A stretch of DNA of 64,000 bases from Longimicrobiaceae bacterium (GTDB taxonomy: Bacteria; Gemmatimonadota; Gemmatimonadetes; Longimicrobiales; Longimicrobiaceae). The stretch covers positions 56,736-120,735 of the forward strand of contig DASSTO010000009.1 of assembly GCA_035707865.1 (NCBI GenBank), read 5' to 3'. The notes beneath the pieces are model-generated. The model searched no databases and was not told where the DNA came from. It was given only the letters and a program-made list of their open reading frames with translations. Of the stretch, positions 1 through 64,000 are shown piece by piece. The position numbers and the translations under genes were made by a program. Numbering within the stretch: the first letter of the stretch is position 1; each line of letters begins with the position of its first letter.

Positions 1-82
1 CACGGCACCGAGCTGGCGAGCCGTATCCGGCTCTGGGACTCGCTCGCCCCGGCGCCCTGAGCCACGCACCGCGAAGATCGCC

Positions 83-382
83 ATGGGACAGCCCGCCGCA
101 CGCGCCGGAGACATGCACGTCTGCCCGATGGTCACCCCGGGCGTGCCGCCGATCCCGCACGTGGGCGGGCCCGTGATGCCGCCCGGCTGCCCGACGGTGC
201 TCGTCGGAGGCATGCCCGCGGCCCGGGTCAGCGACATGTGCGTCTGCGTCGGCCCGCCCGACGTCATCGCGCTGGGCTCCTTCACCGTGCTCATCGGCGG
301 CATGCCCGCGGCGCGCATGGGCGACATGACCGCGCACGGCGGCAGCATCGTCCTCGGGCTGCCGACGGTGCTGATCGGCTGA
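83..382 (+). CDS. PAAR-domain protein
   Basis: 99 aa, ATG 83, TGA 380-382. Three PAAR motifs (QPAARAGDM, MPAARVSDM, MPAARMGDM), each with nearby conserved Cys/His and G.PTVL(V/I)GG strands. This is the small spike-tip PAAR architecture. Confidence 0.85.
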   Translation: MGQPAARAGDMHVCPMVTPGVPPIPHVGGPVMPPGCPTVLVGGMPAARVSDMCVCVGPPDVIALGSFTVLIGGMPAARMGDMTAHGGSIVLGLPTVLIG

Positions 383-428
383 GACTCTCTCGTTCCGTCT
401 TCGTTACTCTCCGCTTTCGAGAACACCG

Positions 429-1736
429 GTGAACCACCTCCCCTACCGGAAGCCGCTCGTGCAGGCGCTCGGCGGGGCCGTGTTCTGCGCGGCCCTGACC
501 GCCCTCGCGGCCTGCGCCGGCAGCCTGCCCGTCCCCGCCGCACCCGCGCCGGCCGACATCCCGCAGCTCCGGGCGGAGCTGGCCCGCGACTCCTCGCGCG
601 TGCCGGTGCTCGTGCGGCTCGGCGCGGCCGAGCGCGCGGCGGGCCACCCGCAGGACGCGCTTCCGCTCCTCGAGCGGGCGCACGCGCTGCAGCCCTCCGA
701 CCCCGCCGCGGTCGCCTACCTCGGTCTCACCCACGAGGACCTCTCGCAGCCGGCGCGCGCCCGGGATCTCTACCGGGAGTACCTGCGCATCGGTCACTCC
801 AGCGCGCTGAAAAAGCGACTCCAGCAGCGCTTCCCCCTCCTGCGGCACCAGGAGCTGGTACTCGCGGCGAAACGCGACATCGCCAACGAGGCCGCGCTCA
901 CCGGGCGGCCGCCCGAGCCCCGCAGCGTCGCCGTCTTCCCCTTCGTCTACCTCGGCTCCGACCCGGCGCTCGAGCCCCTCGGGCGCGCGCTCACCGAGCT
1001 GCTCGTCACCGACCTCGGCCAGGTGGACCGCCTCCACGTGCTCGAGCGCGCCCGCGTCCAGGTTCTGCTCGACGAGATGAGCCTCGCGAAGCAGGGCCTG
1101 GTCGACTCGACGACCGCCGCCCGCTCCGGCCGGCTGCTCGGCGCCGCGAACGTCGTCCAGGGCCAGATCGGCGGCTCGGAGGACCAGCTCCAGCTCCGGG
1201 CCGCCGTCGTGCCGGTGACACAGCCCGCCAGCGCGGCCACGCTCTCGGAGAACGATCCGCTGCGGTCGCTCTTCGACATGCAGAAGCGCCTCTCGCTCGG
1301 CGTCCTCCAGAGGCTGGGTATCGAGCTGACGCCGGCCGAGCGAGATCGCGTCCTCCACCGCCCCACCGCGAGCCTCGAGGCGCTGCTCGCCTACGGCCGC
1401 TGTCTGGAGGCGGGCGACGCCGGCGATTACGCCGCGGCGTCCACCCAGTGCGCCGATGCGGCCCGCCTGGACCCCGGCTTCAGCGCGGCCCGGGCCGCCG
1501 GGGCGCGCATGACGGAGCTGAGTGCGAGCACCGGTACCTCCACCAACGAGCTCGGCCAGCTCGCCGGCGCGGAGCTGAACGGAGCGCAGAGCCTCGAGGC
1601 CCTGGACGCCCTGCAGCGGCTGGTTCCCGAGCCCATACGGCGTAGCCCAGCGCTCGAGGTCGAAGGCAGGGAGGGCGGAAGCGGCGCGCAGACCGGCGTC
1701 ATCGAGATCATCATCCAGCCTCCCGTCGGAGATTGA
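429..1736 (+). CDS. TPR + CsgG/LpoB-like periplasmic lipoprotein
   Basis: 435 aa, GTG start. Signal peptide ends in lipobox LAAC. TPR-like N-terminal part. The central FPFVYLGSD..LGRALTELLVTDLGQVDRLHVLERARVQVLLDEMSLAKQG..GAANVVQGQI segment resembles the CsgG-type lipoprotein fold. Its stop (1734-1736) abuts or overlaps the next gene start. Confidence 0.7.
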   Translation: MNHLPYRKPLVQALGGAVFCAALTALAACAGSLPVPAAPAPADIPQLRAELARDSSRVPVLVRLGAAERAAGHPQDALPLLERAHALQPSDPAAVAYLGLTHEDLSQPARARDLYREYLRIGHSSALKKRLQQRFPLLRHQELVLAAKRDIANEAALTGRPPEPRSVAVFPFVYLGSDPALEPLGRALTELLVTDLGQVDRLHVLERARVQVLLDEMSLAKQGLVDSTTAARSGRLLGAANVVQGQIGGSEDQLQLRAAVVPVTQPASAATLSENDPLRSLFDMQKRLSLGVLQRLGIELTPAERDRVLHRPTASLEALLAYGRCLEAGDAGDYAAASTQCADAARLDPGFSAARAAGARMTELSASTGTSTNELGQLAGAELNGAQSLEALDALQRLVPEPIRRSPALEVEGREGGSGAQTGVIEIIIQPPVGD

Positions 1737-1738
1737 TC

Positions 1739-2872
1739 ATGCGCAGAAACCGGTTCCTCGGAGCCTTCCTCGTCGCTCTGGTCTGCGCGGGCGCCTCTCC
1801 CTCCGCCCGCCCCGCCGCGGCGCAGGCGGGCTGGTCGCTGCCGGGCTCGCTCCGGCTCATGGCGACGACGGGCCTGGAATATCAGCGCTACACCTTCTCG
1901 GAGCCGAGTGTGCTGGGCGCGCGCTCCATCTCGGTGTACGCCGTCCCGCTCGATGCCGCGCTGCCGCTGGTGGGCCGCAGCCGTCTGGAGTTCCACGGCG
2001 CCTACGCCTCCGGCACGCTGAACCGCGCGGACGGCACCCGGACCACTCTCTCCGGCCTCACCGATTCCCAGCTCCGCGTCTCGCTGCCCATCGGCGACGA
2101 CCGGATGGGCGCCACGCTGCAGGCGGTCGCCCTCCTTCCCACCGGCCGGGAGACGCTCACGAGCCAGGAGGCGGACCTCGCCGGTATCCTCGCCAGCGAT
2201 CTCCTCTCCTTCCCCATCGTCGACTGGGGGTCGGGCGGCGCGGTGGGCCTCGATCTGAGCGGGGCGCGCGCGGTCGGGAGAGGCAGCGTCGGTCTGGGCG
2301 CCAGCTACCTCGTGGCGCGCCAGTACCAGCCGCTCTCCGAGTTCCACTACCGGCCCGGGAACCAGACGCGGCTCCAGCTCGCGGCCGACCAGAACGTGGG
2401 CCCCACGTCCAAGCTCACCCTGGCGCTGCAGTACGAGCACTTCGACACCGACGAGCGCGACGGCACCAACCTCTACCGCGCGGGCGACCGCTACCAGGCG
2501 ATGGGCTCCTTCGCCTTCGCCGTCGGCCCCGCTTCGAGCGTGATCCTCTACGCGGGCGGCATCCAGCGCGGGGCCGGCGCGGCGCTCGTCGACGGCGTGC
2601 CCGTCTACCCCCGGCAGCAGCTCCTGCTCGTGGGCTCGGGCGGCCGGGTGCGCGCCGGGCGCGTCACGCTCGTGCCGCGTATCGACTTCCGCCGCGTGAA
2701 CTCGAGCGGAGATCTCCCGGACGGCTACGTTCCGAGCGCCGGCGGCTCCGTGGAGCTGCCGCTCGGCCGCCTCGTCCTCTCCGCGGGCGCCCGCGGCCAG
2801 TTCGGCAAGGTGGGCTCGAGCGACGCCAGCGGCGTGAGCTACTCGCTCACCCTCCGCTCGCCGCTTCGCTGA
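1739..2872 (+). CDS. predicted outer-membrane beta-barrel protein
   Basis: 377 aa from ATG 1739 (the track ORF opens at TTG 1733). Signal peptide MRRNRFLGAFLVALVCAGASPSARPAAAQ. Alternating amphipathic strands rich in G/Y/L/S/R throughout. The family was not recognised. Confidence 0.6.
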   Translation: MRRNRFLGAFLVALVCAGASPSARPAAAQAGWSLPGSLRLMATTGLEYQRYTFSEPSVLGARSISVYAVPLDAALPLVGRSRLEFHGAYASGTLNRADGTRTTLSGLTDSQLRVSLPIGDDRMGATLQAVALLPTGRETLTSQEADLAGILASDLLSFPIVDWGSGGAVGLDLSGARAVGRGSVGLGASYLVARQYQPLSEFHYRPGNQTRLQLAADQNVGPTSKLTLALQYEHFDTDERDGTNLYRAGDRYQAMGSFAFAVGPASSVILYAGGIQRGAGAALVDGVPVYPRQQLLLVGSGGRVRAGRVTLVPRIDFRRVNSSGDLPDGYVPSAGGSVELPLGRLVLSAGARGQFGKVGSSDASGVSYSLTLRSPLR

Positions 2873-2911
2873 CCGCGCAGTCGCATCCGCCATTCTACCC
2901 GGGCACCGCCC

Positions 2912-5900
2912 ATGTGCTTCCGTCGTCTCCTCGAGCTTCGCCGTCGGGCTCGCGCCGGCATCGTACCCGCAGCACTCGCACTCCTCGCACCGCTCCTGGT
3001 CTCGTGCCACGACGCGCCCACCGGCGCCGGCTCCCGGGTTCCAGCGGGTAACCTCGCCCTGCGCCTCGACGCCTCGGTCCCGTCCGGCCAGGAGGTCGGG
3101 GGTGTCGCCGGCGCATTCGTCAAGGCGGACCACATCCGCGTGTCCGTCGCCTGGCAGGAGACGCTGGTCCTCGACACCACCGTCGCCCTCTCCGCCACGG
3201 GCGACCGCACCGACCTGCGCATCCCCATCACCCTCGACAAGCCCTCGCGGGACTACAACGTCCAGGTGACGCTCCTGCGCGGGAGCGACGAGCTCTTCAC
3301 CGGTGGTGGAAGCGTAACCCTGCAGCCCGGCACCACCACGCCGGTGACGATCCCGCTGGTGCCCCTCGCCACCGGGATCGTGCTTCCCGACTCGGTCCGC
3401 ACCCTCGTCGCCCCGGGCGACTCCACCCGGATCGGCGGCGCCGTCGTCTTCGCCACCGGCGACACCATTCCTTCGCTGTCGCTCACCTGGTCCACGGAGG
3501 ACACGAGCATCGCGCGCGTTCACGACGACGGCTACGTGGTCGCCGTGGGCGAGGGCAGGGCGAAGCTGACCGGCCGCTACGGCGCCCTCTCCGACACGGT
3601 GGGCGTGCAGGTCCGCTTCCAGGTTCTGGCCATCTCGATCTCCCCCATCGTCGTGCTCGGGCTGCGGCCGGACTCGACGGTGCAGCTCACCGCGACGGTG
3701 CTCGGCCCCGACGGCAACCCGGTGGACCTGCCCGTCACCTGGACGGTGCAGGACACCACGGTGGCGACGATCGACGACACCGGCCTCCTGCGCGGGCGGG
3801 CCCCCGGCAGCACCACCGTCACCGCGACGAGCGGGGGGAGGAGCGCGCAGATCCCCGTCTCCGTCGAGCAGCCGGTCGGGTCCCTGATCGTTACCCCGGG
3901 GATCTCCCAGGTCATCGTCGGCGACTCCCTCGTGCTGGTCGCCACGGCGTACGGGAGCGACGGCGTCCTGACCGGGCGGCCCGTCACCTGGACGAGCCGG
4001 GACACCGTGATCGCCACGGTGAGCGAGACGGGCGTGGTGCGTGCTCGCCGGGCGGGTACCACCTTCGTCGACGCCCGCGTGGAGAGCGCCCGCGACTCCG
4101 CGATGATCCGCGCCATCGCGACGCCGGGCATCGACCCGTCCACCTCGGTGGACTCCATCTCGGAGACCTCCGCGATCGTTCGCGGCAGCGCGACGCCGGG
4201 CAACGTCTCGACGCTCGTCGTGCTCTACTGGGGCACGAACGCGGACTCGCTCATCCACCTCTCGCCCAGCGCCGTCCAGCTCCCAGCGGATACGCTGCAG
4301 CACGCGCTCCGCCTGGCCCTGAGCGACCTGCCCGCCGGGCGCACGATCTTCTACCGGATCACGGCCTCCAATCTCGCGGGGCGCGACAGCACCGCGGTGG
4401 ACAGTTTCACGACGGCGCTCGTCCCCGTCGCCACTCTCCTGGTGAGCCCCGACAGCGCACAGCTCGCCGTGGGCGACTCGCTCGCGCTGAGCGCGACCGC
4501 CTACGCGGCGGACGAGAGCGTGCTGGCCGGGCGCACGGTCACCTGGTCGAGCGCGGATACGACGGTGGCCACCGTGGGCGCGAGCGGCGTGGTGCGCGCG
4601 GTCGCCCCGGGGTCCACGACGATCCGGGCGAAGACCGGAACGGTCGGCGATTCGTCGCGGATCCACGTCATCGCGCCACCGGCTCTCTCCAGCGCCACCG
4701 CCGGGGCGACGAGCACCTCCACCGCGAAGATCACCGGCCAGTACAGCCCGGGCGGCGCGCTCACGGACGTGTGGGCTCGCTGGGGCACCAGCGCCGCCGT
4801 GCTCGCCGACTCCTCCGCCAACGTCGAAACGGCCGGAGCGGACGGGGACCAGGTCTACACCATCCTGGTGTCCGGCCTCGCGCCCGCCACCAGCTACTAC
4901 TATCGCGTGGGCGCCCGGAATGCTGCCGGAGTCGACAGCACGGCCGTCCAGCTCTTCGCGACGCCCGATACCGCGCCGCCGCCGCCCGGCTCCCTCTCCG
5001 CCGTCCCGACGGGTGACGCCGTCTACCTCGCCTGGCAGGACACCAGCGCGCGGCTCACGGCCTTCCGCGTCGAGCGCAGCTCCAGCGGCTCCACGACCTG
5101 GGACTCGCTCACCACCATCGGCCCGGGATCGCTGACGTACGTCGATACCACCGACTACACCGGCGCCCACGACTATGCGTACCGCGTGCTCGCCTGCCGG
5201 ACGGTCGCCTGCTCCCAGGCCTCGGACACCGTGCAGGCCTCGATCGACGGGCAGCTGCGCGCGACCCGGGTCGCGGTCGGACACGCGCACACCTGCGCCG
5301 TGCAGCTCGCCACCGGGTGGCTCTACTGCTGGGGCGCCAACGGCAACGGGCAGATCGGCACCGGCCTCGGCGCCGACGTCACCCCGCCGACCCGGATCGA
5401 GCCGGGGACTTCCTTCCTCCAGGTCGCCGCGGGCTACAACCGCACCTGCGCCCTCGCGCGGGACGGCACCACCTCCTGCTGGGGCACCTGGGGCGCCGAC
5501 CCCGACTCGACCGGGACCGCCGGCACGCCCCAGGTCGTTCCCGGCGGCTACCGGTTCCAGTCGATCAGCGTGGGCTACGAGCACGCCTGCGGCGTGACCG
5601 ACACCGGGGCGGCCTACTGCTGGGGCTCGAACCACTCCGGCCAGCTCGCCAGCGCGGACACCACCCTCCGCACCAGCACGCCGCAGCCGATCCCCGGCAC
5701 CTACGTCTCGATCAGCGCGGGGACGGCGCACACCTGCGCCATCGGCACCGACCAGCAGGCCTACTGCTGGGGCTCGAACGGGAACGGCCAGCTCGGCATC
5801 GGCACGTCCGACGTGTACAGGACGACCCCGGCGCTCGTCGCGGGCGGGCACTCCTTCGCGAGCATCAGCGCCGGCGACCAGCACACCTGCGCCGTGGAGA

Positions 5901-6337
5901 TGACGACCGCCAGCGCCTACTGCTGGGGCTCCAACGACCTCGGCCAGATCGGCAACGGGAGCAGCGGGAGCGCGGAGTACGCGCCGGTCGCGGTCTCGGG
6001 CGGCCACGCGTTCTCGTCCGTCTCGGCCGCCACGGGGCTCAGCTGCGGCGTGGACGCCGTCGTCGGCGCGCAGGGCCTCTGCTGGGGCACCAGCGAGGTG
6101 GGAGAGCTGGGGGCCGACAACACGGCCCTGAGCTACACGCGCTATGCCCCTGCCTCGGTCGTCGGCGGGCACGGCTTCTCGTCCGTCAGCACGGAGTTCA
6201 TGCACGTCTGCGGCGTCTCGACCGACGGACGGGTCTACTGCTGGGGCGGCGACGGCGACTACCAGCTCGGGGACGGATCGACGACGAACGAGCCCTCGCC
6301 CGTGGAGGTGCTGCTCAGGATCATGTTCGGCCTCTGA
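2912..6337 (+). CDS. large surface lipoprotein: Big_2 Ig-like repeats, FN3-like modules, C-terminal 7-blade RCC1 propeller
   Basis: 1141 aa, lipobox LLVSC. At least four repeats of the Big_2 pattern (L.A.....G......VTW.S.D..(I/V)ATV...G.V.A...G...I.A). Two Y(Y/R)(Y/I) FN3-like modules. Seven YCWG.N..GQ(I/L)G RCC1 repeats in the last ~400 aa. Confidence 0.85.
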   Translation: MCFRRLLELRRRARAGIVPAALALLAPLLVSCHDAPTGAGSRVPAGNLALRLDASVPSGQEVGGVAGAFVKADHIRVSVAWQETLVLDTTVALSATGDRTDLRIPITLDKPSRDYNVQVTLLRGSDELFTGGGSVTLQPGTTTPVTIPLVPLATGIVLPDSVRTLVAPGDSTRIGGAVVFATGDTIPSLSLTWSTEDTSIARVHDDGYVVAVGEGRAKLTGRYGALSDTVGVQVRFQVLAISISPIVVLGLRPDSTVQLTATVLGPDGNPVDLPVTWTVQDTTVATIDDTGLLRGRAPGSTTVTATSGGRSAQIPVSVEQPVGSLIVTPGISQVIVGDSLVLVATAYGSDGVLTGRPVTWTSRDTVIATVSETGVVRARRAGTTFVDARVESARDSAMIRAIATPGIDPSTSVDSISETSAIVRGSATPGNVSTLVVLYWGTNADSLIHLSPSAVQLPADTLQHALRLALSDLPAGRTIFYRITASNLAGRDSTAVDSFTTALVPVATLLVSPDSAQLAVGDSLALSATAYAADESVLAGRTVTWSSADTTVATVGASGVVRAVAPGSTTIRAKTGTVGDSSRIHVIAPPALSSATAGATSTSTAKITGQYSPGGALTDVWARWGTSAAVLADSSANVETAGADGDQVYTILVSGLAPATSYYYRVGARNAAGVDSTAVQLFATPDTAPPPPGSLSAVPTGDAVYLAWQDTSARLTAFRVERSSSGSTTWDSLTTIGPGSLTYVDTTDYTGAHDYAYRVLACRTVACSQASDTVQASIDGQLRATRVAVGHAHTCAVQLATGWLYCWGANGNGQIGTGLGADVTPPTRIEPGTSFLQVAAGYNRTCALARDGTTSCWGTWGADPDSTGTAGTPQVVPGGYRFQSISVGYEHACGVTDTGAAYCWGSNHSGQLASADTTLRTSTPQPIPGTYVSISAGTAHTCAIGTDQQAYCWGSNGNGQLGIGTSDVYRTTPALVAGGHSFASISAGDQHTCAVEMTTASAYCWGSNDLGQIGNGSSGSAEYAPVAVSGGHAFSSVSAATGLSCGVDAVVGAQGLCWGTSEVGELGADNTALSYTRYAPASVVGGHGFSSVSTEFMHVCGVSTDGRVYCWGGDGDYQLGDGSTTNEPSPVEVLLRIMFGL

Positions 6338-6365
6338 CGGCGCCGGGAGCGGAGTGGGTGGTACT

Positions 6366-6845
6366 TCAGCGGGATGCGGGAGAGACCTGTCGGGTGGAGT
6401 CCTCGAAGCCGAGGAAGCGGTCCATGCGCCAGCTGCCGTCGGTCTGGCGCGCGAGCACGGAGGCATAGCGGCCGTACTCCGTCATCCGCACCCCGCTGGA
6501 ATCGCTCCAGGACTGCTCGAAGGCGCCGAACTCCGTGGCGTGGTCCGGCGCCAGGCGCCGGCTCGCGACGCTCAGTCGCAGCTCCATGTCCCTCAGCGAC
6601 GCCCAGTTGCTCCGCGCCATCGCCGCCAACCCGGCCGTCCCCCGAACCGTGTTGAACGCCGGCCACTCGAAGACGGCCGTGTCGGTGAAGAGGGCCGCGT
6701 AGGCCTCGGGGTCGTGGTCCCGGTAGGCCCGGGCGATGCGCGCGTTCAGCGAGTCGAGGCCCGCGTTCGCCTGCGCGGTGGAGGACTGGCCCGGCGGCGA
6801 GCAGGCGAGGGCGAGGAGGCACAGCGACACGAGGAACCGCTTCAT
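6366..6845 (-). CDS. SnoaL/DUF4440-like (NTF2 fold) lipoprotein
   Basis: 159 aa, signal peptide with lipobox LALAC. The pattern ...YRDHDPEAYAALFTDTAVFEWP...G..A......W.....MEL... is typical of NTF2-like SnoaL/DUF4440 proteins. Confidence 0.6.
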   Translation of the reverse strand: MKRFLVSLCLLALACSPPGQSSTAQANAGLDSLNARIARAYRDHDPEAYAALFTDTAVFEWPAFNTVRGTAGLAAMARSNWASLRDMELRLSVASRRLAPDHATEFGAFEQSWSDSSGVRMTEYGRYASVLARQTDGSWRMDRFLGFEDSTRQVSPASR

Positions 6846-7017
6846 GGATCTGCTCCGGGCGGGAAGGTCGGCCTGTCGTCCCTCGGGGTCGGGGCGCGGG
6901 GCGGCACCGCAACCGGACCGGGGCTCCGGAGTCGCGTCCCTGCGCCGACGTCGAGATTACGGCGAGCACCCGCTCCGCTGCAAGCCGCCGGAAGTCACGG
7001 CTCGCACGAAGAAACCT

Positions 7018-7047
7018 CCCCCCCGGGCGGCAGGCGCCCGAGGGGGG
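7018..7047 (-). terminator. intrinsic terminator candidate downstream of the zinc-ribbon gene
   Basis: 12-bp GC stem (7018-7029 / 7035-7047, A7041 bulged) with a 5-nt loop. On the minus-strand transcript it is followed by AGGUUUCUUCGU. Confidence 0.55.
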
Positions 7048-7056
7048 TTCTCTGCT

Positions 7057-7320
7057 TCACCCCGCCCGCTGGACGGCGAGCGGGGCGTCCGGGTCGGGGC
7101 GAAGCCGTTCCGGCGGCGGCTCTTTCGGAGCCGAGGCGGCTTCGGCCTCATGCCGCCGGTGGCGCCGCCGGCGGAGGTGGATCGCCGTCCCGCGCCAGCC
7201 GCACCAGCGACAGTAGCGCCTGCTCCACCAGTCGAACCGGCCCAGGACGTAGCGGCGCCCGCCACGGCGGGCCGTCCGCTCGCCGCAATCAGGACAGGCC
7301 TTGCTGAACGTCAGTGGCAT
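7057..7320 (-). CDS. small zinc-ribbon protein (hypothetical)
   Basis: 87 aa. CPDC...17 aa...CRWC double CxxC pair followed by a basic tail. ATG 7320. Confidence 0.45.
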   Translation of the reverse strand: MPLTFSKACPDCGERTARRGGRRYVLGRFDWWSRRYCRWCGWRGTAIHLRRRRHRRHEAEAASAPKEPPPERLRPDPDAPLAVQRAG

Positions 7321-7362
7321 GGGCTCTCTCGCATCCGGTGCGCCCCGCGCTCGCGGACGGTC

Positions 7363-7599
7363 TCAGCCGTCCAGCGCCGCCGTCGCCCGCACCCTCGACC
7401 TCGTCGAGGGAGGCTCCAGCGTGCGTCTGGCCTCCGTTCGGGCCGCCATCTCCAGGAGCCGCAGGAATTCGCGGGTGCGCCGCGGACGCGTGTACGCATG
7501 GTACAATCCGGCGAGCACTTCCCGGATCAGGACGATTATCGAGACGGCGGCCGCCGAGCCTCCGGCGAGGCAGACACCGGCGAGGAGCGAGTGTTCCAT
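7363..7599 (-). CDS. small membrane protein (hypothetical)
   Basis: 78 aa from ATG 7599. One hydrophobic helix (LLAGVCLAGGSAAAVSIIVLI). Preceded by a relatively AT-rich stretch (7600-7660). The longer 117-aa version in the track has a low-complexity N-terminus. Confidence 0.3.
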   Translation of the reverse strand: MEHSLLAGVCLAGGSAAAVSIIVLIREVLAGLYHAYTRPRRTREFLRLLEMAARTEARRTLEPPSTRSRVRATAALDG

Positions 7600-7707
7600 A
7601 TGTAGAAAGCGAAGGGCTGACGCTGGTAGTTTTGCGAACGACTCTCTGCTGCAGGATGGATACCAACCCCGCGGATGGCCGTCCGCCCCCGCTCCGTCGG
7701 CCCTCCC

Positions 7708-7756
7708 GGACAGCACGAAGCGCCGGAGCGAGGAGCCCCGGCGCTTCGTGCTGTCC
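7708..7756 (-). terminator. 19-bp perfect hairpin just downstream of parB
   Basis: GGACAGCACGAAGCGCCGG (7708-7726) pairs with CCGGCGCTTCGTGCTGTCC (7738-7756) around an 11-nt loop. It starts 19 nt after the parB stop on the minus strand. No U-tract follows. Confidence 0.45.
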
Positions 7757-7769
7757 GGTATACAGACGG
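7753..7769 (+). repeat. 17-mer GTCCGGTATACAGACGG, copy 1
   Basis: Identical to the reverse complement of 9705-9721, and matches 12917-12931 over 15 nt. Contains the GTATAC palindrome. Confidence 0.8.
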
Positions 7770-7774
7770 ATTCC

Positions 7775-8812
7775 TCAGTGGCGTGATCGCAGCCGCGCGG
7801 CCGCGCGCTCCAGCGCGTCGGCCAGCTCCCGTGCCGGCTCCGGGTCGACCGCGTCGACCGCGTCGGCCGCGCGCTCGGCGAGCACGGCGAGCGCCGGGGC
7901 CATCCGCGAGAGGTAGTGCGCGGCCTGGCGCGGGGAGAGCTCGGAGAGCGACTGCCGGATGTTGATCTGGAACCCGCGCCCCCCCGCCCCGCCCTCCTGT
8001 CTGCGCGCCTTCCGCCGCTCGATCAGCGCCTGCGCGGCGGCACTGTCGCCCGCGCGCTTCAGCTCGTGGAGGAGACGCTCGCTGCCCGCTTCCGGTCCCG
8101 TGTCCGCGTCGCGCGCGACCCGCAGCAGCGCCGCGAGCGAGAGCCGACCCATGCGCCGGTGGTCGGGCTCCCCGCCCCTCACCGCGCCCGCCCCCGCCAG
8201 GACGGCCGGCGTGAGCGCGTCGGCGGCGCGCAGGTACTCGCCGATCGTCTGGAACTTCTTCCCCACGCTCTCCGCCACGTCGCGTACGGTGGCGGGCGCG
8301 CCGCGGCGGCGCAGCGAGTCGCGCCGCTGCCGCCACGCGAGCGCCCACTCCCACGCGGAGAGGTCGGTGCGATCGAGGTTCTCGCTCAGCACCATCGCCT
8401 CGGCGCGCTCGTCGTCGACCTCGTCGACCTTGATCGGCACCAGCCAGTGGCCCTCCGCGTCCCGCTCCAGCACGCCGTCGGCCTCGCCGCGCTCGATCAA
8501 CCGCGCGACCGCCCGCAGGCGCATCTCCCCCGGGATCAGCTGTACCCACCCCGGCTTCTCGGGGTGCGGCCGCCCGCGCGGCTCGTGGATCAGCCCGTTC
8601 GCGCGGATGCTCTCCGCCAGTTCCTCGATCTCCCGCTCGGGAAAGACCCGCCGCACCTGGAAGGGCGACGCCTCGACGCGGTCGAGGCGCACCTGCTGGA
8701 TCCGCCCTTCCCCGCTCCGCCCGTCCCGGCGCGCGTCGTAGCTGAGGACGTTCTCGTCCAGCCGGATCGCCGGCGCCTCCGCGGCTCGGGCACTGCCCAG
8801 GCGCCGCGTCAT
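7775..8812 (-). CDS. parB: ParB-like partition protein (ParB/Spo0J N-terminal domain)
   Basis: 345 aa. The start ATG overlaps the parA stop (ATGA, 8809-8812). ParB N-domain pattern V.LDRVEASPFQVRRVF.EREIEELAESIRANGLI.P...R.......LIPGEMRLRA. The arginine patch reads GEMRLRA, not the canonical GERRxRA. The 621-aa track ORF is an upstream extension running antisense-free through parA in another frame. Confidence 0.85.
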   Translation of the reverse strand: MTRRLGSARAAEAPAIRLDENVLSYDARRDGRSGEGRIQQVRLDRVEASPFQVRRVFPEREIEELAESIRANGLIHEPRGRPHPEKPGWVQLIPGEMRLRAVARLIERGEADGVLERDAEGHWLVPIKVDEVDDERAEAMVLSENLDRTDLSAWEWALAWRQRRDSLRRRGAPATVRDVAESVGKKFQTIGEYLRAADALTPAVLAGAGAVRGGEPDHRRMGRLSLAALLRVARDADTGPEAGSERLLHELKRAGDSAAAQALIERRKARRQEGGAGGRGFQINIRQSLSELSPRQAAHYLSRMAPALAVLAERAADAVDAVDPEPARELADALERAAARLRSRH

Positions 8813-9558
8813 GCCACACCTCGCGCGGCGCCCGGCGCCGCCGTCTGCCGCTCCAGGCGCAGGCGCCCGAGCACCTCGGCGGCCACCTCGCAGTACGCGT
8901 ACGCGCTGCGGCTGCGCGGCGCCGAGACCGTCACGGGTACCTCGAAGAGCGCGGCCTCCCCGGCCGGCATCTCGTATGGCACCACCGGTTCCATCCGCGC
9001 CTGCGGATAGTGCTCGTCCACCTGCTCCCGCATCCAGCGGAAGAGGTTCGATTGCAGGTGCGCCAGCGTGAGGAGGATGCGCACGGCGGGCGGCTCGGGC
9101 TGCAGCCGCGCGAGCGTGAGCACGTCGTGCGCGCGCTCCAGGCTCTCCTTGCCCGGCATCGCCGGGATGATCACCAGTGCCGCCTCGCGCAGCGCCGCCG
9201 TGGTGATCGGCCCCAGCGCCGGCGGCGTGTCCACCACCACCAGGTCCGCGTCGAGCGCGGCCGCGCGCGCCAGGTGGCGGCGCGCCGTCTCCACGTCCAC
9301 GGCTTCCAGCGAGCGGCCGCCGCGCAGTAGCTGCAGGTCCATCTCCGGCTCGCCGTCGTAGCGCACGCGCACCGGCTCCGCCGCGAGCGGATCCGCCACG
9401 CGCGCGAAGCCCGACCGGCTCGTGAGATCGGCCTGCGGGTCGCCGTCCACCATCACCACCCGCACGCCGGCCTTGGCGATGACGTGCGCGACCGCGGCGA
9501 CCGACGCCGTCTTGAGCGTGCCACCCTTGGCACCGATGAACGCGAGAATCCTGGCCAT
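8809..9558 (-). CDS. parA: ParA/MinD-family partition ATPase
   Basis: 249 aa. Deviant Walker A AFIGAKGGTLKTAS, then VVMVDGDPQADLT and DLVVVDTPP (Walker B). Confidence 0.9.
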   Translation of the reverse strand: MARILAFIGAKGGTLKTASVAAVAHVIAKAGVRVVMVDGDPQADLTSRSGFARVADPLAAEPVRVRYDGEPEMDLQLLRGGRSLEAVDVETARRHLARAAALDADLVVVDTPPALGPITTAALREAALVIIPAMPGKESLERAHDVLTLARLQPEPPAVRILLTLAHLQSNLFRWMREQVDEHYPQARMEPVVPYEMPAGEAALFEVPVTVSAPRSRSAYAYCEVAAEVLGRLRLERQTAAPGAARGVA

Positions 9559-9623
9559 GTGTGTCGTCTGGAGTTGCCGGAGAGTATACCGCGGGGCTCG
9601 CGCGGGCTACAAAGGTGGCCCCC

Positions 9624-9635
9624 CGCGTATACGCG
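9624..9635. promoter_or_regulatory. 12-bp perfect palindrome CGCGTATACGCG upstream of parA
   Basis: Lies 66 nt upstream of the parA ATG. A further GTATACC occurs at 9584-9590. The GTATAC core is shared with the 17-mer repeats. Confidence 0.5.
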
Positions 9636-9651
9636 CGCAAGCCCCGGAGGC

Positions 9652-9697
9652 TTATCGGCTATCGGCTATCGGTAAACCGATAGCCGATAGCTGATAG
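9652..9697. repeat. inverted array of six heptads (3x [T/C]TATCGG, TAAA spacer, CCGATAG CCGATAG CTGATAG)
   Basis: TTATCGG CTATCGG CTATCGG (9652-9672), TAAA, CCGATAG CCGATAG CTGATAG (9677-9697). The arms are inverted complements with 2 mismatches. Lies 94-139 nt upstream of parA. Confidence 0.85.
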
Positions 9698-9704
9698 CCG
9701 GTGC

Positions 9705-9721
9705 CCGTCTGTATACCGGAC
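9705..9721 (-). repeat. 17-mer GTCCGGTATACAGACGG, copy 2 (inverted)
   Basis: The plus strand reads CCGTCTGTATACCGGAC, the exact reverse complement of 7753-7769. Confidence 0.8.
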
Positions 9722-9739
9722 GGAGAACCCGGAGCCCGC

Positions 9740-10660
9740 TTACGGCCGGATCTCGATGCGGAGCGCGCCGTAGCGGAGCGTCTGCCCGCCGTCGGGCGCC
9801 GTCTCGATCGTCACGGGGCCCAGGTGGAGGCGGCTCGAGCCGTCGGGCGACGACTCCAGCGCCAGCGCCGTACCGGCTGGGAGGTGGAGGGGATACGAGC
9901 CGAAGGCGAGTGACGGCGCGGCGGATGGGGCAGGGGAGGGAGCCGCGGACGGCCCGCCCGGGGCCGCGCCCGCTCGGGGTTCGGGGCTCGCGAACGCCGC
10001 GGCGGTGATCCGGGTGCGCAGCCGGCGGCCGGGAGCGCGCTCGATCAGACCCGCCGAGCCGAGAGCGGAGAGGGCGGTGGAGACGGCCGTCCGGCCGTAG
10101 GAGACGCTCTCGACGAGCGCCGGCAGACTGCCCTCGACCCAGGTGCTGCCGGCGTCGCCGGGCCGGGCGAGGCGCGCGATCTCACGCAGGACCGCGAGCG
10201 CCGGTGCGAGCGCCGCTCCGGAGCCGCCGAGCACCGCGCGCACCCGCTCCCAGCGCAGCCGGGCGACGCAGGGGAGCTCTCCCAGGATGTCGGGGTCCAG
10301 CCGGAGCCCCTCCTCCTCCCGCCCCAGCGTTCCAGCCTCGGCGAGCGCATCCATCCCCAGCACCACCTCCGCGTGAAGGAGCCCGGTCCGCTCCATCAGC
10401 TCTCCCTCGGTGAGGGGCAGCGCCTCGCCCCATCGCGGCCCGTTGGGGCCGGGCGCGCGCTGCTGCACGAGCTCCCCGATGGCGCTCGCCACCGCCTCCG
10501 CCGCCCGGGTGCGCAACGGGTCGGAACCCCGCTGGCCGGCACCCACCGCCCCGCGCACCAGCACCGGGCTCGGCACGCGGTCGCTCCCCGCGTGGAGCGG
10601 AAGCACGAGCGTGGGCCGGGGCCCCGGCGCGATGGACGATTCGGAGAGGGGTCTCTGCAT
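9740..10660 (-). CDS. hypothetical protein with winged-helix-like segment
   Basis: 306 aa from ATG 10660 (the track ORF opens at GTG 10759, inside an iteron). HTH-like stretch LVESVSYGRTAVSTALSALGSAGLIERAP. Sits between rep and parA. Confidence 0.5.
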   Translation of the reverse strand: MQRPLSESSIAPGPRPTLVLPLHAGSDRVPSPVLVRGAVGAGQRGSDPLRTRAAEAVASAIGELVQQRAPGPNGPRWGEALPLTEGELMERTGLLHAEVVLGMDALAEAGTLGREEEGLRLDPDILGELPCVARLRWERVRAVLGGSGAALAPALAVLREIARLARPGDAGSTWVEGSLPALVESVSYGRTAVSTALSALGSAGLIERAPGRRLRTRITAAAFASPEPRAGAAPGGPSAAPSPAPSAAPSLAFGSYPLHLPAGTALALESSPDGSSRLHLGPVTIETAPDGGQTLRYGALRIEIRP

Positions 10661-10668
10661 CACGGGTT

Positions 10669-10686
10669 CGTCGGGTGCTCCTTCAC
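10669..10686 (-). repeat. iteron-like 18-mer, copy 1 (GTGAAGGAGCACCCGACG on minus strand)
   Basis: 17/18 match to copies 2 and 4. Ends 9 nt upstream of the orf ATG at 10660. Confidence 0.7.
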
Positions 10687-10741
10687 GCTCCGAGAGGCTG
10701 ATGGGAGGGGTGCATCGTCCGGCGCCGCGCCTGCTGTACGA

Positions 10742-10759
10742 CGTCGGGTACTCCTTCAC
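10742..10759 (-). repeat. iteron-like 18-mer, copy 2 (GTGAAGGAGTACCCGACG on minus strand)
   Basis: Identical to copy 4. Lies 73 nt from copy 1. Confidence 0.7.
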
Positions 10760-10904
10760 ACCGACCGCGTTCCATCCGCGAGCAAAGCGCGTTCCGGGGT
10801 CGGTAGCATAGACCGATCTCCTCGCGAATGCAAGGATTCCACCCCCTCCCGCTCACGCGTATCGTTCGCGCTCCGCTCGCGGTCGATCCGTGACCGGTTC
10901 GCCC

Positions 10905-10922
10905 GTGAAGAAGTACCCGACG
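10905..10922 (+). repeat. iteron-like 18-mer, copy 3 (GTGAAGAAGTACCCGACG)
   Basis: 17/18 match. Opposite orientation to copies 1 and 2. Confidence 0.7.
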
Positions 10923-11072
10923 AAGGCTCCACACGGACCTATCCGCCCGGACTTCCGGCGCTCCTGCGAGTCTCCTCGCGTCACCTCCCGCCCGTGGCGC
11001 CACGAAACGTTCGCGAACCGGTCGGCATGCGCGCCGGACGTCGGTATCCGGCAGGAGCGACCGGCCGTCGGG

Positions 11073-11090
11073 GTGAAGGAGTACCCGACG
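11073..11090 (+). repeat. iteron-like 18-mer, copy 4 (GTGAAGGAGTACCCGACG)
   Basis: Identical to the reverse complement of 10742-10759. The flanks GTCGG(G/T)GTGAAGG are also similar. Confidence 0.7.
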
Positions 11091-11230
11091 ACGACGTGCA
11101 CCCGTACGCAACGTCGGAGCGCACGAGCACGTGACGGCGGGAGGGGAGAAAGCGAGATCCCGGGCCGTGAACGGCTGCCCGGGATCCTCTCCGTAGAGTA
11201 GTGTTCGTCTTGTTCTATGGACAGACGGAC

Positions 11231-12901
11231 TCAACCGGACGGGGGCCTCGCGATGTGGAGGTCGAGGCGAACGGGGCGGCCGAGCGCGTCGGAAAGGGCG
11301 GTTTCGAGGCGCGCGCCGTACCGTTCGGAAATCCACTCGCGGGCGAAGGAGTTGGGTACGGCGACGACGACGTGGTCCCCGGCGATCTCCTGCATCCACG
11401 TCTCGCGGAACCAGGTGGTGAAGATCATCGGGGCGAGCTCCGGGCGGATCTGCGCGAGCGCGGTGCCCCAGGGATCGTCCGGAAGGGCGAAGTCCGGCGC
11501 CGACGGGGTGACGGGCTCGGGCGGGGTCGGCAGGAGCGTGGTGGGCGGGGCGGGGGACTCGGGCTGCTCGCGCAGGCTGGCGAGCTCGAAGCGGTCCGCG
11601 CGGCGGCGGGCCCACCGCTCGTACTCGGGCTCCTTGAATTCCCAGCCCTGCTCGAGCGCGGAGCCGATCCAGGAGTGCCACGCGACGATCGGCTTGCCCT
11701 TGGCGTCGAGACCCTGCTTCTCGGTCCGCACGTAGTGGACGCGCTGGAGCACCTCCTGCACGCGCATCCCGTGGCGTCGCAGCAGCGCCCGCGCCTCGCC
11801 GGCGGGGATCTGGTACTGCCCGAGCTGGCTGATGAGCACCCGGGTGCGCACCGGATCGAGCGCGCCGATGCCCCGCGCGGCCGCGGCGTCGCAGACCACC
11901 CGGCCAGGCATCAGGTCCACCCGGTAGACACCCCGGCGGATCGAAGCGACCTCGAACTGGTCGACCACGCCGTAGCCCTGCAGCTCCTTCAGCGCCGCGC
12001 GGAAGCGGTTCGCCACGTCGGCCGGCCGTTCGGACGTCTGCGCGCCGAGCACCTCCAGCCAGCTCGAGAGGATCTCCGAATGCCGCGCCGGGCGCCATCC
12101 CTGCGCGACCGCGAGCACCAGGCGCAGGTAGATGCCCTTCGCCACGGCGCTCCGCAGCGAGTTGTGCACTTCCAGGTCGATCCACGCGGCGATGCCGGTC
12201 TCCGTCTGCCCGAGCCAGATCGGGTTGATGCGCAGGAGGTGGATGACGTCGGTCGAGTCGTTCGCGCGCACCTCGCTCTCGACGTCGTACTCGAGGATCC
12301 AGTGCGTCACGTCGCGCTCACGCCGCCGCGGCCGGCCCGTGCCTGGCGCGGGCGCCGTCTCTCCGGAGCGCACCTGCTCCACCTCGCGCTCGAAGACCAT
12401 CTCCATGTTCGTCTGCACGGTGGTGTTCGCCCACCGGCCCAGCGCGCGCTTGACGGCGTTCACCTTCCCCCCCGTCACCCGCATCTCCGAGCCCGGGCGC
12501 GAGGCGAGCAGGATCGCGCGGTAGGAGACGTCCTGGAAGGTGCCGTCGGGGGCGACGACGCCCTGATCCACCAGGCTCCCGAGTCCGAGCAGGTAATCGA
12601 GGTCGTAGATGTTCGGCAGCCCCAGGAGCGGACTGCCGCTGACGCGCGCCTCGAAGCGGCTCCCGTCCGGATAGGCGATCACGTTGCGCTGGAAGGCGTG
12701 CGCCGGGTTCGCCACCAGCCCGTGCTCGTCGGTGGCGTAGGAGGTCTCCAGCGGCAGCCGGATGCAGCTCAGCAGGTAGAGCGGCCCCGGGACCGGCGTC
12801 TGGACCAGGTGGTCGGGCGCGAAGAGCGCGTCCGGGCTGTCCATCCGGACACGGGGAAAGTGCAGGGCGGTCGAGCGCCCCGGACGGGGATCGTTCGGCA
12901 T
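11231..12901 (-). CDS. plasmid replication initiator (RPA/RepA-like N-terminal part + DnaA-N-like C-terminal domain)
   Basis: 556 aa. N-terminal ...LLGLPNIYDLDYLLGLGSLV... resembles the Replication-initiator-protein-A family (GlaTifDkDiLiy pattern). The C-terminal IFTTWFRETWMQEIAGDHVVVAVPNSFAREWISERYGARLETALSDALGRPVRLDL closely follows the DnaA domain I pattern (F.TW..PL......L.L.VPN.F..DW....Y...I..AL). Confidence 0.75.
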   Translation of the reverse strand: MPNDPRPGRSTALHFPRVRMDSPDALFAPDHLVQTPVPGPLYLLSCIRLPLETSYATDEHGLVANPAHAFQRNVIAYPDGSRFEARVSGSPLLGLPNIYDLDYLLGLGSLVDQGVVAPDGTFQDVSYRAILLASRPGSEMRVTGGKVNAVKRALGRWANTTVQTNMEMVFEREVEQVRSGETAPAPGTGRPRRRERDVTHWILEYDVESEVRANDSTDVIHLLRINPIWLGQTETGIAAWIDLEVHNSLRSAVAKGIYLRLVLAVAQGWRPARHSEILSSWLEVLGAQTSERPADVANRFRAALKELQGYGVVDQFEVASIRRGVYRVDLMPGRVVCDAAAARGIGALDPVRTRVLISQLGQYQIPAGEARALLRRHGMRVQEVLQRVHYVRTEKQGLDAKGKPIVAWHSWIGSALEQGWEFKEPEYERWARRRADRFELASLREQPESPAPPTTLLPTPPEPVTPSAPDFALPDDPWGTALAQIRPELAPMIFTTWFRETWMQEIAGDHVVVAVPNSFAREWISERYGARLETALSDALGRPVRLDLHIARPPSG

Positions 12902-12916
12902 CGGGCTCGGGTGCGT

Positions 12917-12931
12917 GTCCGGTATACAGAC
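12917..12931 (+). repeat. 17-mer family, copy 3 (GTCCGGTATACAGAC, 15 nt conserved)
   Basis: Lies 16 nt upstream of the rep ATG (12901) on the opposite-sense side. A further partial match ACAGACGGA(C/T)TC occurs at 11221-11232, at the rep stop. Confidence 0.7.
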
Positions 12932-12953
12932 TGAGCGGATGAAGGACGAAAAG

Positions 12954-13013
12954 CTATCAGCTATCGGATATCAGACAGGTAGTTGCTGATAGCCGATAGC
13001 TGATAGCTGATAG
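12954..13013. repeat. inverted array of seven heptads (CTATCAG CTATCGG ATATCAG, 11-nt spacer, CTGATAG CCGATAG CTGATAG CTGATAG)
   Basis: 12954-12974 and 12986-13013. Same heptad family as 9652-9697. Lies 53-112 nt upstream of the rep start. Confidence 0.85.
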
Positions 13014-13039
13014 CCGGGGTGGAAGGGCAGGGCAGGGCC

Positions 13040-13420
13040 CTACTCGTCCAGGATCTCGCGCACGATCCGACCCAGCTCCTGCAGGTCCACCGGCTTCTCG
13101 ACGAAAGTGATCTGCGCCTCGTCCTCCATGAGCTGGAAAGCGCCCTCCATGTCGGCGTACCCGGAGCAGAGGATGACCTTGATCTCCGGGTAGATCTCGC
13201 GGATCCGCCAGACGAGCTCCCGCCCGCCCATCCCGGGCATCACGATGTCCGAGATCAGCAGATCGATGGGGGCTCCGTGCGACTGGGCCACGGCGAGCCC
13301 CTCCTTGCCATCCGTGGCGGTCAGCACCGTGTACCCCTGACGCTGGAGCGAGCGCGTGAGGATGGAGGCGAGCTGCGGCTCATCCTCGACGACGAGAACG
13401 ACCTCGGAGACTGCGTTCAT
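13040..13420 (-). CDS. single-domain CheY-like response regulator
   Basis: 126 aa. VLVVEDEP, DLLISDIVMPGMGG, ILCSGY and EKP give a complete receiver signature. Confidence 0.9.
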   Translation of the reverse strand: MNAVSEVVLVVEDEPQLASILTRSLQRQGYTVLTATDGKEGLAVAQSHGAPIDLLISDIVMPGMGGRELVWRIREIYPEIKVILCSGYADMEGAFQLMEDEAQITFVEKPVDLQELGRIVREILDE

Positions 13421-13580
13421 CGGGAATCGCGGGGGTGCTCTGGCAAACTGAATCGGGCCGGGGATGTCCCCGGCCCCGAGAATAGCGGGGTGGCACGACG
13501 CGAATCACAGATCGTCCGGCGCGGCGGTAGTGCGGACATTCGCTTGATCTTACCCACGCGCTGGTGCGGGGGCAAGCGCC

Positions 13581-14534
13581 TCACGCACCGGTGGCCGCCG
13601 ACTGCGCGATCCAGTCGAAGGTGTTTCGCAACCCTGTCCTCAGGTCGGTTCGCGGCTCCCAGCCGAACGAGCGGAGCTTGGCCGTGTCGAGGCTCGAGTG
13701 CATCAGCTCGCCGGGGCGCGCCGGCGCGTGCTCCACCGGGACCCGCCGCCCGGATGCGTCCATGAGGATGGCCGCGAGCTCGTTGACGCTCGTCTCCAGG
13801 CCGGTTCCCACGTTGAAGCCGCGGTCGTCCAGAGTGCGCGCGGGCGCCAGCTCGGCGTCGCTGAGACGGAGGTTGGCCGCGACGACGTCGCCGACGTAGA
13901 CGTAGTCGCGCGTCTGCTCGCCATCGCCGAAGACCCGCAGCGGCTGCCCCTCGAGGAGGTGTGTGGAGAAGATCGCCACCACGCCGGCCTCGCCGTGCGG
14001 GTCCTGCCGCGGCCCGTAGACGTTGGAGTAGCGCAGCGCCACGTACTCCAGGCCGTGCACGCGGTGGTAGTAGTAGAGGTACTGCTCGCCGGCGAGCTTC
14101 GTCACCCCGTACGGGCTGCTGGGGAGCTTCGGCATGGTCTCCGGCGTGGGCCGCACCTCCGGCTCGCCGTAGACGACGCCGCCGGAGGAGACGTAGACGA
14201 CGCGCTCCACGCCCGTCTCGCGCGCCGCTTCGAGCAGGTTCAGCAGCCCGTCGACGTTGACGCTCGCGTCGAAGCGCGGGTCGGCCACGGAGACGCGCAC
14301 GTCCATCTGGGCCGCGTGGTGGTTGATGATCGCCGGCTTCCACTCGCGGATGAGCGCGGCGGTGGCGTCGTCGCGGATGTCGAGCTGCACGAACTCCGCG
14401 CCCTCGGGCAGGTTGGAGACGCGGCCGTGAACCAGGCTGTCCACCACGAGCACCTCGTCTCCCCGCGCGAGGTACGCGCCGGCGACGTGCGAGCCGATGA
14501 AGCCGGCGCCGCCGGTAACCAGAACTCGAGCCAT
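13581..14534 (-). CDS. NAD-dependent sugar epimerase/dehydratase (GalE-like SDR)
   Basis: 317 aa. VLVTGGAGFIGSH Rossmann motif and catalytic SPYGVTK (YxxxK). Confidence 0.85.
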   Translation of the reverse strand: MARVLVTGGAGFIGSHVAGAYLARGDEVLVVDSLVHGRVSNLPEGAEFVQLDIRDDATAALIREWKPAIINHHAAQMDVRVSVADPRFDASVNVDGLLNLLEAARETGVERVVYVSSGGVVYGEPEVRPTPETMPKLPSSPYGVTKLAGEQYLYYYHRVHGLEYVALRYSNVYGPRQDPHGEAGVVAIFSTHLLEGQPLRVFGDGEQTRDYVYVGDVVAANLRLSDAELAPARTLDDRGFNVGTGLETSVNELAAILMDASGRRVPVEHAPARPGELMHSSLDTAKLRSFGWEPRTDLRTGLRNTFDWIAQSAATGA

Positions 14535-14583
14535 GAAAGAATCCAGGTAGAGGTTCGTTGGGAGCCCTCGCGAGAGGACCCTC

Positions 14584-17500
14584 TCACTGCGCCGACCGCG
14601 CCCGGATCAGGGCGCAGATCGACTCCTTGTCGAGCGGCTGCGCGAAGAGGTAGCCCTGGCCGTACTCGCACCCCAGCTGCTGCAGGACCCCGAGCTGGTG
14701 CAGGGTGCTGATGCCCTCCGCGATCGTCGCCACGCCCACGCCGTGGGCGACGCTGAGCAGCGTCCGCACCACGCGGGTCGGCCGCAGTGCGCGCAGCGCG
14801 GCCGGGGGCGTCGTCTCGTCGATCTCCGTCACGAACGACCGGTCGATCTTCATCGCCTCGATCGGTACCTCGTGGAGGTGCCCGAGCGGTGAGGCACCGG
14901 TTCCGAAGTCGTCCATGTGGATGCGGACGCCCTCGGCGGAGAGCTCCTCGACCACGTTCCAGCCCGCGCCGGAGCTCTCCGAGAGGGTGCTCTCGGAGAA
15001 TTCCAGCTTCAGTGAATGGGCCGCGAGCCCGGAGGTGCGCAGGATCTCCTGCACCTGCCGAGCGAAGTCCGGCTGCATCAGCTGCTTCCCCGACACGTTC
15101 ACCGCGACCCACTCGGGCGCGCCCTCCGCGAACTCCCTCTGCCACTGCTTCAGCTGCCCGCACGCCTGCTCCAGCACCCATCGCCCGATCGGGATGATGA
15201 GCCCCGTCTCCTCGGCGAGCGGCAGGAAGGCGTCCGGCTGGACGAGGCCGCGTTCGGGGTGGTCCCAGCGCAGCAGTGCCTCCACGCCGATCATGTGCTG
15301 CGAGGCGAGCGAGACGATCGGCTGGTAATAGAGCCGGAACTCGCCCTCGTCCAGGGCCCGCCGCAATTCGTTCTCGTCGTGGAGACGCTCCTCGACCTCC
15401 GCCTGCATCTTCCGGTCGAAGATCTCGTAGGAGCCCCGCCCCCTGGCCTTCGCGCGGTACATCGCGGTGTCGGCGTTGCGCAGGAGCTCCTCCGCGCTCG
15501 CCTCGCCGCGGTCGCTGTAGGCGATCCCGATGCTCGCCGAGGCGGAGACCTGGTGGCCCTCGAGCTCGAGCGGCGCCGCCAGCTCCTCCTGGATCCGGCG
15601 CGCCACGCGCGTGACGTCCGCCGTATCGTCGATGCCCTCGATGAGCACCGCGAATTCGTCGCCTCCGAAGCGAGCGATCGTGTCCTCCGGACGCAGGCAC
15701 GTCTGCAGGCGCCTTGCGACGGTGGTCAGCAGCTCGTCGCCGGCCGGGTGGCCGAGGCCGTCGTTGACGGCCTTCAGCCGGTCCAGGTCGAGGAAGAGCA
15801 CGGCGAACTGGTGCTCGGGGTGCCGGCGCGCCCGCGCGATCGCGTTCGAGAGCCGCTCGATCATGAGCGCGCGGTTCGGCAGCCCCGTCAGCGAGTCGTG
15901 GAAGGCCGACTCGCGCAGCGCGTCCTCGCTGAGCTTGCGCGCCGTGATGTCGGTCAGCGAGTAGAGCACGCCGCGTACCGCGCCCCCCGCGCCCCGGAAG
16001 GGGCCGGCGCACACCTCGACCCAGATGCGGTCGCCGTCCTTCCGGTTGATGGGGATCTCGAAGCTCTGCTTCGCGCCCGACAGGTGCCGGTGGAACTGCT
16101 CCTCCAGCGGCCGGCCCTCCGCGGGGTCGATCAGGTGCTCGCACAGCCCGTGGGAGATGAGCTCCGAGGGGAGGAAGCCGGTGAGCTGCTGCATCGCGGC
16201 GTTGGCGTAGCGCACCACGTAGCGCGGGTCGCAGACGAGCACGCCCTCGGGGAGCGACTCCACGATGGAGCGGAAGCCCGCGGCGGTCTCCTTCGCGACG
16301 CTCTCCGGCGCGGTCGTCTCCGGCGCGCTCGCGGGCGCCGCCGCCTCCGTCGCTTCCGCGCCGGAGAGCGAGGTGGCCAGCCGCCGGATGCTCGCGGAGA
16401 TCCGCTCACCCTCGCTCAGGATGGAGCCCAGCGCGGTCTCGAGTGCCTCGTCGCGCCGGCCTCCCTCGCGCAGCAGCTGCGCCTGGCCCACGATCACCGC
16501 CAGCGGGTTGTTGACCTCGTGCTGGATGGTGTGGACGATGTGGTCGATGAGAGCGTCCGGGCGCTCCGCGACCGTCGCCGCGGCCTCCGTCTCGGCGGTG
16601 CTGGCGAGAGCACCGAGGAAGCGGACGCCGCCCGGCGTGCGGGTGGGGATCGCGCGCAGGATCGCCGGGCGCTCTCCGCCATCCGGAAGCTGGACGTGGA
16701 CGGCCACGCCCACCGCCTCCTCCGCGCGCGCCGCGCCGTGCAGCGCGTTCAGCAGCCGTTCGCGCTCCTCCTCTCGCACGTTCGTCGACCAGGCGCGCAG
16801 CGTGGCGCCGAAGGCCTCCGGCGCGGAGTCGAAGACGTCCCGGAGGGAATCGCCCCAGACGACGGAGTCCGAGCGCGGGTCCCACTCGAAGGCGACCAGC
16901 CCCCAGACGGCCGCCACCGCTTCGTAGCGCTCCTGCGAGGCGCGCAGCAGCGTCTCCCTGCGCCACGACTCCAGCAGCGCCTGGCTGGACCGGGCGGCGG
17001 CGAAGCGGTGCACGTTCTCGACGGCGGAGCCGACGGCGTCGGCGAGCACCCGCGCCACGGCGAGATCCGCCTCGCCGAAGGGAGCGGCGCCGGCGCGAGA
17101 GCGCGCGACGAGCAGCGAGCCGATCGCGCCGTCGCGGCCGGGGAGCGGCACGGCGAGCGCGGGCGCGGGCGGCAGGTGTCGCTCCTGTGCCCGGTAGGCG
17201 CGCAGATCCGTCGCCAGCGAGACGCTCACCTGCAACGCGTTCGTGGACCACGCGCGGCCCTCCAGGCTCCCCTCGACGGGGAGCAGGTCGCCCACCTGGT
17301 CCACGAACGCGCCCGTCGCGGAGCGCACCTCGAGGGCGGCGGCGTCGGCATCGTACAGGCAGAGGGCGGCGGCGTCCGCCCCGAGCAGCACGGACGCCTG
17401 CTCCGGGACGGCGCGCAGGAGCGCGTCCACGTCCGCCGGCCGGGCGAGCGCACTCGAGATGCGCCGCAGCGCCGAGAGCAGCACGAGCGCCCGCTCCGCG

Positions 17501-17586
17501 GGGATCGACCCCAGCGGCACGTCCGCCCCGCGGGGCGTACCGGGCTCGGAAGCCCGGGGGCGCTCAGGAAAGTGCTCGGAAGACAT
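14584..17586 (-). CDS. GAF-PAS-DHp(H-box)-PAS-GGDEF-EAL c-di-GMP turnover protein
   Basis: 1000 aa from ATG 17586. The track ORF extends 221 codons further, across the upstream gene, as low-complexity Arg/Pro sequence. Motifs: RPED-TIARF-GGDEF, EALLRW, DDFGTG, AEGIS..QG, and an H-box HEVNNPLAVI with no ATPase domain. Confidence 0.9.
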   Translation of the reverse strand: MSSEHFPERPRASEPGTPRGADVPLGSIPAERALVLLSALRRISSALARPADVDALLRAVPEQASVLLGADAAALCLYDADAAALEVRSATGAFVDQVGDLLPVEGSLEGRAWSTNALQVSVSLATDLRAYRAQERHLPPAPALAVPLPGRDGAIGSLLVARSRAGAAPFGEADLAVARVLADAVGSAVENVHRFAAARSSQALLESWRRETLLRASQERYEAVAAVWGLVAFEWDPRSDSVVWGDSLRDVFDSAPEAFGATLRAWSTNVREEERERLLNALHGAARAEEAVGVAVHVQLPDGGERPAILRAIPTRTPGGVRFLGALASTAETEAAATVAERPDALIDHIVHTIQHEVNNPLAVIVGQAQLLREGGRRDEALETALGSILSEGERISASIRRLATSLSGAEATEAAAPASAPETTAPESVAKETAAGFRSIVESLPEGVLVCDPRYVVRYANAAMQQLTGFLPSELISHGLCEHLIDPAEGRPLEEQFHRHLSGAKQSFEIPINRKDGDRIWVEVCAGPFRGAGGAVRGVLYSLTDITARKLSEDALRESAFHDSLTGLPNRALMIERLSNAIARARRHPEHQFAVLFLDLDRLKAVNDGLGHPAGDELLTTVARRLQTCLRPEDTIARFGGDEFAVLIEGIDDTADVTRVARRIQEELAAPLELEGHQVSASASIGIAYSDRGEASAEELLRNADTAMYRAKARGRGSYEIFDRKMQAEVEERLHDENELRRALDEGEFRLYYQPIVSLASQHMIGVEALLRWDHPERGLVQPDAFLPLAEETGLIIPIGRWVLEQACGQLKQWQREFAEGAPEWVAVNVSGKQLMQPDFARQVQEILRTSGLAAHSLKLEFSESTLSESSGAGWNVVEELSAEGVRIHMDDFGTGASPLGHLHEVPIEAMKIDRSFVTEIDETTPPAALRALRPTRVVRTLLSVAHGVGVATIAEGISTLHQLGVLQQLGCEYGQGYLFAQPLDKESICALIRARSAQ

Positions 17587-17651
17587 TCGTATGCGGGATC
17601 GGGAATGCTCGGCCACCGGGGCGGAGAGCTCACGGCCTCGTGGTTTCACCT

Positions 17652-18758
17652 CTACGCGGATCTCCGGGGTTCTCCGCGTTCCAGCAGCTCCCTCGCGAAG
17701 GAGGCACCCGGGAGTCCGGCGGCGCGGGCGCGCGCGAAGGCGGCGACGACCTGGGGATCGAAGACGGTGCCGGCGCCGCGTTGCAGCTCCGCCGCCGCGA
17801 CCTCCGCGGCGCGGCGCGGGCGGTACGGTCGGTCGGCCACCATCGCATTGAAGCTGTCGACGACCGCGAGGATCCGCGCCTCCAGGGGGATCTCCTCCCC
17901 GTGCAGTCCGTCGGGGTAGCCCTTGCCGTTCCAGCGCTCGTGGTGATGGCGGACGATCGGGGCCGCCGCGCGCAGGCGCTCGCTCCGGTCCAGGATCCGC
18001 GCGCCGGTCTCCGGGTGGCGCTTCACGAGCTCGTACTCGTCGCGCGTCAGCGGCCCAGGCTTGCTCAGGATCCGCTCGGGAACGCCGAGCTTCCCGATGT
18101 CGTGCAGGACTCCGGCGAGCCACAGCCGCTCGAGCTGGTCCGCGTCGACGCCCAGCTCCGCTCCCACCGCCAGCGCCTGGCGCGCCAGGCGCTCCAGGTG
18201 GCCCGCGGCGTAGCCGTCGCGGATCTCGATCGCGCTCGCCACGGTCCACAGCGCGTCCAGGCAGAGCTCGAGGAGCGCGTCTCCGTCGCGTTCCTGCGGC
18301 CGCTCCTCCGCCATCCGCCGGTAGGCCGCGTTCTCCTGCAACAGCCTCCGCCGCTCCAGCGAGCGGGTCACGGCGAAGCGGACCCTCTGCAGGCTGAAGG
18401 GCTTCTCGATGTAGTCGTCCGCGCGCGGACTCGGCGCTTCCATCGCCTGCTCCACCCCGCTGAGCCCCGAGAGGATCACGAATCCGACCGCGGGGTCGCG
18501 CTCCCTCGCCCGGCGCAGCAGCTCCGTGCCGTTGATCCCCGGCATCAGCAGGTCCGAGAGGATCGCGTCCGGAGCGTCGGCCTCCAGCACGCGCAGCGCG
18601 TCCTCCCCGCTCGCCGCGAGCGAGAGCCGGTATGAGTCACCGAGTGCGCGGGAGAGGATGAGCCGGATGCTCTCCTCGTCGTCCACGACCAGGACGTGGG
18701 CGGGTGCCGTGTCGTTCGCGGAAATGGGATCGGTTGGAAGAGGAAGTTTATCCACCAT
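17652..18758 (-). CDS. response regulator with HD-GYP phosphodiesterase domain (RpfG-like)
   Basis: 368 aa from ATG 18758. Receiver motifs VLVVDDEE and AILSDLLMPGING. HD-GYP motifs HDIGKLGV and HHERWNGKGYPDGL. Confidence 0.9.
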   Translation of the reverse strand: MVDKLPLPTDPISANDTAPAHVLVVDDEESIRLILSRALGDSYRLSLAASGEDALRVLEADAPDAILSDLLMPGINGTELLRRARERDPAVGFVILSGLSGVEQAMEAPSPRADDYIEKPFSLQRVRFAVTRSLERRRLLQENAAYRRMAEERPQERDGDALLELCLDALWTVASAIEIRDGYAAGHLERLARQALAVGAELGVDADQLERLWLAGVLHDIGKLGVPERILSKPGPLTRDEYELVKRHPETGARILDRSERLRAAAPIVRHHHERWNGKGYPDGLHGEEIPLEARILAVVDSFNAMVADRPYRPRRAAEVAAAELQRGAGTVFDPQVVAAFARARAAGLPGASFARELLERGEPRRSA

Positions 18759-19138
18759 CGTTCGGAAACGGAGCCGGGAGACGGATGGGGAAGATACGCC
18801 ACCCCGCGCCCATCTCGAAATGGCCTCCGCACAGCTGCGCGCGGAGCGTCGTACCGGTCGCTCACCGGCCGCGCCGCGCGAGGCCCTCCGTCCATATCCG
18901 TGCCAGGGACGCCGCCTCGACCCCCCTCGGGCGCGGGAACCCACGGGAGAGCCTGCGCCCTCTCCGCCTCCGGGCGAATCGGCGCGACGCCGGCCGATCT
19001 CCCCGGCGCCGCGGATTTGCCGCATGCGCGCATCAGGTGGCGTGTGCGCGCCACGCCGCCGCTCAACCCGGGCCGGCCCGGTGCCGAAGCTCTCTACGGA
19101 TGGAGCCGGCGCGGCGGAGAATACGTTTGCGGGGGACG

Positions 19139-20419
19139 ATGAGCGAAGCTCGGGGGGTGCAGCCGACACCAGCGGACGCGGACCGGACACGGGCCCGGCT
19201 CAGCGCCGCCGTGCTCGTCTACTGCGTCGGGGTGATCCTCTTCATCACGCTCGTTCCCTTCCGGTTCGAGGATTCCCCCACCCGCGCCGTCCTCTTCACC
19301 GGGGAGCTGAGGGACGTCGTGGCGAACCTGGCGCTCTTCCTTCCCATCGGCTTCCTGTACCCGCTCTCGCGACCCGGGCCCGCGCGTCGGCGCGCCGTGG
19401 AGGTGGTGCTCCTGTCGTGCGTTCTCAGCATGACGATCGAGACCGCCCAGCTCTTCGAGCACGAGCGCTACTCGTCGGTGCTGGACGTGCTCACCAACAC
19501 CGTCGGGGCGGCCGCGGGCGCCGCGGCCCTGGAGTGGGTTCGTGCCCGTCTGGCGCGCAGCACGATCTTCCCCGGCCGGCTCTCCCTCGAGCTGCCGTTG
19601 ATGGGCCTGCTCTACCTGCTGCTGCCCCTGCTCTGGCTCTCGGCGCTGAGCGCGGGCACCGAGCTGCCCCGGATGCTCCTCCCGGTGCTCGTCTGCTGCG
19701 TCGGCGTGCGGCTCTGGGGAGTGCTCTACGACCATCACTTCGGGCCGATCGCCGGCGTCTCGCCCGGCACCATGCGCTGGATCGTCGCCGCGTGGACCCT
19801 CGCCGGCCTGGCCCCCGCACTGATGGTCTACCCGTGGACGGCGCTGACGCTCCCGCTCCTCGCCGCGGTCGCGATCCGGCCGGCCGAGCGCGCGAGCGTC
19901 TCCGGCGAGCGACGCTTCGAGGCGGTGGCCCTCCGGGCCGCGCTGCCGGCTCTCCTCGCGTATCTCGTCGTGCTGCTCGCGCTCCCGCTCGTCGGCCCGC
20001 GCGGCGCTCCGACCTTTCACTGGGGCTTCCCTACCAGCCACTTCTCCGTGACGCCGCTGCAGCAGCTCCGGTTCCTCCAGGCTTTCGCGGCTGTCGGTGT
20101 CCTCGGGTACGTTCTGGCGGAGGTCCGCGGCAGAAGCGAGCTCCCCTTCCGTCGTGTGGTGGGAGCGCTCGCCCTCGCCGCGTCGCTCTTCGCCCTGCCG
20201 TTCGAGCTCGTGCGGGCTGCGGTGCCCGGGCTCGGCTTCAGCGCCGCCGAGGCCCTGCTGCTGCTCGCCGCCGGACCGTACGGCGGCTGGATCTATCACC
20301 TTCAGCGGGCTCACGTCCGCGCATCGGCTCCGGCAGCGGAGCCGGTGCGGAAACCGCGCGAAGCCGGTCTCGGCGGCGCGCCCGCGGGACTGCCGGTGCT
20401 CGGCGGGGAACTGGTGTAA
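19139..20419 (+). CDS. VanZ-like domain membrane protein
   Basis: 426 aa from ATG 19139. N-terminal VanZ pattern (VPFRF..., NLALFLPIGFL, ETAQLF..R.SS..DVLTN..GA) followed by ~8 further hydrophobic helices. Confidence 0.7.
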   Translation: MSEARGVQPTPADADRTRARLSAAVLVYCVGVILFITLVPFRFEDSPTRAVLFTGELRDVVANLALFLPIGFLYPLSRPGPARRRAVEVVLLSCVLSMTIETAQLFEHERYSSVLDVLTNTVGAAAGAAALEWVRARLARSTIFPGRLSLELPLMGLLYLLLPLLWLSALSAGTELPRMLLPVLVCCVGVRLWGVLYDHHFGPIAGVSPGTMRWIVAAWTLAGLAPALMVYPWTALTLPLLAAVAIRPAERASVSGERRFEAVALRAALPALLAYLVVLLALPLVGPRGAPTFHWGFPTSHFSVTPLQQLRFLQAFAAVGVLGYVLAEVRGRSELPFRRVVGALALAASLFALPFELVRAAVPGLGFSAAEALLLLAAGPYGGWIYHLQRAHVRASAPAAEPVRKPREAGLGGAPAGLPVLGGELV

Positions 20420-20424
20420 GTCTC

Positions 20425-20441
20425 GCGGATTCCGTAAATTA
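20425..20441 (+). promoter_or_regulatory. conserved motif GCGGATTCCGTAAATTA (copy 1)
   Basis: 15/17 identical to 25180-25196. AT-rich island 18 nt upstream of the hybrid kinase ORF. Confidence 0.4.
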
Positions 20442-20458
20442 CTCGCCCGCGCCCTGGT

Positions 20459-22534
20459 GTGCCGGGCCCTTCTCTCGGACCCCTTATCGCCTCCGCGCTC
20501 GTCTCTCTTTCCATGCCCGATCGCAGCCGTTACGTCCGAAAAACTCCCGTACGCCGCTCCGTCGAGCGGGCGTCGTCGCCGAACCCCTCCGGGAGCGAGG
20601 AGCAACTCCGCGCGATCGCCGCGCACGTCCGCGACGCCGCCTGGATCACCAGCCCGGACGGTCGGGAAGTCCTCTACGTCAACCCCGCGGGCGAGGCTCT
20701 GTGGGGCCATTCCGCCGAGGAGCTCCTCGCGCGACCCGGGCTCTGGATGCAGTCCCTCGGTGCGGTCGATCGCGCAGCGGTGAGCGAGGCCTTCCCGCCG
20801 CCCGCGGGTGCGGAGCCCCCCACGCTTCGCTATCGGGTCGATCGGCCGGACGGCTCGCCGCGCTGGGTCGAGCACCGGCTCCTCCCCCTGCGCGCCGCGA
20901 ACGGCCGGGTGCAGCGCGTCCTCAGCATCGCCGAGGACGTCACCGCGCTGCGGAGCGCTCACGAGGCGCTGGTCGAGAGCGAGGAGCGTTTCCGCCTCGC
21001 GGCCCGCGCCACCAACGACGTCGTCTGGGAGCGCGACCTCTGCACCGGCGAGGTCGCGTGGAACGAGGCGGCCGGGGTCGCGCTCGGCCATCCGCAGCGC
21101 GCCGCGGATTTCACCGCCGACTGGTGGACGCGCAACCTGCACCCCGAGGACCGGGAGCGCGTGCTGTCGAGCCTTCGCGCGGCCGTCGAGGGCACGGGAC
21201 AGTTCTGGACCGAGGAGTACCAGTTCCGGCGCGCGGACGGCTCGTACGCCACGGTGCTCGATCGGGGCTTCGTCGCCCGCGCCGAGGACGGCCGGCCCGT
21301 GCGCATGGTCGGAGCCATGGCGAACGTCACGGACTACAAGCGGCTCGAGGAGCAGCTCCACCTCTCGCAGCGCATGGAGGCCGTCGGCCGCCTCGCGGGC
21401 GGCATCGCGCACGACTTCAACAACATCCTGATGGTGATCGAGGGCTCCACCGACCTGCTCCTGGACGGCCTCTCCGAGTCCGACCCGGTCTGCGCCGACC
21501 TGAAGGAGATCCGCAAGGCCGCCGAGCGCGCGACCTCGCTCACCCGGCAGCTCCTCGCCTTCGGGCGCCGTCAGGTGCTCCGCCCCAAGGTGGTGGACCT
21601 GAACGCGAGCGTCGCGGAGATCCAGCGGATGCTGGAGCGGATCCTGGGAGAGGACCTCACGCTCGTCACCGACCTCGCCCCCGACCTGGGCCGCGTCGAG
21701 GTCGACCCGGGGCAGTTCGAGCAGGTCCTGCTCAACCTGGCCGTCAACGCCCGCGACGCCATGCCCAAGGGCGGCGTGCTCACCGTCGAGACCCGCGACG
21801 TGGTGCTGACCGAGAAGGACACGCGTCGCTTCGCCTACCGCGTAGATCCCGGTCCTTACGTACGCGTGCGCGTCTCCGATACCGGCGACGGCATCGGAGA
21901 GGAGACGCTCGCCCACATCTTCGAGCCCTTCTTCACCACCAAGGAGCAGGGGAAGGGCACGGGCCTGGGCCTCAGCACGGTGTACGGGATCGTCAAGCAG
22001 AGCGGCGGTTACATCTGGGCGGAGAGCACGGAAGGGGAGGGCAGCACCTTCGACGTCTACCTGCCTTCACTCGGGTCGGTCCCGCTTCCAGCACCGGCGT
22101 CGAGCAAGCGCGGCGCCCGCGCGCCACTGCGCCAGAGGATCGGGACGATCCTGCTCGTCGAGGACGAGGACGTGGTCCGCTCCATCGCGCGCCGCATCCT
22201 GGTGCGCAGCGGCTACGCCGTCCTGGAGGCGGCGAACGGGCCCGCGGCGCTACGTCTCTGCGAGGAGCGGGGGGGAGAGATCGACCTGCTGATCACGGAC
22301 GTCGTGATGCCGCAGATGAGCGGGCGGGAGCTGGCCGACCACGTCACGGAGCGCTTTCCGGGAGTGCGGGTGCTCTACATGTCGGGCCACATCGACGACC
22401 TCGTGGTCCGCCACGGCGTCCAGCACGCGTCCAACGGCTTCATCCAGAAGCCGTTCCCGCCGGAGGTCCTCCTGCGACGCGTCGACGAGGCACTCCTGAA
22501 GAAGAAACGGCAGCGGCTGGCGGCGAACGGCTAA
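20459..22534 (+). CDS. hybrid sensor histidine kinase (PAS-PAS-HisKA-HATPase-REC)
   Basis: 691 aa (alternative ATG at 20513). H-box HDFNNIL. N/G boxes NLAVNARDAM, DTGDGI, GTGLGLS. C-terminal receiver LLVEDED...DLLITDVVMPQMSG...KPF. Confidence 0.9.
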   Translation: MPGPSLGPLIASALVSLSMPDRSRYVRKTPVRRSVERASSPNPSGSEEQLRAIAAHVRDAAWITSPDGREVLYVNPAGEALWGHSAEELLARPGLWMQSLGAVDRAAVSEAFPPPAGAEPPTLRYRVDRPDGSPRWVEHRLLPLRAANGRVQRVLSIAEDVTALRSAHEALVESEERFRLAARATNDVVWERDLCTGEVAWNEAAGVALGHPQRAADFTADWWTRNLHPEDRERVLSSLRAAVEGTGQFWTEEYQFRRADGSYATVLDRGFVARAEDGRPVRMVGAMANVTDYKRLEEQLHLSQRMEAVGRLAGGIAHDFNNILMVIEGSTDLLLDGLSESDPVCADLKEIRKAAERATSLTRQLLAFGRRQVLRPKVVDLNASVAEIQRMLERILGEDLTLVTDLAPDLGRVEVDPGQFEQVLLNLAVNARDAMPKGGVLTVETRDVVLTEKDTRRFAYRVDPGPYVRVRVSDTGDGIGEETLAHIFEPFFTTKEQGKGTGLGLSTVYGIVKQSGGYIWAESTEGEGSTFDVYLPSLGSVPLPAPASSKRGARAPLRQRIGTILLVEDEDVVRSIARRILVRSGYAVLEAANGPAALRLCEERGGEIDLLITDVVMPQMSGRELADHVTERFPGVRVLYMSGHIDDLVVRHGVQHASNGFIQKPFPPEVLLRRVDEALLKKKRQRLAANG

Positions 22535-22544
22535 CGGCTGCCGC

Positions 22545-23471
22545 TCACCCCCGCGAGCTCTGCTTCCGGGCGTACATCCGCTCGTCGGCTTCGGCGAGCA
22601 GGTCCTGGAGCGCCATCGGCTGGTCGGGGTCGAAGTAGGCCGTGCCCACGCTCAGGGAGAGCGGGTAGGGAGCCGCCGAGGTGGCGCGCTGCTCCTCGAG
22701 GATGGCCTGGAGCCGGTCGGTGAGCAGCTCGGAGCGGTTCTCGTCCGTCTCGATCGCCAGCACCGCGAACTCGTCGCCGCCGAGCCGGCCGATCAGGTCC
22801 GTGCTCCGGAAGCAGGTCCGCAGCAGCGCGGCCGCTTCCTGCAGCGTCGCGTCGCCGGCCTCGTGCCCGAGCTCGTCGTTGATCGTCTTCAGCAGGTCCA
22901 CGTCGGCGTAGATGAGCACCGCGCCGCGGCGATTCCGCAGCGAGAGGTTGAGCTGGTGCTCGGCCATGTGCAGGAAGCCGCGGCGGTTGTACGCGCCGGT
23001 GAGCTCGTCCTCGTAGGCCAGCGTGCGCAGGAGCTCCTCGGCGCGCTTGCGGTGCGTCAGGTCGGTGAGCATGCCGATGACCACCGGCGCCGGGTATCCC
23101 GGCAGGTCGGCAAGGTGCGCGTCGTGTTGGATCCACAGCGTACGGCCGTCCTTGGCGCTGATGCGGTACTCGGAGATCAGCGCTGCCCCCATCGTCGAGA
23201 GCCGCGACTGCTCGTTCAGCACCCGGCCCGCGTCGTCCGGGTGGATCTGGTTGAACCAGTCGTGCGGGTTCTCGATCCACTCTCCTGGCGCGAAGCCGAG
23301 CAGTGATTCGAGCTGCGGGCTCACGTAGAGGATGGGGCCGGGCAGAGGAGACTCCGCCACGTAGGCTACGCCCGGGAGGTGGTCGAGGAGCTGTAACAGC
23401 GCTTCGTGTGGAAGTCGATCGGGCATGCGCGGGGCGGGGAAGGGTGCGCCAGCGTCGACGCGGGCCGGCAA
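22545..23471 (-). CDS. PAS-GGDEF diguanylate cyclase
   Basis: 308 aa (alternative ATG at 23426). PAS segment, then RSTD-LIGRL-GGDEF with intact active and inhibitory sites. Confidence 0.9.
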   Translation of the reverse strand: MPARVDAGAPFPAPRMPDRLPHEALLQLLDHLPGVAYVAESPLPGPILYVSPQLESLLGFAPGEWIENPHDWFNQIHPDDAGRVLNEQSRLSTMGAALISEYRISAKDGRTLWIQHDAHLADLPGYPAPVVIGMLTDLTHRKRAEELLRTLAYEDELTGAYNRRGFLHMAEHQLNLSLRNRRGAVLIYADVDLLKTINDELGHEAGDATLQEAAALLRTCFRSTDLIGRLGGDEFAVLAIETDENRSELLTDRLQAILEEQRATSAAPYPLSLSVGTAYFDPDQPMALQDLLAEADERMYARKQSSRG

Positions 23472-23674
23472 CGCCCGAAAGTATCGGCCCCGCGGATGCC
23501 CGTCAATATCGCCACGATCCCATCCCCGGGCCCGCCGGCCGGGGGCCGCTCGGAAGCCGCCCGCGCCGAATCAAGTTTATCTCGTTTCTTGCCGAGCCTC
23601 CCCGGGAGCGGGCGCGCACGGGCGAGCCCGCCGGGCTCGACGGGCTCGGGCCGATTTCTCCAGCTCTTCGCCAC

Positions 23675-24532
23675 ATGCTGCAACGTGCGGTGCCGTTCCC
23701 CCTGTTGATTCCCGCCGACGCGGCGTTGCTCGCGTCGTGGCGGGCGTTCGCCTCGCGTCTGCACGACGGGGACGTGCTCGAGGGCGTACTCCACCGCCAC
23801 GCCGACCGGCTCGAGATCCAGACGCGCTCGGAGGCCCGGGCCGTCCTCCACTCGATCCACGACATGGTGACCCGCGGCGAGCACCTGCTCTGGCGGAGCG
23901 CGCTCACGCAGATCGCCGGCGACATCGCCGCGCTACTGCCCCCCGAGCCCGAGATCCCGGCGCACCACCCCTCGACGCGCGAGATCGCGGGGCACCGGCC
24001 GGCGGTCTACCCGCCCCCGGCCGTGCCCCAGCGCCGGAGCGAGCCCGCCCCGGAGGCCCGCGCCCCCGCCCCCCCCGCGCCGCCCCGCGAGCGTGCCGCG
24101 TATCAGCAGATGCTCGCCTCGCTCGGCGCGCGCCTCGGCCTGCACGTCGTCGTCCCCGGCCCGGGCGAGCCCCGGACCCAGGCGTGGCACGCCTGCGACC
24201 TCGTCTGGCTGGAGGGCGGGCACCCTTTCGCCGCCTTCGTCTTCGGCGTCCATCCGGATGCGAGCGCGACGATCCTCGCGTTGAGCGATACCGCGCTCTC
24301 CGCGGGGACCGGGGTCCGCCTCTACCTCGTCGGCGGAGAACAGGATGGAGAACGCCTCACCTCGGCCCTCTCGCGCCCCACGTTCCGCCAGCTCCGCACC
24401 GAGGAGCTCTTCTCCTTCCTGCCCTTCGAGAGGCTGTGCGCCCGCCTCGAAGCCGTCGGAGACCTGGTCGAGTATCTCCGTCCCGAGTTCCTCGACCGCC
24501 TGCGGGACGAGCAGCCGGGTGCCGGCCGCTAG
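23675..24532 (+). CDS. hypothetical protein
   Basis: 285 aa from ATG 23675. Balanced composition in both the N-terminal and C-terminal thirds, with a Pro/Ala linker. Family not recognised. The upstream part of the 409-aa track ORF is antisense to the GGDEF gene. Confidence 0.5.
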   Translation: MLQRAVPFPLLIPADAALLASWRAFASRLHDGDVLEGVLHRHADRLEIQTRSEARAVLHSIHDMVTRGEHLLWRSALTQIAGDIAALLPPEPEIPAHHPSTREIAGHRPAVYPPPAVPQRRSEPAPEARAPAPPAPPRERAAYQQMLASLGARLGLHVVVPGPGEPRTQAWHACDLVWLEGGHPFAAFVFGVHPDASATILALSDTALSAGTGVRLYLVGGEQDGERLTSALSRPTFRQLRTEELFSFLPFERLCARLEAVGDLVEYLRPEFLDRLRDEQPGAGR

Positions 24533-24535
24533 CCG

Positions 24536-24943
24536 CTAGCGGCTGGCCTTCCCCCCTCCCACCAGCAGCTCCACCCGGTCGGCGATGCTCTTGAGCGAGC
24601 GCGCCAGCCGCCCCACGTCGGCGAGCTCCAGCTCACGCGCGGCCGTCCGGAGCGCCACCACGTCCTCCCTGCTGAACGCGAAGCGGTTCGACTCCGACGG
24701 GGTGCTCACCAGCTCCTCGGGCGCCGGCTCGACCCCCGCGTCGTGCCCGAGCATACGCGTCCTGGATCGGGCGAGGCCCGCGTACTCCTCGCGCAGGATG
24801 GACTCGATCTGCTCCAGCGAGATGTCGGTGTTGCCTCGCTGGCGCTCCTGCGCGCGGATCTGCTCGATCCAGGTCACCACCACCTCCGGCGGGGCAGGGA
24901 AGTAGGCCGTGACCTTCTCTGCGAGCTCGCGATCCGTTTTCAT
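24536..24943 (-). CDS. hypothetical protein
   Basis: 135 aa with a balanced, charged, helical-looking sequence (MKTDRELAEKVTAYF...). Converges on the previous gene across a GCCGCTAGCGGC palindrome. Confidence 0.5.
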   Translation of the reverse strand: MKTDRELAEKVTAYFPAPPEVVVTWIEQIRAQERQRGNTDISLEQIESILREEYAGLARSRTRMLGHDAGVEPAPEELVSTPSESNRFAFSREDVVALRTAARELELADVGRLARSLKSIADRVELLVGGGKASR

Positions 24944-25179
24944 CGACTCCCTGTTGTGATCGGGGCGGTGTGCGACGGCCCCCCGCGACGCGCAGCGCGA
25001 GTCACGGGGGGCCGGCCTTCACGGCATCCATCTCCCCACGAGAGGACCGCGTCGCCGCGGCTCTGTAGAGTCTCGGCCCCTCGGCGGCCCCTCTGTACAC
25101 TCGTCCGCGCCGCGATCGCTGCGCCTCTCCGACACAAACGTGCATCACCGCAACAATTCCCGGGTGCGAAACGAAAGGG

Positions 25180-25196
25180 GCGGATCCCGTAAATCA
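25180..25196 (+). promoter_or_regulatory. conserved motif GCGGATCCCGTAAATCA (copy 2)
   Basis: 15/17 identical to 20425-20441. Lies 116 nt upstream of the PEP-CTERM gene start. A looser third copy, GCGGATGCCCGTCAATATC, is at 23492-23510. Confidence 0.4.
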
Positions 25197-25311
25197 TTAT
25201 ACTGTGGTGCGTTAGCAAATCGCTGTCCGGTGTCGGGCTGCGCGGCCTGTGGCTTGCCCCCCGATCTTCCGACCGGCGGGACACTCTACATGCCCAATGC
25301 ACTCGGGAGAA

Positions 25312-26073
25312 ATGATGGATCTTCGGACCTTCTGTTCGCGTAACACCATTCTCGGCGCCGCCGTGGCGATGCTCGCCCTCGCCCTGCCCGGCACGGCGCA
25401 CGCCTTCACGTGGGATCCGGTGCTCGCGCCGGCGCTGCACGGCCAGGAGCAGTTCAAGCTCACGGGTACGGGCAACGTCGTCGGGGCCTCCCCGCTGAAC
25501 GGCTACTACGTCGGGCCCTACTCGGCGGCCCTGACCAGCAACGTGGGGCAGTCGTTCAGCGTCTACTGCGTGGACTTCCTGAACGACATCAGCATGAACA
25601 CGGTCTGGACGGCGAACGTCGACCCGATCACCACGGCCGGCATCGCACAGACCCGTCTGGGCGAGGCGGGGGTCCCGGACGCGGTCCTCCGCTATCAGAA
25701 GGCCGTCTGGCTCGCGGGGCAGTTCGCGAACCCGGGGTATCAGAACACCGCGGACTGGACGGGGATCCACGAAGCGATCTGGGCGACCGTGAACCCGGGC
25801 GATCTCTCCATGCTCAAGACCACGGCCGGGAGCACGTGGTACGAGGCCGTGAACGACGCCTTCGCGAGCGGAGCGCCCGGAGGTTTCAGCTCCAGCGGCT
25901 GGGTCGTCCTCACCGACGTCGACGCCAGTGGCCGCAATGGAGGCCATCAGGAGTTCATCGCGCAGATGGCCCCGGTGGTCACGCCCGAGCCGGCAACCTA
26001 TCTTCTATTCGGCACGGGGCTCCTCGTGCTCCTCTTCGTCTCCGCACGGCGCCGCCGGGAGCGGTTCGCCTGA
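25312..26073 (+). CDS. PEP-CTERM sorting-domain protein
   Basis: 253 aa. GGGAGA precedes ATG 25312/25315. Signal peptide ...LALALPGTAHA. C-terminus VTPEPATYLLFGTGLLVLLFVSARRRRE has the PEP motif, a TM helix and an Arg cluster. Confidence 0.85.
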   Translation: MMDLRTFCSRNTILGAAVAMLALALPGTAHAFTWDPVLAPALHGQEQFKLTGTGNVVGASPLNGYYVGPYSAALTSNVGQSFSVYCVDFLNDISMNTVWTANVDPITTAGIAQTRLGEAGVPDAVLRYQKAVWLAGQFANPGYQNTADWTGIHEAIWATVNPGDLSMLKTTAGSTWYEAVNDAFASGAPGGFSSSGWVVLTDVDASGRNGGHQEFIAQMAPVVTPEPATYLLFGTGLLVLLFVSARRRRERFA

Positions 26074-26106
26074 GGCAATCACAGGGAATCACGCGGGTTG
26101 CCACCG

Positions 26107-26427
26107 ATGACCAACGTTACCATCCGGCCCGACGAGCTGAACCTCCCGACGCAGCAGCGGATGGCGTCGCATGCGCTTCAGCTCCTGCGCGCGCATCCGC
26201 TCGTGGCGCCCCTCCTCTCCGCAGATGCTGCCTTCCTCGTGAGCTTCAGCACCCGCGCTCTCTCGGTCTCCGCCGTGCTCCCGGGGGACGCATCCGGGGA
26301 GTTCGTCGCCTGTCTCGACTACGATCGCTGGTGGCTCCCCGAAAGATCCGGCCGCGCCCTCGCCATGGCCGAGGAGCTCGCGAGAAAGCTGCGCGCGGGG
26401 TGGGATCAGCGCGCGAAGCAGGCCTGA
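26107..26427 (+). CDS. hypothetical small protein
   Basis: 106 aa from ATG 26107. Non-repetitive composition with no recognisable motif. Confidence 0.35.
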   Translation: MTNVTIRPDELNLPTQQRMASHALQLLRAHPLVAPLLSADAAFLVSFSTRALSVSAVLPGDASGEFVACLDYDRWWLPERSGRALAMAEELARKLRAGWDQRAKQA

Positions 26428-26449
26428 GCGCCTGCCCGCCCCCTCCACT

Positions 26450-27040
26450 TCAGCTTCGACGTCGACGTGGTGACAGCACGGCGACGCCGGCCACTCCCGT
26501 GAGCATCAGCAGGATGCTCGACGGCTCCGGGGTGACCGTGCCCGGCGGAGGCGGGGGCCCACCACCGCCGGGCCTGCCCGACGGGTGCGGTACGAAGGCG
26601 CCGATGAAGAGCGGCACGCCGAGCGCCAGCCAGCCGGCCCCCGGATGGCCCGCGGCCACCGGGACCATCGGCACGGGCGGCACCGGGAGCGGTGCGAGCG
26701 TCAGCACGCCGGTGGGGGCGAGCGAGGGCCCCGGCACGATCCCCACCTGCGGCGGGCCGAACTCCAGATAGCAGATCGAGAGATCCTTACAGACGCGGAA
26801 CTTGACCGTATCGGCCGGAGATCTCACCAGCCGCAGGGCCGCGACGTACATCCCCGCCGGCTCCAGCGGAGACCGCGCGGCCATCGGCGCCAGGACGCCC
26901 GCCGGTGCGATCCGGGGTGTGTCGAGCGGTGCCGTCCCGACCCGACCCGTGCTCGCGAAGAGCATCGGGAGCGCGCTCCCGAACAGAAACGCCAGTCCGC
27001 AGAGGACGACGACGAGAGCGGAATACGCGAAGCGCTTCAT
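26450..27040 (-). CDS. PEP-CTERM sorting-domain protein
   Basis: 196 aa from ATG 27040. N-terminal signal/anchor helix. C-terminus GTVTPEPSSILLMLTGVAGVAVLSPRRRRS. Confidence 0.8.
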   Translation of the reverse strand: MKRFAYSALVVVLCGLAFLFGSALPMLFASTGRVGTAPLDTPRIAPAGVLAPMAARSPLEPAGMYVAALRLVRSPADTVKFRVCKDLSICYLEFGPPQVGIVPGPSLAPTGVLTLAPLPVPPVPMVPVAAGHPGAGWLALGVPLFIGAFVPHPSGRPGGGGPPPPPGTVTPEPSSILLMLTGVAGVAVLSPRRRRS

Positions 27041-27124
27041 CGAACTTCGTTGATGCGAGCCCCTCCCGGTCTCGGGACCGGGGGCTCTCGGGATCGGCAT
27101 CGACACGGCAAGGCGACCAGGGCG

Positions 27125-27140
27125 TGCAAGCGGTGTGCCC
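27125..27140 (-). promoter_or_regulatory. sigma-54 (-24/-12) promoter candidate
   Basis: The minus strand reads GGGCAC-ACCGC-TTGCA (consensus TGGCAC-N5-TTGCW) with exact GG-N10-GC spacing. The -12 GC lies ~86 nt upstream of the PEP-CTERM gene ATG (27040). Confidence 0.55.
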
Positions 27141-27239
27141 CCATCCCGTTCGGGCACGCTTGCAAGCCCCGCCGCGCCAACCACATCGGACCCGCGGTGC
27201 CCCCTGTCCAGCCGGGCGCCGCGCTCGGTTCTGCCGGAA

Positions 27240-28037
27240 TCAGTAGATGTAGACGGCCGTCCCCACCCGCACGTGCCGGTAGAGGAACTTCAGGTCGCGC
27301 GCCAGGAGACGGATGCAGCCGTGCGAGGTGGCGCCCCCGACGGAATCCGGATCCGGCGTCCCGTGCAGGTAGTAGCCGTCGCCCATGTCCAGCTTGTACT
27401 TCCCCAGCTCTCCGGGAATCTCGCGGTTCGCCGTGCCGGCCGGTGGGATGAAGACGGTGTCGTCGAAGACGATCTCCTGACCCACCGGAACGCGCTCGAA
27501 CGAGCCGTCCGCCAGCACGCGCCCGACCGCGCGGCCGCGCACCACGAGCCGGCTCCCGTCGCTGAGCGGAACCGGCCGGCCGCGCTCCAGCCGTGCCATC
27601 TTCCACCCGCCGAGCGCGGCCACCTCCACGTAATGCCACTCCGGCGGGACCCACACCGGGTCGGTCTCCTTCGCGATGATGCGCCGCCGGCCCCGCGGCG
27701 TGGAGAACCGCCACGTTTTCCCTTCGTACTCCATCACGACCGGCTTGCCCACGGCCACCTCGGCGGAATAGAGGGGAAGCTGCCCATCCATCAGCCAGAC
27801 CCTGCGCTCGGCGAGGGAGATGACGAGGTGGACGCCGGCCGCGCGCTCCGCCGCGCGCTGGATCCGCGCCGAGGCCGGGTCGGCCGGCCGGTGCTCGAAC
27901 GGCGAGGAGATCCGCGGCGGCGCGTCGGCGCCCGCGGGCACTTCGGCTACGGCGACCGCGCTGGATTGCGCGGGAAGGGCGGGGGCGCCGACGAGGGTCG
28001 GCGCGAGCACGGACAGGAGAATACCTCTGAACTTCAA
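27240..28037 (-). CDS. L,D-transpeptidase (YkuD domain)
   Basis: 265 aa with a signal peptide. Catalytic motif YYLHGTPDPDSVGGATSHGCIRL. Confidence 0.85.
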   Translation of the reverse strand: MKFRGILLSVLAPTLVGAPALPAQSSAVAVAEVPAGADAPPRISSPFEHRPADPASARIQRAAERAAGVHLVISLAERRVWLMDGQLPLYSAEVAVGKPVVMEYEGKTWRFSTPRGRRRIIAKETDPVWVPPEWHYVEVAALGGWKMARLERGRPVPLSDGSRLVVRGRAVGRVLADGSFERVPVGQEIVFDDTVFIPPAGTANREIPGELGKYKLDMGDGYYLHGTPDPDSVGGATSHGCIRLLARDLKFLYRHVRVGTAVYIY

Positions 28038-28166
28038 AACGGCCCTCGATGAGGAGCGTGATCGAGTACGAAACGGATCGAACCGGCCGTCGGATGCTCC
28101 CGAGGGAGGTACCCGTGATCGCCGCGGCTCAAGGTAACACCACGGGCAAGTGCCGTCGTCCTCCGC

Positions 28167-28772
28167 TCAGAGATGGAACCAGAGGCCCAGGTTCACGCCG
28201 AAGTAGGAAACGTGGCTCCGGCCCGCCGCGGCGAGGAGCGGGGCGAGGTCGGCCGGGTGCCGGCGGTAACGCCCCTCGGGGATGAGCCAGATGCCGTGGC
28301 CGACGGGCACCCTGACACCCGCGCCGGCCTCGAAGCCCGCATCACGTCCCGATCTCACGCTCAGGGTGGCATCGGTCGTGTCGGTCCGCGAGAGCCTGGT
28401 GCGCGCCCAGAGCAGGCCACCGAAGGCGAACGGGTCGACCCGCCGGCTCCCGAAGGGCTGGAGGTTGGCTTCCACGCCTGCCCGGAAGCCCGAGTCCACC
28501 AGCTTGGAGGCGACGAGGTCGGTGCTCTCACGGAACTCGAAGCGGTCCCACCCGGCGTAGATGCCCAGGTGCTGGACCGGCCAGTATCGGAGCACGGCGC
28601 CGAAGCCGTAGCCGACGCGGTGACCGACCGCGCGCGTGATGTCGCCCGTGGGGATGGCGAGGTCGCCGCGGACGCTCAGACTGAACGCGGACGTCCAGTG
28701 TTCCTGCGCGTGCGCGCTCGGCAGGAACGCCAGGGTGCTGAGGAGCAGGAGGAGCCAGGGTGCCCGCGGCAT
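28167..28772 (-). CDS. small outer-membrane beta-barrel protein
   Basis: 201 aa from ATG 28772 (GGGAGG lies 4 nt upstream). Signal peptide ...FLPSAHAQ. Alternating strands. Aromatic C-terminus ...GVNLGLWFHL. Confidence 0.7.
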   Translation of the reverse strand: MPRAPWLLLLLSTLAFLPSAHAQEHWTSAFSLSVRGDLAIPTGDITRAVGHRVGYGFGAVLRYWPVQHLGIYAGWDRFEFRESTDLVASKLVDSGFRAGVEANLQPFGSRRVDPFAFGGLLWARTRLSRTDTTDATLSVRSGRDAGFEAGAGVRVPVGHGIWLIPEGRYRRHPADLAPLLAAAGRSHVSYFGVNLGLWFHL

Positions 28773-28862
28773 GTCGCCTCCCATCGAGGTGGCAATCGAA
28801 AGTTGCGGCCGACGGGCGCGCAGCCGCAACTCTCTCGCCAGGGTGCCAGCGGCCCGGCCGGG

Positions 28863-29654
28863 TCAGTTGTGCAGATAGCGGACGATGAGCAGGACGGGCG
28901 TGAGGATCGCCAGGCCGTCGCGCACGATCGACCATGCACTCCGGTTCCTGGCCGCGGGCACGATCACGTGGTCACCGGCACGCAGGCTCAACTGGTCGAT
29001 CGTGCGGCCCTGGATGATCGCCTGCTGGAGGGCGTCGCCGCCCCAGATCGTCTGGTTCGCCCGCTCCACCCGGACCTCGTTCAGCCGCGCGTTCGGCGCC
29101 GTCCCGCCGGCGATGTTGAAGAGGTCCGAGAAGACGGCGTCCGTCGGTACCACGAAGTAGCCGCTCTTGCCCACGCTCCCCGTGATCATGATCCGGATCG
29201 AGGAGCGCGCGTGCACCACGGGGTCCCGGATGTAGCGCGCGAGCTGGTCGTGCAGGTAGGACTCCAGCTCCGATCGCAGGACGCCGCGCAGCGAGATGTC
29301 GCCGATGCCGGGCAGCGCCAGCTTGGGCCCGTCCTGCACCACGAACGACCCCGAGAGATCCTTCTCGTCCTGGACCGAGAGCCCGATCAGGTCGCCGATC
29401 TGGAAGTCACCCTCGGTCAGCCGCGCCCGGATCAGCGCGGCCGCGCGCTGCGCCTCCTCGCGCTTCTCGCCGCTGTAGGCCGGGGACGCGGCCAGGCGCT
29501 GATACTCCGTGAGCATCTCCTGAAGGCGGGCACGGGAGAGCTGCGGCTGCTGTGCGTCGCCGACACTCTGCGCGGCGACGCCGCTGGCCGCGCCGAGAAC
29601 CATCACCGCAGCGAGTGCGGACCAGACCATCCGACCACGGGCTCGAAGCTTCAT
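28863..29654 (-). CDS. polysaccharide export protein (Wza-like: Poly_export + SLBB)
   Basis: 263 aa from ATG 29654 with a signal peptide. GDFQIGDLIGLSV...LPGIGDISLRGV (Poly_export pattern) followed by ITGSVGKSGYFVVP (SLBB). Confidence 0.8.
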   Translation of the reverse strand: MKLRARGRMVWSALAAVMVLGAASGVAAQSVGDAQQPQLSRARLQEMLTEYQRLAASPAYSGEKREEAQRAAALIRARLTEGDFQIGDLIGLSVQDEKDLSGSFVVQDGPKLALPGIGDISLRGVLRSELESYLHDQLARYIRDPVVHARSSIRIMITGSVGKSGYFVVPTDAVFSDLFNIAGGTAPNARLNEVRVERANQTIWGGDALQQAIIQGRTIDQLSLRAGDHVIVPAARNRSAWSIVRDGLAILTPVLLIVRYLHN

Positions 29655-29971
29655 AGCGCTGGACTGCGAAAGAGGGCGGGAAAGGGAGCGGGAGATCCCG
29701 TTCCGGGCCCGAGACCGGGCCCGGACCGACACCCGCGACGGAGTATGCTCGGCGGCGCCGAACGGTTCCGGTGGCCCGCGGAATCAAGATCAAGGCCGTT
29801 GCGGGCGCGCCCCGTAAGATACACGCCGCGCGGCTTTACGCGCCTGCAGGGTGAGGCCGGGTGCGCGCGAGTGTTGGATCGTCTCCACCCTGACTGTGGC
29901 GCGACAACCACACCGGGCCCGGCGCCGGGGTCGGGCGGAGGCGGCTACGTGCCCGTAAGTGCCCACGCCGC

Positions 29972-31033
29972 ATGAGCAGCCACGCGGGGACGGGCCACCG
30001 GCGCGGAGCGCCCCGCGATCTGCACAGGATTTGCAAGAGAGCCCGCGAGCCCTTCTTCACCATCCTGAAATCGATGGGAATCAATCCTCCTCCGACCGAG
30101 GGGATACGAGCCGGTGCCCCCGTATCCCACCGTCCACCGCGCCTGCTGCTCATCTCGGACGAACCGTGGTGGGTGCGCTCCCTGCAGAGTGTCCTCGGTA
30201 GCGGTTACACCACCGAGGCGAGCTCCGCGCGCAAAGGATCGGCACGCCTGCGAGCCGACGCCCCGGACGCGATCCTGGTGCATACGCATCTGAAGGGCAC
30301 CACGGGCACCGATCTCATCCGCACCCTGCGCAGTACGCACGGCCTCTCCCCCGCCATTCCCTTCCTGCTGATCTCCGATGCACCGCTCGCCCGGGACGAG
30401 CGCGTCGCCGCCCTGCAGGCCGGTGCCTGGGATTGCCTCTGCGCGCCGCTCGACGCCCAGGAGCTTCTGAGCAAGCTCGGCACCTTCCTCGCCGCGAAGC
30501 AGAGCCTGGGGTCGTCGGCGCCGCTCCTCGACGACGAGACGGGCGTCTACAGCGCGGAGGGGATCATGCGGTGGGCGCAGGAGCTGCTCGGGACCGCCCA
30601 CCGGTACGACCGGGCGCTCGGCTGCGCCATCTTCGCCCTCGTCCACCCGCCGCACCCCGACCACGCGCGCGGGGTGGAGAGCGGCCCCCCGTCGCGTGCG
30701 GCCGTGCTCGCCCGCGTGCTCACCTCGCACGGGCGGTCCTCCGACGTCGTCGGCAGGATCGGCGGCTACTTCGTCGTCCTCGCGCCGGACACCGACGCCG
30801 CCGGCACGCAGGGCATGGCGGCGCGCATGCTGCGAGCGGGTGAGCGCGAGCTCGCCCGCCAACGGGTCCGGGCGCGCAACCCGCTGCTGGTCGGCTGCTT
30901 CACCTTCCCCGGCTCTTCCTCGCCCCCGGTCGAACCCGCGGACCTCATCGATCGCGCGCTGCTCGCGCTGCAGCGCACGCCCGCGGTCGTACCGGGAGAG
31001 ATATCCCTCCTCGACCCGCACCTGCTCCACTAG
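29972..31033 (+). CDS. pseudo-receiver + degenerate GGDEF domain protein (candidate c-di-GMP receptor)
   Basis: 353 aa (alternative ATG at 30074). Receiver-like fold, but His104 replaces the phospho-acceptor Asp (AILVHTHL) and the conserved Lys is missing (DCLCAPL). The GGDEF-like domain reads RSSD-VVGRI-GGYFV: the active site is degenerate and RxxD keeps canonical spacing. Confidence 0.75.
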   Translation: MSSHAGTGHRRGAPRDLHRICKRAREPFFTILKSMGINPPPTEGIRAGAPVSHRPPRLLLISDEPWWVRSLQSVLGSGYTTEASSARKGSARLRADAPDAILVHTHLKGTTGTDLIRTLRSTHGLSPAIPFLLISDAPLARDERVAALQAGAWDCLCAPLDAQELLSKLGTFLAAKQSLGSSAPLLDDETGVYSAEGIMRWAQELLGTAHRYDRALGCAIFALVHPPHPDHARGVESGPPSRAAVLARVLTSHGRSSDVVGRIGGYFVVLAPDTDAAGTQGMAARMLRAGERELARQRVRARNPLLVGCFTFPGSSSPPVEPADLIDRALLALQRTPAVVPGEISLLDPHLLH

Positions 31034-31128
31034 CATCCGGAGCGGTTGCACCCGCGGAAGCTCCGTGCGCCACACCCGGTTCCGGGTGTGGCGCACGCGT
31101 ATCCTCCGCCCCCGGCCCCGGCGGCCGC

Positions 31129-33528
31129 TCAGCCCCCGCCCAGCATCATCGGCTGACCGTCGCCGCTCCCCTCCTCCACCGCCTCGTACCCGCGCATGTA
31201 GGTGTATGCGCGGTACGGCGTCGTCTCGGTCGGCGCGCCGTTCAGCACGGCGCCGACGACCCGGATCGGTAGCCGGTCCGCGATCGCGAGCTTCATCGAT
31301 GCCAGCGAGCGGTCGGTCGCCCCGGCACGCAGCACCAGGAGCAGGTTCCGCGTCTGGATGCCGAGCGCGAAGGCGTCCGCTCCCGCACCGAGCGGCGGGC
31401 TGTCCACGAGGATGACGTCGAAGCGCGACTTCAGATCCTCCAGCAGGTCCGCCATCTGCTTCGAGCCGACGAGCTCCGGGCCGTGCTGCATCCGGCTGCC
31501 CGAGGCGATCAGGCAGACGTTGCGGAAGCCCGTTCCCTGGACGACGTCTCCCTGCGTGACCTGCCCCGAGAGGTAGTCGGTGAGCCCCGGCTTCCGCTCG
31601 CCTCCCAGAACCCGGTTCAATGCCCCGCGGCGGACGTCGGCGTCGATCACCAGCGTACGGTGGCCCTGGTCCGCGAAGGCGAGCGCCAGGTTCGACGTCA
31701 CGAACGACTTGCCGTCGCCGCTGCCGGGGCTGGAGATGGTGAGCATCATCGGGCCCGAAGCGCCCTGGGCATGGAGGAGGTTCAGCCGGATCTCCCGGAA
31801 TGCCTCCGTGGCATAGAGCGTCGCCTCGCGCGCCACGTCGCTGCTCGGTGCCTGCAGCACGCTCGGTACCACGCCCAGGATCGAGAGCCCCAGCCCGCTC
31901 GTCACCTCGTCCGGATAGCGCACGCGCGGGTCCAGCCGGTCCAGCACCGTGACACCCACGCCGGACAGGCCCAGACCTCCCAGCAGACCGAGGAGGATGA
32001 AGACGGGGCGCGGATCGCTCAGCGGCTTCGAAGGCACCACCGCCGGGTCGAGGACCCTCACGTCCGGGATGGTGCTCGCGGCCGCGAGCTGGGCGTCCTG
32101 CAGCCGGCCCTTGAGGTCGGCGTGCAGCTGCTTCGCCAGGCCGACCTGCCGCTCCAGGCGCGCCTCCTCGATCATCCGCGGCGGGATCTGCTGAAGCTCG
32201 TTCGACGCCGAGTTGATCTGCGCGTCGATCGCCTGCTCCCGGTCGAGCAACTGTGCGCGCAGCTCGCCCGCCAGGTGCGGAATCGTGGTCCCCTCCATCG
32301 TGGCGATCTCCTGCGAGAGCTTCTGCGCCTGAGGGTACTCCGGCGTGTAGCGATGGAGAAGCTCGCGCAGCTCCCCGCGCTTCGAGATCCGGGCCTCGAT
32401 CGCCGCCTTCAGCGCCGGGGCGTTCTGTGACACCGAGGGGATCATGAGCAGCTCGTCCAGCGAGAGCCCGGAGTTCTTCGCCTCCGCGAGGACCCGGTCG
32501 ATCGACCGGATGTCGCTGTCGATCTGCTCGCGCTCGATCTTCATGTCGAAGAAGCGCTGCATCACCGGGCTCTGCGTGCTCTCCAGCCCCGGCGCGACCG
32601 GAGTGCTCTGGTCGGTCGGCAGGGTGATGGTGTGGATGCGGAAGTCCTGCAGCGCCAGCTCCGAGTCACGCAGTTGCTTCCCCGTGGACTCGACCTGGTG
32701 CTCGAGCACCCCCGTGAGCTCGTCCAGCTTGGCTCGCTTCAGTTGCGCGGCCACGTTGACGAAGTGCTTCGTGACCGAGTTCATCGTCCGACTCGCCTGC
32801 ACGGGGCTGGTACCGGTCAGGCTCAGGCTCAGGAAGTGGCCGCTCGCGTCCATCACCGTGCGAAGCTCCTGCGCCAGCCGGACCGACACGTCGCGCGGGT
32901 TCACGATCTCGAAGTCGATACTCCGGCCCGGCGAGAGAACGTCCGCGCTCGGTACCCAGTCGAAGCCCAGCTTCTCGCCGATGGGCTCTCCGACCCGGCC
33001 GCTCTGGATCGGAGTGCCGTCCGCGCTGAGCTGGAAGGTGCCTCCACTCTTGGCGACCTCCAGCCGATACTTTCCGGTGCGGAAACGATTCTCGAGCGCG
33101 AAGTGGGCGAAGGCTCGCCGGTTGGCATCCTCGGTGGTGATATAGAGGTGCTGTTCGACGACGACGCTGTCCAGGACCACGAAGGACTTGAGCAGGTTCA
33201 CCCACGCTGCGGACTGCAGCAGCTCCTGCTGCTGGATCGGTCCCTGTTGCTGGGATCCCTTGTCGCTGGTCTCCACCCACAGCGTGGACTGGACCTGGTA
33301 CTTGGGACTCACGAAGTGCGAGCCGGCGTAGCCGAGCATCGCGCCCACCAGGCCGGTTCCGAGAATCCACCACTTGCGGCGTAGCAGAGCCGTGATGAAG
33401 CGCTGCAGGCCGGGCCCGTGCTTGGGTTCGGAGGGTGCCGGCTGCGCTGCCCACGGCGGCACCGACGACCCATCGAGCTGCGCGGGCACCGAAGCGGGTT
33501 CAAACCTCAGAGGGGATTGATTCGACAT
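31129..33528 (-). CDS. polysaccharide co-polymerase / tyrosine autokinase (Wzc/GumC-like, PCP-2a)
   Basis: 799 aa. N-terminal Wzz-like domain with a TM helix, long coiled-coil periplasmic region, and a C-terminal kinase (SSPGSGDGKSFVTSNLA, FDVILVDSPPL). Tyr-rich tail YRAYTYMRGY. Confidence 0.85.
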   Translation of the reverse strand: MSNQSPLRFEPASVPAQLDGSSVPPWAAQPAPSEPKHGPGLQRFITALLRRKWWILGTGLVGAMLGYAGSHFVSPKYQVQSTLWVETSDKGSQQQGPIQQQELLQSAAWVNLLKSFVVLDSVVVEQHLYITTEDANRRAFAHFALENRFRTGKYRLEVAKSGGTFQLSADGTPIQSGRVGEPIGEKLGFDWVPSADVLSPGRSIDFEIVNPRDVSVRLAQELRTVMDASGHFLSLSLTGTSPVQASRTMNSVTKHFVNVAAQLKRAKLDELTGVLEHQVESTGKQLRDSELALQDFRIHTITLPTDQSTPVAPGLESTQSPVMQRFFDMKIEREQIDSDIRSIDRVLAEAKNSGLSLDELLMIPSVSQNAPALKAAIEARISKRGELRELLHRYTPEYPQAQKLSQEIATMEGTTIPHLAGELRAQLLDREQAIDAQINSASNELQQIPPRMIEEARLERQVGLAKQLHADLKGRLQDAQLAAASTIPDVRVLDPAVVPSKPLSDPRPVFILLGLLGGLGLSGVGVTVLDRLDPRVRYPDEVTSGLGLSILGVVPSVLQAPSSDVAREATLYATEAFREIRLNLLHAQGASGPMMLTISSPGSGDGKSFVTSNLALAFADQGHRTLVIDADVRRGALNRVLGGERKPGLTDYLSGQVTQGDVVQGTGFRNVCLIASGSRMQHGPELVGSKQMADLLEDLKSRFDVILVDSPPLGAGADAFALGIQTRNLLLVLRAGATDRSLASMKLAIADRLPIRVVGAVLNGAPTETTPYRAYTYMRGYEAVEEGSGDGQPMMLGGG

Positions 33529-33615
33529 GGTTGGATGCTTGAGGCCAGCCGGGAACGGTCATCACCGCCGAGCGTCGTCCACGCTCCCGGTCATGCAGGA
33601 TGCGCCGCCGGTTTC

Positions 33616-33630
33616 GCAAGTCGAAGGCCA
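33616..33630 (-). promoter_or_regulatory. sigma-54 (-24/-12) promoter candidate
   Basis: The minus strand reads TGGCCT-TCGAC-TTGC with exact GG-N10-GC spacing. The -12 GC lies ~88 nt upstream of the Wzc-like ATG (33528). Confidence 0.45.
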
Positions 33631-34152
33631 GCCCGCGGGCATGCGGAGCGGACCCGGAAACCATCGGGAACCGCAGTCGGCGACAGGGCTTTCTGCTCTC
33701 GGGCGAGGGTCCGGCGCGGTGTGTCCGGGGGCGGGGGCAATTCCCTGTGGCAGTGACGCGACACTGCGGCGTTGCGGTAAAACTACACGTGACACGCGCT
33801 TCCACGCAATGCGCTGCGAGGCGCGATCATGGCGGCGTTGTGCATACCATGGAATTGCCTTACTTTTCGCGTCGCCCGGGGGCGCATCGCACCCGTTATC
33901 CGCGTGCAGAATGTCGCTGCGGGGCTCGCGTTTCCCGGCCTTTTCCGAGGTTGTCCAGCGCTTCGCCGCGGCGGTCGGTCCGTTTCCCTTTCGCGCGTTT
34001 TGCGTCGGATCGGTCCGATGTGTCTTCCCGAACTGGTTCCGTCGTGCTCCCGCAGGCCCCGTCGGCTCTCTCGCCTCGCGTCTCGCCTCGAGGTCCTTCC
34101 GTGCTGCACCCGCTCGGGGTCACCGGCCCCGTCTCGAGCGGAGGCGCACGCG

Positions 34153-34779
34153 ATGAAATCGGTGCTGCGGGTCGCGCGCGTTCCGGACCCCTGTTCCATC
34201 GAGGGCTCGGAGGCGGTGCCGTCCGTGCACGAGCTGCGCGCGCGGATCTCGCGGTCGGACCCGACGCTCGACCCCGGCCAGCCGGCGTTCCGCGCGGCGG
34301 TCGTCCTGCTCGCCGCGCGCCACGTCGGGCAGAACGTGGACCGGCTCGCCCGGTATACTCGGGTAGCGCGCGGGGAGCTGGCCCGCTTCGCCCGCCGGCT
34401 GTGCGACAACGGCGTCTGGCGAGGTTCCAGGACTCACTGTCTCTGGCACCCGGACGAGGAGCTGGGCGCGTTCTTCTGGGCCGACGTGGAGATCGCCCTC
34501 GGCCGCATGTGCCGCCGGGTGAGCGAGGGCTTCACGGAGTGGGCTCCGGCCGGGCACTGGAACAAGTCGTACGACTTCGTCTCGCCGGCTGCCGCTTCGT
34601 CGCCTTCCGTCCTCTACTACGATCGTGGTCCGGAGCCCACTCCGCCGGTCGCCGCGGACCCCGTGGAGCGGCCTCCGGCCGCGCAGCCCTCGTCACCGCT
34701 CCCACGGCCTCCGCGCGAGTCCCCGCGCGGCCGGGGCGTCGGCGCGGAGATCTTCCCCGGTGCGACGTGGCTCGGTTGA
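34153..34779 (+). CDS. hypothetical protein
   Basis: 208 aa from ATG 34153. The first ~150 aa have a diverse composition (W, C, F, H, D, E), followed by a Pro-rich tail. Lies immediately upstream of the sigma-54 activator gene. Confidence 0.5.
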   Translation: MKSVLRVARVPDPCSIEGSEAVPSVHELRARISRSDPTLDPGQPAFRAAVVLLAARHVGQNVDRLARYTRVARGELARFARRLCDNGVWRGSRTHCLWHPDEELGAFFWADVEIALGRMCRRVSEGFTEWAPAGHWNKSYDFVSPAAASSPSVLYYDRGPEPTPPVAADPVERPPAAQPSSPLPRPPRESPRGRGVGAEIFPGATWLG

Positions 34780-34814
34780 GACGGGCCCGTCGCTTCGACT
34801 TCACCCTGCTCTGA

Positions 34815-36278
34815 GTGCGCCCCGTGGACGAGTCCTTCCGTAAGGTCCTGATCGTCGAGGACGAGGCCAGCCTCCGCGAGAGCTGCGTCAGCGTGCTCCG
34901 ACACGAGGGCTACGACGTCAGCGCCGCCGGCCGGGGCGACGAGGCACGCGACCTCCTGCAGCGCGCGCCCTTCGACATCGTCCTCCTGGATCTGCACATG
35001 CCGCAGGTCTCCGGCATGGAGCTGCTCCGGATCTGCTTGCAGACGCACCCGGAGACGCTGGTCATCCTGATGACGGGGCAGCCGGACGTGGAGTCCAGCA
35101 TCGAAGCGCTGCGCGCCGGTGCCTGGGACTACCTGCCGAAGCCGTTCACCGCTGCGCACCTCCAGGTGCTCCTCGGCCGCGCCCGGCACACGCTCATGCT
35201 CTCGCAGCGCGCGCAGGACGAGAGCACCCGTCTCAACGAGCAGCACGGTCACAGCAGCTCGTCGACGCTGCTCGGGTGCTCCCCGGCGTTCGTGAACATG
35301 ATCCGCCTCGCGGAGAAGGTGGCGCGCACCGATGCATCCGTCTTCCTCACCGGGGAGAGCGGGAGCGGGAAGGAGGTCATCGCGCAGTTCATCCACCATC
35401 ACAGCCGCCGCAAGTCGCGCCCCATGGTCGCCGTCAATTGCGCCGCCCTCCCCGAGACGCTCCTCGAATCGGAGATGTTCGGCCACGTGAAGGGCGCCTT
35501 CACCGGCGCCGTGCGCGACAAGCCCGGCCTCCTGGAGACCGCGGACGACAGTACCTTCTTCCTGGACGAGCTGACGGAGATGGGCCAGTCCGTCCAGGCG
35601 AAGCTGCTCCGGGTCATCCAGGACGGAGTGGTGCGGCGCGTCGGGAGCGAGGTGACGGATGCCACGGTGAACGTCCGCTTCATCGCGGCCACCAACCGCG
35701 ACCCTCGCGAGGCGGTCGACGAGGGCATCCTGCGCAAGGACCTCTACTATCGCCTCTCCGTCGTTCCCATTCGAGTGCCGGCGCTCCGGGACCGCATAGA
35801 GGACATCCCCGTGCTCGCCAAGCACTTCCTCGCCGTCTACTGGAAGCGGCACCGGGACCGGACGGCCGCGCTGCCCACCTTCTCGGCCGCCGCGCTGCGC
35901 GGGCTGCAGGAGCGCCCGTGGCCCGGGAACGTGCGCGAGCTCCAGAACGTCATGGAGCACGCCGTGGTCCTCCTCGAGCCCGGCTCGGAGATCGGGCCGC
36001 AGGACATTCCCCACCTCGAGGGCGCGAACGGGGACGTGGGCGCACGCGGCGGCCTGCTCAACTGGAACGCGCTCGCGGCCGGCCTCGACGGCGAGTACCA
36101 CGAGGTGCGCGAGCGGGTGATCGCCGAGTTCGAGCTCCAGTATCTCACCCGATTGATCGATCAGGCGGGAGCCAACATGTCGCGTGCGGCGAAGATGGCG
36201 GGGGTGGACCGGACCACGCTCTATCGCCTGATGGACAAGCACGGTCTGCAGCGAGACACGATCATCAAGGCGCACTGA
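34815..36278 (+). CDS. sigma-54-dependent response regulator (NtrC family; PEP-CTERM-system PrsR-like)
   Basis: 487 aa, GTG start. REC (ILIVEDEA-type VLIVEDEA, VLLDLHMPQVSG), AAA+ (GESGSGKEV, ESEMFGH, GAFTGA, FLDEL) and a C-terminal Fis-type HTH (RAAKMAGVDRTTLYRLM). Confidence 0.9.
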   Translation: MRPVDESFRKVLIVEDEASLRESCVSVLRHEGYDVSAAGRGDEARDLLQRAPFDIVLLDLHMPQVSGMELLRICLQTHPETLVILMTGQPDVESSIEALRAGAWDYLPKPFTAAHLQVLLGRARHTLMLSQRAQDESTRLNEQHGHSSSSTLLGCSPAFVNMIRLAEKVARTDASVFLTGESGSGKEVIAQFIHHHSRRKSRPMVAVNCAALPETLLESEMFGHVKGAFTGAVRDKPGLLETADDSTFFLDELTEMGQSVQAKLLRVIQDGVVRRVGSEVTDATVNVRFIAATNRDPREAVDEGILRKDLYYRLSVVPIRVPALRDRIEDIPVLAKHFLAVYWKRHRDRTAALPTFSAAALRGLQERPWPGNVRELQNVMEHAVVLLEPGSEIGPQDIPHLEGANGDVGARGGLLNWNALAAGLDGEYHEVRERVIAEFELQYLTRLIDQAGANMSRAAKMAGVDRTTLYRLMDKHGLQRDTIIKAH

Positions 36279-36321
36279 CGCCGCGCCTTCCGCTTTCCAC
36301 CGACTACAGGCGAACAGGCCC

Positions 36322-37389
36322 GTGCCGGATCCCTCGCATCCTGTCTCGCCCCCGGCGCTGAGAGCCGCCGAGCGGGATCTCCTCCAGGAGATCGCCGATC
36401 GCGCTACGCTCTGGGGCGACCCGGACGAGTTGCGACGACGGCTGCGCGCGACGGTCGAGGCGATCGAGGAGGGCGGGCGTTCTCCCTGTCGCCCCGACTG
36501 CTCCGCCCTGGAGGTCGCCAGCTTCCACGGGATCCTGGAGCAGTTGCGGGCGCGGACGGTGGAGATCTGGTCGTGCTCCGATCCCGCGCCCGATCCGTCG
36601 GAGATGATCGCCCTGCTCCGCTCCATGGAGCGGATGCAGCAGAACCTCCAACCTCGAGACGCGCACGACTCGCTCTCCTCCCTCCTGGCGCTCGTGCGCG
36701 GGCCGGAGATGCTCTTCGAGTTCGCGCACGACCTCCGGTCCCCCCTCACCAGTATCCTCTTCCTCGTCGAGACGCTACGGCGCGGAGGCAGCGGTGAGCT
36801 GAATTCGCTCCAGCACCATCAGCTCGGCATCGTCTACAGCGCGGCCCTCAGCCTCATCTCGATGGCCGGCGACGTCCTCGACCTCTCACGCGGTGGCGAG
36901 CACCTCGCCCAGAAGGACCCCGCCGCGTTCTCCATCGCCTCGGTCTTCGAGTCCGTTCTCGACCTCGTCCGGCCGATGATGGATCAACGGGCGGTGGAGC
37001 TGCGCTCCGAATCGCCCGAGCACGACTCCCGAATGGGCTATCCGGTGGCGCTCGGTCGGGTGCTCCTCAACCTCACCACCAACGCCCTCAAATCCACCGA
37101 CCGCGGGTTCGTCGAGCTGGCCGCCCGCGACACCGTGGGCGACGTCGTGGAGTTCTCCGTGCGCGACTCGGGGCGCGGGATCGATCCCGAGGTGATCCCG
37201 ACGCTCTTCGAGCCCTTCCAGTCGCGCGGCGGCATTCAGCGCATCAGCTTCTCCAGCGCCGGCCTCGGCCTCTGGATCTGCCGCAGGCTCATCCGCGCGA
37301 TGGGCGGCGAACTCGCCTTCGAGACCGCGCCCGAGCAGGGAACCCGCTTCCACTTCGAGCTGCCCCTCCCCTCCGCTCCGCTGGTCTGA
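36322..37389 (+). CDS. soluble sensor histidine kinase
   Basis: 355 aa, GTG start, no TM helix. H-box FAHDLRSPLTSI. N/G boxes NLTTNALKST, DSGRGI, GLGLWICR. Confidence 0.85.
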   Translation: MPDPSHPVSPPALRAAERDLLQEIADRATLWGDPDELRRRLRATVEAIEEGGRSPCRPDCSALEVASFHGILEQLRARTVEIWSCSDPAPDPSEMIALLRSMERMQQNLQPRDAHDSLSSLLALVRGPEMLFEFAHDLRSPLTSILFLVETLRRGGSGELNSLQHHQLGIVYSAALSLISMAGDVLDLSRGGEHLAQKDPAAFSIASVFESVLDLVRPMMDQRAVELRSESPEHDSRMGYPVALGRVLLNLTTNALKSTDRGFVELAARDTVGDVVEFSVRDSGRGIDPEVIPTLFEPFQSRGGIQRISFSSAGLGLWICRRLIRAMGGELAFETAPEQGTRFHFELPLPSAPLV

Positions 37390-37611
37390 TCGGGGATCTC
37401 TCCCGCACTTGTTGCGTCCCCCCCACACTGGTGGTCCAGCCGCTACGTTCCCGATTTCCCCGCCGGCCGACGCACTGATTCGCTAAACCATATTCTCGAA
37501 AGAAATTACAGAACTGCTCGCCGCTCCCTGCTGCGAGAGCACGCGCGTTGCGTTATCCTGGGCGCCGAAGCAAGGTGTTCTCGCGTTCAATCGGTTCCCG
37601 GAGCAAACCGT

Positions 37612-38379
37612 ATGAATCCTGCAGCAGACGTGGTGGTGCGCCAACGAGAGGAAGGCGAACTGGTCGGTTACGAGGTCGCCGCACTCACGCTGAATCCCAT
37701 GCCCGCCCGCCCGCCGCGATGGGTGGACTGGACGGCCCAGGGCGTTCTCGACCTCCGCCGCGCCATCAACGTGGTCGTCGCTGCGGTAGCGCTGATCCTC
37801 CTCTCTCCGCTCCTGCTCCTGATCGCCGTCCTGGTGAAGCTTAGCTCGCCGGGCCCCGTCATCTACCGCCAGACCCGCGTCGGGATCGACCGCCGCAGGG
37901 GAGAGAACCCGTACTGGCAGCTGCGGAGGCGCGTGGACTACGGTGGGCGTCTCTTCACGATCTACAAGTTCCGGACGATGCGCCCGCAGGCGGGCCCCAC
38001 GCACGAGGTGTGGGCGCGGCCGGACGACGATCGGGTGACGGCGGTGGGCCGCGTTTTGCGGAAGTACCGCCTCGACGAGCTCCCGCAGCTCGTGAACGTG
38101 CTGAAGGGTGACATGAACATCGTCGGGCCGCGCCCGGAGCAGCCCAGGATCTTCATGGACCTGCGCGAGCAGATCGGGGGCTACGCCGACCGGCAGCGCG
38201 TGCTGCCGGGAATCACGGGCTGGGCTCAGATCAACCAGAGCTACGACACCTCGATCGACGACGTGCGTCGGAAGGTGCGTTACGACCTGGAGTACATCCA
38301 TCGGCAGTCCACCCTGCAGGACCTCCAGATCCTGATGCGGACCGTGCCGGTAATGCTGTTCAAGAAAGGAGCTTGGTGA
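37612..38379 (+). CDS. undecaprenyl-phosphate sugar-phosphate transferase (bacterial sugar transferase family, priming enzyme)
   Basis: 255 aa. One TM helix, then SSPGPVIYRQTRVG, YKFRTM, DELPQLVNVLKGDMNIVGPRP. Preceded by an AT-rich 170-nt spacer. Confidence 0.9.
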   Translation: MNPAADVVVRQREEGELVGYEVAALTLNPMPARPPRWVDWTAQGVLDLRRAINVVVAAVALILLSPLLLLIAVLVKLSSPGPVIYRQTRVGIDRRRGENPYWQLRRRVDYGGRLFTIYKFRTMRPQAGPTHEVWARPDDDRVTAVGRVLRKYRLDELPQLVNVLKGDMNIVGPRPEQPRIFMDLREQIGGYADRQRVLPGITGWAQINQSYDTSIDDVRRKVRYDLEYIHRQSTLQDLQILMRTVPVMLFKKGAW

Positions 38380-39266
38380 GCACAGTCGCAGTCGCCACAC
38401 CGGTCGAGCGCGAGCGGGCCGCCGCGGCGGCGAGCCGCGGAAGGGCGGTGCTCCCGTGGGTAGCCACGGGAGCCGCCTTTCTGGTGCTTTTCGCAGGTCC
38501 CATGGCGGATCTGGCGAAGCAGTGGTGGACGGACCCGAACGCCGGGCACGGCCTCCTGCTCGCCCCGATCGCCCTCTACCTCGCGTGGCGCACCGGCGTG
38601 AGGCCGGATGCGAAGGGCCAGCCGGTGCTGGGGCTGTGTCTGCTCGTGGTCTCGGTGCTCCTGCGCTACGTCGGAGCGCTCGCGGCCGAGCTCTTCACCA
38701 TGCGCACGTCGCTGGTGGGCGCCATCGTCGCGCTCATCGTCTTCGCGTGGGGCGCGCGCCAGCTCGTGCGCTGGTGGCTCCCGCTGACGCTCGTCGTGCT
38801 CTCGGTCCCGCTGCCGACGGTGGTGCTGAACTCGGCGGCCTTCCCGCTGCAGCTCGAGGCGTCGAAGATGGGAGCCGCGCTGCTCGCGTGGCGACAGATC
38901 CCGGTGCTGCTCGATGGGAACGTGATCCGGCTGCCGGGGCACACGCTCTTCGTCACCGAGGCGTGCAGCGGCCTGCGGTCGCTGGCCGCGCTCGTCGCCC
39001 TGGGCGTGCTCATCGCCGGCCTCTGGCTGAAGAAGCCGCCGGTGCGCCTGCTGCTGATCGCCGCGGCCATCCCGGTGGCGATCCTGCTCAACGGGATCCG
39101 GGTCTTTCTCACGGGCTTCCTGGTCTTCTTCGTCGACCCGAAGCTGGGCGAGGGCTTCATGCACCTGACCGAGGGCTGGATCATCTTCGTCTTCGCCTTC
39201 GCCATCCTGGGCGGCCTCGCCTGGGTGCTGGTGCGCCTGGAGCGGCTGTGGGGGAGGGCGGCATGA
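38373..39266 (+). CDS. exosortase (EpsH/Xrt family)
   Basis: 297 aa (TTG 38373, or GTG 38376 overlapping the upstream TGA). Polytopic membrane protein with the catalytic triad context TEACSGLRSL, LLNGIRVFLTG, HLTEGW. Confidence 0.9.
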   Translation: MVSTVAVATPVERERAAAAASRGRAVLPWVATGAAFLVLFAGPMADLAKQWWTDPNAGHGLLLAPIALYLAWRTGVRPDAKGQPVLGLCLLVVSVLLRYVGALAAELFTMRTSLVGAIVALIVFAWGARQLVRWWLPLTLVVLSVPLPTVVLNSAAFPLQLEASKMGAALLAWRQIPVLLDGNVIRLPGHTLFVTEACSGLRSLAALVALGVLIAGLWLKKPPVRLLLIAAAIPVAILLNGIRVFLTGFLVFFVDPKLGEGFMHLTEGWIIFVFAFAILGGLAWVLVRLERLWGRAA

Positions 39267-39907
39267 GCACGCGACTGATGAGCTGGGCTCCCGCTTCGGT
39301 GCTCCTCGTGGGCGTGCTCGCGGTCTCCGGCGGCATCCGCGACCAGGTGAGCATGCCGCTGCGCGCTCCGCTCGCCACGAGCATCCCGACGCAGCTGGCG
39401 GGATACAGCGCGCGCGATCTCCCGATTTCGGAGGCGGAGCAGCGAGTCGCCGGCATGGACAGCTACGTGCTTCGCGAGTACACTGCACCGGGTGCCGCGG
39501 CGGCGGCCTTCTCCGTGTACGTGGGCTATTACCAGCGGCAGTACCAGGGCCACACGATCCACTCCCCCAAGAATTGCCTGCCGGGGGCGGGGTGGGAGCC
39601 GCTGGTGGCGGCGGTGCAGACGATCTCCGGTCCTCGCGGCCCGGTGCCGGTCAACCGGTACCTGATCGCCAACGGGCCGGCGCATGCTCTGGTGCTCTAC
39701 TGGTACCAGGGCCGGGGCCGGGTGACCGCGAACGAATACCGGGTCAAGTGGAATCTGCTCCAGGACCAGGCGATCCGCGGCCGGAGCGACGAATCGCTGG
39801 TGCGGGTGGTCGTCCCGGTGACCGGGAGTGAGCAGGAGGCGGACAGCCTGGCGGTGGAGGTGGCACAGCGCCTGCTTCCCGCCGTCGGCCGGGCACTTCC
39901 CAGCTGA
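39263..39907 (+). CDS. EpsI-family exosortase-associated protein
   Basis: 214 aa. ATGA overlap with the exosortase stop. N-terminal anchor, then ...YVGYYQRQYQGHTIHSPKNCLPGAGWE...LVLYWYQGRGRV..NEY..K, the EpsI pattern. Confidence 0.8.
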   Translation: MSTRLMSWAPASVLLVGVLAVSGGIRDQVSMPLRAPLATSIPTQLAGYSARDLPISEAEQRVAGMDSYVLREYTAPGAAAAAFSVYVGYYQRQYQGHTIHSPKNCLPGAGWEPLVAAVQTISGPRGPVPVNRYLIANGPAHALVLYWYQGRGRVTANEYRVKWNLLQDQAIRGRSDESLVRVVVPVTGSEQEADSLAVEVAQRLLPAVGRALPS

Positions 39908-40084
39908 GTGAGGGCCGAGCCATGAGCATGGACCATCGCGACAACCTCAGCCGCGCACCGCCGACTCTGCAGGCCCCATCCCGCAGCCGATGGGAAGGAG
40001 GTGGCGAACCGGAGTTCTGAAAAGCGCCGCCACGCCACTCATCCATGAGAGGCAGTTTCGGGTACCCTCACTCAGGGAAGACAC

Positions 40085-40801
40085 ATGTCAAGAGGCAGAC
40101 TCACATGGTCGTACGCCAAAGGCTTCGCGGCCCTGGCGCTTACGGCCGCTGCGTCGCTCGTCACCGCAGGTGGTGCGAGCGCGCAGATATTCATCATCGG
40201 CAACGCCACGGGCTGCTTCGGCCTGGGCTGTGTGCCTGCCGAGGCGGCGGCGACCGTTGTCAACGGCGTCCCGCTCAGCTACACCAGCCTGGTGCCGACC
40301 GACTTCACCGGCATCACCGCCGGCGGGCAGCTCGCGATCAACACGACGGGCACTTCGACGACCGGTAACTTCGGGAAGATCAGCGTCGGTACCGCACTGT
40401 CGAACAAGACGATCAGCTCGCCGTTCTCGTTGCTGGTCTCCTTCGGTAACCCGCTGACGGCGGACCAGAGCTTCACGGCGCTGATCAGCGGCGTCGTCCA
40501 GTCTCTCGGTACCGGCGGGATCACGCTGGACTTCAACCCGGCGGTCTCCGGGCCGGCGAACATCAACTACACGACGGACTGGCAGTCGTTCTTCGATCCG
40601 CTCAGCGGTAGGAGCGGCATGCTCCGCACCACGGCCAACGGTACGTTCATCCCCTCCGGTGGAGATGGCGAGATCGCGGGCCTGATCGAGGTGGCGAGCG
40701 TGACTCCCGAGCCCGCTTCCATGATGTTGCTCGGAACGGGTCTCTTCGGCCTCATCGGAGTGACGCGTCGCCGTCGCAAGCAGCAGGTCTCTCTCACGTA
40801 G
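40085..40801 (+). CDS. PEP-CTERM sorting-domain protein
   Basis: 238 aa. Signal peptide ...TAGGASAQ. C-terminus SVTPEPASMMLLGTGLFGLIGVTRRRRKQ. Confidence 0.85.
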   Translation: MSRGRLTWSYAKGFAALALTAAASLVTAGGASAQIFIIGNATGCFGLGCVPAEAAATVVNGVPLSYTSLVPTDFTGITAGGQLAINTTGTSTTGNFGKISVGTALSNKTISSPFSLLVSFGNPLTADQSFTALISGVVQSLGTGGITLDFNPAVSGPANINYTTDWQSFFDPLSGRSGMLRTTANGTFIPSGGDGEIAGLIEVASVTPEPASMMLLGTGLFGLIGVTRRRRKQQVSLT

Positions 40802-40911
40802 TCGAGGCGCTTCAGCTGGCTCCGCGGTCGGCCGTGCCGATCGCGGAGCTGGTGGGCGAGGCGCAGGGGGCCGGGCACGCTCGTGCCGCTCGCAACTCAT
40901 TCCGGACATCG

Positions 40912-41472
40912 ATGAACTACAGTTCTCTGGACCGCGGTGGCCTGCGACATCTCGTCGGGCCGCTGTACGCCACGGCGGTGATGCTCGTCGTGATCCCGCT
41001 CTCGGACCTCGGCGGGGCGCTCGGCTGGAAGATGCTCCCGCACGCGATCAACTGGCGAACCGGCGCGGTCGGGCTGTTCAGCGGCACCGTCCTCACGCCG
41101 GCGCTGGGGCTCGTGATCGCGGTCATCACCGCATCCCTCTTCGGCCACCGGTGGGCGCAGCGGGTTCTCACCGTCGTCGTCGGCCTCGCCGCCCTGGTAC
41201 TCTTCGCCATCCTGGCGGGCTTCATCCTCGACGCCATCCAGCTCCGGGCGATGGTGGCGGACGCGACGATGCGCCACTCCTTCACCGCCGCGGTCGTCAA
41301 GGCGACGATCAACCTCGTCGTCGCCGCCGTGACCCTCGCGATCGTCTGCGTCGGCGCCTTCCGGGCGGGGCGGCAGCGCGACCGGGCCGAAGCCGCCACC
41401 AAGCGCCCGGAGCCAGCGCCGACCCCCCTGCTGAGAACGCCACAGCGCCCGCTGCCCGAGAGCGGCGCGTGA
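40912..41472 (+). CDS. hypothetical 4-TM membrane protein
   Basis: 186 aa from ATG 40912. Four clear hydrophobic helices and a basic/Pro-rich tail. Confidence 0.55.
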   Translation: MNYSSLDRGGLRHLVGPLYATAVMLVVIPLSDLGGALGWKMLPHAINWRTGAVGLFSGTVLTPALGLVIAVITASLFGHRWAQRVLTVVVGLAALVLFAILAGFILDAIQLRAMVADATMRHSFTAAVVKATINLVVAAVTLAIVCVGAFRAGRQRDRAEAATKRPEPAPTPLLRTPQRPLPESGA

Positions 41473-41646
41473 ATGCCGCCGCGGCGAGCTTCAGAAGGTC
41501 TCTCGCATCTCTCCGGGCCCCCTACCCGCCAGCATTCCCGCGTTCGCGCGAACGGGGGGGCCGTGGCAGCGTCGGAGGTGCGTCCTCCTGGCTCCAGGTC
41601 CCTCCACACCGGCCTCCGTGATCGGCGCTGGAGATACACGCAAGGG

Positions 41647-41675
41647 TTGACGTCGTCCGTGCGCCACAGTATCTT
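41647..41675 (+). promoter_or_regulatory. sigma-70-like promoter TTGACG-N17-TATCTT
   Basis: -35 at 41647-41652 and -10 at 41670-41675. Lies ~300 nt upstream of riboswitch 1. Confidence 0.45.
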
Positions 41676-41981
41676 GACGCCCGCTGTCCGGCCCGAGTCA
41701 AGGCCGCAGGTCATACAGCGAGCGGGCGCGTGAGTCCCCCGGTTCTCCAGAGAGCGAGCGGGGGGCTCGTCCCGGAAAGCACTTCATACGACCGGAAAGA
41801 AGTTCCTGTTCGACGGCGGCACCATCGCTCGTCGAATCATACCGCCGGAGCGCGCATCCCCTGGCCGCGCAGAGAGTTAGGCCCGGGTAGACGCGATGGA
41901 TCGACAGGGGCATCCGGGTTGCCTCCATCGGCCGCACCGGTGACTTCCAGTCGTTCGGGTGATCGGTTCAGATTCCGTCGA

Positions 41982-42080
41982 GTTGCTGCTCAGAGCAAAC
42001 CCACCGAAAGGCGGGGACGCAGAGTCAAGGGGCTACAGCGGAGGGTGCTTCTCCGCCACGCTCGCCTGGCCGCCAGCGAC
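41982..42080 (+). ncRNA. c-di-GMP-I (GEMM-I)-like riboswitch aptamer, copy 1
   Basis: GUUGCUG-CUCAGAGCAAACC-CACC GAAA GGCGG-GGACGCAGAGUCAAGGGGCUAC-AGCGGAG(GGUGCUU)CUCCGC-CACGCUCGCCUGGCCGC-CAGCGAC. Matches the Vc2-type core, with a GAAA hairpin and a 7-bp closing helix. See findings. Confidence 0.8.
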
Positions 42081-42082
42081 GT

Positions 42083-42112
42083 ACTCCTTTGCCCCGGTGG
42101 TGGCAAAGGAGT
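42083..42112 (+). promoter_or_regulatory. anti-SD / decoy-SD hairpin (expression platform candidate)
   Basis: ACUCCUUUGCC (42083-42093) pairs perfectly with GGCAAAGGAGU (42102-42112). CUCCUUUG is also complementary to the true RBS CAAAGGAG (42214-42221). Confidence 0.5.
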
Positions 42113-42227
42113 CAGCGCTGGCGGCCTTTTGCGTTCCAGCGCTCCACAATCCACGCAGATCGATCGTCGCGGGAGGCGGGCCAATCAGGGTCCCCTCGAA
42201 TCATCCGTCCTTCCAAAGGAGAGCCTC

Positions 42228-43193
42228 ATGAAGCCTGGGCAGCAGTGGAAAAGGTGGGCCGCAATCCTGACGCTCGGAGTCGTTGCCGGGGCATGCAGCG
42301 ACCAGTCCCCGACCGCAATTCAGACCCCGCTCTCGACGACCGAGGTGTCGGCTTCGACCTCGTCGCTCTCGGTCGCGAGGGTGATCGTCTATCCGTTCTC
42401 CTACACGCTCAAGCTGGGCCAGTACAAGCAGCTGATCGCGGTGCCGAAGGATGCGTCGGGGAATACCCTGAGCCTGGTCGGGCGGAGCGTCTCGTGGAAG
42501 AGCTCGAATCCGGCCGTCGCAACCGTGTACAAGGGCAACGTGAGAGCCAGGGGCGCCGGCACCGTCACGATCACGGCGACGGTGGACGGAGTCAGGGGGA
42601 CGACGAAGATCACCGTGAAGGCGCCGATCAGCGTGGCCTCGGTCACGCTCACGCCCTCCAGCGGGAGCGTCCAGGTGGGCCAGTATCTCCAGCTCCATGC
42701 GACGCCGAAGGACGCCAGCGGAAATCCCGTCAGCGGCCAGACGGTCACCTGGTCCAGCTCGAACCCCGCGATCGCGAAGGTCTACTCGAACGGTCTGGTC
42801 CAGGCCGTGAGCGCGGGCTCGGTGACGATCTCGGCCACCGCGGGCGGAAAGACCGGTCACGCCGCCATCACGGTGACCACGGCGCCGGTCGTGTCGGCGC
42901 CGTCGTCCTCGACCCCTTCCACCTCTGACGTCGCGTCGGTTGTGGTCTACCCGACGATCTACAGCCTCACGGTCGGCCAGTACAAGCAGATGATCGCGGT
43001 GCCGCGGGACGCCTCGGGGCACACCATGAGCCTGGTCGGCCGCACCGTCGTGTGGAGCAGCTCGAACCCGGCCGTGGCGACCGTCAGCGCGTCGGGCCTG
43101 GTGGTCGCCAAGAGCGTGGGCGTGGTCACGATCAAGGCGACGGTGGACGGAACCGTGGGGACGGCGAAGATCACCTCGGCGCTGCCGTACTGA
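42228..43193 (+). CDS. lipoprotein with three Big_2 Ig-like domains
   Basis: 321 aa. AAGGAG lies 6 nt upstream of ATG 42228. Lipobox VVAGAC. Three repeats of (Y/L).(L/V)..GQY.Q(L/M).A.P.DASGN.....V.W.SSNPA(V/I)A.V...G.V.A...G.VTI.AT..G. Confidence 0.85.
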   Translation: MKPGQQWKRWAAILTLGVVAGACSDQSPTAIQTPLSTTEVSASTSSLSVARVIVYPFSYTLKLGQYKQLIAVPKDASGNTLSLVGRSVSWKSSNPAVATVYKGNVRARGAGTVTITATVDGVRGTTKITVKAPISVASVTLTPSSGSVQVGQYLQLHATPKDASGNPVSGQTVTWSSSNPAIAKVYSNGLVQAVSAGSVTISATAGGKTGHAAITVTTAPVVSAPSSSTPSTSDVASVVVYPTIYSLTVGQYKQMIAVPRDASGHTMSLVGRTVVWSSSNPAVATVSASGLVVAKSVGVVTIKATVDGTVGTAKITSALPY

Positions 43194-43217
43194 ACCTTCT
43201 CACGAAGAACTCCTCCG

Positions 43218-43258
43218 GAAGCACAGGGGAGGGCGCCGGGCGCCCTCCCCTGTGCTTC
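43218..43258 (+). terminator. near-perfect 20-nt inverted repeat (terminator candidate)
   Basis: GAAGCACAGGGGAGGGCGCC (43218-43237) and GGCGCCCTCCCCTGTGCTTC (43239-43258), followed by TT. Starts 25 nt after the Big_2 gene stop. Confidence 0.55.
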
Positions 43259-43380
43259 TTCAGTCCGTGGCACCGGGTTATCTTTCCGGGGCGGCGCTCC
43301 CGTGGTGTGGCGCGGGCGCAACAGCTGCCGTACCGGAAGGGCACTTCGCGGACGTTCGGGCACCGGAGCATACGGGCGAG

Positions 43381-44529
43381 ATGATTTCCCCTGTCGAGCG
43401 ACCCATCCGGGTGGCGTTCTGCATCGACAACATGAATCTGGGCGGGACCGAGCTGAACGCCGTGCGGACGGCGGAGCGGCTGGACCGCTCGCGCTTCGAG
43501 CTGCGCGTCTTCTGCCTGCAGGGCGAGGGTCCGCTGCTGGAGCGCTACGCCGCGGCCGGCGTCCCGGTACATTCCCTGCCGATCCCGAACCTGTACGGCC
43601 CCGGCGCGTGGCGCCAGGGGCGTCGGCTGGCGCGGTTGCTGCGCGAGTACCGGATCGACGTGCTGCACGCGCACGACGTCTACAGCAACGTCTTCGCGGT
43701 GCCGTGGGCGCGACGGGCAGGTGTGGGAACGATCGCGAGCCGGCGCTGGTGGGAGGGTCTGCCGGGCCTGCACTGGAAGCTGGCGAGTGCCGCGGCACAC
43801 CGCGTCGCGCACCGCACCCTGGCCAACGCGCCGGGCGTCGCGCGCCTCCTGGAGCGGGAGGGAATCGCCCGGGACCGGATCGCCGTCGTGCCGAACTTCC
43901 TGGATGAGAGCGCCTTCGAGCTGCTCCCGGAGGCGGAGCGACCGGAGCGACTCGGGGCACTCGGCGCCGACCCGGGGGCGCGCCAGGTGGGAGTGGTGGC
44001 GAACCTGCATCCGGTCAAGGACCACGCGTCCCTCGTGAAGGCGGTCTCCCTGCTGGCGGGGCGCTATCCCGACCTGCAGCTCGTCCTGGTGGGCGACGGG
44101 AGCATGCGCGAGCCGCTCGAGACGCTCGCGGCCGAGCGGGGAATCAGGGAGCGCGTGGTCTTCGCGGGCCGGAGAGCGAACGCGGCCAGCCTGCACCAGC
44201 TCTTCGAGGTCTCGGTTCTCCCCTCCTACAGCGAGGGGTTTCCGAACACGATACTAGAGGCGATGGCGGCGGCGCGCCCGGTGGTGGCCACGACCGTGGG
44301 CGCCATCCCCGACGCGGTGGTGGACGGAGAGACGGGCCTGCTGGTGCCGCCGCGCGATCCCGACCGCCTCGCGGCCGCGCTGGACACGCTCCTGAGCGAT
44401 CCCGCCCGGGCCCGCCGGATGGGAGAGGCGGGTCGGGAGCGCGCCCGGGAGCACTTCTCCGCGCGGGCGGCGCTCTCCAGGCTCGAGGGGCTGTACCGGG
44501 AGCTGGCGGGAGCGCGGGTGGACGGGTGA
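43381..44529 (+). CDS. GT4-family glycosyltransferase
   Basis: 382 aa from ATG 43381. C-terminal EGFPNTILEAMAAARPVVATTVGAIPDAVVDGETGLLV (E-x7-E motif). Confidence 0.85.
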   Translation: MISPVERPIRVAFCIDNMNLGGTELNAVRTAERLDRSRFELRVFCLQGEGPLLERYAAAGVPVHSLPIPNLYGPGAWRQGRRLARLLREYRIDVLHAHDVYSNVFAVPWARRAGVGTIASRRWWEGLPGLHWKLASAAAHRVAHRTLANAPGVARLLEREGIARDRIAVVPNFLDESAFELLPEAERPERLGALGADPGARQVGVVANLHPVKDHASLVKAVSLLAGRYPDLQLVLVGDGSMREPLETLAAERGIRERVVFAGRRANAASLHQLFEVSVLPSYSEGFPNTILEAMAAARPVVATTVGAIPDAVVDGETGLLVPPRDPDRLAAALDTLLSDPARARRMGEAGRERAREHFSARAALSRLEGLYRELAGARVDG

Positions 44530-44578
44530 GCGGGTGAACGCGGGGGCTGCGGTGGCGCCTGCGCCGGGGCCCTGCGCC

Positions 44579-44634
44579 GGCCCTCACCCGGCAGCCTGAG
44601 AGCCGCCACCCTCTCCCGCAAGCGGGCGAGGGGA
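44579..44634 (+). repeat. REP-like intergenic element, copy A
   Basis: GGCCCTCACCCGGC, 18-nt variable segment, CTCTCCCGCAAGCGGGCGAGGGGA. The second block is an imperfect hairpin. Same two blocks as 51167-51225. Confidence 0.7.
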
Positions 44635-44729
44635 AGGGTTTTCGGCGCGCGGGTCGGATGATCGCCTGTATTCAGCTGAGAGCTTCCGGCGTGTTGCGCC
44701 GACATTTCCGAGAACCGGTGTAGTTCACG

Positions 44730-46691
44730 ATGTGTGGAATCTGCGGGCTTTTCTCGTACGGTAGAGTGGCGGAGGACGGTGCGGCGCACGTCGTCCGGAT
44801 GCGCGATGCGATGGAGCACCGCGGGCCGGACGACGCGGGCCTCTACCAGTCCGCCGACCGGCGCGTCGTGCTCGGGCACCGGCGGCTCAGCATCGTCGAC
44901 CTCTCGCCCGCCGGCCACCAGCCGATGAGCAACGAGGACGGAACGGTGTGGATCGCCTTCAACGGGGAGATCTACAACCACGCCGAGCTCCGGCCGGCGC
45001 TCGAGGCGCGCGGGCACCGCTACCGCTCGCGCTCCGACACCGAGACGCTCCTCCACCTCTACGAGGAGCACGGTCCGGAGATGCTCCCGCTCCTGCGGGG
45101 GATGTTCGCGTTCGCGATCTGGGACGCGAACGAGCGCCGGCTCTTCCTGGCCCGCGACCGCATCGGGATCAAGCCGCTCTACTACACCTTCGCGGGCGGG
45201 CGCTTCCTCTTCGGCTCCGAGATCAAGGCGCTGCTCGCCCACCCGGCGGTGGAGCGCGACCTCGATACCGAGGCGCTCTACCATTACCTCTCGTACTACA
45301 CCACGCCTGCTCCCCGCACGATGTTCCGGGGCGTATCGAAGCTCCCGGCGGGGCACTTCATGCTGGTGGACGAACGGGGGGAAGCTACGGTTCGCCGCTG
45401 GTGGGACGCCGCCGACGCGCCCGCCCCCGACTCCACCCTGCTCGCGGACGAGGACACGGTCGCCGGCGAGGTGCAGCGGCTGCTGGGGCAGGCCGTGCAG
45501 GAGCGCCTCATGGCCGACGTGCCGTTCGGCGTCTTCCTCTCGGGCGGGGTGGATTCGAGCGCGATCACGGCGCTGGTGCGCCGCATGCACGACGGCCCCG
45601 TGCGCACCTTCTCCGTGGGCTACGCGGACGCGCCGGAGCACGACGAGCTCGGGCCGGCGCGCCGGGTGGCGCAGCTCCTCGGCACCGACCACCACGAGGT
45701 GGAGATCGACCACGACGACCTCGTCGCCTACGTTCCCGAGCTGATCCACTCGCAGGACGAGCCGCTCGCCGACTGGGTGTGCATCCCGCTTTACTACGTC
45801 TCCAAGCTGGTGCGCGACTCGGGGACGATCGTGGCGCTGGTGGGGGAGGGGAGCGACGAGCAGTTCGCGGGCTACCGGCACTACCTGCGCTACCTGCGGT
45901 TGCAGCGCGGCGCCTGGTCGGCGTACGGGCGGCTGCCGGGCTGGGCGCGCAGGGGCGCGCACCGCCTCGGCGAGCCCGCCCTGCGCCGCGCGAACTTCCC
46001 CCGCGAGATCCGTGAGCTGGTGCGCCGCGCGGCGATGGACGAGCCGCTCTTCCTGAGCGGTGCGGTCGCCGCGTGGGAGACCGACAAGCGGGAGATGATG
46101 TCGGCGCGGATGCGCTCGGGCGAATGGGCCTCCCTCAGCAGCGTGCCCGTAGCCCAGGCGGCGGCCGCTCACTTCCGCTCCCGCCGCCCCGGCGCGGACT
46201 TCCTGGACGGCGTCACCTACCAGGAGCTTCAGCTCCGGCTCCCCGAGCTCCTCCTGATGCGCGTGGACAAGATCACCATGTCCACTTCCATCGAGGCGCG
46301 GGTGCCCTTCCTCGACCACCGGCTGGTGGAGTTCACGGCGCACGTCCCGAGCGCGATGAAGATCCGCGGCGGCCGGACGAAGCACATCCTGAAGCACGCC
46401 GTGCGCGACCTGCTCCCCGCCGACGTGATCGACCGGAAGAAGCAGGGCTTCAGCGCGCCGGTCAAGGAATGGTTCCGCGGTGAGCTGGCGGGTTACGCGC
46501 GCCGCTCCATCCTGGAATCGCGGCTGCGCGAGCGCGACCTGTTCGACTACGACGTGGTGAGCAACATGCTGGAGATGCACCGCACGGGGCGGCGGAACTA
46601 CGACACGCTGCTCTGGAGTCTCGTGAACCTCTCACAGTGGTACGACGGGTGGATCGCCTCTGAGCCCGAGAGGGCGCTGGCGGCGGTATGA
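44730..46691 (+). CDS. asparagine synthase (glutamine-hydrolysing) family amidotransferase, paralogue 1
   Basis: 653 aa. N-terminal nucleophile MCGI, HRGPDD, and PP-loop FLSGGVDSS. Confidence 0.9.
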   Translation: MCGICGLFSYGRVAEDGAAHVVRMRDAMEHRGPDDAGLYQSADRRVVLGHRRLSIVDLSPAGHQPMSNEDGTVWIAFNGEIYNHAELRPALEARGHRYRSRSDTETLLHLYEEHGPEMLPLLRGMFAFAIWDANERRLFLARDRIGIKPLYYTFAGGRFLFGSEIKALLAHPAVERDLDTEALYHYLSYYTTPAPRTMFRGVSKLPAGHFMLVDERGEATVRRWWDAADAPAPDSTLLADEDTVAGEVQRLLGQAVQERLMADVPFGVFLSGGVDSSAITALVRRMHDGPVRTFSVGYADAPEHDELGPARRVAQLLGTDHHEVEIDHDDLVAYVPELIHSQDEPLADWVCIPLYYVSKLVRDSGTIVALVGEGSDEQFAGYRHYLRYLRLQRGAWSAYGRLPGWARRGAHRLGEPALRRANFPREIRELVRRAAMDEPLFLSGAVAAWETDKREMMSARMRSGEWASLSSVPVAQAAAAHFRSRRPGADFLDGVTYQELQLRLPELLLMRVDKITMSTSIEARVPFLDHRLVEFTAHVPSAMKIRGGRTKHILKHAVRDLLPADVIDRKKQGFSAPVKEWFRGELAGYARRSILESRLRERDLFDYDVVSNMLEMHRTGRRNYDTLLWSLVNLSQWYDGWIASEPERALAAV

Positions 46692-47782
46692 TCCGCGTCT
46701 GCGTCGTCGCGCCGAGATACATGACGGGCGGCCAGGCCATCGAGGCCCGGACGATCGTCTCCGGCTTCGCGGGCGACCCCGAGTACCGGCTGGAGATGCA
46801 GCCGATCGACCCGGCGATCCCCGCCTGGCTCGCGCGCCTGCGCGGTGTCCGGACGGTAGCGCGAATGCCGCTCTACTTCTTCGGCCTCGTCCGCAGGATC
46901 CGGCGCGCCGACGTCGTCCACGTCTTCACCGCGGCTTTCTGGCCCTTCCTGCTGACGACGACCCCGGCCATCCTGCTGGGGAGGCTGATGGGCCGGCCCG
47001 TGGTCCTGAACTATCGCGACGGTCGCGCGCCCGACCATCTACCGGCGCGGTGGGTGCGCTGGGTGATCGCCCGCGCGACGGTACTGGTCTTCCCGTCCGG
47101 CTTCCTGCGTGACGTCTTCCGTGGGTACGGCTTCGAGGGCGAGGTGATCTCGAACGTCGTGCACACGGAGCGCTTCCGCTTTCGCGAGCGGGTGCCCCTG
47201 CGGCCGGTCCTGATCTCCAGCCGGCTGCTGGAAGAGCTCTACGCGGTGGAGAACACCATCCGTGCCTTCGCGCGCGTTCGGGAGGTCCACTCCGAGGCCC
47301 GGCTCCTGGTGATCGGAGACGGGGACCGGGCCGAATCGCTGAAGCGGCTCGTGCGGGAGGAGGGGATCGGAGGGGTGGAGTTCCACGGCGCGGTGCCGCA
47401 CGATCAGGTGGCCGACTGGTTCGACCGGGCGGATGTCTTCGTCAACAGCTCGCGCGATGACAACATGCCCCACTCCGTCATCGAGGCGTTCAGCAGCGGG
47501 CTGGCGGTCGTCACGACGAGGGCGGGCGGGATCCCGTACATCGTGGAGCACGGTCGCAACGGCCTGTTGGTGGAGATCGATGACCCGGTGGCCATGGCGG
47601 ATGCCGTGCTGGATCTCCTCCGCGACCCCGCCCGTGCCCGGTCGCTGATCGAGCAGGCGCGGCGCGACTGCGCGGCGCGCTACTCCTGGGACGCGGCGCG
47701 AGAGCATTGGAAGGGCCTCTACCACAGGCTCGCGGGCGAGAGCGGGATCGCCGTGCCTCTCGTGGAGACGGTGCGCGAATGA
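46688..47782 (+). CDS. GT4-family glycosyltransferase
   Basis: 364 aa. ATGA overlap with the AsnB stop. DNMPHSVIEAFSSGLAVVTTRAGGIPYIVEHGRNGLLV. Confidence 0.85.
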   Translation: MIRVCVVAPRYMTGGQAIEARTIVSGFAGDPEYRLEMQPIDPAIPAWLARLRGVRTVARMPLYFFGLVRRIRRADVVHVFTAAFWPFLLTTTPAILLGRLMGRPVVLNYRDGRAPDHLPARWVRWVIARATVLVFPSGFLRDVFRGYGFEGEVISNVVHTERFRFRERVPLRPVLISSRLLEELYAVENTIRAFARVREVHSEARLLVIGDGDRAESLKRLVREEGIGGVEFHGAVPHDQVADWFDRADVFVNSSRDDNMPHSVIEAFSSGLAVVTTRAGGIPYIVEHGRNGLLVEIDDPVAMADAVLDLLRDPARARSLIEQARRDCAARYSWDAAREHWKGLYHRLAGESGIAVPLVETVRE

Positions 47783-49191
47783 GCGACGTCAGCGGCTTCC
47801 ACCGCGGCATGCGCGGCGGTCTGGCACGCCTCCCTAGGAGGGCGGCTCGGCCCTCGGAGGGTGCGTCTCCGTTCCCCTCGTCTCCCGGGCAGAAGACCCG
47901 GTGGGGCGATGCGCTGGTGGCATTCCGCGGCCGTTTCAGGAGCATCCCCTGGACGCTCACGCTCGTGGGCTTCCTGCTCTACGTCTGCGTGATCACCACC
48001 CAGCGGCTGGGGATCGGTGACGTGGGCGTCATCCTCGCCCTCGCGGGGCTGGTATTCCAGCGCGAGCAGCTGCGCTTCCCGCCTTTCCTGATCGTCTTCT
48101 GCGCCTTCCTCACCTGGTGCGCGCTGGGGCTGTTCACCACGCCCTACCCCGACGTGGTTCAGCCGCAACTGGTGGAGTTCTCCAAGCTGGGTCTGATCAT
48201 CCTCGCCGCCGTCAACGCCCTGCGCACGCGAAGCCAGGTCCGCTTCTTCACCATCTTCTGGCTCGCCTGCTACGCGCTCTACCCGGTCCGCGGCACGTTC
48301 GTCAACTACTTCGTCGCCCATTACCGGTTGTTCGGCCGAGCGCTCTGGAGCGGGATCTACGCGAACCCGAACGACCTGGCGGCTCTGACACTGCTTCTAC
48401 TGGGCGTCTGTGCGGGCGTGCTCATCTCGGAGACCGACCGCTGGCTCAAGCGACTCGCCCTGCTCGGCGTGGTCGTGCTGACGCTGTTGATCTTCATGAC
48501 CCAGTCGCGGGGCGCCCTGATCGGCCTCACCGTCTTCGGCCTCTTCGCGCTCGCCGGGCAGCGTATCCGCCTGCGTTCCGTCGCGCTGGTCTGCGCGATG
48601 GCGGTCGTCGTCGCCATGCTCGCGCCCTCGGGCGTCTGGACCCGGCTGGAAGGGCTGACGAAGGCGACGGACACCGAGGATCTCCGGGCGGTCGACCAGG
48701 AGGGCTCGGCGGAGCAGCGCTGGGAGATCTGGCAGACGGCGCTGCAGATCATCGGCGACCACCCGATCTTCGGTGTGGGCTGGGCGGCGTACCCACTGGC
48801 GAACGCGGCGTACGCCCCCATCACCGGCGGGGGCAGCGAGGCACTGGGTGCGCGCGATACGCACAGCACCTATCTGAACGTCACGGCGGAGACGGGCTTC
48901 CCGGGCCTGATGCTCTTCCTGGTGCTCGTTTTCGGCACGATCTACCAGGCGGAGGGCATCCGGCGGCGATGTAAGCGGGACCTTCCCTCGGCCGCGCGAC
49001 AGCTGTACTTCCTCGAGACCGCGATGGTCGGCTATATGACGTCGGGTCTCTTCGGCTCGTACAGCCGGCTCTCCTTCCTGTACCTCTATCTCGCGCTGAT
49101 CTACGTCGTGGCGAAGGCGTGCGAGGAAGATCTCGCGGCCCTGCGTGAAGTCGAGCGGCGGGCCGCCCCCGTGGCAGTGCTGACGAGTTGA
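47779..49191 (+). CDS. O-antigen ligase/polymerase-like (Wzy_C) membrane protein
   Basis: 470 aa from ATG 47779 (ATGA overlap). ~10 TM helices. FMTQSRGALIGL loop motif and a large periplasmic loop with H..YLNV.AE.G. Confidence 0.8.
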   Translation: MSDVSGFHRGMRGGLARLPRRAARPSEGASPFPSSPGQKTRWGDALVAFRGRFRSIPWTLTLVGFLLYVCVITTQRLGIGDVGVILALAGLVFQREQLRFPPFLIVFCAFLTWCALGLFTTPYPDVVQPQLVEFSKLGLIILAAVNALRTRSQVRFFTIFWLACYALYPVRGTFVNYFVAHYRLFGRALWSGIYANPNDLAALTLLLLGVCAGVLISETDRWLKRLALLGVVVLTLLIFMTQSRGALIGLTVFGLFALAGQRIRLRSVALVCAMAVVVAMLAPSGVWTRLEGLTKATDTEDLRAVDQEGSAEQRWEIWQTALQIIGDHPIFGVGWAAYPLANAAYAPITGGGSEALGARDTHSTYLNVTAETGFPGLMLFLVLVFGTIYQAEGIRRRCKRDLPSAARQLYFLETAMVGYMTSGLFGSYSRLSFLYLYLALIYVVAKACEEDLAALREVERRAAPVAVLTS

Positions 49192-49195
49192 GCCG

Positions 49196-51091
49196 ATGTG
49201 TGGAATCGCGGGATTCGTCGGGCGGGAGTGGTCACGCGAGGCGAGCGCGGAGGCGCTGCGGCGCATGTGCGACGCCATCCGCCACCGCGGGCCGGACGAC
49301 GCGGGCTACTTCCTGGCGCCCGGCGTGGCGCTCGGGATGCGCCGCCTCAGCATCATCGACCTGGGCGGGGGGCACCAGCCCATCGGGAACGAGGACGGGC
49401 GTATCCAGATCGTCTTCAACGGCGAGATCTACAACTACCGCGAGCTACGCGAGGGTCTGCTGCGGAGCGGCCACCGCTTCTCCACGCATACCGACACCGA
49501 GACGATCCTGCACCACTACGAGGCGCGGGGCGACCGCGTGGTCGACGACCTGCGCGGGATGTTCGGCTTCGCCATCTGGGACGCGCGCCGGGAGCGGCTC
49601 CTCCTCGCCCGCGACCGTCTGGGGATCAAGCCGCTCTATTACCGGGAGGGCGACGGCGGAGTGGCCTTCGCCTCCGAGCTGAAGTCGCTCCTCGCTCTCC
49701 CGGGCGTGCCGCGCGAGATCGACCCCGCCGCGCTGGCGGACTACCTCGCGCTCGGCTACGTGCCCGAGCCGGCGTGCATCTTCCGCGGCATCCGCAAGCT
49801 CGAGCCGGGGCACACGCTGAGCTGGAGCCGGGACGAGGGCGTGCGCGTCGCGCGCTACTGGTCGCCCTTCCGGCCCGAGGACGCGACGATCGGCGAGGAG
49901 GAGGCGGTGCGCGAGCTGCGGCGGCTCTTCTCCGAGGCCGTCCGCTACCGCCTCATCGCCGACGTGCCGCTCGGCGCCTTCCTCTCCGGCGGGACCGATT
50001 CCTCCGCGGTCGTCGCCGAGATGTCGCGGCAGATGGACCGGCCGGTGCAGACCTTCTCGATCGGCTTTGCCGAGCCGGAGTTCAACGAGGCGCCGCACGC
50101 TGCGGCCGTGGCGAAGGCGCTCGGCTCGGACCACACCGAGCTGATCGTACGCCCCGACGTCGATTCGCTCCTGGAGCAGATCATCGTCGCCTTCGACGAG
50201 CCCTTCGCCGACTCCTCGGCGATTCCCACCTTCCTGGTCTCGCAGCTGGCGAGCAGGAGCGTCAAGGTCGCGCTCTCGGGAGACGGGGGAGACGAGCTCT
50301 TCGGCGGGTACACGCGCTACCTGGACCTGATGCGGCGCGACCACCGCCTCCCCGCTCCCGCGCGCCACGCGCTCTCCGCGCTCGCCCGCCGGCTGCCCCA
50401 CTCCGCCTACGGCCGCAACCGGCTGCTGGAGCTGGCGCGCTCCCCGCACGGGCGCTACGCCGGGATGGTGGCCCATGCGCTCGCCCCGGAGGAGGGCGGG
50501 ATCGCCGCGGCGGGCGTCGCCGCGGCCGGGCACGATCTCGATTCCCTCCTGCGGCGCTGGTTCGACGATACCCCGGAGCGCGACCCCGCCACCCGCGCGA
50601 GCTTCGTCGACCTGCAGAGCTATCTCCCGGGCGACATCCTCACCAAGGTGGACCGGATGAGCATGGCGGTCTCGCTCGAAGCGCGCGTCCCGCTGCTGGA
50701 TCACCCCATCGTGGAGTTCGCCTCCTCGCTGCCCGCCCGTCTGCGCTTCCGGGAGGGAAAGGGCAAGTGGCTCCTGCGCCGGGCCATCGAGGACCTGGTG
50801 CCTCCGCTGGTGCTGCAGAAGCCGAAGCAGGGCTTCGGCGTTCCGCTGCGGCTCTGGTTCCGAAACGAGCTGCGGGGCCGCATCGACGACCTCCTGCGTC
50901 CGGATTCGGCCGTGTACGCGTACGTGGACCGCGCCGCCGTCAGCCGCGTGGTCCGGGAGCACCTCGCGGGGCGGCGCGACCACAGCGCGCAGATCTGGAA
51001 GCTGCTGGTGCTCCACGTCTGGCTGCAGACGCCGTCGGCGGCGCAGGTGGAGAGCAGCCCCCGGTCGACCTTCGCACTGGAGAGGGCCTGA
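49196..51091 (+). CDS. asparagine synthase family amidotransferase, paralogue 2
   Basis: 631 aa. MCGIAG, HRGPDD, FLSGGTDSS. Confidence 0.9.
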   Translation: MCGIAGFVGREWSREASAEALRRMCDAIRHRGPDDAGYFLAPGVALGMRRLSIIDLGGGHQPIGNEDGRIQIVFNGEIYNYRELREGLLRSGHRFSTHTDTETILHHYEARGDRVVDDLRGMFGFAIWDARRERLLLARDRLGIKPLYYREGDGGVAFASELKSLLALPGVPREIDPAALADYLALGYVPEPACIFRGIRKLEPGHTLSWSRDEGVRVARYWSPFRPEDATIGEEEAVRELRRLFSEAVRYRLIADVPLGAFLSGGTDSSAVVAEMSRQMDRPVQTFSIGFAEPEFNEAPHAAAVAKALGSDHTELIVRPDVDSLLEQIIVAFDEPFADSSAIPTFLVSQLASRSVKVALSGDGGDELFGGYTRYLDLMRRDHRLPAPARHALSALARRLPHSAYGRNRLLELARSPHGRYAGMVAHALAPEEGGIAAAGVAAAGHDLDSLLRRWFDDTPERDPATRASFVDLQSYLPGDILTKVDRMSMAVSLEARVPLLDHPIVEFASSLPARLRFREGKGKWLLRRAIEDLVPPLVLQKPKQGFGVPLRLWFRNELRGRIDDLLRPDSAVYAYVDRAAVSRVVREHLAGRRDHSAQIWKLLVLHVWLQTPSAAQVESSPRSTFALERA

Positions 51092-51166
51092 TGTTGTGCC
51101 ACGAGCGCCAGGTGACAAGTGTGCGGAAGCCTGAGCAACGGCGCGGTGCTCGGACGCCGGTGCGCG

Positions 51167-51225
51167 GGCCCTCACCCGGCGCGCCGAGACGCTTTCGGGC
51201 ACTCTCCCGCAAGCGGGCGAGGGGA
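51167..51225 (+). repeat. REP-like intergenic element, copy B
   Basis: GGCCCTCACCCGGC, 21-nt variable segment, CTCTCCCGCAAGCGGGCGAGGGGA. Both conserved blocks are identical to copy A. Confidence 0.7.
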
Positions 51226-51279
51226 CTTTCCGGGACCCGGGTACTGGCGCGAAGCTGCTGGCCCGCAGTCCGCGAAGGC

Positions 51280-51293
51280 GGACTTCCTGTAGC
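51280..51293 (+). promoter_or_regulatory. weak sigma-54-like element
   Basis: CGGACT-TCCTG-TAGC with correct GG-N10-GC spacing but only partial matches to the hexamers. The -12 GC lies ~91 nt upstream of ATG 51384. Confidence 0.25.
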
Positions 51294-51383
51294 TTTTGCA
51301 GCGGTTTCAACCGCCGGGCGAGGGATCGCCGGAGGTGAGGGCCGGCCGCGGCATGCGCCGACCGCTCCGAGGAGGGCGCTGAG

Positions 51384-52745
51384 ATGATCTCCGCTGGTGC
51401 CCTGGCTTTCCGTGCCGCGGAGTGGCTGCGCCGCTCGCGCAGCCGGCAGCTGCTGCGGGAGATCGAGCCCCTGGCACGCCTCTCCCCGGAGGCCGCGCGG
51501 GCGCTCCAGTTCGAGCGGCTCTCGCGGCTGCTCGCGCACGCGGAGGAGCGGGTCCCCTACTACCGGGAGCTCTTCGACTCGATGGGGATCACCAGCCGCG
51601 ACATCCGCTCGGTGGAGGACCTCGCGGGTCTCCCGGTCCTCACGAAGGAGATCGTCCGGGAGCGGGCGCGGGACCTGGTGCGGGAGGATCTCCCTCTCGC
51701 GTCGTTCTCCGTGCACCACAGCGGTGGGTCCACGGGCGTGCCGCTGACCTTCTACCGCGACGCCGAGTACCAGGACGCCTCCGCGGCCGGCACGCTGCGC
51801 AACCTGCGACAGGCGGGGTGGCGGCCGGGGGAGATGGTGGCCTTCTTCTGGGGGTGGAACGAGCGCCTCAACCGGATGTCGCGCTGGGAGTTCGAGTTCC
51901 GGCAGTGGTTGCGGCGCATGTACCAGTTCGACCCCTTCCAGTCGGGCCCGGAGGAGATGGACCGCTGGCTCCGCCGCTGGCGCACGCTGCGCCCGAGTAC
52001 GGCGCTGGGCTACGCCTCCACCATCGCGCGCTTCGCCCGGCACGTGGAGGAGAGCGGCACCCGCCTGCCGCCGCTCAGGGGCGTCTTCACCACCGCGGAG
52101 AAGCTCTATCCCCAGCAGCGGGAGGTCATCTCGCGGGTCTTCTCGTGCCGCGTCTTCGACTGCTACGGGAGCAGCGAGGTGCAGAACATCGCCGCCGAAT
52201 GCCCGCACGGGCGGATGCACGTGAACGCCGACTACGTGGTGCTCGAGGTCGACGGCGACGGAGCGCCCGGAGAACCCGCGCCTTTCCTGCTGACGTCGCT
52301 CTGGAACTACGCGATGCCGTTCATCCGCTATCGCAACGAGGACCGCGGCAGCCTCCTGCCGGGCACGTGCGACTGCGGCAACGGCTTCCCGCTGATGGAC
52401 CTGAGCGTCGCGCGCACCTCGGACAACTTCCCGCTTCCGAACGGGCGCGTGGTGCACGGAGAGTTCTTCACCCACCTGATGTACGGCAGCGAGGGGATCG
52501 CGAGCTTCCAGTTCCACCAGACGGCGACCGATCGCGTCGTGCTCTACGTGGTGCCGGGGCCCGGATCCGCCGCCGCGCGCGAGCGGGCGGTCCGGAGCGC
52601 CGTCGAGCAGGTGCAGTCGCTCGCGCCGGGTCTCGTCGTCGTCGAGGCGAGGACCGTCGACACCATCCCGCTGAGCAGCGCCGGCAAGCACCGCTTCACG
52701 CGCTCCGACGTGGTCACGTCCGCGGCCGGCGAGGGAGTGGTCTGA
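51384..52745 (+). CDS. CapK/PaaK-like adenylate-forming ligase (phenylacetate-CoA ligase family)
   Basis: 453 aa. VPYYRELF...L..LP.L.K; HHSGGSTGVPLTF (AMP-binding P-loop equivalent); architecture typical of CapK-type proteins in capsule/EPS loci. Confidence 0.75.
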   Translation: MISAGALAFRAAEWLRRSRSRQLLREIEPLARLSPEAARALQFERLSRLLAHAEERVPYYRELFDSMGITSRDIRSVEDLAGLPVLTKEIVRERARDLVREDLPLASFSVHHSGGSTGVPLTFYRDAEYQDASAAGTLRNLRQAGWRPGEMVAFFWGWNERLNRMSRWEFEFRQWLRRMYQFDPFQSGPEEMDRWLRRWRTLRPSTALGYASTIARFARHVEESGTRLPPLRGVFTTAEKLYPQQREVISRVFSCRVFDCYGSSEVQNIAAECPHGRMHVNADYVVLEVDGDGAPGEPAPFLLTSLWNYAMPFIRYRNEDRGSLLPGTCDCGNGFPLMDLSVARTSDNFPLPNGRVVHGEFFTHLMYGSEGIASFQFHQTATDRVVLYVVPGPGSAAARERAVRSAVEQVQSLAPGLVVVEARTVDTIPLSSAGKHRFTRSDVVTSAAGEGVV

Positions 52746-52748
52746 CCG

Positions 52749-54623
52749 ATGTGCGGCATCTGCGGTAGCATTCGCCTGTGCGGGCCCACCACGCCGGAGG
52801 ACGATCGGGTCGTCCGCGCCATGATGCGCAGTCTGGAGCATCGGGGCCCGGACGGGCAGGGGATCTGGTCGGACGACGAGGCGGTCCTGGGGCACCTTCG
52901 CCTCGCGATCATCGATCTCGCGGGTGGTTACCAGCCCCTGCTCAACGAGACCGGGCGGATCGGCGTCGTCTTCAACGGCGAGATCTACAACTACCGCGAG
53001 CTGCGCGACCAGCTCCGCGCCGCCGGGCACCGCTTCCGGACGGAGAGCGACACCGAGGTACTGGTGCACGGCTACGAGGAGTGGGGCGACGCGCTGCCGG
53101 AGCGCCTGCGCGGGATGTTCGCCTTCGTGCTCCGGGACGGAGAGCGTCGGCGCACGCTGCTCGTCCGCGATCGCCTGGGAGTGAAGCCGCTCTACTACCT
53201 CCGCTCTCCGGCCGGGGGAACGCTACGCTTCGCGTCCGAGATCAAGGCGCTCTTCGCGGATCCCCACGTCCCGCGGGCGCTCAATGCCGGCCGGCTCTCC
53301 GAGTATTTCGCGTTCCGCAGCATCGTCGGCGAGGAGACGCTCTTCGAGGGCGTCCGCGAGCTGGAGCCGGGGACGCTCATGGTGGTGGAGGACGGCCGCT
53401 GCTCGGTGCGGAGCTACTGGTCGCCGGAATCGGCAGTCGGCGCGACCGCCGCTGACATTGCCGGAGGGGGCCGTGAGCTGCTCGTGGACGCCGTACGGGC
53501 GCGGCTGGTGAGCGACGTCGCGCTCGGGACGATCACCAGCGGCGGACTGGACTCGAGCCTGGTGAGCGCCATCGCGGCGGAGGTCGCCGGAGAGGCCATC
53601 GACACCTTCTGCGTCGGCTTCTCCGATCCCGCCTACGACGAGCGGCCGTTCGCGCGTGCGGTCGCGGAGCGCATCGATTCGCGGCACCACGAGATCGTCG
53701 TCTCGCCCGAGGACCTGGTCCGCGAGCTCGACCGCCTGACCTGGGCGCACGACGAGCCGCTCACGCATCCGAACTCCATCCCCATGCACCTCCTCTTCCG
53801 GGAGGCGAAGGAGCGCCAGCACGTGACGGTGCTGCTCTCGGGGGAGGGCGCGGACGAGGTGTTCGGGGGCTACGAGTGGTACTCGGTCGCTCACCGGCGG
53901 GCGTCGCTCCGGCGCGTTCCCGGGCTGCCGACGCTCGCCCGCTGGCTCCCCGGGCGCCGCTTCGCCACGCTGCGGCGCGTGCTCCACCCCGACTACCTGC
54001 TCGTCTCCAACGCGGTCTCGCGGCCCTCCGAGGTCGCGGCGCTGTGCGCGGGCGACCCCGTGGCCACCCGGCGCGAACGCTGGCCCCGCGACGCCGGCGA
54101 GGAGGGGCTCTTCGTCTACGATCAGCGCACCTACCTCGCCCCGCTGCTCCAGCGCCAGGACCGGATGAGCATGGCCGCGGGGCTGGAGGCGCGCGTGCCC
54201 TTCCTCGACCACGCACTGGTCGAGTGGGCGAACGCGCTCCCCATGCGCACGAAGCTGCCCGGGGGGAGCCGGAAGGCGCTGCTGAAGGCGCTCGCGGCCC
54301 GCTGGCTCCCGGAGAGCATCGTACACCGGAAGAAAGTGGGGTTCGCGATGCCCCTGGGGGCGTGGATGCGCGGGGGCGGCCCGCTCGCGCGGCGGGTGGA
54401 CGAGCTACGCGATCCTCAGGCGTTCGTCCAGGGGGTGGCGCGGGCGGGGGCGGTGGACGCGTTGGTCCGTGAGCACGCCGCGGGCGCCGACCGAACCGAC
54501 CTGCTCTGGTCGCTCCTGGCCCTCGAGCGGTGGGCGAGCGTCTTCCTCGGTCCGGCGCTCCGGACCGAGGAGCTGCCGGGGAGGAACACGGGGCTCGTGC
54601 GGGCCGTCTCCAGTCCCTCCTGA
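52749..54623 (+). CDS. asparagine synthase family amidotransferase, paralogue 3
   Basis: 624 aa. MCGICG, HRGPDG, ITSGGLDSS. Confidence 0.9.
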   Translation: MCGICGSIRLCGPTTPEDDRVVRAMMRSLEHRGPDGQGIWSDDEAVLGHLRLAIIDLAGGYQPLLNETGRIGVVFNGEIYNYRELRDQLRAAGHRFRTESDTEVLVHGYEEWGDALPERLRGMFAFVLRDGERRRTLLVRDRLGVKPLYYLRSPAGGTLRFASEIKALFADPHVPRALNAGRLSEYFAFRSIVGEETLFEGVRELEPGTLMVVEDGRCSVRSYWSPESAVGATAADIAGGGRELLVDAVRARLVSDVALGTITSGGLDSSLVSAIAAEVAGEAIDTFCVGFSDPAYDERPFARAVAERIDSRHHEIVVSPEDLVRELDRLTWAHDEPLTHPNSIPMHLLFREAKERQHVTVLLSGEGADEVFGGYEWYSVAHRRASLRRVPGLPTLARWLPGRRFATLRRVLHPDYLLVSNAVSRPSEVAALCAGDPVATRRERWPRDAGEEGLFVYDQRTYLAPLLQRQDRMSMAAGLEARVPFLDHALVEWANALPMRTKLPGGSRKALLKALAARWLPESIVHRKKVGFAMPLGAWMRGGGPLARRVDELRDPQAFVQGVARAGAVDALVREHAAGADRTDLLWSLLALERWASVFLGPALRTEELPGRNTGLVRAVSSPS

Positions 54624-54668
54624 CCCCTTCGCCGGGGGCCTCCACGGGGAGATCGGCGGGTGGGGCGC

Positions 54669-54696
54669 TTGACAGCCCCGGATATTCTCGTAGGTT
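54669..54696 (+). promoter_or_regulatory. sigma-70-like promoter TTGACA-N16-TAGGTT
   Basis: -35 at 54669-54674 and -10 at 54691-54696. Lies ~24 nt upstream of riboswitch 2. Confidence 0.45.
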
Positions 54697-54719
54697 GCGT
54701 CCGGACATCACCAACACCA

Positions 54720-54814
54720 CGCTGTTCAGAGCAAACCCGTCGAAAGGCGGGGACGCAGAGTCACGGGGCTACGGGGGAGAAGCTGCTCTTCCCACGCCCG
54801 CCGGGCCGCCAGCG
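54720..54814 (+). ncRNA. c-di-GMP-I (GEMM-I)-like riboswitch aptamer, copy 2
   Basis: CGCUG-UUCAGAGCAAACC-CGUC GAAA GGCGG-GGACGCAGAGUCACGGGGCUAC-...-CGCCCGCCGGGCCGC-CAGCG. Same core as copy 1, with compensatory stem changes. Confidence 0.8.
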
Positions 54815-55010
54815 ACCTGATCCGCCGCGTTCGCGCGAGATCCAGGTAGCGGCGGCCTTTCCGTTTATATGACCCCTTCGGTTCGCGCGGACGACTACAG
54901 TTTTCGCCGCGCGCTGCCGACACTGTGATGGCGAGGGGGTGTGGAACGCCAGCCCGGGTCTCCCCTGTGGGACTCCGCGCTGTCCTCGACACCTCCTCGA
55001 CAACTCACAG

Positions 55011-55100
55011 CGCTGCTCAGAGCAAAGCCGGCGAAAGCCGGTGGCGCAGAGCCACGGGACTACAGCGGCGCGAGCCGCCATGTCCGCCGGGCCGCCAGCG
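55011..55100 (+). ncRNA. c-di-GMP-I (GEMM-I)-like riboswitch aptamer, copy 3
   Basis: CGCUG-CUCAGAGCAAA-GCCGGC GAAA GCCGGU-GGCGCAGAGCCACGGGACUAC-AGCGGC(GCGA)GCCGC-CAUGUCCGCCGGGCCGC-CAGCG. Confidence 0.75.
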
Positions 55101-55242
55101 ATTCGGCCGATGCAGAGAGACCCTCTCTCCCATCGGCAGGACCTGGCGGCTTTTTCGTGCCCCTGGTCCTCAGGCATTCACGGCCGCGGACCCCGACAAC
55201 TGGTCGGGGTCGGGCCAAAGCAATAACTTGAGGAGGAAGCTG

Positions 55243-57120
55243 ATGGTGGCATTCAGTGTCCGGCGACAGGGTAGGCTAACCGTGATGGTGCCCGCGATAC
55301 TCCTGCTCCTTTCGGCGTGTGATTCGTCGCTGACCGCGCCCGCGATCCCCGTGGTGACCGACACCGCGAGCTCCGGGGTGGTCAGCAGTCCTGCAGCATC
55401 CGTGATCCAGCTCCCGGTGGGCGATTCTGTCCTGCTGGCGGTGGTCGGCGGCACCACGGAGTCGAAGGTAAACGCGAGCTCGTCCGTGCAGGATGCATCG
55501 ACCACGATGCAGGTGCTGATGGGCGTGAAGAGCTCCTACACGACGGTGCGGGTCCCCGGCTCCGCCAGCTTCGACCCGCGCCAGATCGCCGACAGCTCCG
55601 TCACTCTTCGCAGCGCGAACGGCCCCGTGGTGCGTATGGCCAGGCGCCAGGACGGCTCCTACGTCAAGGTGGTCACCGGCGGGGCCTATCCGTCCATGGT
55701 TTACTACTTCCGGAGCTCCGCGCTGGGCGCGGACGCGACAGACTACCCCTCCCTCGTCTTCCAGGGACGGCACGCGCAGCTGGGCATCATCCGCGGGACG
55801 GTCAACGGCGGCTCCGTGAGCGCCTCCTCCGGTACCGCTTCCTCGACGGACGCGTGGGCCAGCTCGGCTCCGAACGTGGTCTCGGTCGACTTTCGCGGGC
55901 TCGCCGTCGCCCATTCGGCCGGCGATGCGGTCGTCACGCACGAAACGACGGCGGGGCAGGATACCTTCCGGATCCGGAGCGTCGAGACGGCGGGCAGCGC
56001 GGACACCGCAAGCGCGCCGGCCTCCACGAGCGGGGACGTGGTGCAGTACCCCTCCGCGGCCGTGGCCTTCATCGCCGGGCCGGCGCTCAAGCTGGGCAGC
56101 GCGCTCAATCCGTACCCCTGGTATGACAAGATCGCGAACGAGAAAGCGCCCGTCCATGCCGCGGAGGCGCTGGATCCCGCGACGTCGTGGAACACGCTGG
56201 ACGGCTACGTGATGTACTACGACCTGGGCCTCACGCTCTATCAGCTCTATTACCGGAGCGGGGACGAGCACATCCACGAACTCGCCCGTAAGGTGGTGGA
56301 CCACTGGGTGGAGGCGGCTCGGAACACCAGCGTGCGGCCCTACAATCTGGCCCCGCGGAGCGTGAACCTCGACGGCATCATCCTGCGCGCGCTGGACGGG
56401 CGGCCGGAGCTCTGGCCGGAGATTCTCGCCTACGTGCGCACCATGTACCCGATGTGGCTCGGCAACCACCTCAACGACTCGAAGCTGTGGTACGGCATCC
56501 GGGACGGGGGCTTCACGCTGCTCTACACGGCGCAGCTGGCCGAGGTCTACCCCGACTCCGCCGTGCGCGCGGAGATGAAGGCCAAGGCGCTCGCGGCGGC
56601 CACCACCTACTACGCCCGGCTCCAGCACGCGGACGGCGGCTGGTACTACCGCTTGAAAGAGGCCAACGACTCACTCGTCTCCCAGCCCTTCCAGGTGGGC
56701 TTCCTGATGGAGGGCCTCATTGCCGCGCACCAGGTCACCGGAGATGCGACTATCGCACGCGAAATCACGCGTGGCGTGGACTGGCTCTATCAGTACGGCT
56801 TCGATGCGCGCGAGCCCTACAAGGCGATGTGGTACTGGGTCGATGAGCAGCACAATGGCAAGGGCCACGGGCCGGCGACCACCGCGATGTGGAACGCGCG
56901 GGAGCTCAACGGCACCACGATCCATGCCTTCGGCTACGCCTACAAGCTCACGGGGGATGAGAAGTACCGCACGGAGGGCGACGACGTCCTGGAGGCTACC
57001 TTCAATTACGATCCGAGCGATCCGAAGGGCTCCACCGGACTCGCGTTCTATCGCGGCAAGGAGTACAACCAGAATTATCGCTCGAGTGGCCATTACTTGG
57101 TCTGGAGGCTGGGCTTCTGA
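55243..57120 (+). CDS. secreted lipoprotein; C-terminal domain possibly alpha/alpha-toroid (glycan-active enzyme-like)
   Basis: 625 aa. AGGAGG lies 6 nt upstream of ATG 55243. Lipobox LLLSAC. A Big_2-like segment near residue 210. The C-terminal ~370 aa is rich in W/Y/helix repeats (DGGWYYRL, FLMEGLIAAH, WLYQYGF, FGYAYKLTGD). The fold call is tentative. Confidence 0.7.
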   Translation: MVAFSVRRQGRLTVMVPAILLLLSACDSSLTAPAIPVVTDTASSGVVSSPAASVIQLPVGDSVLLAVVGGTTESKVNASSSVQDASTTMQVLMGVKSSYTTVRVPGSASFDPRQIADSSVTLRSANGPVVRMARRQDGSYVKVVTGGAYPSMVYYFRSSALGADATDYPSLVFQGRHAQLGIIRGTVNGGSVSASSGTASSTDAWASSAPNVVSVDFRGLAVAHSAGDAVVTHETTAGQDTFRIRSVETAGSADTASAPASTSGDVVQYPSAAVAFIAGPALKLGSALNPYPWYDKIANEKAPVHAAEALDPATSWNTLDGYVMYYDLGLTLYQLYYRSGDEHIHELARKVVDHWVEAARNTSVRPYNLAPRSVNLDGIILRALDGRPELWPEILAYVRTMYPMWLGNHLNDSKLWYGIRDGGFTLLYTAQLAEVYPDSAVRAEMKAKALAAATTYYARLQHADGGWYYRLKEANDSLVSQPFQVGFLMEGLIAAHQVTGDATIAREITRGVDWLYQYGFDAREPYKAMWYWVDEQHNGKGHGPATTAMWNARELNGTTIHAFGYAYKLTGDEKYRTEGDDVLEATFNYDPSDPKGSTGLAFYRGKEYNQNYRSSGHYLVWRLGF

Positions 57121-57142
57121 GCATCAGAACTCCACCGAAATA

Positions 57143-57202
57143 GCGGATGAAGACTACTCCCGGGGCTCGGCGTACCGAGCCCCGGGAGTAGTCTTCATCC
57201 GC
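57143..57202. terminator. 28-bp perfect hairpin between convergent operons
   Basis: GCGGATGAAGACTACTCCCGGGGCTCGG (57143-57170), CGTA loop, exact complement at 57175-57202. Confidence 0.6.
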
Positions 57203-57234
57203 TGATGCGGATCGTGGCTTGGCAGCCTCTGGGC

Positions 57235-58101
57235 TCACCGGCGCTCGTCCGGCACTCCTCTCATCTTCGCGATCCCGCTTCGGACTCGCCCGACCGGGAG
57301 ATGCACGGCACGCCGGAAGAGTAGGTACCCGAGTTCGCGGGACGACCTCACAGGCGTACCGTGCTCTCCGTCTCGCCCCGCGAATTCGCTGGCCACCTCC
57401 TTGCGCAGGCGCTCTTCCCCGTATTCCGCCACCTGCCGGGGGTACAGCTCGTCGCGGGCGAAGCGGTAGAGCTCCAGGTCCAGCTGGTTGCGCTCCACAC
57501 ACTGCTCGCGGTACCGCTCCGCGATCGAGCGCCGCTTCTCGCCGGACTGCGCCGGGTTGTGGGGTCGTCCATACCAGGGGTCGAGCCCATTCAATCCGAG
57601 TGCCTGCCGCACGAGGAGGAGCGACTCGTCGAAGCGCTCCAGGAGCCCGATCGCGCGATAGCGGCTGGCGAGGATCTGCTTCGCGGCTTCCACGTCCTGC
57701 TCGCCCGCCAGGAACTGCGTCTGCCAGTTGTGCTGGATCGGCTGCTCCATCCACTGCTCGAAGGGCGCGGTGACGCCCATGTGCTCCACGTGGTACTGGT
57801 AGTGGGAGAGGAAGCGCGAGACCGGCTCTCGCAGAAAGATGTACCACGCCAGGCGGTCCTCGAACTCGCCGAAGTCCACGAACGGCCGCAGCCAGTGGCC
57901 GCCGATGCTGCGCGCCCACGGGTTCAGCCGGAGGTCCGCGGCCAGGTCCTTCTTCCGGTAGATCCAGCCGCGCGGCGGGTTCACCAGCATGTGACGGACC
58001 CCGAAGTGGCGGCGCATCACCGCTTCCACGGTGGTGCCGCCCGCCTTCTGGACGTGCGAGAAGCACGCGATCGGCGCGTCGCCTCGTCCGCTCGTACTCA
58101 T
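57235..58101 (-). CDS. sulfotransferase-family protein (Sulfotransfer_2-like)
   Basis: 288 aa from ATG 58101 (ATGA overlap with the upstream stop). 5'-PSB-like FSHVQKAGGTT, 3'-PB-like FLREPVSRFLSHYQY, and later GLLERFDESLLL. Confidence 0.7.
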   Translation of the reverse strand: MSTSGRGDAPIACFSHVQKAGGTTVEAVMRRHFGVRHMLVNPPRGWIYRKKDLAADLRLNPWARSIGGHWLRPFVDFGEFEDRLAWYIFLREPVSRFLSHYQYHVEHMGVTAPFEQWMEQPIQHNWQTQFLAGEQDVEAAKQILASRYRAIGLLERFDESLLLVRQALGLNGLDPWYGRPHNPAQSGEKRRSIAERYREQCVERNQLDLELYRFARDELYPRQVAEYGEERLRKEVASEFAGRDGEHGTPVRSSRELGYLLFRRAVHLPVGRVRSGIAKMRGVPDERR

Positions 58102-59087
58102 TCGCTTGTCATGCGTGCCAGTACAATCAGGTGCTCTCCCATCATCAGGTGCGAAATGAGCCATTTCACGCCCTGCTTCGCTCGGGAGATCGTCCGTCGT
58201 CGGATCGCCGGGCGGTTCGGCTGGGCAACCGCGGGAACGGCGGGCGCTGCCTCCATCTTGGGTCGGACCGGTGCTGCAAAGAACTCCTCAACGCCCATCC
58301 CAACCGCACGAACGGAGATCGGATCGTAGCCGGCCTGGCGGAGGATCATCAGAAGCTGGCGTGCGGCGAAGTAATACAGGTGGATCGGGAACGCCTGGAA
58401 GCGCTGTCCCTGTCGTGGAAGGCGCCTGGACAGAGGGGTCCCGGCGATTCGCGCACGCAACGAACCCACGTTCGGTACCTCGACCATCAGAATACCCCCG
58501 GGCTCCAGCATCCGGCGAACCTTCCCGAGAGTCTCCCGCGCATCCGGAAGGTGCTCGAGCACGTGAATCATGGTAACCGCGGCGGTGCGCACTCCCGCGG
58601 CGAGTGCCTCCGGCAAATCGGCGTAGACCCGGAAGCCCCGCACCGCGAGGTTCTCACGGGCGAGATCTCCTGGCTCTACACCGTATGCTTCCATGCCCCG
58701 CGCCGATGCAGCATGCAACAGAGCACCGGCACCGCAACCAAGGTCGAGCAGAGTCCCCGGAGTACACACCTGCATCAGCAACGAGAGCCGGAACGCGGCA
58801 TCGGCTGCGTCGGACGCGGCGTAGGACGCATCGTGGCAGTGATAGTCTGCGCGATTGTAGAATGAGCGGAGTAGCTCACCCGCGGGCCGCGGATTGGTGA
58901 AGGTGAACCCACAGCTACGGCAGTGCGAGAGCGCGAGGCGACTTTCGACTTCCGCGAAGTGATCGCGCCCGATCCACACTGTCGGAGCCGGTCGCGAGCC
59001 CAACCGCGTCGAGTCGCAGATCGGGCAAGCGGTGAGCACTTCGAGATTTTCCGGGTGGGGCGGCCTGTCGAGCGAAAGCGTGCTCAT
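58098..59087 (-). CDS. class I SAM-dependent methyltransferase with N-terminal zinc ribbon
   Basis: 329 aa. CPICDS...CRSCGF. SAM motif I LLDLGCGAGALL. HVLEHLPD. Confidence 0.8.
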   Translation of the reverse strand: MSTLSLDRPPHPENLEVLTACPICDSTRLGSRPAPTVWIGRDHFAEVESRLALSHCRSCGFTFTNPRPAGELLRSFYNRADYHCHDASYAASDAADAAFRLSLLMQVCTPGTLLDLGCGAGALLHAASARGMEAYGVEPGDLARENLAVRGFRVYADLPEALAAGVRTAAVTMIHVLEHLPDARETLGKVRRMLEPGGILMVEVPNVGSLRARIAGTPLSRRLPRQGQRFQAFPIHLYYFAARQLLMILRQAGYDPISVRAVGMGVEEFFAAPVRPKMEAAPAVPAVAQPNRPAIRRRTISRAKQGVKWLISHLMMGEHLIVLARMTSE

Positions 59088-59213
59088 CAGCGGAGGGAGC
59101 CAGGGTAAAGGGTGCCAGGCGAGCTCCTACCCCATTCGGGCATATGGCGCAGCGAAAAACGGCCACCGTCGGGCGCAAGCGGAGTAAGGTCACGCCAGAT
59201 CCCGGTCTGTTCT

Positions 59214-61361
59214 TCATCGCTCCAAGCTCACGGCCCGCCCCGTCCGCAGCGACTCCTCGATCGCGAAGGTGGCGCGCGTCGTCCGTGCGAGCGAGTCGAC
59301 CGCGATCGGCGGCGCACCGCCCCGCAGCGCGCTCAGAAAGGACGCGACCTCGGCGTCGAAGCCCTTGTCCTGCGCCTTGCCTCCGCTCTCGCTCGCTTTC
59401 CCGCCGCGCTGGACGGTGAGGGTGCGGAAGTCGTCGAGCACGCCCACCGCCCCGCCGCCGAAGACCTCCACCCGCTCCTTCGGGTAGCTCCTGTCGCCCG
59501 TGGCGAAGTAGTCGATGCTCGCCACGGAGCCGCCGCGCATCCGCAGCGCGATCGTGACGGTGTCGTGGGTCGCCCCCTGCGCGCCGCCGAGGCTGTAGGC
59601 GAAGACCTCCGCCACCTCGTCGTCGGCCAGGTACTGCACGAGATCGACGAAGTGGCAGACCTCGCCGATGATGCGGCCGCCGCCCTGCTCCGCGTCGTGG
59701 ATCCAGTGCCCGGCCGGGATGGGGCCGGCGTTCACCCGGTAGTGGATGGCGAGCGGGCCCGCGTTCGCGAACTCCTTCCGGAGCGAGCGGGCGAGCGGAG
59801 AGAAGCGGCGGTTGAAGCCGACGGTGAGCAGCCGACCCGTCTCCGCCTGCGCCTCGAGGATCTCCCGGAGCTCCTCCTCGTTCAGCGCGAGGGGCTTCTC
59901 GACGAAGACCGCCTTCCCGGCGCGCAGCGCGTCGGTGACGTAGCGCGCGTGCGAGCCGTGGCGGGTGGTGATGACGACGGCGTCCACGCGCTCGTCGCGC
60001 AGCAGCTCGGAGGCGTCGGTGGTGCAGAGCTGAAAGCCGAACCTCTCGCCGGTGGAGCGCGCGCTCGGGCCGGTGGCGGTGGCGATCCCCACCATCTCCA
60101 CGCCCTTACCGCGGGCGAAGCGCGGGAGCAGCGTGGCCTTTCCGAAACTCCCCGCGCCGATGAACCCGAGGCCGATCTGGCCGCTGGCGGTGGTGCGCGG
60201 CCGCAGCTCGACCACGCGCGTGACCGGCTGCTCGGCGGCCTCCGGGTAGCTCAGCAGGATGCCGAGGTAGGGCTCGTCCACCTCGCCGCCGATGAGGTGG
60301 TAGGCGGCGCCGGCGGCGGCGACGGGGAAGCTGTGCGTGCTGAGGCGGCCGGGCGTGACCCGGCCGGCGGCGACGAGCTGGAGGAACTCCTCCATGTTGC
60401 GCCGCTCCGTCCAGCGCACGTAGCCGATGGGGTAATCCTGGCCCTTCTCCTCGTACGCGGGGTCGTAGCGGCCGGGCCCGTAGGAGCGCGAGAGGCGCAG
60501 CTCGAGCTCCTTGCGGTAGTACGTCTCGCGCGGGATGTCCATTCGCACCGCGCCGACCATGGAGACGCGGCCTCGGTCTCGACAGATCTCGCCCGCCAGC
60601 TCGATGGGGTCGTTGCTGTTGGCGGCGGCCGTGATGACGACCGCGTCCACCCCGACACCGCCAGTGAAGGTCGCCACGGCGGCCGGGACGTCGTCCGAGC
60701 GCACCACGGCGGCGTCGGCACCCAGCTCGCGGGCCAGGGCCACCTTGCTCGGGTCCAGGTCGATGCCGAGCACGCGGCAGCCCGAGGCCCGGAGGATCTG
60801 CACGGCGAGCTGGCCGAGGAGGCCGAGCCCGATCACCGCCACGCGGTCGCCCAGGCGCACGTCGGCGATGCGCACGCCCTGCATGGCGATGGCGCCGAGC
60901 GTAACGTAGGCCGCGTCGTCGAAGGAGACGCCGTCGGGGATCGCCACGACGAGGTTCTTCGGGACGACCACCACCTCCGCGTGGTTGGCGTATCCCGCGC
61001 CCGCGCAGGCGACGCGCTGCCCGACGGAGAACTCCTCCGCTCCCCTTCCCACCTCCTCCACCACCCCCGCGCAGGAGTAGCCGAGCGGGATGGGCATGTC
61101 GAGGCGGTTCATCACCGCCTCCAGCGTCGGGCGGATGCCGTCCTTCGCCATCCTCTCCAGCACCTGCTTCACCAGGTCGGGGCGGCTGCGGGCCTTCTCC
61201 AGCAGCGACTTGCTGCCGAAGTCGACGGCCGTCTTCTCCGTGCCCGCGCTGATGAGTGAGGCCGCGGTGCGCACGAGGACGCTGCCCGAGTGCGCCCGGG
61301 GCGCGGGCACCTCGAGCACCTGCGTGGCGCGGGAACGATCGTTCTGGATCACCTGCTTCAT
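59214..61361 (-). CDS. bi-domain oxidoreductase (MDR alcohol-dehydrogenase-like + Gfo/Idh/MocA)
   Basis: 715 aa. N-terminal GYSCAGVVEEVG and VAVIGLGLLGQLAVQIL. C-terminal IGLGFIGAGSFGKATLLPRF with the Gfo/Idh/MocA pattern. Confidence 0.85.
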   Translation of the reverse strand: MKQVIQNDRSRATQVLEVPAPRAHSGSVLVRTAASLISAGTEKTAVDFGSKSLLEKARSRPDLVKQVLERMAKDGIRPTLEAVMNRLDMPIPLGYSCAGVVEEVGRGAEEFSVGQRVACAGAGYANHAEVVVVPKNLVVAIPDGVSFDDAAYVTLGAIAMQGVRIADVRLGDRVAVIGLGLLGQLAVQILRASGCRVLGIDLDPSKVALARELGADAAVVRSDDVPAAVATFTGGVGVDAVVITAAANSNDPIELAGEICRDRGRVSMVGAVRMDIPRETYYRKELELRLSRSYGPGRYDPAYEEKGQDYPIGYVRWTERRNMEEFLQLVAAGRVTPGRLSTHSFPVAAAGAAYHLIGGEVDEPYLGILLSYPEAAEQPVTRVVELRPRTTASGQIGLGFIGAGSFGKATLLPRFARGKGVEMVGIATATGPSARSTGERFGFQLCTTDASELLRDERVDAVVITTRHGSHARYVTDALRAGKAVFVEKPLALNEEELREILEAQAETGRLLTVGFNRRFSPLARSLRKEFANAGPLAIHYRVNAGPIPAGHWIHDAEQGGGRIIGEVCHFVDLVQYLADDEVAEVFAYSLGGAQGATHDTVTIALRMRGGSVASIDYFATGDRSYPKERVEVFGGGAVGVLDDFRTLTVQRGGKASESGGKAQDKGFDAEVASFLSALRGGAPPIAVDSLARTTRATFAIEESLRTGRAVSLER

Positions 61362-62248
61362 TGCACCTGTTCCGTCTGCTGTCCTCGGGCCTGGAGACCC
61401 TCGGCGTGACCACCGCTGCCACTCCTGCGCAGCACGAACTCGTTGCAGCCCAGCCCGTTGTTCCGCTTCACCACGACCGGCTCGAAGCCGCGGTCGCTGT
61501 AGTAGCGTAGGATCTCGTCCGCGGTAGCGACCTCGTAGGGGTAACCGCCGACCCAGTCGATGATGTCACGCCAGCGGCTCATGCCGCGGTTGCCCCGGTA
61601 GCGGGTCCAGAGGTGGACGTACTCCTGCGGGCGCAGCCGGAGCACGGCGCGGCCGACCGTCCTCGCCTCGTACGGCAGCATCGCCAGCACGGCGTAGGGC
61701 GCGCGCAGGGGGGCCGGGAGCCCGCAGTAGCGCTTCTTGAGCCTCCGCCAGCGGTCGCTCTCCGGGCCCATGTCGTTGTAGAGGGCGATGAAAAGGAGTC
61801 CGCCGTCGGCGACACGCGCATGGACGAGATCCAGCGCCTTCCACATGTCTCCCGTGTGGTGGAGCACCCCCCATGAATACACTATGCCGAACGTGCCCAG
61901 TGACGCGAGATAGTCCGCGTCGAGCGCCGAGCCCTCCTCCACCGTCCACCGGAGGTCGTCCGGGAAGTAGCGCCGACGCAGCTCCCGCGTGCAGGCAACC
62001 GACTGGGGATCGTAGTCCAGCGAGTGCACCGTCGCGCCGAGGCGCCGGGCCGCGAGACTGAAGAGCCCGCTCCCCGAGCCGATGTCGAGGAAGCTGCGGC
62101 CCTCGAGATCGTGGACCCCCAGCATCTCTTGCAGCGACTCCTGCGCGCGCTGGATCCGGCCTTCGTCGAGCAGCCCGAGGAAGCGCGCCCAGTTCGCACC
62201 GAACTCGAAGCGTTCTCCCCGCGATACCTCGCTCGCATGTTCGCTCAT
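61358..62248 (-). CDS. class I SAM-dependent methyltransferase
   Basis: 296 aa. SAM motif I FLDIGSGSGLFSLAARRLGA. Its stop overlaps the oxidoreductase start (ATGA). Confidence 0.8.
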   Translation of the reverse strand: MSEHASEVSRGERFEFGANWARFLGLLDEGRIQRAQESLQEMLGVHDLEGRSFLDIGSGSGLFSLAARRLGATVHSLDYDPQSVACTRELRRRYFPDDLRWTVEEGSALDADYLASLGTFGIVYSWGVLHHTGDMWKALDLVHARVADGGLLFIALYNDMGPESDRWRRLKKRYCGLPAPLRAPYAVLAMLPYEARTVGRAVLRLRPQEYVHLWTRYRGNRGMSRWRDIIDWVGGYPYEVATADEILRYYSDRGFEPVVVKRNNGLGCNEFVLRRSGSGGHAEGLQARGQQTEQVQ

Positions 62249-62290
62249 CGAAAGCCGCTGGCAGCGGTGAACGAGTGGAGAGAACAGGAT

Positions 62291-63538
62291 TCAGCACGCA
62301 GAGTCGAGGGGCGTACCCAGTTGCTGATTCAGCAGCCGCGCCATCTCCGCGCAGCGCCCCGGCCACGACTCGCCCGCCATCGCGAGCGCCGCGTCGCGCC
62401 GCGCATCCGCGTCGAGCCCGGCGTCCAGGAAGGAGCGGATGCCGGCGATGAACTCCTCCGGTGCGCGCGCGGTGCGCAGCATCGGGTTGTCGCGTAGCAG
62501 CTCGATCTCCGGCAGCGCGGTGGCGACCACCGGCATCCCGGCGGAGAGGTACTCGCGGAGCTTGATCGGATTGACCGCGGCCGTGAGCTCGTTGATGACG
62601 AAGGGGATCAGCCCCACGTCGAAGGCCGCGGAGTAGGCCGGAAGCTCGGCGTAGGGCCTCTGCCCCAGCAGCCGGACGTTGCGCCGGCTCTCCAGCCGGC
62701 TCACGTCGGCCTGGACCTTCCCGATCAGCACGAGCGTCGCTTCCGGAAAGGCGTCGGCCAGCGTGCAGAGCAGGTCCTGGTCCACCCACTCGTGGAGGAG
62801 ACCGAAGAAGCCGAGGATCGGCCCCTCGACGTCGGCGATGTCGGCGGGACGGGGAGGAGCGTCGAGCGCCGCCTTCGCGAAGTGCCCCCACTCCACGCCG
62901 TGCCGCATGAGGTATGCCCTCTCCGTGTACTCCCGGCAATCGTCCAGCAGCTCCGCGGAGGAGGCGAAGACGACGTCCGCCTCGCGGCAGAGCTGCGCGT
63001 GGCAGGCGCGCATCACCGCGCCGTCGTAGTCCGAGAAGGACCACCAGCGGTCCACGCAGTGGTAGACGAGTCCGCGGCCGGGGAGCTTCGCCAGGTACGG
63101 CGCCACGGTGGGCGTGTAGACCCAGCGCAGCGGCTCGCCGCGGAAGCCCAGCTTGCGGACGGTGCTCCGGATGGAAGCGCGGTAGAGCTCCCGGTTGATG
63201 GCGTTGGCGACGCGGCTGCCGGGCAGGGGCACGCTCAGCGCGCTGAGGACGTGGAGCCGCTCGTGCTCCCGGATCAGCCCGCCGAAGGAGCGCTTCAGCC
63301 GGCCCCAGATCCGGCTCAGGTCCGTGGCTTTCGAGAGCTGGGGCCGCCGCATCCCGCTGGACTCCACCCAGAGCACGTCCGTGTGCCGGGAGAAGCTCCG
63401 CATGATGTGGTGCTTGCTCGTGGGATCGCCGCGCCAGTCGTTGGCGAAGCAGACGATCGGCGGGGCGTCGCGCAGGGCCGCCGCGAGCTCGGCCTCGATC
63501 GCGGAGACCCCCTCCGGGGCCGCGGTCGTCGAGTTCAT
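62291..63538 (-). CDS. glycosyltransferase (GT-B fold, GT1/GT4-like)
   Basis: 415 aa from ATG 63538, which overlaps the upstream stop by 1 nt (TGATG). C-terminal FDVGLIPFVINELTAAVNPIKLREYLSAGMPVVAT. Confidence 0.75.
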   Translation of the reverse strand: MNSTTAAPEGVSAIEAELAAALRDAPPIVCFANDWRGDPTSKHHIMRSFSRHTDVLWVESSGMRRPQLSKATDLSRIWGRLKRSFGGLIREHERLHVLSALSVPLPGSRVANAINRELYRASIRSTVRKLGFRGEPLRWVYTPTVAPYLAKLPGRGLVYHCVDRWWSFSDYDGAVMRACHAQLCREADVVFASSAELLDDCREYTERAYLMRHGVEWGHFAKAALDAPPRPADIADVEGPILGFFGLLHEWVDQDLLCTLADAFPEATLVLIGKVQADVSRLESRRNVRLLGQRPYAELPAYSAAFDVGLIPFVINELTAAVNPIKLREYLSAGMPVVATALPEIELLRDNPMLRTARAPEEFIAGIRSFLDAGLDADARRDAALAMAGESWPGRCAEMARLLNQQLGTPLDSAC

Positions 63539-64000
63539 CACACTGCTACCACGGTCGTGAGAATGGAAACGGGAAGGTTCACCTCCCCGTGCAGAAGGAT
63601 GCACGAGCGCGAGCGGCGCTCTCCGTAGCGCTCGCTCGCCTCCGACGGCACGAGCCGCGCCATCGCCCCCGGCGGCACCGTGACGCGGACCCGGACCCCG
63701 GGCTCACCCGGCAGGACGACCTCGCACGCGCCGTCGCGGACGCAGATTCGGCTGACAGTCTCGGCCAGGTGGAGGCGCCACGCGAGCGCCTCGGTGCCGG
63801 TGCCCTGGACGCGGTCCTCGATCGTCCAGGTGCCGGCCCGCACGTCCGCCGTGACGGCGCGGTGGACGACGGCGCCCGACGGCCGGTGCGCGTAGCCCCG
63901 GTGGCGGCCCGCGAAGTGGAGCCGCTCGGGCGAGACCTCCCACGCCGTGCACGCCGAGCGCGTGCGGTCGGCGAGGACGCGCCAGGGCCGGTCCGCGCGG
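63538..64000 (-). CDS. 3' end of a gene continuing beyond the window (function unassigned)
   Basis: The frame stays open from the window edge to TGA 63538-63540 (...SACTAWEVSPERLHFAGRHRGYAHRPSGAVVHRAVTADVRAGTWTIEDRV...LHGEVNLPVSILTTVVAV). The beta-rich tail is reminiscent of heparinase II/III-type C-termini, but I cannot support that call. Confidence 0.55.
   Translation of the reverse strand, partial: RADRPWRVLADRTRSACTAWEVSPERLHFAGRHRGYAHRPSGAVVHRAVTADVRAGTWTIEDRVQGTGTEALAWRLHLAETVSRICVRDGACEVVLPGEPGVRVRVTVPPGAMARLVPSEASERYGERRSRSCILLHGEVNLPVSILTTVVAV

Follow-up and report, generated by a model that had tools for sequence, protein, structure and literature searches.

The locus analysed here carries genes for plasmid-style replication and partition in a Longimicrobiaceae (Gemmatimonadota) soil bacterium, which raised the question whether they maintain an autonomous secondary replicon or reside in the main chromosome. 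The source genome is a metagenome-assembled genome (MAG) of 3.78 Mb in 216 contigs, and the window, a stretch of 64,000 nucleotides, is part of contig C9 (132 kb). On the minus strand, rep, a 570-bp non-coding stretch, orf2, parA, parB, and a closing hairpin follow one another. That this gene set is real and complete, as proposed in a preliminary description of the sequence, was confirmed. The order rep-orf2-parA-parB recurs in four other Longimicrobiaceae contigs (L015 to L018) with unrelated flanks.

The Rep initiator and the candidate origin

The initiator of 556 amino acids (aa) proposed earlier was borne out by the ORF call (rep, 11231 to 12901, minus strand). The protein consists of an RPA/RctB/Pi-like double winged-helix core (about aa 20 to 445), a disordered Pro-rich linker (aa 445 to 469), and a C-terminal DnaA domain I. 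Foldseek searches with the AF2 model (pLDDT 84.7, pTM 0.73) detected domains 2-3 of RctB (5tbf_B, E 8.7e-6, TM 0.61 normalised to the target) and the Pi-iteron complex (2nra_C, E 0.017); the predicted structure thus shows an iteron-initiator fold, a double winged helix of the RctB/Pi type. By sequence, Rep is related only remotely to Pfam RPA (PF10134), to which 8 of 25 family members gave weak matches. The Rep of the window itself stayed below every Pfam Rep threshold, with no match to RPA or Rep_3 even at E ≤ 10, so that of the two models named in the preliminary description, RPA and DnaA_N, only the latter was matched. One search yielded 39 Rep homologues, all metagenomic. A bona fide RPA protein (67 bits) with a C-terminal DnaA_N (31.6 bits) is also present in metagenomic data (P0182).

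The DnaA domain I part of rep (aa 477 to 550; 11252 to 11473, minus strand) was identified by Pfam (DnaA_N in aa 477-537, 48.7 bits, cut-off 24.6, E 6e-13), by a profile search against the PDB (B. subtilis DnaA domain I, 4tps_B, E 2e-10), and by Foldseek (4tps_B, TM 0.82, rmsd 1.5). Residues W478, W497, N517, and F519 are each either invariant or conserved to at least 90%, and their spacing is that of B. subtilis W8, W27, N47, and F49. The C-terminus of Rep is a genuine DnaA domain I, which keeps the Trp of dimerisation as well as the Trp/Asn/Phe set of the E. coli and B. subtilis domains. The latter residues are the hot spot for partner binding, with DnaB/DiaA in E. coli and DnaD/SirA in B. 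subtilis (e.g. PMC4285326, PMC6393240). In contrast to DnaA, the initiator that carries the domain at its C-terminal end is unrelated and has neither an AAA+ nor a DnaA-box-binding domain. Since the domain is only 26% identical to domain I of the host's own DnaA, it was not captured recently.

RPA, Pi (R6K), RepE (F), and RepA (pPS10) share the double winged-helix core with Rep and have iterons adjoining the gene, but Rep is about twice the size of Pi or RepE, with an extra helical domain in addition to DnaA domain I. The best structural match, RctB of Vibrio cholerae chromosome 2 (ori2), is likewise a large multi-domain iteron initiator of a large unit-copy secondary replicon with a dedicated parAB adjacent, unit copy being a depth estimate in our case. 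There is no sequence similarity between the two proteins. RctB has domains 1 and 4 of its own, 39-mers, crtS, and Dam control, and ori2 contains a DnaA box. Rep, in contrast, ends in DnaA domain I, and a search of the candidate oriV that tolerated one mismatch detected no DnaA box.

The core of this candidate oriV (10669 to 11090) is formed by four 18-bp iterons with no more than one mismatch each, as reported in the preliminary description for the non-coding stretch. Two are on the plus strand (11073-11090, 10905-10922) and two on the minus strand (10742-10759, 10669-10686); read along the gene strand, CGTCGGGTACTyCTTCAC is found at 11090-11073 and 10922-10905, and its inverse at 10759-10742 and 10686-10669. 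All other matches in the 3.78-Mb genome carry three mismatches, and the iterons are therefore locus-specific and not obtained by chance. Between the two pairs is a conserved promoter-like element, TTGCAT-17-TATGCT (10833-10805). The four homologous modules show the same layout, two to four direct and two inverted iterons of different sequence, and a TTGC-N-TATCGT promoter is conserved in them. Across modules, the iteron sequence differs along with Rep, and both Rep and orf2 differ between the two iteron types.

Just past the rep stop, the relatively AT-rich patch placed earlier at about 11185-11225 was found again as a region of 47-50% GC (11180 to 11230; 40-bp windows), compared with a window mean of 70.7% and a first percentile of 53%. 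It is a candidate DNA-unwinding element (11190 to 11230), and an AT-rich stretch is present at the equivalent position in the four relatives. A hairpin followed by UCGCUUUCUCC (11156 to 11187, minus strand; fold z = -2.4) is the likely rep terminator, and the relatives have an equivalent GC hairpin at the same place. Strict scans called no intrinsic terminator, the hairpin at 11156-11187 included, and no consensus sigma-70 promoter.

The next gene, orf2 (9740 to 10660, minus strand), specifies a protein of 306 aa in which tandem winged helices are followed by a C-terminal beta domain. This agrees with the earlier wHTH-like call and is based on the AF2 model (pLDDT 77), Foldseek, which gave generic wHTH matches only (E > 0.01), and weak GntR/Crp HTH matches in Pfam. 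The protein is kept in L015 to L018 and in two metagenome proteins (33-89% identity), and is presumed to be a regulator or an auxiliary origin-binding protein.

Partition genes, candidate parS sites and hairpins

parA (8809 to 9558, minus strand) encodes an ATPase of 249 aa that has a deviant Walker A motif (KGGTLKT) and no HTH at its N-terminus. The protein matches AAA_31/CbiA and ParA_partition and is 65-75% identical to its counterparts in L015 to L018. ParB (7775 to 8812, minus strand; 345 aa) comprises ParB_N (33.2 bits, cut-off 26.3), an HTH, and a C-terminal domain, and is also matched by TIGR00180 (59.7 bits, cut-off 58.45). Its gene is translationally coupled to parA through the ATGA at 8812-8809, as had been noticed before. 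The reading of the arginine patch as GEMRLRA was also upheld, since it aligned with GERRWRA of Caulobacter ParB (6t1f); across the ParB family of the module the patch is GE(M/L)RxRA, and a 15-aa insertion follows it in the same alignment. Because the first Arg of the patch is missing, CTP-dependent clamping is uncertain. The hairpin closing the parAB operon (7706 to 7758, minus strand) exists, with arms of 24 nt (7706-7729, 7735-7758) instead of the 19 bp given originally. They are 96% complementary (-61.9 kcal/mol, z = -9.6).

A near-palindromic 15-mer, GTCTGTATACCGGAC, is present in three exact copies in the module: 16 nt upstream of the rep ATG (12917 to 12931, minus strand), in inverted orientation past the orf2 stop and ahead of the parA promoter region (9707 to 9721, plus strand), and 8 nt past the parB stop, where it extends into the 5' arm of the hairpin that closes the operon (7753 to 7767, minus strand). 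Four out of five genome matches with up to two mismatches are on C9. The positions are conserved in the relatives, that of the first copy in L015, L016, and L018. In L017 a different motif, TGTCCGCACACCGGACA, occupies these positions, and the HTH of its ParB reads KPHTTV, compared with KKFQTI/QKFQTL in the others. The 15-mer thus changes together with the ParB HTH, in a single switch (L017), and is the likely parS/operator. As in KorB/OB of IncP (RK2) and chromosomal ParABS, a ParB_N/HTH protein is combined with a short ParA, and short palindromic sites are promoter-proximal to both partition and replication genes. Site sequence, arginine patch, and insertion distinguish the module from both systems.

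Inverted CTATCRG heptads are arrayed at 9653-9698, at the position of the orf2 terminator, and in a second hairpin at 12952-13014 (-46.8 kcal/mol, z = -8.3), which directly follows the stop of the upstream REC gene and precedes UUUU. As module-specific operators both were rejected; the heptads belong to a genome-wide intergenic family of REP-like terminator hairpins with 96 loci, found on C9 and, elsewhere in the MAG, on about 90 contigs, among them the one that carries dnaA. The second hairpin is the terminator of the neighbouring gene, outside the module proper. The 180-bp repeat-dense operator region described before was therefore right in spirit for the 15-mer and wrong for the heptads, which would be ordinary terminator/REP elements of the host genome.

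Status of contig C9 as a probable replicon

dnaA and a canonical parB (111 bits) are located on another contig, C107. In Logan unitigs of run X1, depth was 8.7-12 for C9 and 6-14.6 for C107, about one copy of C9 per chromosome. Judged by heptad family, GC content, and depth, all shared with the chromosome, C9 belongs to the same cell line and is present at about one copy. That C9 was mis-binned, from another organism or as a phage-plasmid, is therefore very improbable, despite an estimated contamination of the MAG of 4.4%; the hairpins are species-specific, and no phage genes were seen.

The ends of C9 do not overlap, so that circularisation, proposed earlier as a check, was not obtained, and cumulative GC skew has no turning point at the module. 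Skew is uninformative: in samples from secondary replicons of relatives it was weak and noisy, with local sign changes bracketing rep in both Gemmatirosa plasmids and not in genome G378. Missing closure and skew switch, as well as chromosome-like depth, would also fit a plasmid or megaplasmid now integrated into the main chromosome, or what is left of one after domestication or during decay, in either case no longer driving autonomous replication. The host REP-like hairpins that colonised the module suggest long residence, and in genome G008 rep is split into two halves on two contigs, so the module can decay. Such an origin of the locus is nevertheless unlikely. None of the four genes is disrupted, and iterons and 15-mers are exact (ORF calls, repeat search); no integrase, relaxase, or transposase was found in a Pfam scan of about 40 C9 ORFs, as first noted, and no tRNA or att-like repeats, the latter suggested as a sign of decay, in the window. 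The flanks differ at every homologous locus, and an intact second origin would be unexpected in the chromosome, where an active one would be deleterious.

Rep is sporadic, with true homologues in about 5 of 151 genomes of the order and 7 of 401 of the phylum, and most genomes of the same family are without it. In closed genomes it lies only on secondary replicons, which also argues against integration: contig C2 of G378 (868 kb), and plasmids 1 and 2 of a cultured species, Gemmatirosa kalamazoonensis KBS708 (CP007129, 1.106 Mb; CP007130, 1.041 Mb), with dnaA on C1 in both organisms. These plasmids, proven circular replicons of the same phylum, are the sole PLSDB records with a Rep homologue, and the records carry no annotation. 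Their distant homologues are 28-29% identical over aa 79-550, C-terminal domain included (RPA 21.7/25.9 bits; DnaA_N below Pfam detection), and parA-parB adjoins rep on each. They differ from the module in gene order, parAB being convergent with or upstream of rep, in a ParB reading GHRR[LM]AA, and in the absence of an orf2 homologue in tblastn searches. We know of no studies on their replication regions.

The unit copy, GC content and REP family in common with the chromosome, relatives on replicons of 0.87-1.1 Mb, and a fold closest to the initiator of the Vibrio chromid could indicate a chromid, an essential secondary chromosome. This is quite doubtful, since the 64-kb window yielded no tRNA gene, the approximately 40 C9 ORFs scanned contained no core housekeeping gene, most genomes of the family do without Rep, and for the flanking RCC1 protein no orthologue was present in 50 genomes of the family. 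Of the alternatives plasmid or chromid first put forward, a plasmid-type module is thus strongly supported and the chromid is not; as no core genes were seen among these ORFs, "megaplasmid" is the better term. The cargo is accessory (T6SS, c-di-GMP signalling, exosortase/EPS; Pfam, about 40 ORFs). Autonomy of the C9 replicon is likely, though unproven, and the initial interpretation as a whole is partly supported: the module type stands, an autonomous circle does not yet.

The locus thus probably serves to maintain a low-copy secondary replicon of the megaplasmid type. The kind of module is ordinary; the Rep-DnaA-domain-I family is uncharacterised. Rep monomers would contact the iterons with their winged helices and open the AT-rich stretch next to them. 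DnaA domain I, with its partner-binding Trp/Phe kept, could recruit the host helicase machinery directly, in which case DnaA boxes would not be needed, or pair with domain I of host DnaA. At the two inverted iterons downstream of the orf2 promoter, Rep (or Orf2) may control orf2, pair origins, or do both, and thereby limit copy number. ParB may bind the 15-mers as parS, two copies flanking parAB and one at the rep 5' end; at these sites it would load for ParA-driven segregation and, like KorB, repress parAB and rep.

Gene content and relatives of the module

The four co-oriented minus-strand ORFs named in the preliminary description were found as described: rep (12901-11231, 556 aa), orf2 (10660-9740, 306 aa, with an alternative 339-aa frame beginning within the iteron field), parA (9558-8809, 249 aa), and parB (8812-7775, 345 aa), the last two coupled by an ATGA overlap seen in the sequence. 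The source MAG comprises 216 contigs (genome 3.78 Mb, 94.7% complete, 4.4% contaminated), and the contig carrying the module, C9 (DASSTO010000009.1), is 132,307 bp long, the window taking up its positions 56,736 to 120,735. The dnaA gene was located on another contig, C107 (238 bits), with a canonical parB (111 bits) 17 kb away; in the same search the window ParB reached only 31.5 bits. Therefore, the chromosomal origin region is not at the module, and the rep and par genes of the window represent a second, divergent set. Besides dnaA on C107, the MAG contains a second gene with a Bac_DnaA ATPase domain (C113:18664-19134, 129 bits, 479-aa frame).

The order rep-orf2-parA-parB was also detected in four other Longimicrobiaceae loci (L015 to L018), namely on contigs of 208,638 bp from ENA (ERZ25039504 contig_164817) and 161,790 bp from JGI (Ga0370537_0036) and in two GTDB genomes, with identities of 48% for Rep, 33-35% for Orf2, 65-75% for ParA, and 62-65% for ParB. 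The neighbours of the module are unrelated. Full-length Rep homologues are sporadic, being present in about five of 151 genomes of the order and seven of 401 of the phylum, and the remaining matches of the full-length search in the order are all to domain I of dnaA. In PLSDB, the only Rep homologues are those on plasmid 1 (1,106,233 bp) and plasmid 2 (1,040,503 bp) of Gemmatirosa kalamazoonensis KBS708. They are 28-29% identical to the window Rep over aa 79-550 and score 21.7 and 25.9 bits against RPA (cut-off 27), and on both plasmids parA-parB lies alongside the rep homologue. In G378, a three-contig genome, the Rep homologue resides on the 868-kb contig 2. The dnaA gene is on contig 1 in both G. 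kalamazoonensis and G378, and contig 1 of G378 likewise harbors additional DnaA-like genes. With a complete rep/par set and homologous replication genes on proven secondary replicons, the Gemmatirosa plasmids, the claim of a plasmid-type replication/partition module was upheld.

For orf2, only three relatives were found in the databases. Nothing significant was obtained against Pfam/NCBIfam, weak GntR/Crp HTH matches being the only ones, and its model gave solely generic winged-helix matches in Foldseek. In another genome compared, G008, rep is split into halves at C222:77093-77767 (aa 25-251, 325-aa frame) and C11:51846-52784 (aa 246-554, 347-aa frame; loci L006 and L024). The C11 half is followed next by an orf2 homologue, and the arrangement suggests that this copy has been rearranged or is decaying.

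Rep and its C-terminal DnaA domain I

Searches of Rep against the models for replication initiator protein A and DnaA_N, both proposed as checks, had opposite outcomes. DnaA_N (PF11638) was matched at aa 477-537 with 48.7 bits (Pfam cut-off 24.6), while the curated Rep models PF10134 (RPA), PF01051, PF11826, and PF07042 gave no match to the window Rep even at E <= 10. When 25 family members were scanned, DnaA_N was present in 24, and RPA was seen below threshold in eight (best E 6e-4). In a profile search of PDB sequences, DnaA domain I was the sole match (4tps_B, E 2e-10).

An AF2 model calculated from 25 homologues (pLDDT 84.7, pTM 0.73) and Foldseek comparisons revealed two tandem winged-helix DNA-binding domains, the feature by which the iteron-initiator superfamily is recognized. 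Beyond these, Rep has a further helical domain at aa 334-444 and, at its C-terminus, the DnaA domain I, to which a disordered Pro-rich linker (aa 445-469) leads. The model matched RctB domains 2-3 (PDB 5tbf_B; E 8.7e-6, target-normalised TM 0.61, 317 columns) and the Pi-iteron complex (2nra_C, E 0.017), and its final 75 residues matched DnaA domain I (4tps_B; TM 0.82, rmsd 1.5). Rep is thus predicted to be a remote double winged-helix initiator of the RPA/RctB/Pi type that belongs to none of these families at curated thresholds.

Conservation among homologues is complete or at least 90% for four residues of the Rep domain I (W478, W497, N517, F519), and their spacing (19 and 22 residues) equals that of W8, W27, N47, and F49 in B. 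subtilis DnaA. These residues comprise the dimerisation Trp and a partner-binding hot spot, for DnaD/SirA in B. subtilis, and domain I of E. coli DnaA contacts DnaB/DiaA through N44/F46 (PMC4285326, PMC6393240, PMC10201431). Since domain I of Rep is only 26% identical to that of the host's own DnaA, the fusion is old.

A HMMER search over 1.84 billion representatives, corresponding to clusters at 50% identity, yielded 144 proteins at E <= 1e-10, of which 68 reached E <= 1e-30. The matches are mostly 500-630 aa long and align through to the C-terminus, indicating a small, coherent family of about 70 clusters. Scanning the genome contigs with a back-translated Rep pattern gave no match. The lone name among the homologues is 'DnaA N-terminal domain-containing protein [Longimicrobium sp.]', from which a Longimicrobiaceae-like member of the Gemmatimonadota follows as host. 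Outside the Rep family, three metagenome proteins carry comparable fusions: in P0182, a bona fide RPA (67 bits), the C-terminus is a DnaA_N, and in the HTH_36 winged-helix proteins P0152 and P0160 DnaA_N is present twice. Fusion of an initiator to DnaA_N is therefore a recurring architecture, and the domain combinations suggest that it originated repeatedly. In a genome of the same family, G116, a DnaA with three tandem DnaA_N domains before AAA+ and DnaA_C is encoded on C180 (P0094, 815 aa). Full-text literature searches found no description of Rep-DnaA_N fusions or of Gemmatimonadota plasmid replication, and the fusion is unmentioned in preprints on RPA and Rep phylogeny. As far as the searchable literature shows, the architecture is undescribed.

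Candidate origin, candidate partition sites, and hairpins

The four 18-bp iteron-like repeats reported between rep and orf2 are present and locus-specific. Copies of GTGAAGGAGTACCCGACG with at most one mismatch were found at 11073 and 10905 (plus strand) and at 10742 and 10669 (minus strand), and all further matches in the 3.78-Mb genome had three mismatches. The AT-rich patch was also borne out, with 47-50% GC at 11180-11230 versus a mean of 70.7% and a first percentile of 53%. Direct repeats of 17-22 bp with an adjoining AT-rich stretch, as expected for an iteron initiator, are therefore in place, and this layout is kept in the four relatives. All five modules have a common order. The rep stop is followed by about 35-45 bp of AT-rich sequence, a GC hairpin whose tail is rich in T, two to four direct iterons, a promoter-like TTGC-N-TATCGT, two iterons in opposite orientation, and finally the GTG/ATG start codon of orf2, which is embedded in conserved AACCCGTGA. 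The window counterpart of the promoter-like element is TTGCAT-17-TATGCT at 10833-10805. The iterons differ, CGTCGGGTACTyCTTCAC in the window versus TTCCGGTGsCGCyCCTATGT in L015 to L018, in parallel with the divergence of Rep (48%). DnaA boxes (TTWTNCACA, at most one mismatch) were absent from all intergenic regions of the module, and strict scans of the module for sigma-70 promoters and terminators called nothing.

ParA matches AAA_31/CbiA and ParA_partition (Pfam/NCBIfam), and ParB is recognized by ParB_N (33.2 bits, cut-off 26.3) and TIGR00180 (59.7 bits, cut-off 58.45). As in type I ParABS, the ParA with its deviant Walker-A motif is here followed in one operon by a ParB_N/HTH protein. Alignment to solved ParB and Noc proteins confirmed that GEMRLRA replaces the canonical CTP-binding arginine patch GERRxRA (GERRWRA or GERRLRA in these structures), with the catalytic Glu and both later Arg retained. 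The relatives show GEMR[LI]RA (L015, L016, L018) or GELRLRA (L017). As M occupies this position throughout the family (L in L017), the replacement is a family trait and not a sign of decay.

Exactly three copies of the 15-mer GTCTGTATACCGGAC, all exact, are contained in the module, at 12917-12931, 9707-9721 (inverted), and 7753-7767. Allowing two mismatches, only five matches were obtained in the genome, four on C9 and one on C157. The latter (C157:712-726) is an exact copy within a coding region. Chance alone would yield about 0.01 matches of this kind. C157 (24.7 kb) may be part of the same replicon as C9. In L015, L016, and L018, a motif of the same arms plus TATAC is located upstream of rep, upstream of parA, and directly after parB. 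The motif at the corresponding positions of L017 differs (TGTCCG-CACAC-CGGACA), and so does the ParB HTH, KPHTTV versus KKFQTI or QKFQTL in the other four; the orf2 recognition helix shows no correspondence with the motif switch. This single covariation favours ParB as candidate binder of the 15-mers. If ParB binds, they would act as parS, with KorB-like regulation at the 5' regions of rep and parA.

The hairpin closing the unit exists, with arms of 24 nt and not 19 as reported before (fold -61.9 kcal/mol, z = -9.6); Rfam returned only a sub-threshold miRNA chance match. The repeat-dense region taken for an operator did not hold up as such. Its CTATCRG heptads belong to a hairpin family of 96 loci genome-wide, none in ORFs and 60 no more than 150 nt past a stop codon, and a role as operator or centromere was rejected. 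The 43 loci with inverted, hairpin-type arrays all have identical arm order. Of the two arrays at the module, one directly follows the orf2 stop (9653-9698, z = -5.8) and the other the stop of the upstream REC gene, ending in UUUU (12952-13014, z = -8.3). They are REP-like terminator hairpins rather than a module-specific operator, and they should not be annotated as plasmid centromeres. At the equivalent position in L015 (13050-13120) a different heptad palindrome, CACAGAG, is found, and each Longimicrobiaceae genome may possess its own family of heptad-hairpin terminators or REPs.

Replicon type and implications

The module is probably functional and serves to maintain a secondary replicon of low copy number and megaplasmid type. 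Read depth was compared with the chromosome, as had been proposed. In the best-matching soil run (X1), Logan unitig depth was 8.7-10.8 at the module, 12 at the C9 start, and 6.1-14.6 (mean about 10.8) on C107, indicating about one copy per chromosome. A multicopy plasmid is thereby ruled out, and an integrated or domesticated element, though unlikely, would be compatible with such chromosome-like depth. As stated before, no integrase, relaxase, or transposase is nearby, none being found by Pfam among about 40 ORFs of C9. A flank synteny test for insertion found no orthologue of the left-flank 1141-aa RCC1 protein in 50 family genomes. Circularisation, a further suggested check, was not seen: C9 has no terminal overlap or repeat, and the unitigs of the best Logan run end 125 nt inside the C9 start, so that neither neighbour nor closure is readable. 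C9 has no GC skew turning point at the module. Skew sampled in 20 stretches of 20 kb each from both Gemmatirosa plasmids and contig 2 of G378 was weak and noisy, changed sign locally (-/+) near rep only in the Gemmatirosa plasmids, and was rejected as evidence either way. Mis-binning of C9 is highly improbable, since C9 shares the species-specific CTATCRG hairpin family with roughly 90 other contigs of the MAG, C107 among them.

The cargo of C9 is accessory. It includes a full T6SS, a c-di-GMP island, and clusters of the PAAR/RCC1 and exosortase/EPS kind, together with genes for a SusC-type receptor, a phosphoesterase, and an ECF sigma factor. No core or essential gene was detected among the roughly 40 Pfam-scanned ORFs and no tRNA in the window. 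Of the earlier 'plasmid or chromid', the megaplasmid type is thus the likely part; a strict chromid, a sub-case of the secondary replicon and not an additional alternative, is distinctly improbable for want of core genes among the ORFs scanned. The replicon may extend to further contigs. The T6SS core is complete and precedes the window by 8-30 kb (C9:26,400-48,400). It encodes TssM/IcmF, two TssK, TssC/VipB, TssA, TssF, VgrG, and a ClpV-like ORF, so that the PAAR gene at window 83-382 does have a T6SS core on its own contig. The exosortase (EpsH) EPS cluster (window 37612-54623) comprises a sugar transferase, a Wzy-like polymerase, glycosyltransferases, and three paralogous asparagine-synthase-like genes (44730, 49196, 52749), which are typical of PEP-CTERM/exosortase loci.

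As an iteron replicon with ParABS, the system is of an ordinary kind. What is uncharacterised is this particular initiator family, marked by its DnaA domain I fusion, its conserved orf2, and its connection to the megaplasmids of Gemmatirosa. Gemmatimonadota, an abundant group in soils, have hardly been studied genetically. To our knowledge, no replicon or vector has been characterised for the phylum, and we are aware of no publication that analyses the replication regions of the two 1-Mb plasmids of Gemmatirosa. The module defines a compact candidate mini-replicon, about 3.5-5.3 kb in size, that comprises rep, the iterons, and orf2 and may also include parABS, and the Rep family links MAG contigs to proven megaplasmids. 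C9, including its T6SS, c-di-GMP, and exosortase/EPS cargo, should be flagged as probably extrachromosomal.

The roles of orf2 and of the Rep domain I we only infer. The fusion offers a testable hypothesis on helicase recruitment by plasmid initiators and on the coupling of secondary replicons to the chromosome. Tentatively, and with more doubt than confidence, the megaplasmids of Gemmatimonadota might depend on a distinct class of initiator, in which an iteron-binding protein of RctB/RPA type carries DnaA domain I as a permanent fusion. Through this domain the replicon would dock the helicase-loading machinery of the host, with no need for DnaA or DnaA boxes. Another option is heterodimerisation with domain I of the chromosomal DnaA, by which the unit-copy megaplasmid would fire in dependence on the chromosome initiation cycle. 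If true, either would be a route of replicon coordination unlike crtS/RctB of Vibrio.

Follow-up and report, generated by a model that had tools for sequence, protein, structure and literature searches.

A plasmid-type replication and partition cassette near a conserved exosortase/PEP-CTERM exopolysaccharide locus in a Longimicrobiaceae-like Gemmatimonadota bacterium

Introduction

The plasmid pDV1 of Desulfovibrio (now Nitratidesulfovibrio) vulgaris Hildenborough encodes the regulator DVUA0057, which targets PEP-CTERM genes, and a pDV1-minus strain forms about 3-fold less biofilm (PMC3333781). The same plasmid encodes the REC-HD-GYP c-di-GMP phosphodiesterase DVUA0086 (PMC4114195). In Geobacter sulfurreducens, gsu1945 and gsu1948 are regulated by cyclic-dinucleotide riboswitches (PMC10599522, PMC7726332).

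Here, we analyzed a 64-kb stretch of DNA (the window) from a 132-kb contig (132,307 bp) that brings comparable elements together. Genes were called by GC3 periodicity and annotated with Pfam and NCBIfam for proteins and with Rfam for RNA; all components listed in a first-pass annotation were recovered in place. We consider it reasonably probable that the window belongs to a secondary replicon that measures at least 132 kb, be it an iteron-type plasmid, a megaplasmid or a chromid, and that carries the matrix locus of its host's lineage. The host is a Longimicrobiaceae-like Gemmatimonadota bacterium from soil.

Replication and partition cassette

Four genes on the minus strand form the cassette, all of them intact and with full coding signal. 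The Rep initiator (11231-12844, 537 aa, or 556 aa from an alternative start at 12901) comprises two winged-helix-like domains and a C-terminal DnaA domain I, detected by Pfam as DnaA_N at residues 477-537. Foldseek matched its AF2 model (pLDDT 82) best to RctB domains 2-3 (E 1.5e-6), to domain I of DnaA, and to the complex of Pi with an iteron (E 0.011). Rep would combine a double winged-helix body of the RctB/Pi type with a C-terminus resembling DnaA domain I. Its conserved partner, gene X (9740-10660, 306 aa), showed weak wHTH-like matches (GntR and Crp HTH, both sub-threshold) and directly follows Rep in every relative in which we found it, with identities of 49% in contig L006, 34% in L004 and L005, and 29% in L012.

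A repeat search of the rep-X intergenic region (10669-11090) revealed a candidate oriV with four copies of the 18-bp iteron GTGAAGGAGTACCCGACG, two per strand (4 matches vs 0.09 expected), while a DnaA box was not found in this region. All four relatives carry iterons in this spacer, arranged in the same way, and the iteron sequences diverge in step with Rep: they match where Rep is 73% identical, are still related at 48%, and differ at 32%. The target of Rep would be the four cognate iterons of the spacer.

Partition would be mediated by a ParB-family protein (7775-8812, 345 aa; ParB_N E 5.6e-8 in Pfam; TIGR00180 59.7 bits vs the cut-off of 58.45) and a ParA-type P-loop ATPase (8809-9558, 249 aa; AAA_31 and CbiA in Pfam). 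In L004 and L005, identity is 63-65% for ParB and 75% for ParA, and the ParA of Gemmatirosa plasmids is 30% identical. The 14-mer TCCGGTATACAGAC, a candidate parS, occurs in three exact copies (0.11 expected): on the plus strand at 7754-7767, just beyond the parB stop and adjoining a hairpin at 7706-7758, at 9707-9720 upstream of parA, and at 12918-12931 upstream of rep. Palindromic GATAGCY heptad arrays (8 heptad matches vs 0.03 expected), which may also serve segregation, precede parA (9653-9703) and rep (12952-13014). The 14-mer core recurs in L004 and L005, whose ParAB is common with the window, and is absent from L006, which has no ParAB nearby; among relatives, 14-mer and heptad arrays track ParAB. 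Neither a canonical chromosomal parS nor a tRNA gene was found in the window.

L004 and L005 keep the gene order Rep-X-ParA-ParB; L006 and L012 keep Rep-X. The search with Rep yielded 39 homologues, all metagenomic and one of them named Longimicrobium. The longest contigs with a homologue measure 208, 162, and 132 kb, the last being the window's own, and none is Mb-scale. Within PLSDB, the only relatives were on Gemmatirosa plasmids 1 and 2, both with ParA nearby. The cassette is a genuine iteron-type, plasmid-type module and not a chromosomal parAB/dnaA region, and the earlier proposal that the stretch has its own replication and partition functions holds in this respect. With these features, the replicon would be autonomous.

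Exosortase and exopolysaccharide locus

The set of an exosortase, EpsI, and three PEP-CTERM proteins was found as annotated. PEP-CTERM proteins 1 (25313-26073, plus strand) and 3 (26450-27040, minus strand) were assigned by Pfam/NCBIfam and lie to the left. A promoter pattern match placed a sigma-54-like -24/-12 site, GGGCACaccgcTTGCA, at 27125-27140 on the minus strand; window-wide, such matches were not above chance (11 vs 15 expected). Profile matches then identified a YkuD L,D-transpeptidase, an OMP beta-barrel protein, and a Wza-like exporter (28863-29732) at 27240-29732 on the minus strand. The Wzc-like chain-length determinant and tyrosine autokinase (31129-33528, minus strand) scored 125 bits with TIGR01007 (cut-off 108). 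It is followed on the plus strand by a small gene of no assigned family (34153-34779), which replaces the spurious long ORF 33600-34814, and by a sigma-54 response regulator (34815-36278) with its histidine kinase (36322-37389), both from Pfam/NCBIfam. This two-component pair is present as described before, but it does not reach the PrsR cut-off and its kinase is no PrsK; the operons for PEP-CTERM proteins and EPS are probably driven by this pair.

The plus-strand group at 37612-41472 starts with a priming sugar transferase and continues with the exosortase (38373-39266), EpsI (39299-39907), PEP-CTERM protein 2 (40085-40801, Pfam/NCBIfam), and a called membrane protein gene (40834-41472); transferase, exosortase, and EpsI rest on profile matches. 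The exosortase scored below the cut-offs of both XrtA and XrtD. Further profile matches on the plus strand (43252-54623) are, in order, GT4, AsnB, GT1, Wzy_C, AsnB, a CapK-like ligase, and AsnB. Decoration genes follow on the minus strand (57235-64000, Pfam), namely a sulfotransferase, a methyltransferase, an ADH/GFO oxidoreductase, a methyltransferase, a GT1, and a heparinase II/III-like gene that runs off the window. In total, the polysaccharide set includes three GT4/GT1 glycosyltransferases, three AsnB amidotransferases, and two methyltransferases. Wza, Wzc, Wzy_C, and the decoration genes of the proposed Wza/Wzc/Wzy pathway are in place, but as the window contains no Wzx flippase, a full pathway is not demonstrated.

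Between Wza and Wzc, a 353-aa protein (29972-31033, plus strand) combines a pseudo-receiver with a degenerate GGDEF domain (GGYFV; E 0.014) and aligns with PleD and DgcR in NCBIfam. It retains an RxxD I-site (RSSD), in line with its earlier designation as a candidate protein sensor, and its orthologue in L009 (40% identical) has likewise kept the I-site (RTSD) and lost GGDEF. Binding of c-di-GMP at the I-site is predicted, and the protein is likely a receptor that acts on export or polymerisation.

Judged by gene order, Longimicrobiales have conserved the exosortase/EPS block (about 28.8-54.6 kb) as a syntenic locus, with Wza as the left edge of synteny. The gene order in L009 (873 kb) is the same as in the window, and L007 (5.78 Mb) shares it without the REC protein and the sigma-54 pair; from the priming transferase to the membrane protein, the order is identical in both. 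L010 (290 kb) and L011 carry the continuation of the block. Among 70 genome loci of Gemmatimonadota and Acidobacteriota (contigs up to 4.8 Mb), the genes of the 43252-54623 block are kept in 31-38, with the exception of Wzy_C (16 of 70).

Riboswitches and c-di-GMP enzymes

The three proposed RNA sensors are c-di-GMP-I aptamers, which scored 51-56 bits (Rfam gathering score 35), all on the plus strand. Riboswitch 1 (aptamer 41984-42077, with an overlapping intrinsic terminator at about 42068-42130) directly precedes a lipoprotein with a lipobox and three Big_2 domains (42228-43193, plus strand). Riboswitches 2 (54720-54813) and 3 (55011-55099) lie in tandem (region 54720-55156), each with one terminator, in front of a 625-aa lipoprotein (55243-57120, plus strand) that has a lipobox, is Ig-like in its N-terminal part, and ends in an all-helical domain with weak matches to (alpha/alpha)6 glycosidases; it is possibly glycan-active. 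The invariant sequence GGCCGCCAGCG ends all five aptamers of the window and L010. Its pairing partner is a downstream CGCUGGCGGCC with a U-run behind it, and P1 cannot form when the two are paired. As the 3' strand of P1 doubles as the 5' arm of the terminator, the ligand should block termination, and the three riboswitches are thus predicted to be transcriptional ON switches that gate the two lipoproteins. With two switches in series, a sharper threshold would be expected for the second lipoprotein. The riboswitch-gated lipoproteins had been noted before, and units of riboswitch and Big_2 lipoprotein, including the Big_2 orthologue, recur at the same two positions in the close relative L010. 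Homologues of the 625-aa protein also lie behind riboswitches in L010 and L029, and riboswitch-gated Ig-domain proteins occur in the same type of locus in L029 and L063.

Left of the EPS block, the predicted c-di-GMP synthases and hydrolases and their phosphorelay inputs are present with intact catalytic motifs. On the minus strand, a single-domain REC protein (13040-13420) and an NAD epimerase (13581-14534), both from Pfam, precede a GAF-HisKA-PAS-GGDEF-EAL protein (14584-17520; GGDEF, RxxD, EALLR, and DDFGTG intact) and a REC-HD-GYP protein (17652-18686; HDIGK, HHE, and GYP intact). A VanZ-like protein (19211-20419) and a hybrid PAS-PAS-HK-REC kinase (20459-22534) follow on the plus strand (Pfam), and a PAS-GGDEF cyclase (22545-23324; GGDEF and RxxD intact) on the minus strand. 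Together with their kinase and receiver partners, the three enzymes would be capable of setting c-di-GMP levels. As synteny ends at Wza, this cluster does not belong to the conserved block in either of the two relatives with a readable left flank, and it is its proximity that suggests a specific tie to the EPS locus. The regulatory links within the locus are predictions as well.

Replicon identity

All parts are present, intact, and conserved; the question is on which kind of replicon they reside. An ordinary chromosome with a plasmid rep/par module integrated or domesticated near the EPS locus is an unlikely alternative. At least one relative has the EPS locus in its chromosome (the 5.78-Mb contig), so the cassette could have integrated into a chromosome that is poorly assembled. 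The EPS core is syntenic on contigs of 0.87 and 5.78 Mb, GC3 is uniform in every block of the window (0.93-0.95), and the nearest Rep relative, L006 (73% identical), has housekeeping-like neighbors (DNA ligase, Lhr helicase, SurE) without ParAB nearby. The window also lacks transfer genes. However, the four cassette genes, iterons, heptad arrays, and 14-mers are all intact, and neither an integrase nor flanking repeats were found around the cassette. Moreover, none of the 39 Rep homologues is on a contig above 209 kb, though exosortase and ligase homologues in comparable data are on contigs of up to 2-5.8 Mb.

It was also proposed that replication, c-di-GMP signalling, RNA and protein sensing, and exosortase output form one portable, co-adapted module that is inherited and transferred jointly. 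Every part indeed lies within 56 kb next to a plasmid-type cassette, with riboswitches and the candidate receptor embedded in the EPS locus, but the comparison with relatives makes this improbable. The genes flanking the cassette are unrelated in each relative examined (L004, L005, and L006), and Rep, ParA, and ParB are absent within 10 kb at all 70 genome loci. No Rep homologue was detected on the EPS-locus contigs of L010, L009, and L007 (0.29, 0.87, and 5.78 Mb). Synteny stops at Wza, riboswitches occur in just 3 of the 70 related loci, the window has no relaxase, T4SS, integrase, or transposase, and the Gemmatirosa plasmids with a related Rep are typed non-mobilizable. The cassette and the EPS locus are thus separate in the relatives examined, in disagreement with a block that travels as a whole.

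Independent Logan assemblies of this strain corroborate 7719-12265 and 23343-32200 (the latter with 100% identity in L087). A chimera of a fragment from a plasmid and an EPS region from a chromosome would be in keeping with the metagenomic source, with the separation of the independent contigs L003 and L087, and with the finding that no independent assembly bridges 12.3-23.3 kb from Rep to the c-di-GMP cluster. It is very improbable, as the composition shows no break, both pieces are from the same sample with 99.96-100% identity, and no mis-join-prone repeat was seen at block borders.

We therefore favor a secondary replicon whose cargo would be the conserved exosortase/PEP-CTERM exopolysaccharide locus of the lineage, about 16 kb from the cassette. 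As relatives hold this locus on chromosome-scale contigs, the juxtaposition appears to be strain- or lineage-specific and not a jointly moving module.

Comparison with known systems

In the model, the Rep body superposes on domains 2-3 of RctB from Vibrio cholerae chromosome 2 (TM 0.57 on the target) and on iteron-bound Pi of plasmid R6K. As in these systems, 18-bp sites are repeated beside the gene and ParAB is adjacent, whereas sequence identity is only 8-14% and Rep has an additional C-terminal DnaA-domain-I-like module, an obligatory gene X, and no DnaA boxes. Plasmids 1 and 2 of Gemmatirosa kalamazoonensis KBS708 (about 1.1 and 1.0 Mb) encode a homologue of Rep that is 29% identical over residues 79-553 (E 1e-33 to 1e-35 in the fetched loci) and has ParA at a distance of a few kb at most, and in the Gemmatirosa locus L002, palindromic heptad arrays adjoin ParA as in the window. 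The relation is nevertheless very distant, as gene X was undetected, the genes are arranged differently, and the plasmids are much larger. Their records are unannotated in PLSDB.

The Geobacter sulfurreducens locus resembles the window in having GEMM-I switches in an exosortase-substrate neighborhood, close to PEP-CTERM GSU1943/1944 and PrsR/PrsK GSU1940/1941 (adjacency judged from locus tags). It is chromosomal and gates other genes, and of these two loci, only the one in the window showed a tandem pair and a Big_2 lipoprotein. The xss cluster on megaplasmid pSYSM of Synechocystis PCC 6803 is a Wzx/Wzy-type EPS cluster with sulfotransferases on a secondary replicon, showing that such a setting is not unusual for regulated matrix loci (PMC8205485); it differs in having neither an exosortase/PEP-CTERM component nor c-di-GMP riboswitches.

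The closest precedent is pDV1, where a complete XrtA/PEP-CTERM EPS system is likewise found in a plasmid-type setting. Both share a chain-length determinant, a tyrosine autokinase, glycosyltransferases, an exosortase, EpsI, and a sigma-54 regulator, and pDV1 also has O-antigen-ligase-like and phenylacetate-CoA-ligase-family proteins as counterparts to window genes. With this precedent and 27 PLSDB plasmids that encode exosortase homologues, the first-pass view that no exosortase system with this combination had been described was too strong. pDV1 belongs to a different phylum and another replicon type, has bona fide XrtA and PrsK where the proteins of the window are below the family cut-offs, encodes a flippase, which was not seen in the window, and has no c-di-GMP riboswitch in the 40.8 kb around its exosortase. 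Relative to pDV1, novelty is limited to the riboswitch layer and the replicon family.

Gene content of the window

The window has a G+C content of ~71%. As its third-position bias is very strong, genes were called by GC1/2/3 periodicity, and they were annotated using Pfam, NCBIfam, and Rfam. The first-pass annotation had described a portable module made of known component classes, and each class on its list was found in the window with these three databases. GC skew across the window was uninformative. ORF 33600-34814 had at first been listed among the genes but is an Arg/Pro-rich artefact; the real gene is 34153-34779. A PAAR-domain gene (113-382; spike tip of type VI secretion) stands as an orphan at the left end, with no further T6SS genes visible in the window.

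The replication and partition cassette

The cassette consists of Rep (11231-12844), gene X (9740-10660), ParA (8809-9558), and ParB (7775-8812), all on the minus strand. With Rep (537/556 aa), tblastn searches of PLSDB gave only two meaningful matches, both on ~1-Mb plasmids of Gemmatirosa kalamazoonensis, whose homologues are 29% identical over residues 79-553 and have a ParA homologue a few kb away. Megablast of both window halves against PLSDB found no close plasmid. A large protein collection contained 39 Rep homologues, all metagenomic and one of them named Longimicrobium. Rep profile scans had zero matches in GTDB genome contigs and in viral contigs, and only three short loci were found in JGI metagenome contigs; these scans gave no further gene context. 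No paper describing this Rep family was found in a full-text literature search.

Of three relatives with longer contigs, L004 and L005 have the gene order Rep-X-ParA-ParB, with identities to the window of 48% for Rep, 34% for X, 75% for ParA, and 63-65% for ParB, and L006 has Rep-X. The order Rep-X is also present in L012. In the window, the rep-X spacer contains four 18-bp iterons, two on each strand (0.09 copies expected), and the corresponding spacer of each of the four relatives contains its own iterons. The iteron sequence is the same in L006 (Rep 73% identical), related in L004 and L005, and different in L012 (Rep 32%). This co-variation of iterons and Rep is the pattern shown by iteron plasmids, and repeated, replicon-specific initiator sites lie beside rep, as they do in iteron-type replicons. 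An AlphaFold model of Rep, calculated from 28 homologues, had a pLDDT of 82. Its best structural matches were domains 2-3 of RctB (E 1.5e-6), DnaA domain I at the C-terminus, and the Pi initiator on its iteron (E 0.011). On the basis of this model, Rep is predicted to be an initiator with a winged-helix Rep fold like those of iteron-type replicons.

For partition, there is a ParA ATPase and a ParB with a ParB_N domain, the latter being marginal (59.7 bits vs a cut-off of 58.45). Palindromic GATAGCY heptad arrays are located upstream of parA and of rep and nowhere else in the window (8 observed vs 0.03 expected). In addition, the exact 14-mer TCCGGTATACAGAC occurs three times (0.11 expected), namely past parB (7754-7767), upstream of parA (9707-9720), and upstream of rep (12918-12931). 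An identical core is present at 8316 and 9888 in L004 and at 13088 in L005, where it is conserved along with ParAB (63-75% identity) despite diverged Rep and iterons, and the 14-mer is absent from L006, which has the iterons of the window but no ParAB nearby. The iterons thus follow Rep and the 14-mer follows ParAB, which makes the 14-mer a candidate centromere (parS), with the heptad arrays as a putative part of it. In Gemmatirosa plasmid 2 (L002), a very distant relative, palindromic CGAGTCC heptad arrays adjoin ParA, with three 19-bp repeats on its upstream side (9234-9354, 8133-8200), which resembles the architecture of the heptad arrays in the window.

The replication and partition functions that had been proposed are therefore represented by an intact plasmid-type cassette, backed by gene order, iterons, 14-mers, heptads, and the Rep model, and the support for this claim is better than a first reading of the sequence could know.

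Three genes near the cassette (429-6337) code for a lipoprotein of the TPR/CsgG-like type, a 377-aa protein of unknown kind, and a large protein with Big_2/RCC1 repeats. Homologues of these genes (27-38% identity) are found ~2-5 kb from the Rep homologue of Gemmatirosa plasmid 1 (L001, 7020-9813). They may constitute a conserved backbone-associated surface/secretion set, or their position may be due to chance.

Components of the exosortase/EPS locus

The exopolysaccharide locus extends from ~28.8 to 54.6 kb. Its exosortase belongs to the general family (TIGR02602, 148.5 bits vs a cut-off of 105.55; PF09721, 211 bits) and remains below the subtype cut-offs for XrtA (TIGR03109, 162.7 vs 208) and XrtD (TIGR04152, 187 vs 400). 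EpsI (TIGR02914, 109.2 bits vs 42.8) starts 33 bp past the exosortase. The three PEP-CTERM cargo proteins that had been named alongside these two were recovered as well, proteins 1 and 2 above the general cut-off (24.1 and 22.7 bits vs 16, TIGR02595) and protein 3 (26450-27040, minus strand) by its motif as recognized by eye (18.7 vs the Pfam cut-off of 20.7, PF07589).

The announced sigma-54 two-component pair is present, with a regulator that scores 368 bits vs the PrsR cut-off of 502.6 (TIGR02915) and a short histidine kinase of 355 aa that has no PrsK match (TIGR02916) among its best 25 families; the pair is a generic sigma-54 two-component system in the PrsR/PrsK position. A search for sigma-54 promoters in the whole window showed no enrichment (11 found vs 15 expected). 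Only two near-consensus -24/-12 sites are candidates: one at 27125-27140, 85 nt ahead of PEP-CTERM gene 3, and one at 39861-39876, 224 nt ahead of gene 2. As to the polysaccharide pathway, which had been described as full, Wza (PF02563), Wzc (TIGR01007), the priming transferase (PF02397), and a Wzy-like polymerase (PF04932) are all present, and no gene call in the 64-kb window matched a Wzx flippase family; Wzx may lie outside.

Conservation of the locus in relatives

There are more than 3,500 exosortase homologues at E ≤ 1e-20. Identities range from 59 to 72% for the best 120, with one more at 99%, and the small number with names belong to Longimicrobiaceae/Longimicrobiales. L009, a contig of 873 kb, has the gene order of the window from Wza (28863-29732) through the second AsnB, the common order being Wza, REC/degenerate-GGDEF, Wzc, sigma-54 regulator, kinase, priming transferase, exosortase, EpsI, PEP-CTERM, small membrane protein, GT4, AsnB, GT1, Wzy_C, and AsnB. 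On a 5.78-Mb contig (L007, position ~1.0 Mb), the order is the same without the REC protein and the sigma-54 pair, and on two further contigs (L010 and L011) the block goes on with a CapK-like ligase and AsnB. Synteny stops at Wza. To the left of it, L007 and L009 have a TonB-dependent receptor and a rhomboid protease, and this flank contains no OMP, YkuD, PEP-CTERM, or c-di-GMP genes such as those in the window. The divergent gap between Wzc and the sigma-54 operon also differs, as it is 625 bp in the window (33529-34152), followed by an extra gene for a 208-aa protein (34153-34779), and only 275 bp in L009, where this extra gene is missing.

A ligase-profile scan of GTDB genomes gave 70 loci, from Gemmatimonadota and from Acidobacteriota, with contigs of up to 4.8 Mb. 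The GT4-AsnB-GT1-AsnB-ligase-AsnB block was found in 31-38 of them and Wzy_C in 16, and no cassette gene (Rep, X, ParA, ParB) was found less than 10 kb from any of the 70. Judged by these comparisons, the exosortase/EPS block is a conserved, mostly chromosomal locus. The first-pass annotation had stated that its view would fall if the region were chromosomal and syntenic across relatives with the rep/par genes absent or decayed. As the EPS block is both chromosomal and syntenic in relatives, the first part of this description applies to it; the rep/par genes of the window itself are neither absent nor decayed.

c-di-GMP enzymes and the candidate protein sensor

The predicted c-di-GMP synthases and hydrolases are present, and all three enzymes have intact catalytic motifs; they are linked to the EPS locus by proximity only. 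One of them, the GGDEF-EAL protein (14584-17520), contains, between GAF and PAS, a HisKA-like domain (residues 329-381, with HEVNNPL as H-box) that has no ATPase domain with it and may be a phosphotransfer or dimerisation module.

Between Wza and Wzc, and belonging to the conserved locus, is the gene for a 353-aa protein (29972-31033) that had been put forward as a protein sensor of c-di-GMP. It has a receiver domain without the phospho-acceptor Asp and a degenerate GGDEF motif (GGYFV), and the RSSD I-site five residues upstream is kept (RSSD-VVGRI-GGYFV). In the L009 orthologue, RTSD is kept and GGDEF is replaced by SPKEY. As RxxD is thus retained and GGDEF lost in the orthologue, the pattern fits an I-site c-di-GMP receptor with a PopA/PelD-like logic. 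The protein remains a candidate receptor, with a degenerate A-site, an RxxD motif, and predicted c-di-GMP binding.

Riboswitches and gated lipoproteins

The three RNA sensors were confirmed as c-di-GMP-I aptamers (RF01051) at 41984-42077, 54720-54813, and 55011-55099 on the plus strand. They scored 55.8, 55.4, and 51.4 bits over model positions 1-87 of 87 (gathering score 35), and c-di-GMP binding is predicted for all of them. They precede two lipoprotein genes, of which the second (55243-57120) has two complete switches in series upstream. In the close relative L010, a 290-kb contig of a Longimicrobiaceae MAG with a 74% identical ligase, Big_2 lipoprotein genes preceded by c-di-GMP-I riboswitches occupy the two corresponding sites, one ahead of GT4 and the other past the third AsnB, where there is a single switch. 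Neither switches nor lipoproteins are present in L007, L009, and L011, which are more distant. A covariance model derived from the aptamers of the window and L010, five in all, gave further copies in just two of the 70 loci from genomes, namely L063 (Gemmatimonadaceae), where the switch is ahead of a Big_2 plus beta-helix protein, and L029 (Acidobacteriota), where it is ahead of a homologue of the second lipoprotein. As the switches occur in L010, L063, and L029 but not in L007, L009, and L011, the RNA-level wiring is a recurrent, lineage-restricted add-on to this type of EPS locus that is independent of any plasmid backbone.

The 3' end of each of the five switches is the invariant GGCCGCCAGCG, which can pair with a downstream complement that precedes a U-run. 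GGCCGCCAGCG is the 3' strand of P1 and also the 5' arm of a strong terminator (platform alone -29 to -49 kcal/mol). As P1 and terminator pairing are mutually exclusive in all five cases, we infer that they are ON switches: the default state would be termination, and ligand-stabilised P1 would permit read-through. Full-text literature searches found no paper describing c-di-GMP riboswitches of exosortase loci as such.

In base composition, the two gated genes (42228-43193 and 55243-57120) are slightly below all other blocks, with a GC3 of 0.89 and a GC of 0.67, which is consistent with a later insertion into the EPS locus. In the second lipoprotein, the C-terminal domain is helical and gives weak matches of GH47, GH76, and GH127 type; a single-sequence AlphaFold prediction of this domain had a pLDDT of 42, and a PDB sequence search gave noise only. 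The gated gene of L063 (8494-10302) encodes a right-handed beta-helix, and that of L029 is at 18421-19641. The riboswitch-gated genes of these EPS loci thus do not encode plain adhesins, and their features suggest enzymes for glycan remodelling under c-di-GMP control.

A probable separate replicon and the proposed mobile module

The window covers 64 kb of a contig of 132,307 bp. Independent Logan contigs of the same strain (SRR25158513) confirm 7719-12265 (99.96%) and 23343-32200 (100%), with 12.3-23.3 kb outside their cover. In favour of a separate replicon, we counted the length of this contig and the fact that no Rep homologue is on a contig of more than 209 kb; in data of the same kinds, exosortase and ligase homologues are found on contigs that measure 2-5.8 Mb. 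It also counts that the Rep match list has no cluster whose longest contig is 289,658, 873,086, or 5,781,501 bp, the contigs that bear the syntenic EPS loci. Against it, we counted the stretch of the assembly outside the Logan contigs (12.3-23.3 kb), the uniform GC3, which within the window is 0.93-0.95 in every block other than the riboswitch-gated lipoprotein genes, and the closest Rep relative (L006), which is surrounded by housekeeping-like genes. A chromid would carry core or essential genes and be close to the chromosome in composition; no tRNA, rRNA, or obvious core genes were found in the window, and its GC3 is uniform.

It is possible, if somewhat doubtful, that Rep-X-ParA-ParB represents an undescribed Gemmatimonadota secondary-replicon family that in this strain has captured an otherwise chromosomal exosortase locus together with a local c-di-GMP circuit. 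Such a family would combine an initiator in which an RctB/Pi-like body is joined to DnaA domain I with cognate iterons, a conserved 14-mer as the candidate centromere, and operator arrays of heptads. If this captured-locus reading is true, matrix production would be inherited on a separate replicon and could be lost or cured.

The more interesting idea of a self-contained mobile biofilm module, implied by the word "portable", is without backing from the comparative data, and the Pfam and NCBIfam matches of all gene calls in the window include no relaxase, T4SS/T4CP, or integrase. A chromosomal origin with parAB and dnaA was rejected because the window has no canonical chromosomal parS and the ori region has no DnaA boxes near the iterons.

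Gemmatimonadota are abundant in soil, very few strains have been cultured, and to our knowledge there are essentially no genetic tools for them. The putative minimal replicon (rep-X with iterons, parAB with the 14-mer) is a starting point for a Gemmatimonadota shuttle vector and for recognizing plasmids of this phylum in metagenomes. As to exosortase systems, the mechanism of which is still poorly understood, the riboswitch-gated lipoproteins should provide a simple read-out of c-di-GMP control within the locus.

Comparison with known systems

Exosortase homologues were found by tblastn on 27 PLSDB plasmids. The general combination, which had been thought undescribed for exosortase systems, has a published precedent in D. 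vulgaris, where plasmid pDV1 bears an entire XrtA/PEP-CTERM EPS system that includes EpsI, a sigma-54 regulator, PrsK, and a member of the phenylacetate-CoA-ligase family. PEP-CTERM genes are reported to be targets of the pDV1-encoded regulator DVUA0057, and biofilm formation to be about three-fold lower in the strain without pDV1 (PMC3333781). Another product of the plasmid is DVUA0086, a REC-HD-GYP phosphodiesterase with in vitro activity on c-di-GMP (PMC4114195). An exosortase EPS cluster is likewise found on the 55-kb plasmid pPfer1 of Paludibaculum. No riboswitch was found in the exosortase regions of pDV1 or pPfer1. In Geobacter sulfurreducens, the locus tags of the GEMM-I-regulated genes gsu1945 and gsu1948 adjoin PEP-CTERM genes and PrsKR (PMC10599522, PMC7726332).

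From the system-level view of the region, the plasmid-type backbone and the c-di-GMP-wired exosortase locus are retained, and the single transferable module is not: backbone and locus evolve separately and lie side by side here, with no transfer functions. What is new is incremental, namely a replicon family for an under-studied phylum and a riboswitch layer, including a tandem pair, that gates Ig-domain lipoproteins inside an exosortase locus.

Follow-up and report, generated by a model that had tools for sequence, protein, structure and literature searches.

Introduction

DgcR of Leptospira biflexa, WspR of Pseudomonas and PleD of Caulobacter are active diguanylate cyclases in which a receiver, a stalk helix and a GGDEF domain are joined and which are switched on by phosphorylation. 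PleD, WspR and PelD also use an additional Arg, contributed by a second domain, to hold c-di-GMP. PopA of Caulobacter, which consists of two receivers followed by a dead GGDEF domain, uses the inhibitory site of that domain to sense c-di-GMP and works by protein-protein contacts. In PEP-CTERM/exosortase loci, PrsK and PrsR serve as sigma-54 two-component regulators, and we know of no dead-GGDEF third component in the described PrsK/PrsR system. To our knowledge, direct c-di-GMP receptors are scarce in Wza/Wzc-type pathways. The Gemmatimonadota are abundant in soils and genetically hardly studied.

BcsE of E. coli cellulose secretion carries a dead receiver and a dead GGDEF domain in tandem, retains RxxD and has a MinD-like ATPase as its partner (PMC7439463). 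[quoted passage not shown] A 2021 review on how c-di-GMP controls exopolysaccharides post-translationally does not include Wza/Wzc-type pathways and does not name Wzy (PMC8461298).

Here, a 64,000-nucleotide stretch of contig DASSTO010000009.1 from a Longimicrobiaceae bacterium (the window) was analyzed, and it contains a gene whose product (the sensor), as judged from the sequence, most likely senses c-di-GMP for a locus of soil Gemmatimonadota that exports polysaccharide (slime). The closest relatives of this sensor by sequence and fold are DgcR, WspR and PleD, with which it shares the receiver, the stalk helix, the GGDEF domain, RxxD at the five-residue spacing and the third Arg. However, the sensor is without the acceptor Asp and the Lys, has lost the GG[D/E]EF motif and the metal and GTP sites, and has kept the product-binding site alone. 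PopA, compared by description alone, is similar in being response-regulator-like with a dead GGDEF domain but differs by its two receivers, its role in cell-cycle proteolysis and its lack of a link to polysaccharide genes. BcsE and the sensor have the same two-domain layout and follow the same logic, with both ancestral functions lost and the inhibitory site kept; both are encoded in polysaccharide secretion loci, and the kinase domain of Wzc is of the same class as the ATPase partner of BcsE. Unlike BcsE, which has an extra N-terminal domain, belongs to a synthase-dependent system and has no detectable sequence relationship to the sensor, the sensor family is associated with a system of the Wza/Wzc type and with a sigma-54 two-component pair. 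PelD, whose R367, D370 and R402 correspond to R255, D258 and R285 of the sensor, differs by being a membrane-anchored subunit of a synthase complex with GAF instead of a receiver, and has no sequence match to the sensor. Neither a PelD nor a GIL (BcsE) match to the sensor was found in Pfam at E ≤ 0.1, nor were PelD or BcsE among the PDB matches of the family profile at E ≤ 10; the sensor would be similar to these proteins in its working and is not a member of either family.

The sensor gene and its family

The following features were located in the sensor gene.

29972..31033, plus strand: longest ORF of the candidate c-di-GMP sensor gene, 353 aa
30140..30481, plus strand: pseudo-receiver domain (residues 57-170), receiver fold by Pfam, PleD alignment and AF2/Foldseek
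30281..30283, plus strand: His104 at the phospho-acceptor position (PleD D53), by HMMER alignment against PDB
30443..30445, plus strand: Ala158 at the position of the conserved Lys, by PleD alignment
30455..30511, plus strand: stalk helix joining both domains (residues 162-180; AF2 helix 128-146 in P0001 numbering)
30524..30979, plus strand: GGDEF domain, predicted to be catalytically dead (residues about 185-336)
30734..30745, plus strand: RSSD, the RxxD motif of the primary inhibitory site (R255, D258), by HMMER alignment to PleD
30761..30772, plus strand: GGYF, the remnant of GG[D/E]EF, with one residue deleted and Tyr for the second acidic residue
30824..30826, plus strand: Arg285, the third inhibitory-site residue (PleD R390, PelD R402), by PleD alignment

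A preliminary description of this DNA had placed the ORF at 29972-31033 on the plus strand. These coordinates stand, and so do the positions of all the residues that it had quoted, but the start was corrected: the gene caller and the N-termini of relatives favor Met35 (nt 30074) over the ATG at 29972 as the probable true start, giving a protein of 319 aa (P0001). The third-position GC of the ORF is 0.88, as for real genes of this 70% GC genome. The source organism is known from a metagenome-assembled genome alone.

The sensor family comprises more than 150 clusters at 50% identity, all named sources of which are Gemmatimonadota. Comparisons covered about 200 relatives, and conservation was counted in 150 family representatives (50% identity) and in 51 orthologues from genomes. 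Literature searches found no description of the family, which is undescribed, while the c-di-GMP receptor type itself is already known.

The N-terminal domain is a pseudo-receiver

The sensor matched the Response_reg model (PF00072) over residues 59-169 with 38.9 bits against a cut-off of 30.2, and receiver domains superposed on its AF2 model with TM scores of 0.88-0.90 and an rmsd of 1.5-2 Å in Foldseek. The fold is therefore that of phosphorylatable receivers, but the Asp acceptor, the acidic pair and the Lys are not retained: H104 lies within AILVHTHL (30269-30292), the acidic pair reads S62-D63, and A158 lies within DCLCAPL (30431-30451). Phosphorylation in the usual way would be impossible because of the His at the acceptor position and the absence of the conserved Lys, as the preliminary description had also concluded. 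Among the 150 representatives, the acceptor column holds Asp in 75, His in 13, Ala in 13 and Ser in 12; His is found in 5 of the 6 nearest relatives of the sensor and Asp in 38 of the 51 genome-derived orthologues. Asp-bearing relatives often also keep the second acidic residue and the Thr/Ser of the receiver, and some of them may still be phosphorylated. Lys was seen at its column in no tabulated relative (the column reads L/F/P/A/Q/H), and no family representative has the complete set of five catalytic receiver residues.

Receivers dock on kinases through helix 1 and the beta5-alpha5 loop, and these are the best-conserved receiver segments of the sensor family. As in WspR and DgcR, the stalk helix extends receiver helix 5 (AF2, Foldseek).

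The GGDEF domain has lost its catalytic determinants

The Pfam GGDEF model (PF00990) matched the sensor with 15.6 bits (E = 0.014), below the cut-off of 23.8, and the PleD equivalog model NF007135, which requires 474 bits, gave 36.3. A family profile restricted to the C-terminal domain, however, matched solved GGDEF domains (3ign, DgcR) at E = 2e-16, and Foldseek aligned the AF2 model with a probability of 1.0 to WspR (3bre), PleD and full-length DgcR as well as to isolated GGDEF domains, the best matches being the full-length REC-GGDEF cyclases WspR, PleD and DgcR. By profile and structural similarity, the GGDEF assignment is thus solid at the family level. The AF2 model has a mean pLDDT of 81.4 and a pTM of 0.57, which leaves the inter-domain geometry uncertain.

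The HMMER alignment against PDB places G264-G265 of the sensor on G368-G369 of PleD, with a one-residue gap at E370 and Y266 on E371. The family-wide motif at this site is G-x-x-E-F with positions 2 and 3 variable; the one-residue deletion and the Tyr, located in the hairpin straight after the inhibitory site, are peculiar to the present protein within the family. The metal- and guanine-binding stretch (DxD-FK-ND-GD) aligns to ALVHPPHPDHARGVESGPP, a variable, gapped loop, and the replacement loop at residues 224-241 has a pLDDT below 50 in the AF2 model. Conservation across the family is lowest in the substrate loop, at 0.6 bits, compared with 2.9 bits in the inhibitory-site loop. The motif and the metal- and guanine-binding residues of active diguanylate cyclases are absent and the curated cut-offs are not reached, indicating that the cyclase domain should be unable to bind metal or GTP. 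Loss of cyclase activity is predicted because all catalytic determinants are absent from the sequence. The earlier reading of a degenerate GGDEF domain is thereby borne out by GG-YF and by the loss of the metal-binding Asp and of the guanine-binding Asn/Asp stretch, and the sensor is almost certainly a catalytically dead pseudo-response regulator.

Conservation peaks at the inhibitory site

At 30734-30772, the sequence RSSDVVGRIGGYF contains RSSD, five further residues and then the degenerate GGDEF motif (G264), in the arrangement and at the coordinates given by the preliminary description. HMMER alignment against PDB places R255 and D258 on R359 and D362 of PleD and R285 on R390. The distance from D258 to R285 is 27 residues, or 28 when the deletion is counted, compared with 28 in PleD, and the pLDDT around the site is 90-96 in the AF2 model. 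The sensor thus has the inhibitory-site residues of the degenerate-GGDEF receptor class (PelD, PopA, BcsE), an RxxD five residues upstream of the motif and a downstream Arg.

R255, D258 and R285 are invariant in 150/150 representatives and in 51/51 genome-derived orthologues; the only other invariant column among the 150 representatives is G151, and S257 is kept in 133 of them. No other feature of the protein is as well conserved as the inhibitory site. As a control, RxxD was found in 7 of the 9 intact cyclases of the same genome; its presence alone is weak evidence and possibly inherited, since it is common in active cyclases of the genome. The argument for a receptor therefore rests on the invariance of the inhibitory site beside a decayed active site, which suggests that the sensor probably binds c-di-GMP there. 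The conserved R211 is the only candidate in the sensor for a second-domain Arg of the PleD/WspR type.

Other parts of c-di-GMP signaling lie nearby, with the PAS-GGDEF and GGDEF-EAL genes 6-15 kb upstream of the sensor.

14584-18249, minus strand: GAF-PAS-GGDEF-EAL protein
22545..23471, minus strand: PAS-GGDEF cyclase with intact GGDEF and RxxD, a nearby c-di-GMP source
41984..42077, plus strand: c-di-GMP-I riboswitch in the locus of the sensor

The sensor gene belongs to a conserved five-gene module

In polysaccharide loci of Gemmatimonadales, the sensor gene recurs within a conserved module of five genes: the Wza-like gene, the sensor, the Wzc-like gene, a sigma-54 activator and a histidine kinase without a sensor domain. 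Contigs L070 and L075 of uncultured Gemmatimonas sp. are among those that carry the module. In the window, the module and the genes that follow it are arranged around the sensor as listed here.

28863..29732, minus strand: Wza-like outer-membrane polysaccharide export gene (Poly_export and SLBB), divergent from the sensor
31129..33528, minus strand: Wzc-like chain-length/tyrosine autokinase gene (Wzz, GNVR, P-loop kinase domain, C-terminal Tyr cluster)
34815..36278, plus strand: NtrC-type sigma-54 activator with an intact receiver (REC, AAA+ and HTH)
36322..37389, plus strand: histidine kinase of 355 aa (HisKA and HATPase_c)
37612-38379, plus strand: priming sugar transferase
38373-39266, plus strand: exosortase, followed by PEP-CTERM/exosortase polysaccharide genes

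The gene order noted earlier, with the Wza-like gene divergent from and the Wzc-like gene convergent with the sensor gene, was found again. Across the loci, in the collection of which the exosortase gene was used as bait, the Wza-like gene occupies the upstream position in 40/47, the Wzc-like gene lies downstream and convergent in 37/43, the activator is found within 5 kb on the same strand in 33/36, and the kinase is likewise on this strand in 19/22. In five rearranged loci (L002, L026, L031, L038 and L097), the trio of sensor, activator and kinase is kept on the same strand while Wza and Wzc are not adjacent, being either further away or not found in the locus sequence. An exosortase is also present in most loci carrying the module. 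An obligate pairing of sensor and exosortase was rejected, as several genomes and about ten loci have an exosortase without the sensor, and in some cases the sensor occurs with no exosortase nearby; what the sensor accompanies is the block of Wza, Wzc, activator and kinase, and not strictly the exosortase.

As with PrsK/PrsR, the genes of a sigma-54 activator and of a histidine kinase lie within a polysaccharide locus that has an exosortase. Compared with that system, the activator falls below the PrsR cut-off (PrsR, TIGR02915, is its second-best NCBIfam match with 368 bits against 502.6) and is not assigned to PrsR, and the kinase is short and soluble. Domain search and sequence revealed neither a transmembrane segment nor a recognized sensor domain in the kinase, and PrsK was not among its best 25 NCBIfam matches listed.

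A sigma-54-type element precedes wzc

The genome contains rpoN, and an element of the sigma-54 type lies ahead of the Wzc-like gene.

33616..33630, minus strand: TGGCCTTCGACTTGC, sigma-54-type -24/-12 element, 87 nt upstream of wzc

A GG-N8-TTGC element was found upstream of wzc in 28 of 32 distinct loci, compared with 3.1 from shuffled controls, at distances of 35-123 nt and mostly of 50-120 nt. The signal emerged only in this position-specific comparison across loci: best-score scans of single loci were weakly above shuffles, and a search of the whole window for the consensus TGGCAC-N5-TTGC, allowing at most 2 mismatches, returned 33 matches where 45 were expected. Ahead of the sensor gene, the same element is mildly enriched (14/51 against 4.4 expected, and 11 on the other strand), and for this reason a sigma-54 promoter of the sensor gene is not claimed. 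The candidate CTGCACAGGATTTGC (30020-30034), which precedes the probable start (nt 30074), was rejected as it is without the GG of the -24 box.

Proposed route and alternative explanations

The best explanation, which we consider moderately likely, is a stand-alone c-di-GMP receptor derived from a receiver-GGDEF cyclase of the WspR/DgcR/PleD type and acting via the kinase and the activator. c-di-GMP, probably as an intercalated dimer, would bind the inhibitory site and change the dimerization or the domain packing of the sensor. The pseudo-receiver may then dock on the neighboring soluble histidine kinase, or on the receiver of the activator, and adjust phosphotransfer; once phosphorylated, the activator would switch on the conserved sigma-54 promoter ahead of wzc, and probably others in the locus. 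c-di-GMP would thereby control how much of the Wzc co-polymerase/kinase is made, and through it the polysaccharide output. The route through the kinase and activator to wzc transcription is favored because the sensor stays with this pair in rearranged loci and because the conserved sigma-54-type promoter of wzc points to transcriptional control; taken by itself, output through the pair has a little less than an even chance. A full three-component circuit, in which the c-di-GMP-loaded pseudo-receiver docks via helix 1 on the sensor-less kinase and gates the sigma-54 activator with the wzc promoter as target, is proposed tentatively; such a circuit of pseudo-receiver, sensor-less kinase and sigma-54 activator would not have been described before.

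If the proposed reading is true, c-di-GMP gains a direct route into a Wza/Wzc-type polysaccharide pathway, its control would extend to pathways of this type, and the kinase of Gemmatimonadota exosortase loci would have the input that it lacks. With output via the kinase, c-di-GMP would enter two-component signaling in a new way, through a separate docking protein and not through a domain of the kinase itself. The exosortase/PEP-CTERM polysaccharide loci of Gemmatimonadota probably shape aggregation and desiccation tolerance, and the sensor family would be their signal input. It would also exemplify a cyclase reduced to its product-binding site and joined to a non-phosphorylatable receiver.

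Other readings of the protein itself were also weighed. Relatives are publicly annotated as "diguanylate cyclase (GGDEF)-like protein" or "PleD family response regulator", as expected of an active cyclase with an unusual active site; this reading is hardly credible and was rejected, given the decayed motif with its deletion, the replacement of the metal-binding Asp and the guanine-binding Asn/Asp by a variable loop, and a score far below that required by the PleD model. The annotations mislead and inflate the cyclase counts of Gemmatimonadota genomes. The identity of R255, D258 and R285 with the exact known c-di-GMP contacts of PleD and PelD, at equal spacing and in a locus otherwise full of c-di-GMP parts, makes it improbable that the protein is a pseudo-enzyme scaffold whose Arg/Asp/Arg cluster serves contact with another nucleotide or a protein. 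Such a scaffold would nevertheless be compatible with the hairpin deletion of the present protein, which adjoins the inhibitory site and, together with the Tyr, might distort it, and with the newest PleD structures among the matches listed, which by their titles (9g85 and 9g86) carry a second nucleotide, (p)ppGpp, on a GGDEF protein. It is very improbable that the family members are ordinary accessory response regulators, serving as phosphate sinks or kinase competitors, with the present protein decayed and c-di-GMP irrelevant: the frequent Asp at the acceptor column and the linkage of the gene to a kinase/regulator pair would fit, but the missing Lys and the incomplete sets of receiver residues would not, and the inhibitory site as the most conserved feature would be left unexplained.

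The main rival accepts the receptor and concerns its output. The preliminary description had envisaged a post-translational c-di-GMP switch on polymer export between the Wza-like and Wzc-like genes; its view of dead domains with an intact site, and of a probable c-di-GMP effector, agrees with the sequence comparisons, whereas the export switch is not the best-supported output. In this rival, the receptor would gate export by binding the cytoplasmic P-loop kinase domain of Wzc or a Wza/Wzc complex, and would control Wzc oligomerization or tyrosine autophosphorylation by analogy with the binding of BcsE to the MinD-like ATPase BcsQ. In about 85% of loci, wza and wzc flank the sensor gene, and its distance to the end of wzc is often below 300 bp; models of the MinD/ParA type match the Wzc kinase domain. 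The dead GGDEF domain of BcsE binds c-di-GMP at its inhibitory site and uses another surface to bind a SIMIBI-class ATPase (PMC7439463). Judged by synteny, either Wzc or the kinase/activator pair could be the physical partner of the sensor. We nevertheless regard export gating as rather unlikely, because five independent rearranged loci keep the activator and kinase as direct neighbors and lose the adjacency to Wza/Wzc, because the sensor gene is always convergent with wzc and never co-transcribed with it, because the conserved sigma-54-type promoter of wzc itself suggests control at the level of transcription, and because BcsE and PelD are not matched by the family profile.

Two further c-di-GMP-I riboswitches were located, which makes three in the locus.

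54720-54813: c-di-GMP-I riboswitch
55011-55099: c-di-GMP-I riboswitch

The genome as a whole gave 13 GGDEF-domain matches.

Degenerate receiver and GGDEF domains of the putative sensor protein

The gene of the putative c-di-GMP sensor (the sensor gene), ORF 29972-31033 (+), has a third-position GC of 0.88, a value typical of a real gene, within a window of ~70% GC. The preliminary description of its product as a receiver followed by a degenerate GGDEF domain with the RxxD kept quoted residues that were all found where they had been placed:

30269-30292, plus strand, AILVH(104)THL
30431-30451, plus strand, DCLCAPL
30734-30772, plus strand, RSSDVVGRIGGYF

Residue numbering follows that description and is counted from 29972. 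The gene caller starts its 319-aa product (P0001) at Met35, nt 30074, which is likelier than 29972 because the N-termini of relatives reach at most ~20 residues ahead of the first strand.

The Pfam receiver domain was detected at residues 59-169 (38.9 bits, above cut-off), and GGDEF was matched below threshold (15.6 bits, E = 0.014). The top match in the PDB was PleD, which provided a residue-level map.

Residues of the sensor protein and their PleD counterparts (HMMER against PDB)
S62-D63: acidic pair
H104: phospho-acceptor D53
A158: conserved Lys
R255, D258: R359, D362
R262: R366
G264-G265: G368-G369
one-residue gap: opposite E370
Y266: E371
R285: R390

The AlphaFold2 model, for which 120 relatives were used, had a mean pLDDT of 81.4, with 90-96 at the RxxD loop and <50 at residues 226-238, the region where cyclases bind metal and guanine. 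In Foldseek, WspR, PleD and DgcR were matched over the full chain with probability 1.0, the separate halves matched isolated receivers (rmsd 1.5-2 Å) and isolated GGDEF domains, and the family profile of the C-terminal half alone matched solved cyclases at E = 2e-16. The Pfam matches, PleD map, predicted fold and profile therefore bear out the domain description. The sensor protein is a receiver-GGDEF protein in which the chemistry of both domains appears to be lost, and it is predicted to be catalytically dead and not phosphorylatable in the usual way.

Conservation of the inhibitory site in the family

An exhaustive phmmer search returned >150 full-length cluster representatives (clustered at 50% identity) at E < 1e-27, with ~30-45% identity to the query. 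Their named sources were Gemmatimonadota in every case, and their public annotations read 'response regulator', 'diguanylate cyclase-like' or 'PleD family'. When 150 representatives were aligned with MAFFT, the invariant columns were exactly G151, R255, D258 and R285, the last three being residues of the inhibitory site at which PleD holds c-di-GMP. The equivalent set in PelD (R367, D370 and R402) is needed for binding (PMC8461298). When 50 further orthologues were translated from genome loci, R255, D258, R285, R211 and W153 were invariant in 51/51 sequences.

Conservation along the protein is lowest in the substrate loop (0.6 bits), and the inhibitory-site loop, at 2.9 bits, ranks near the top. 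Among the 150 representatives the GGDEF motif is near-random at positions 2 and 3, giving a family pattern of G-x-x-E-F, and G-GYF was found in the query alone within the aligned family. The conserved receiver Lys was not seen at its column among the tabulated relatives, and half of the family members have Asp at the acceptor position. Among the six cluster representatives nearest to the query, five share its His there (30281-30283; relatives P0013-P0017), in the motifs AVLVH, AVLLH, AVLIH, AVIVH and AAIIH.

The presence of RxxD alone proves little, because it occurs in 7/9 active cyclases of the same genome; the functional argument lies in its full retention, next to an active site that has decayed, in ~200 divergent sequences. 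This conservation shows the putative inhibitory site to be under strong selection, and c-di-GMP probably binds there, a reading for which sequence analysis gives good support. By descent the family is an offshoot of the WspR/DgcR/PleD receiver-GGDEF cyclases. In logic it is like PelD, PopA and BcsE, the degenerate-GGDEF inhibitory-site receptors, but neither Pfam nor the family profile against PDB places its sequences in the PelD or BcsE families. It represents a variant of a well-known receptor type, conserved across an understudied phylum, and a full-text literature search found no description of the family.

A second degenerate GGDEF domain, unrelated to the sensor protein, is encoded in the same genome (contig C98, 17869-18285, +). 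It reads RESD-VLARV-GYGTF, with RxxD kept five residues before the dead motif, and may be another inhibitory-site receptor. Locus L038 of a related genome carries a diverged second copy of the sensor gene (12677-13519, minus strand, G058:C13; 28% identity over half its length, without a Pfam match) 2 kb from the first, with a GlmS-like gene between them, and second-tier paralogues (E 1e-13 to 1e-18) were found in several other genomes.

Gene order around the sensor gene

The gene order in the window agreed with the earlier reading, the sensor gene being divergent from the Wza-like and convergent with the Wzc-like gene (wzc):

28863-29732, minus strand, Wza-like exporter gene, on one flank
31129-33528, minus strand, Wzc-like co-polymerase/tyrosine kinase gene, on the other flank
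33616-33630, minus strand, sigma-54-type GG-N8-TTGC element, 87 nt upstream of wzc
34815-36278, plus strand, sigma-54 NtrC-type activator, divergent from wzc and downstream of the sensor gene
36322-37389, plus strand, histidine kinase of 355 aa without membrane or sensor domain

Beyond the kinase lie a priming sugar transferase and an exosortase, followed further downstream by PEP-CTERM-system glycosyltransferases, amidotransferases and an O-antigen-ligase-like protein, and the module is flanked by PEP-CTERM proteins.

This arrangement was compared over 52 distinct orthologue-bearing loci from related genomes, exosortase-baited loci and metagenome contigs. The Wza-like gene was divergent and ≤2 kb upstream in 40/47 loci, the Wzc-like gene convergent and directly downstream in 37/43, the activator ≤5 kb away on the same strand in 33/36, and the kinase on the sensor-gene strand in 19/22. 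In many loci the five-gene block is inverted whole relative to the transferase and exosortase genes, and the exosortase is no strict companion of the sensor gene. These patterns show that the sensor gene belongs to the control and export block of the polysaccharide locus, and that this five-gene block is passed on as a unit.

Predicted output of the sensor protein

In 28 of 32 distinct Gemmatimonadales loci, the wzc strand carries a sigma-54-type (-24/-12) GG-N8-TTGC element ≤300 nt upstream of wzc (3.1 loci predicted from shuffles; 8 loci have one on the other strand). Distances from the best-placed copy to the wzc start codon range from 35 to 123 nt and are mostly 50-120 nt, and the element sequences differ between loci (e.g. 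GGTATC...TTGC, GGCCTT...TTGC). With sigma-54 encoded in the genome, the conserved element therefore makes the divergently encoded activator the obvious driver of wzc transcription, and implies that wzc would be a conserved target of this NtrC-type protein. The activator/kinase pair resembles PrsR/PrsK of PEP-CTERM systems; the activator scores under the PrsR cut-off, and PrsK was not among the 25 best listed matches of the kinase.

In the favoured mechanism, c-di-GMP would occupy the inhibitory site, and the signal would reach the wzc promoter by way of the sensor-less kinase and then the sigma-54 activator. We regard this route as plausible but tentative. In its favour, the trio stays together, the kinase has no input domain, and the receiver is best conserved at helix 1 and the beta5-alpha5 loop, by which receivers dock on kinases. 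In five loci (L002, L026, L031, L038 and L097) the activator directly follows the sensor gene on the same strand, and the kinase follows the activator, also on that strand, wherever the contig is long enough; Wza and Wzc are further off or were not found in the available sequence, and the remaining neighbours are unrelated housekeeping genes. No locus with Wza/Wzc kept and the activator/kinase pair lost was found among the loci compared.

The post-translational switch on export proposed in the preliminary description, with the sensor protein acting directly on Wzc, is the main rival; it is possible but not the favoured route, and we consider it rather unlikely. Its plausibility comes from BcsE, whose tandem of dead receiver and GGDEF domains uses RxxD to bind c-di-GMP and another surface to bind the MinD-like ATPase BcsQ (PMC7439463); the Wzc kinase domain is in the same ATPase class as BcsQ. 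Cellulose, alginate, Pel and PNAG are treated in a 2021 review of how c-di-GMP controls exopolysaccharides post-translationally, which leaves Wzy unmentioned (PMC8461298), and the full-text search found no account of a Wzc-type kinase that has a c-di-GMP receptor as its partner. Direct action on Wzc and the kinase/activator route are not mutually exclusive.

Nearby c-di-GMP components and further observations

The genome contains 13 GGDEF-domain matches, and a PAS-GGDEF cyclase and a GAF-PAS-GGDEF-EAL protein are encoded 6-15 kb upstream of the sensor gene. Three c-di-GMP-I aptamers scored 51-56 bits (cut-off 35):

41984-42077, plus strand, riboswitch preceding a lipoprotein-like ORF
54720-54813, plus strand, riboswitch, one of a pair
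55011-55099, plus strand, riboswitch, one of a pair

The ORF after the first (ATG 42228 to 43193) has repeated Ig-like segments. The pair, ~200 nt apart, lies upstream of one gene, a large secreted or lipoprotein-like ORF ending at 57120, whose start must lie after 55099 and not at 54925.

A c-di-GMP signalling cluster at 14584-23471 adjoins the polysaccharide locus:

14584-18249, minus strand, GAF-HisKA-PAS-GGDEF-EAL protein
18704-20419, plus strand, VanZ-like protein
20459-22534, plus strand, PAS-PAS hybrid histidine kinase with receiver
22545-23471, minus strand, PAS-GGDEF cyclase with GGDEF and RSTD intact

Both the hybrid kinase and the PAS-GGDEF cyclase are again encoded close to the module in at least one relative (L024). 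The polysaccharide locus also encodes three paralogous asparagine-synthase-like amidotransferases (44730-46691, 49196-51091 and 52749-54623, +) resembling the XrtA/PEP-CTERM system amidotransferase (477-652 bits, all under the 817-bit cut-off). The second and third are separated by an acyl-CoA-ligase-like gene (51384-52745). L001 is the sole metagenome contig in which an orthologue (P0002, 38% identity) lacks any Wza/Wzc/activator surroundings; there, 500 bp downstream of P0002 and after a DUF4180 gene, lies the gene of a small protein with a PilZ domain (1880-2254, +).
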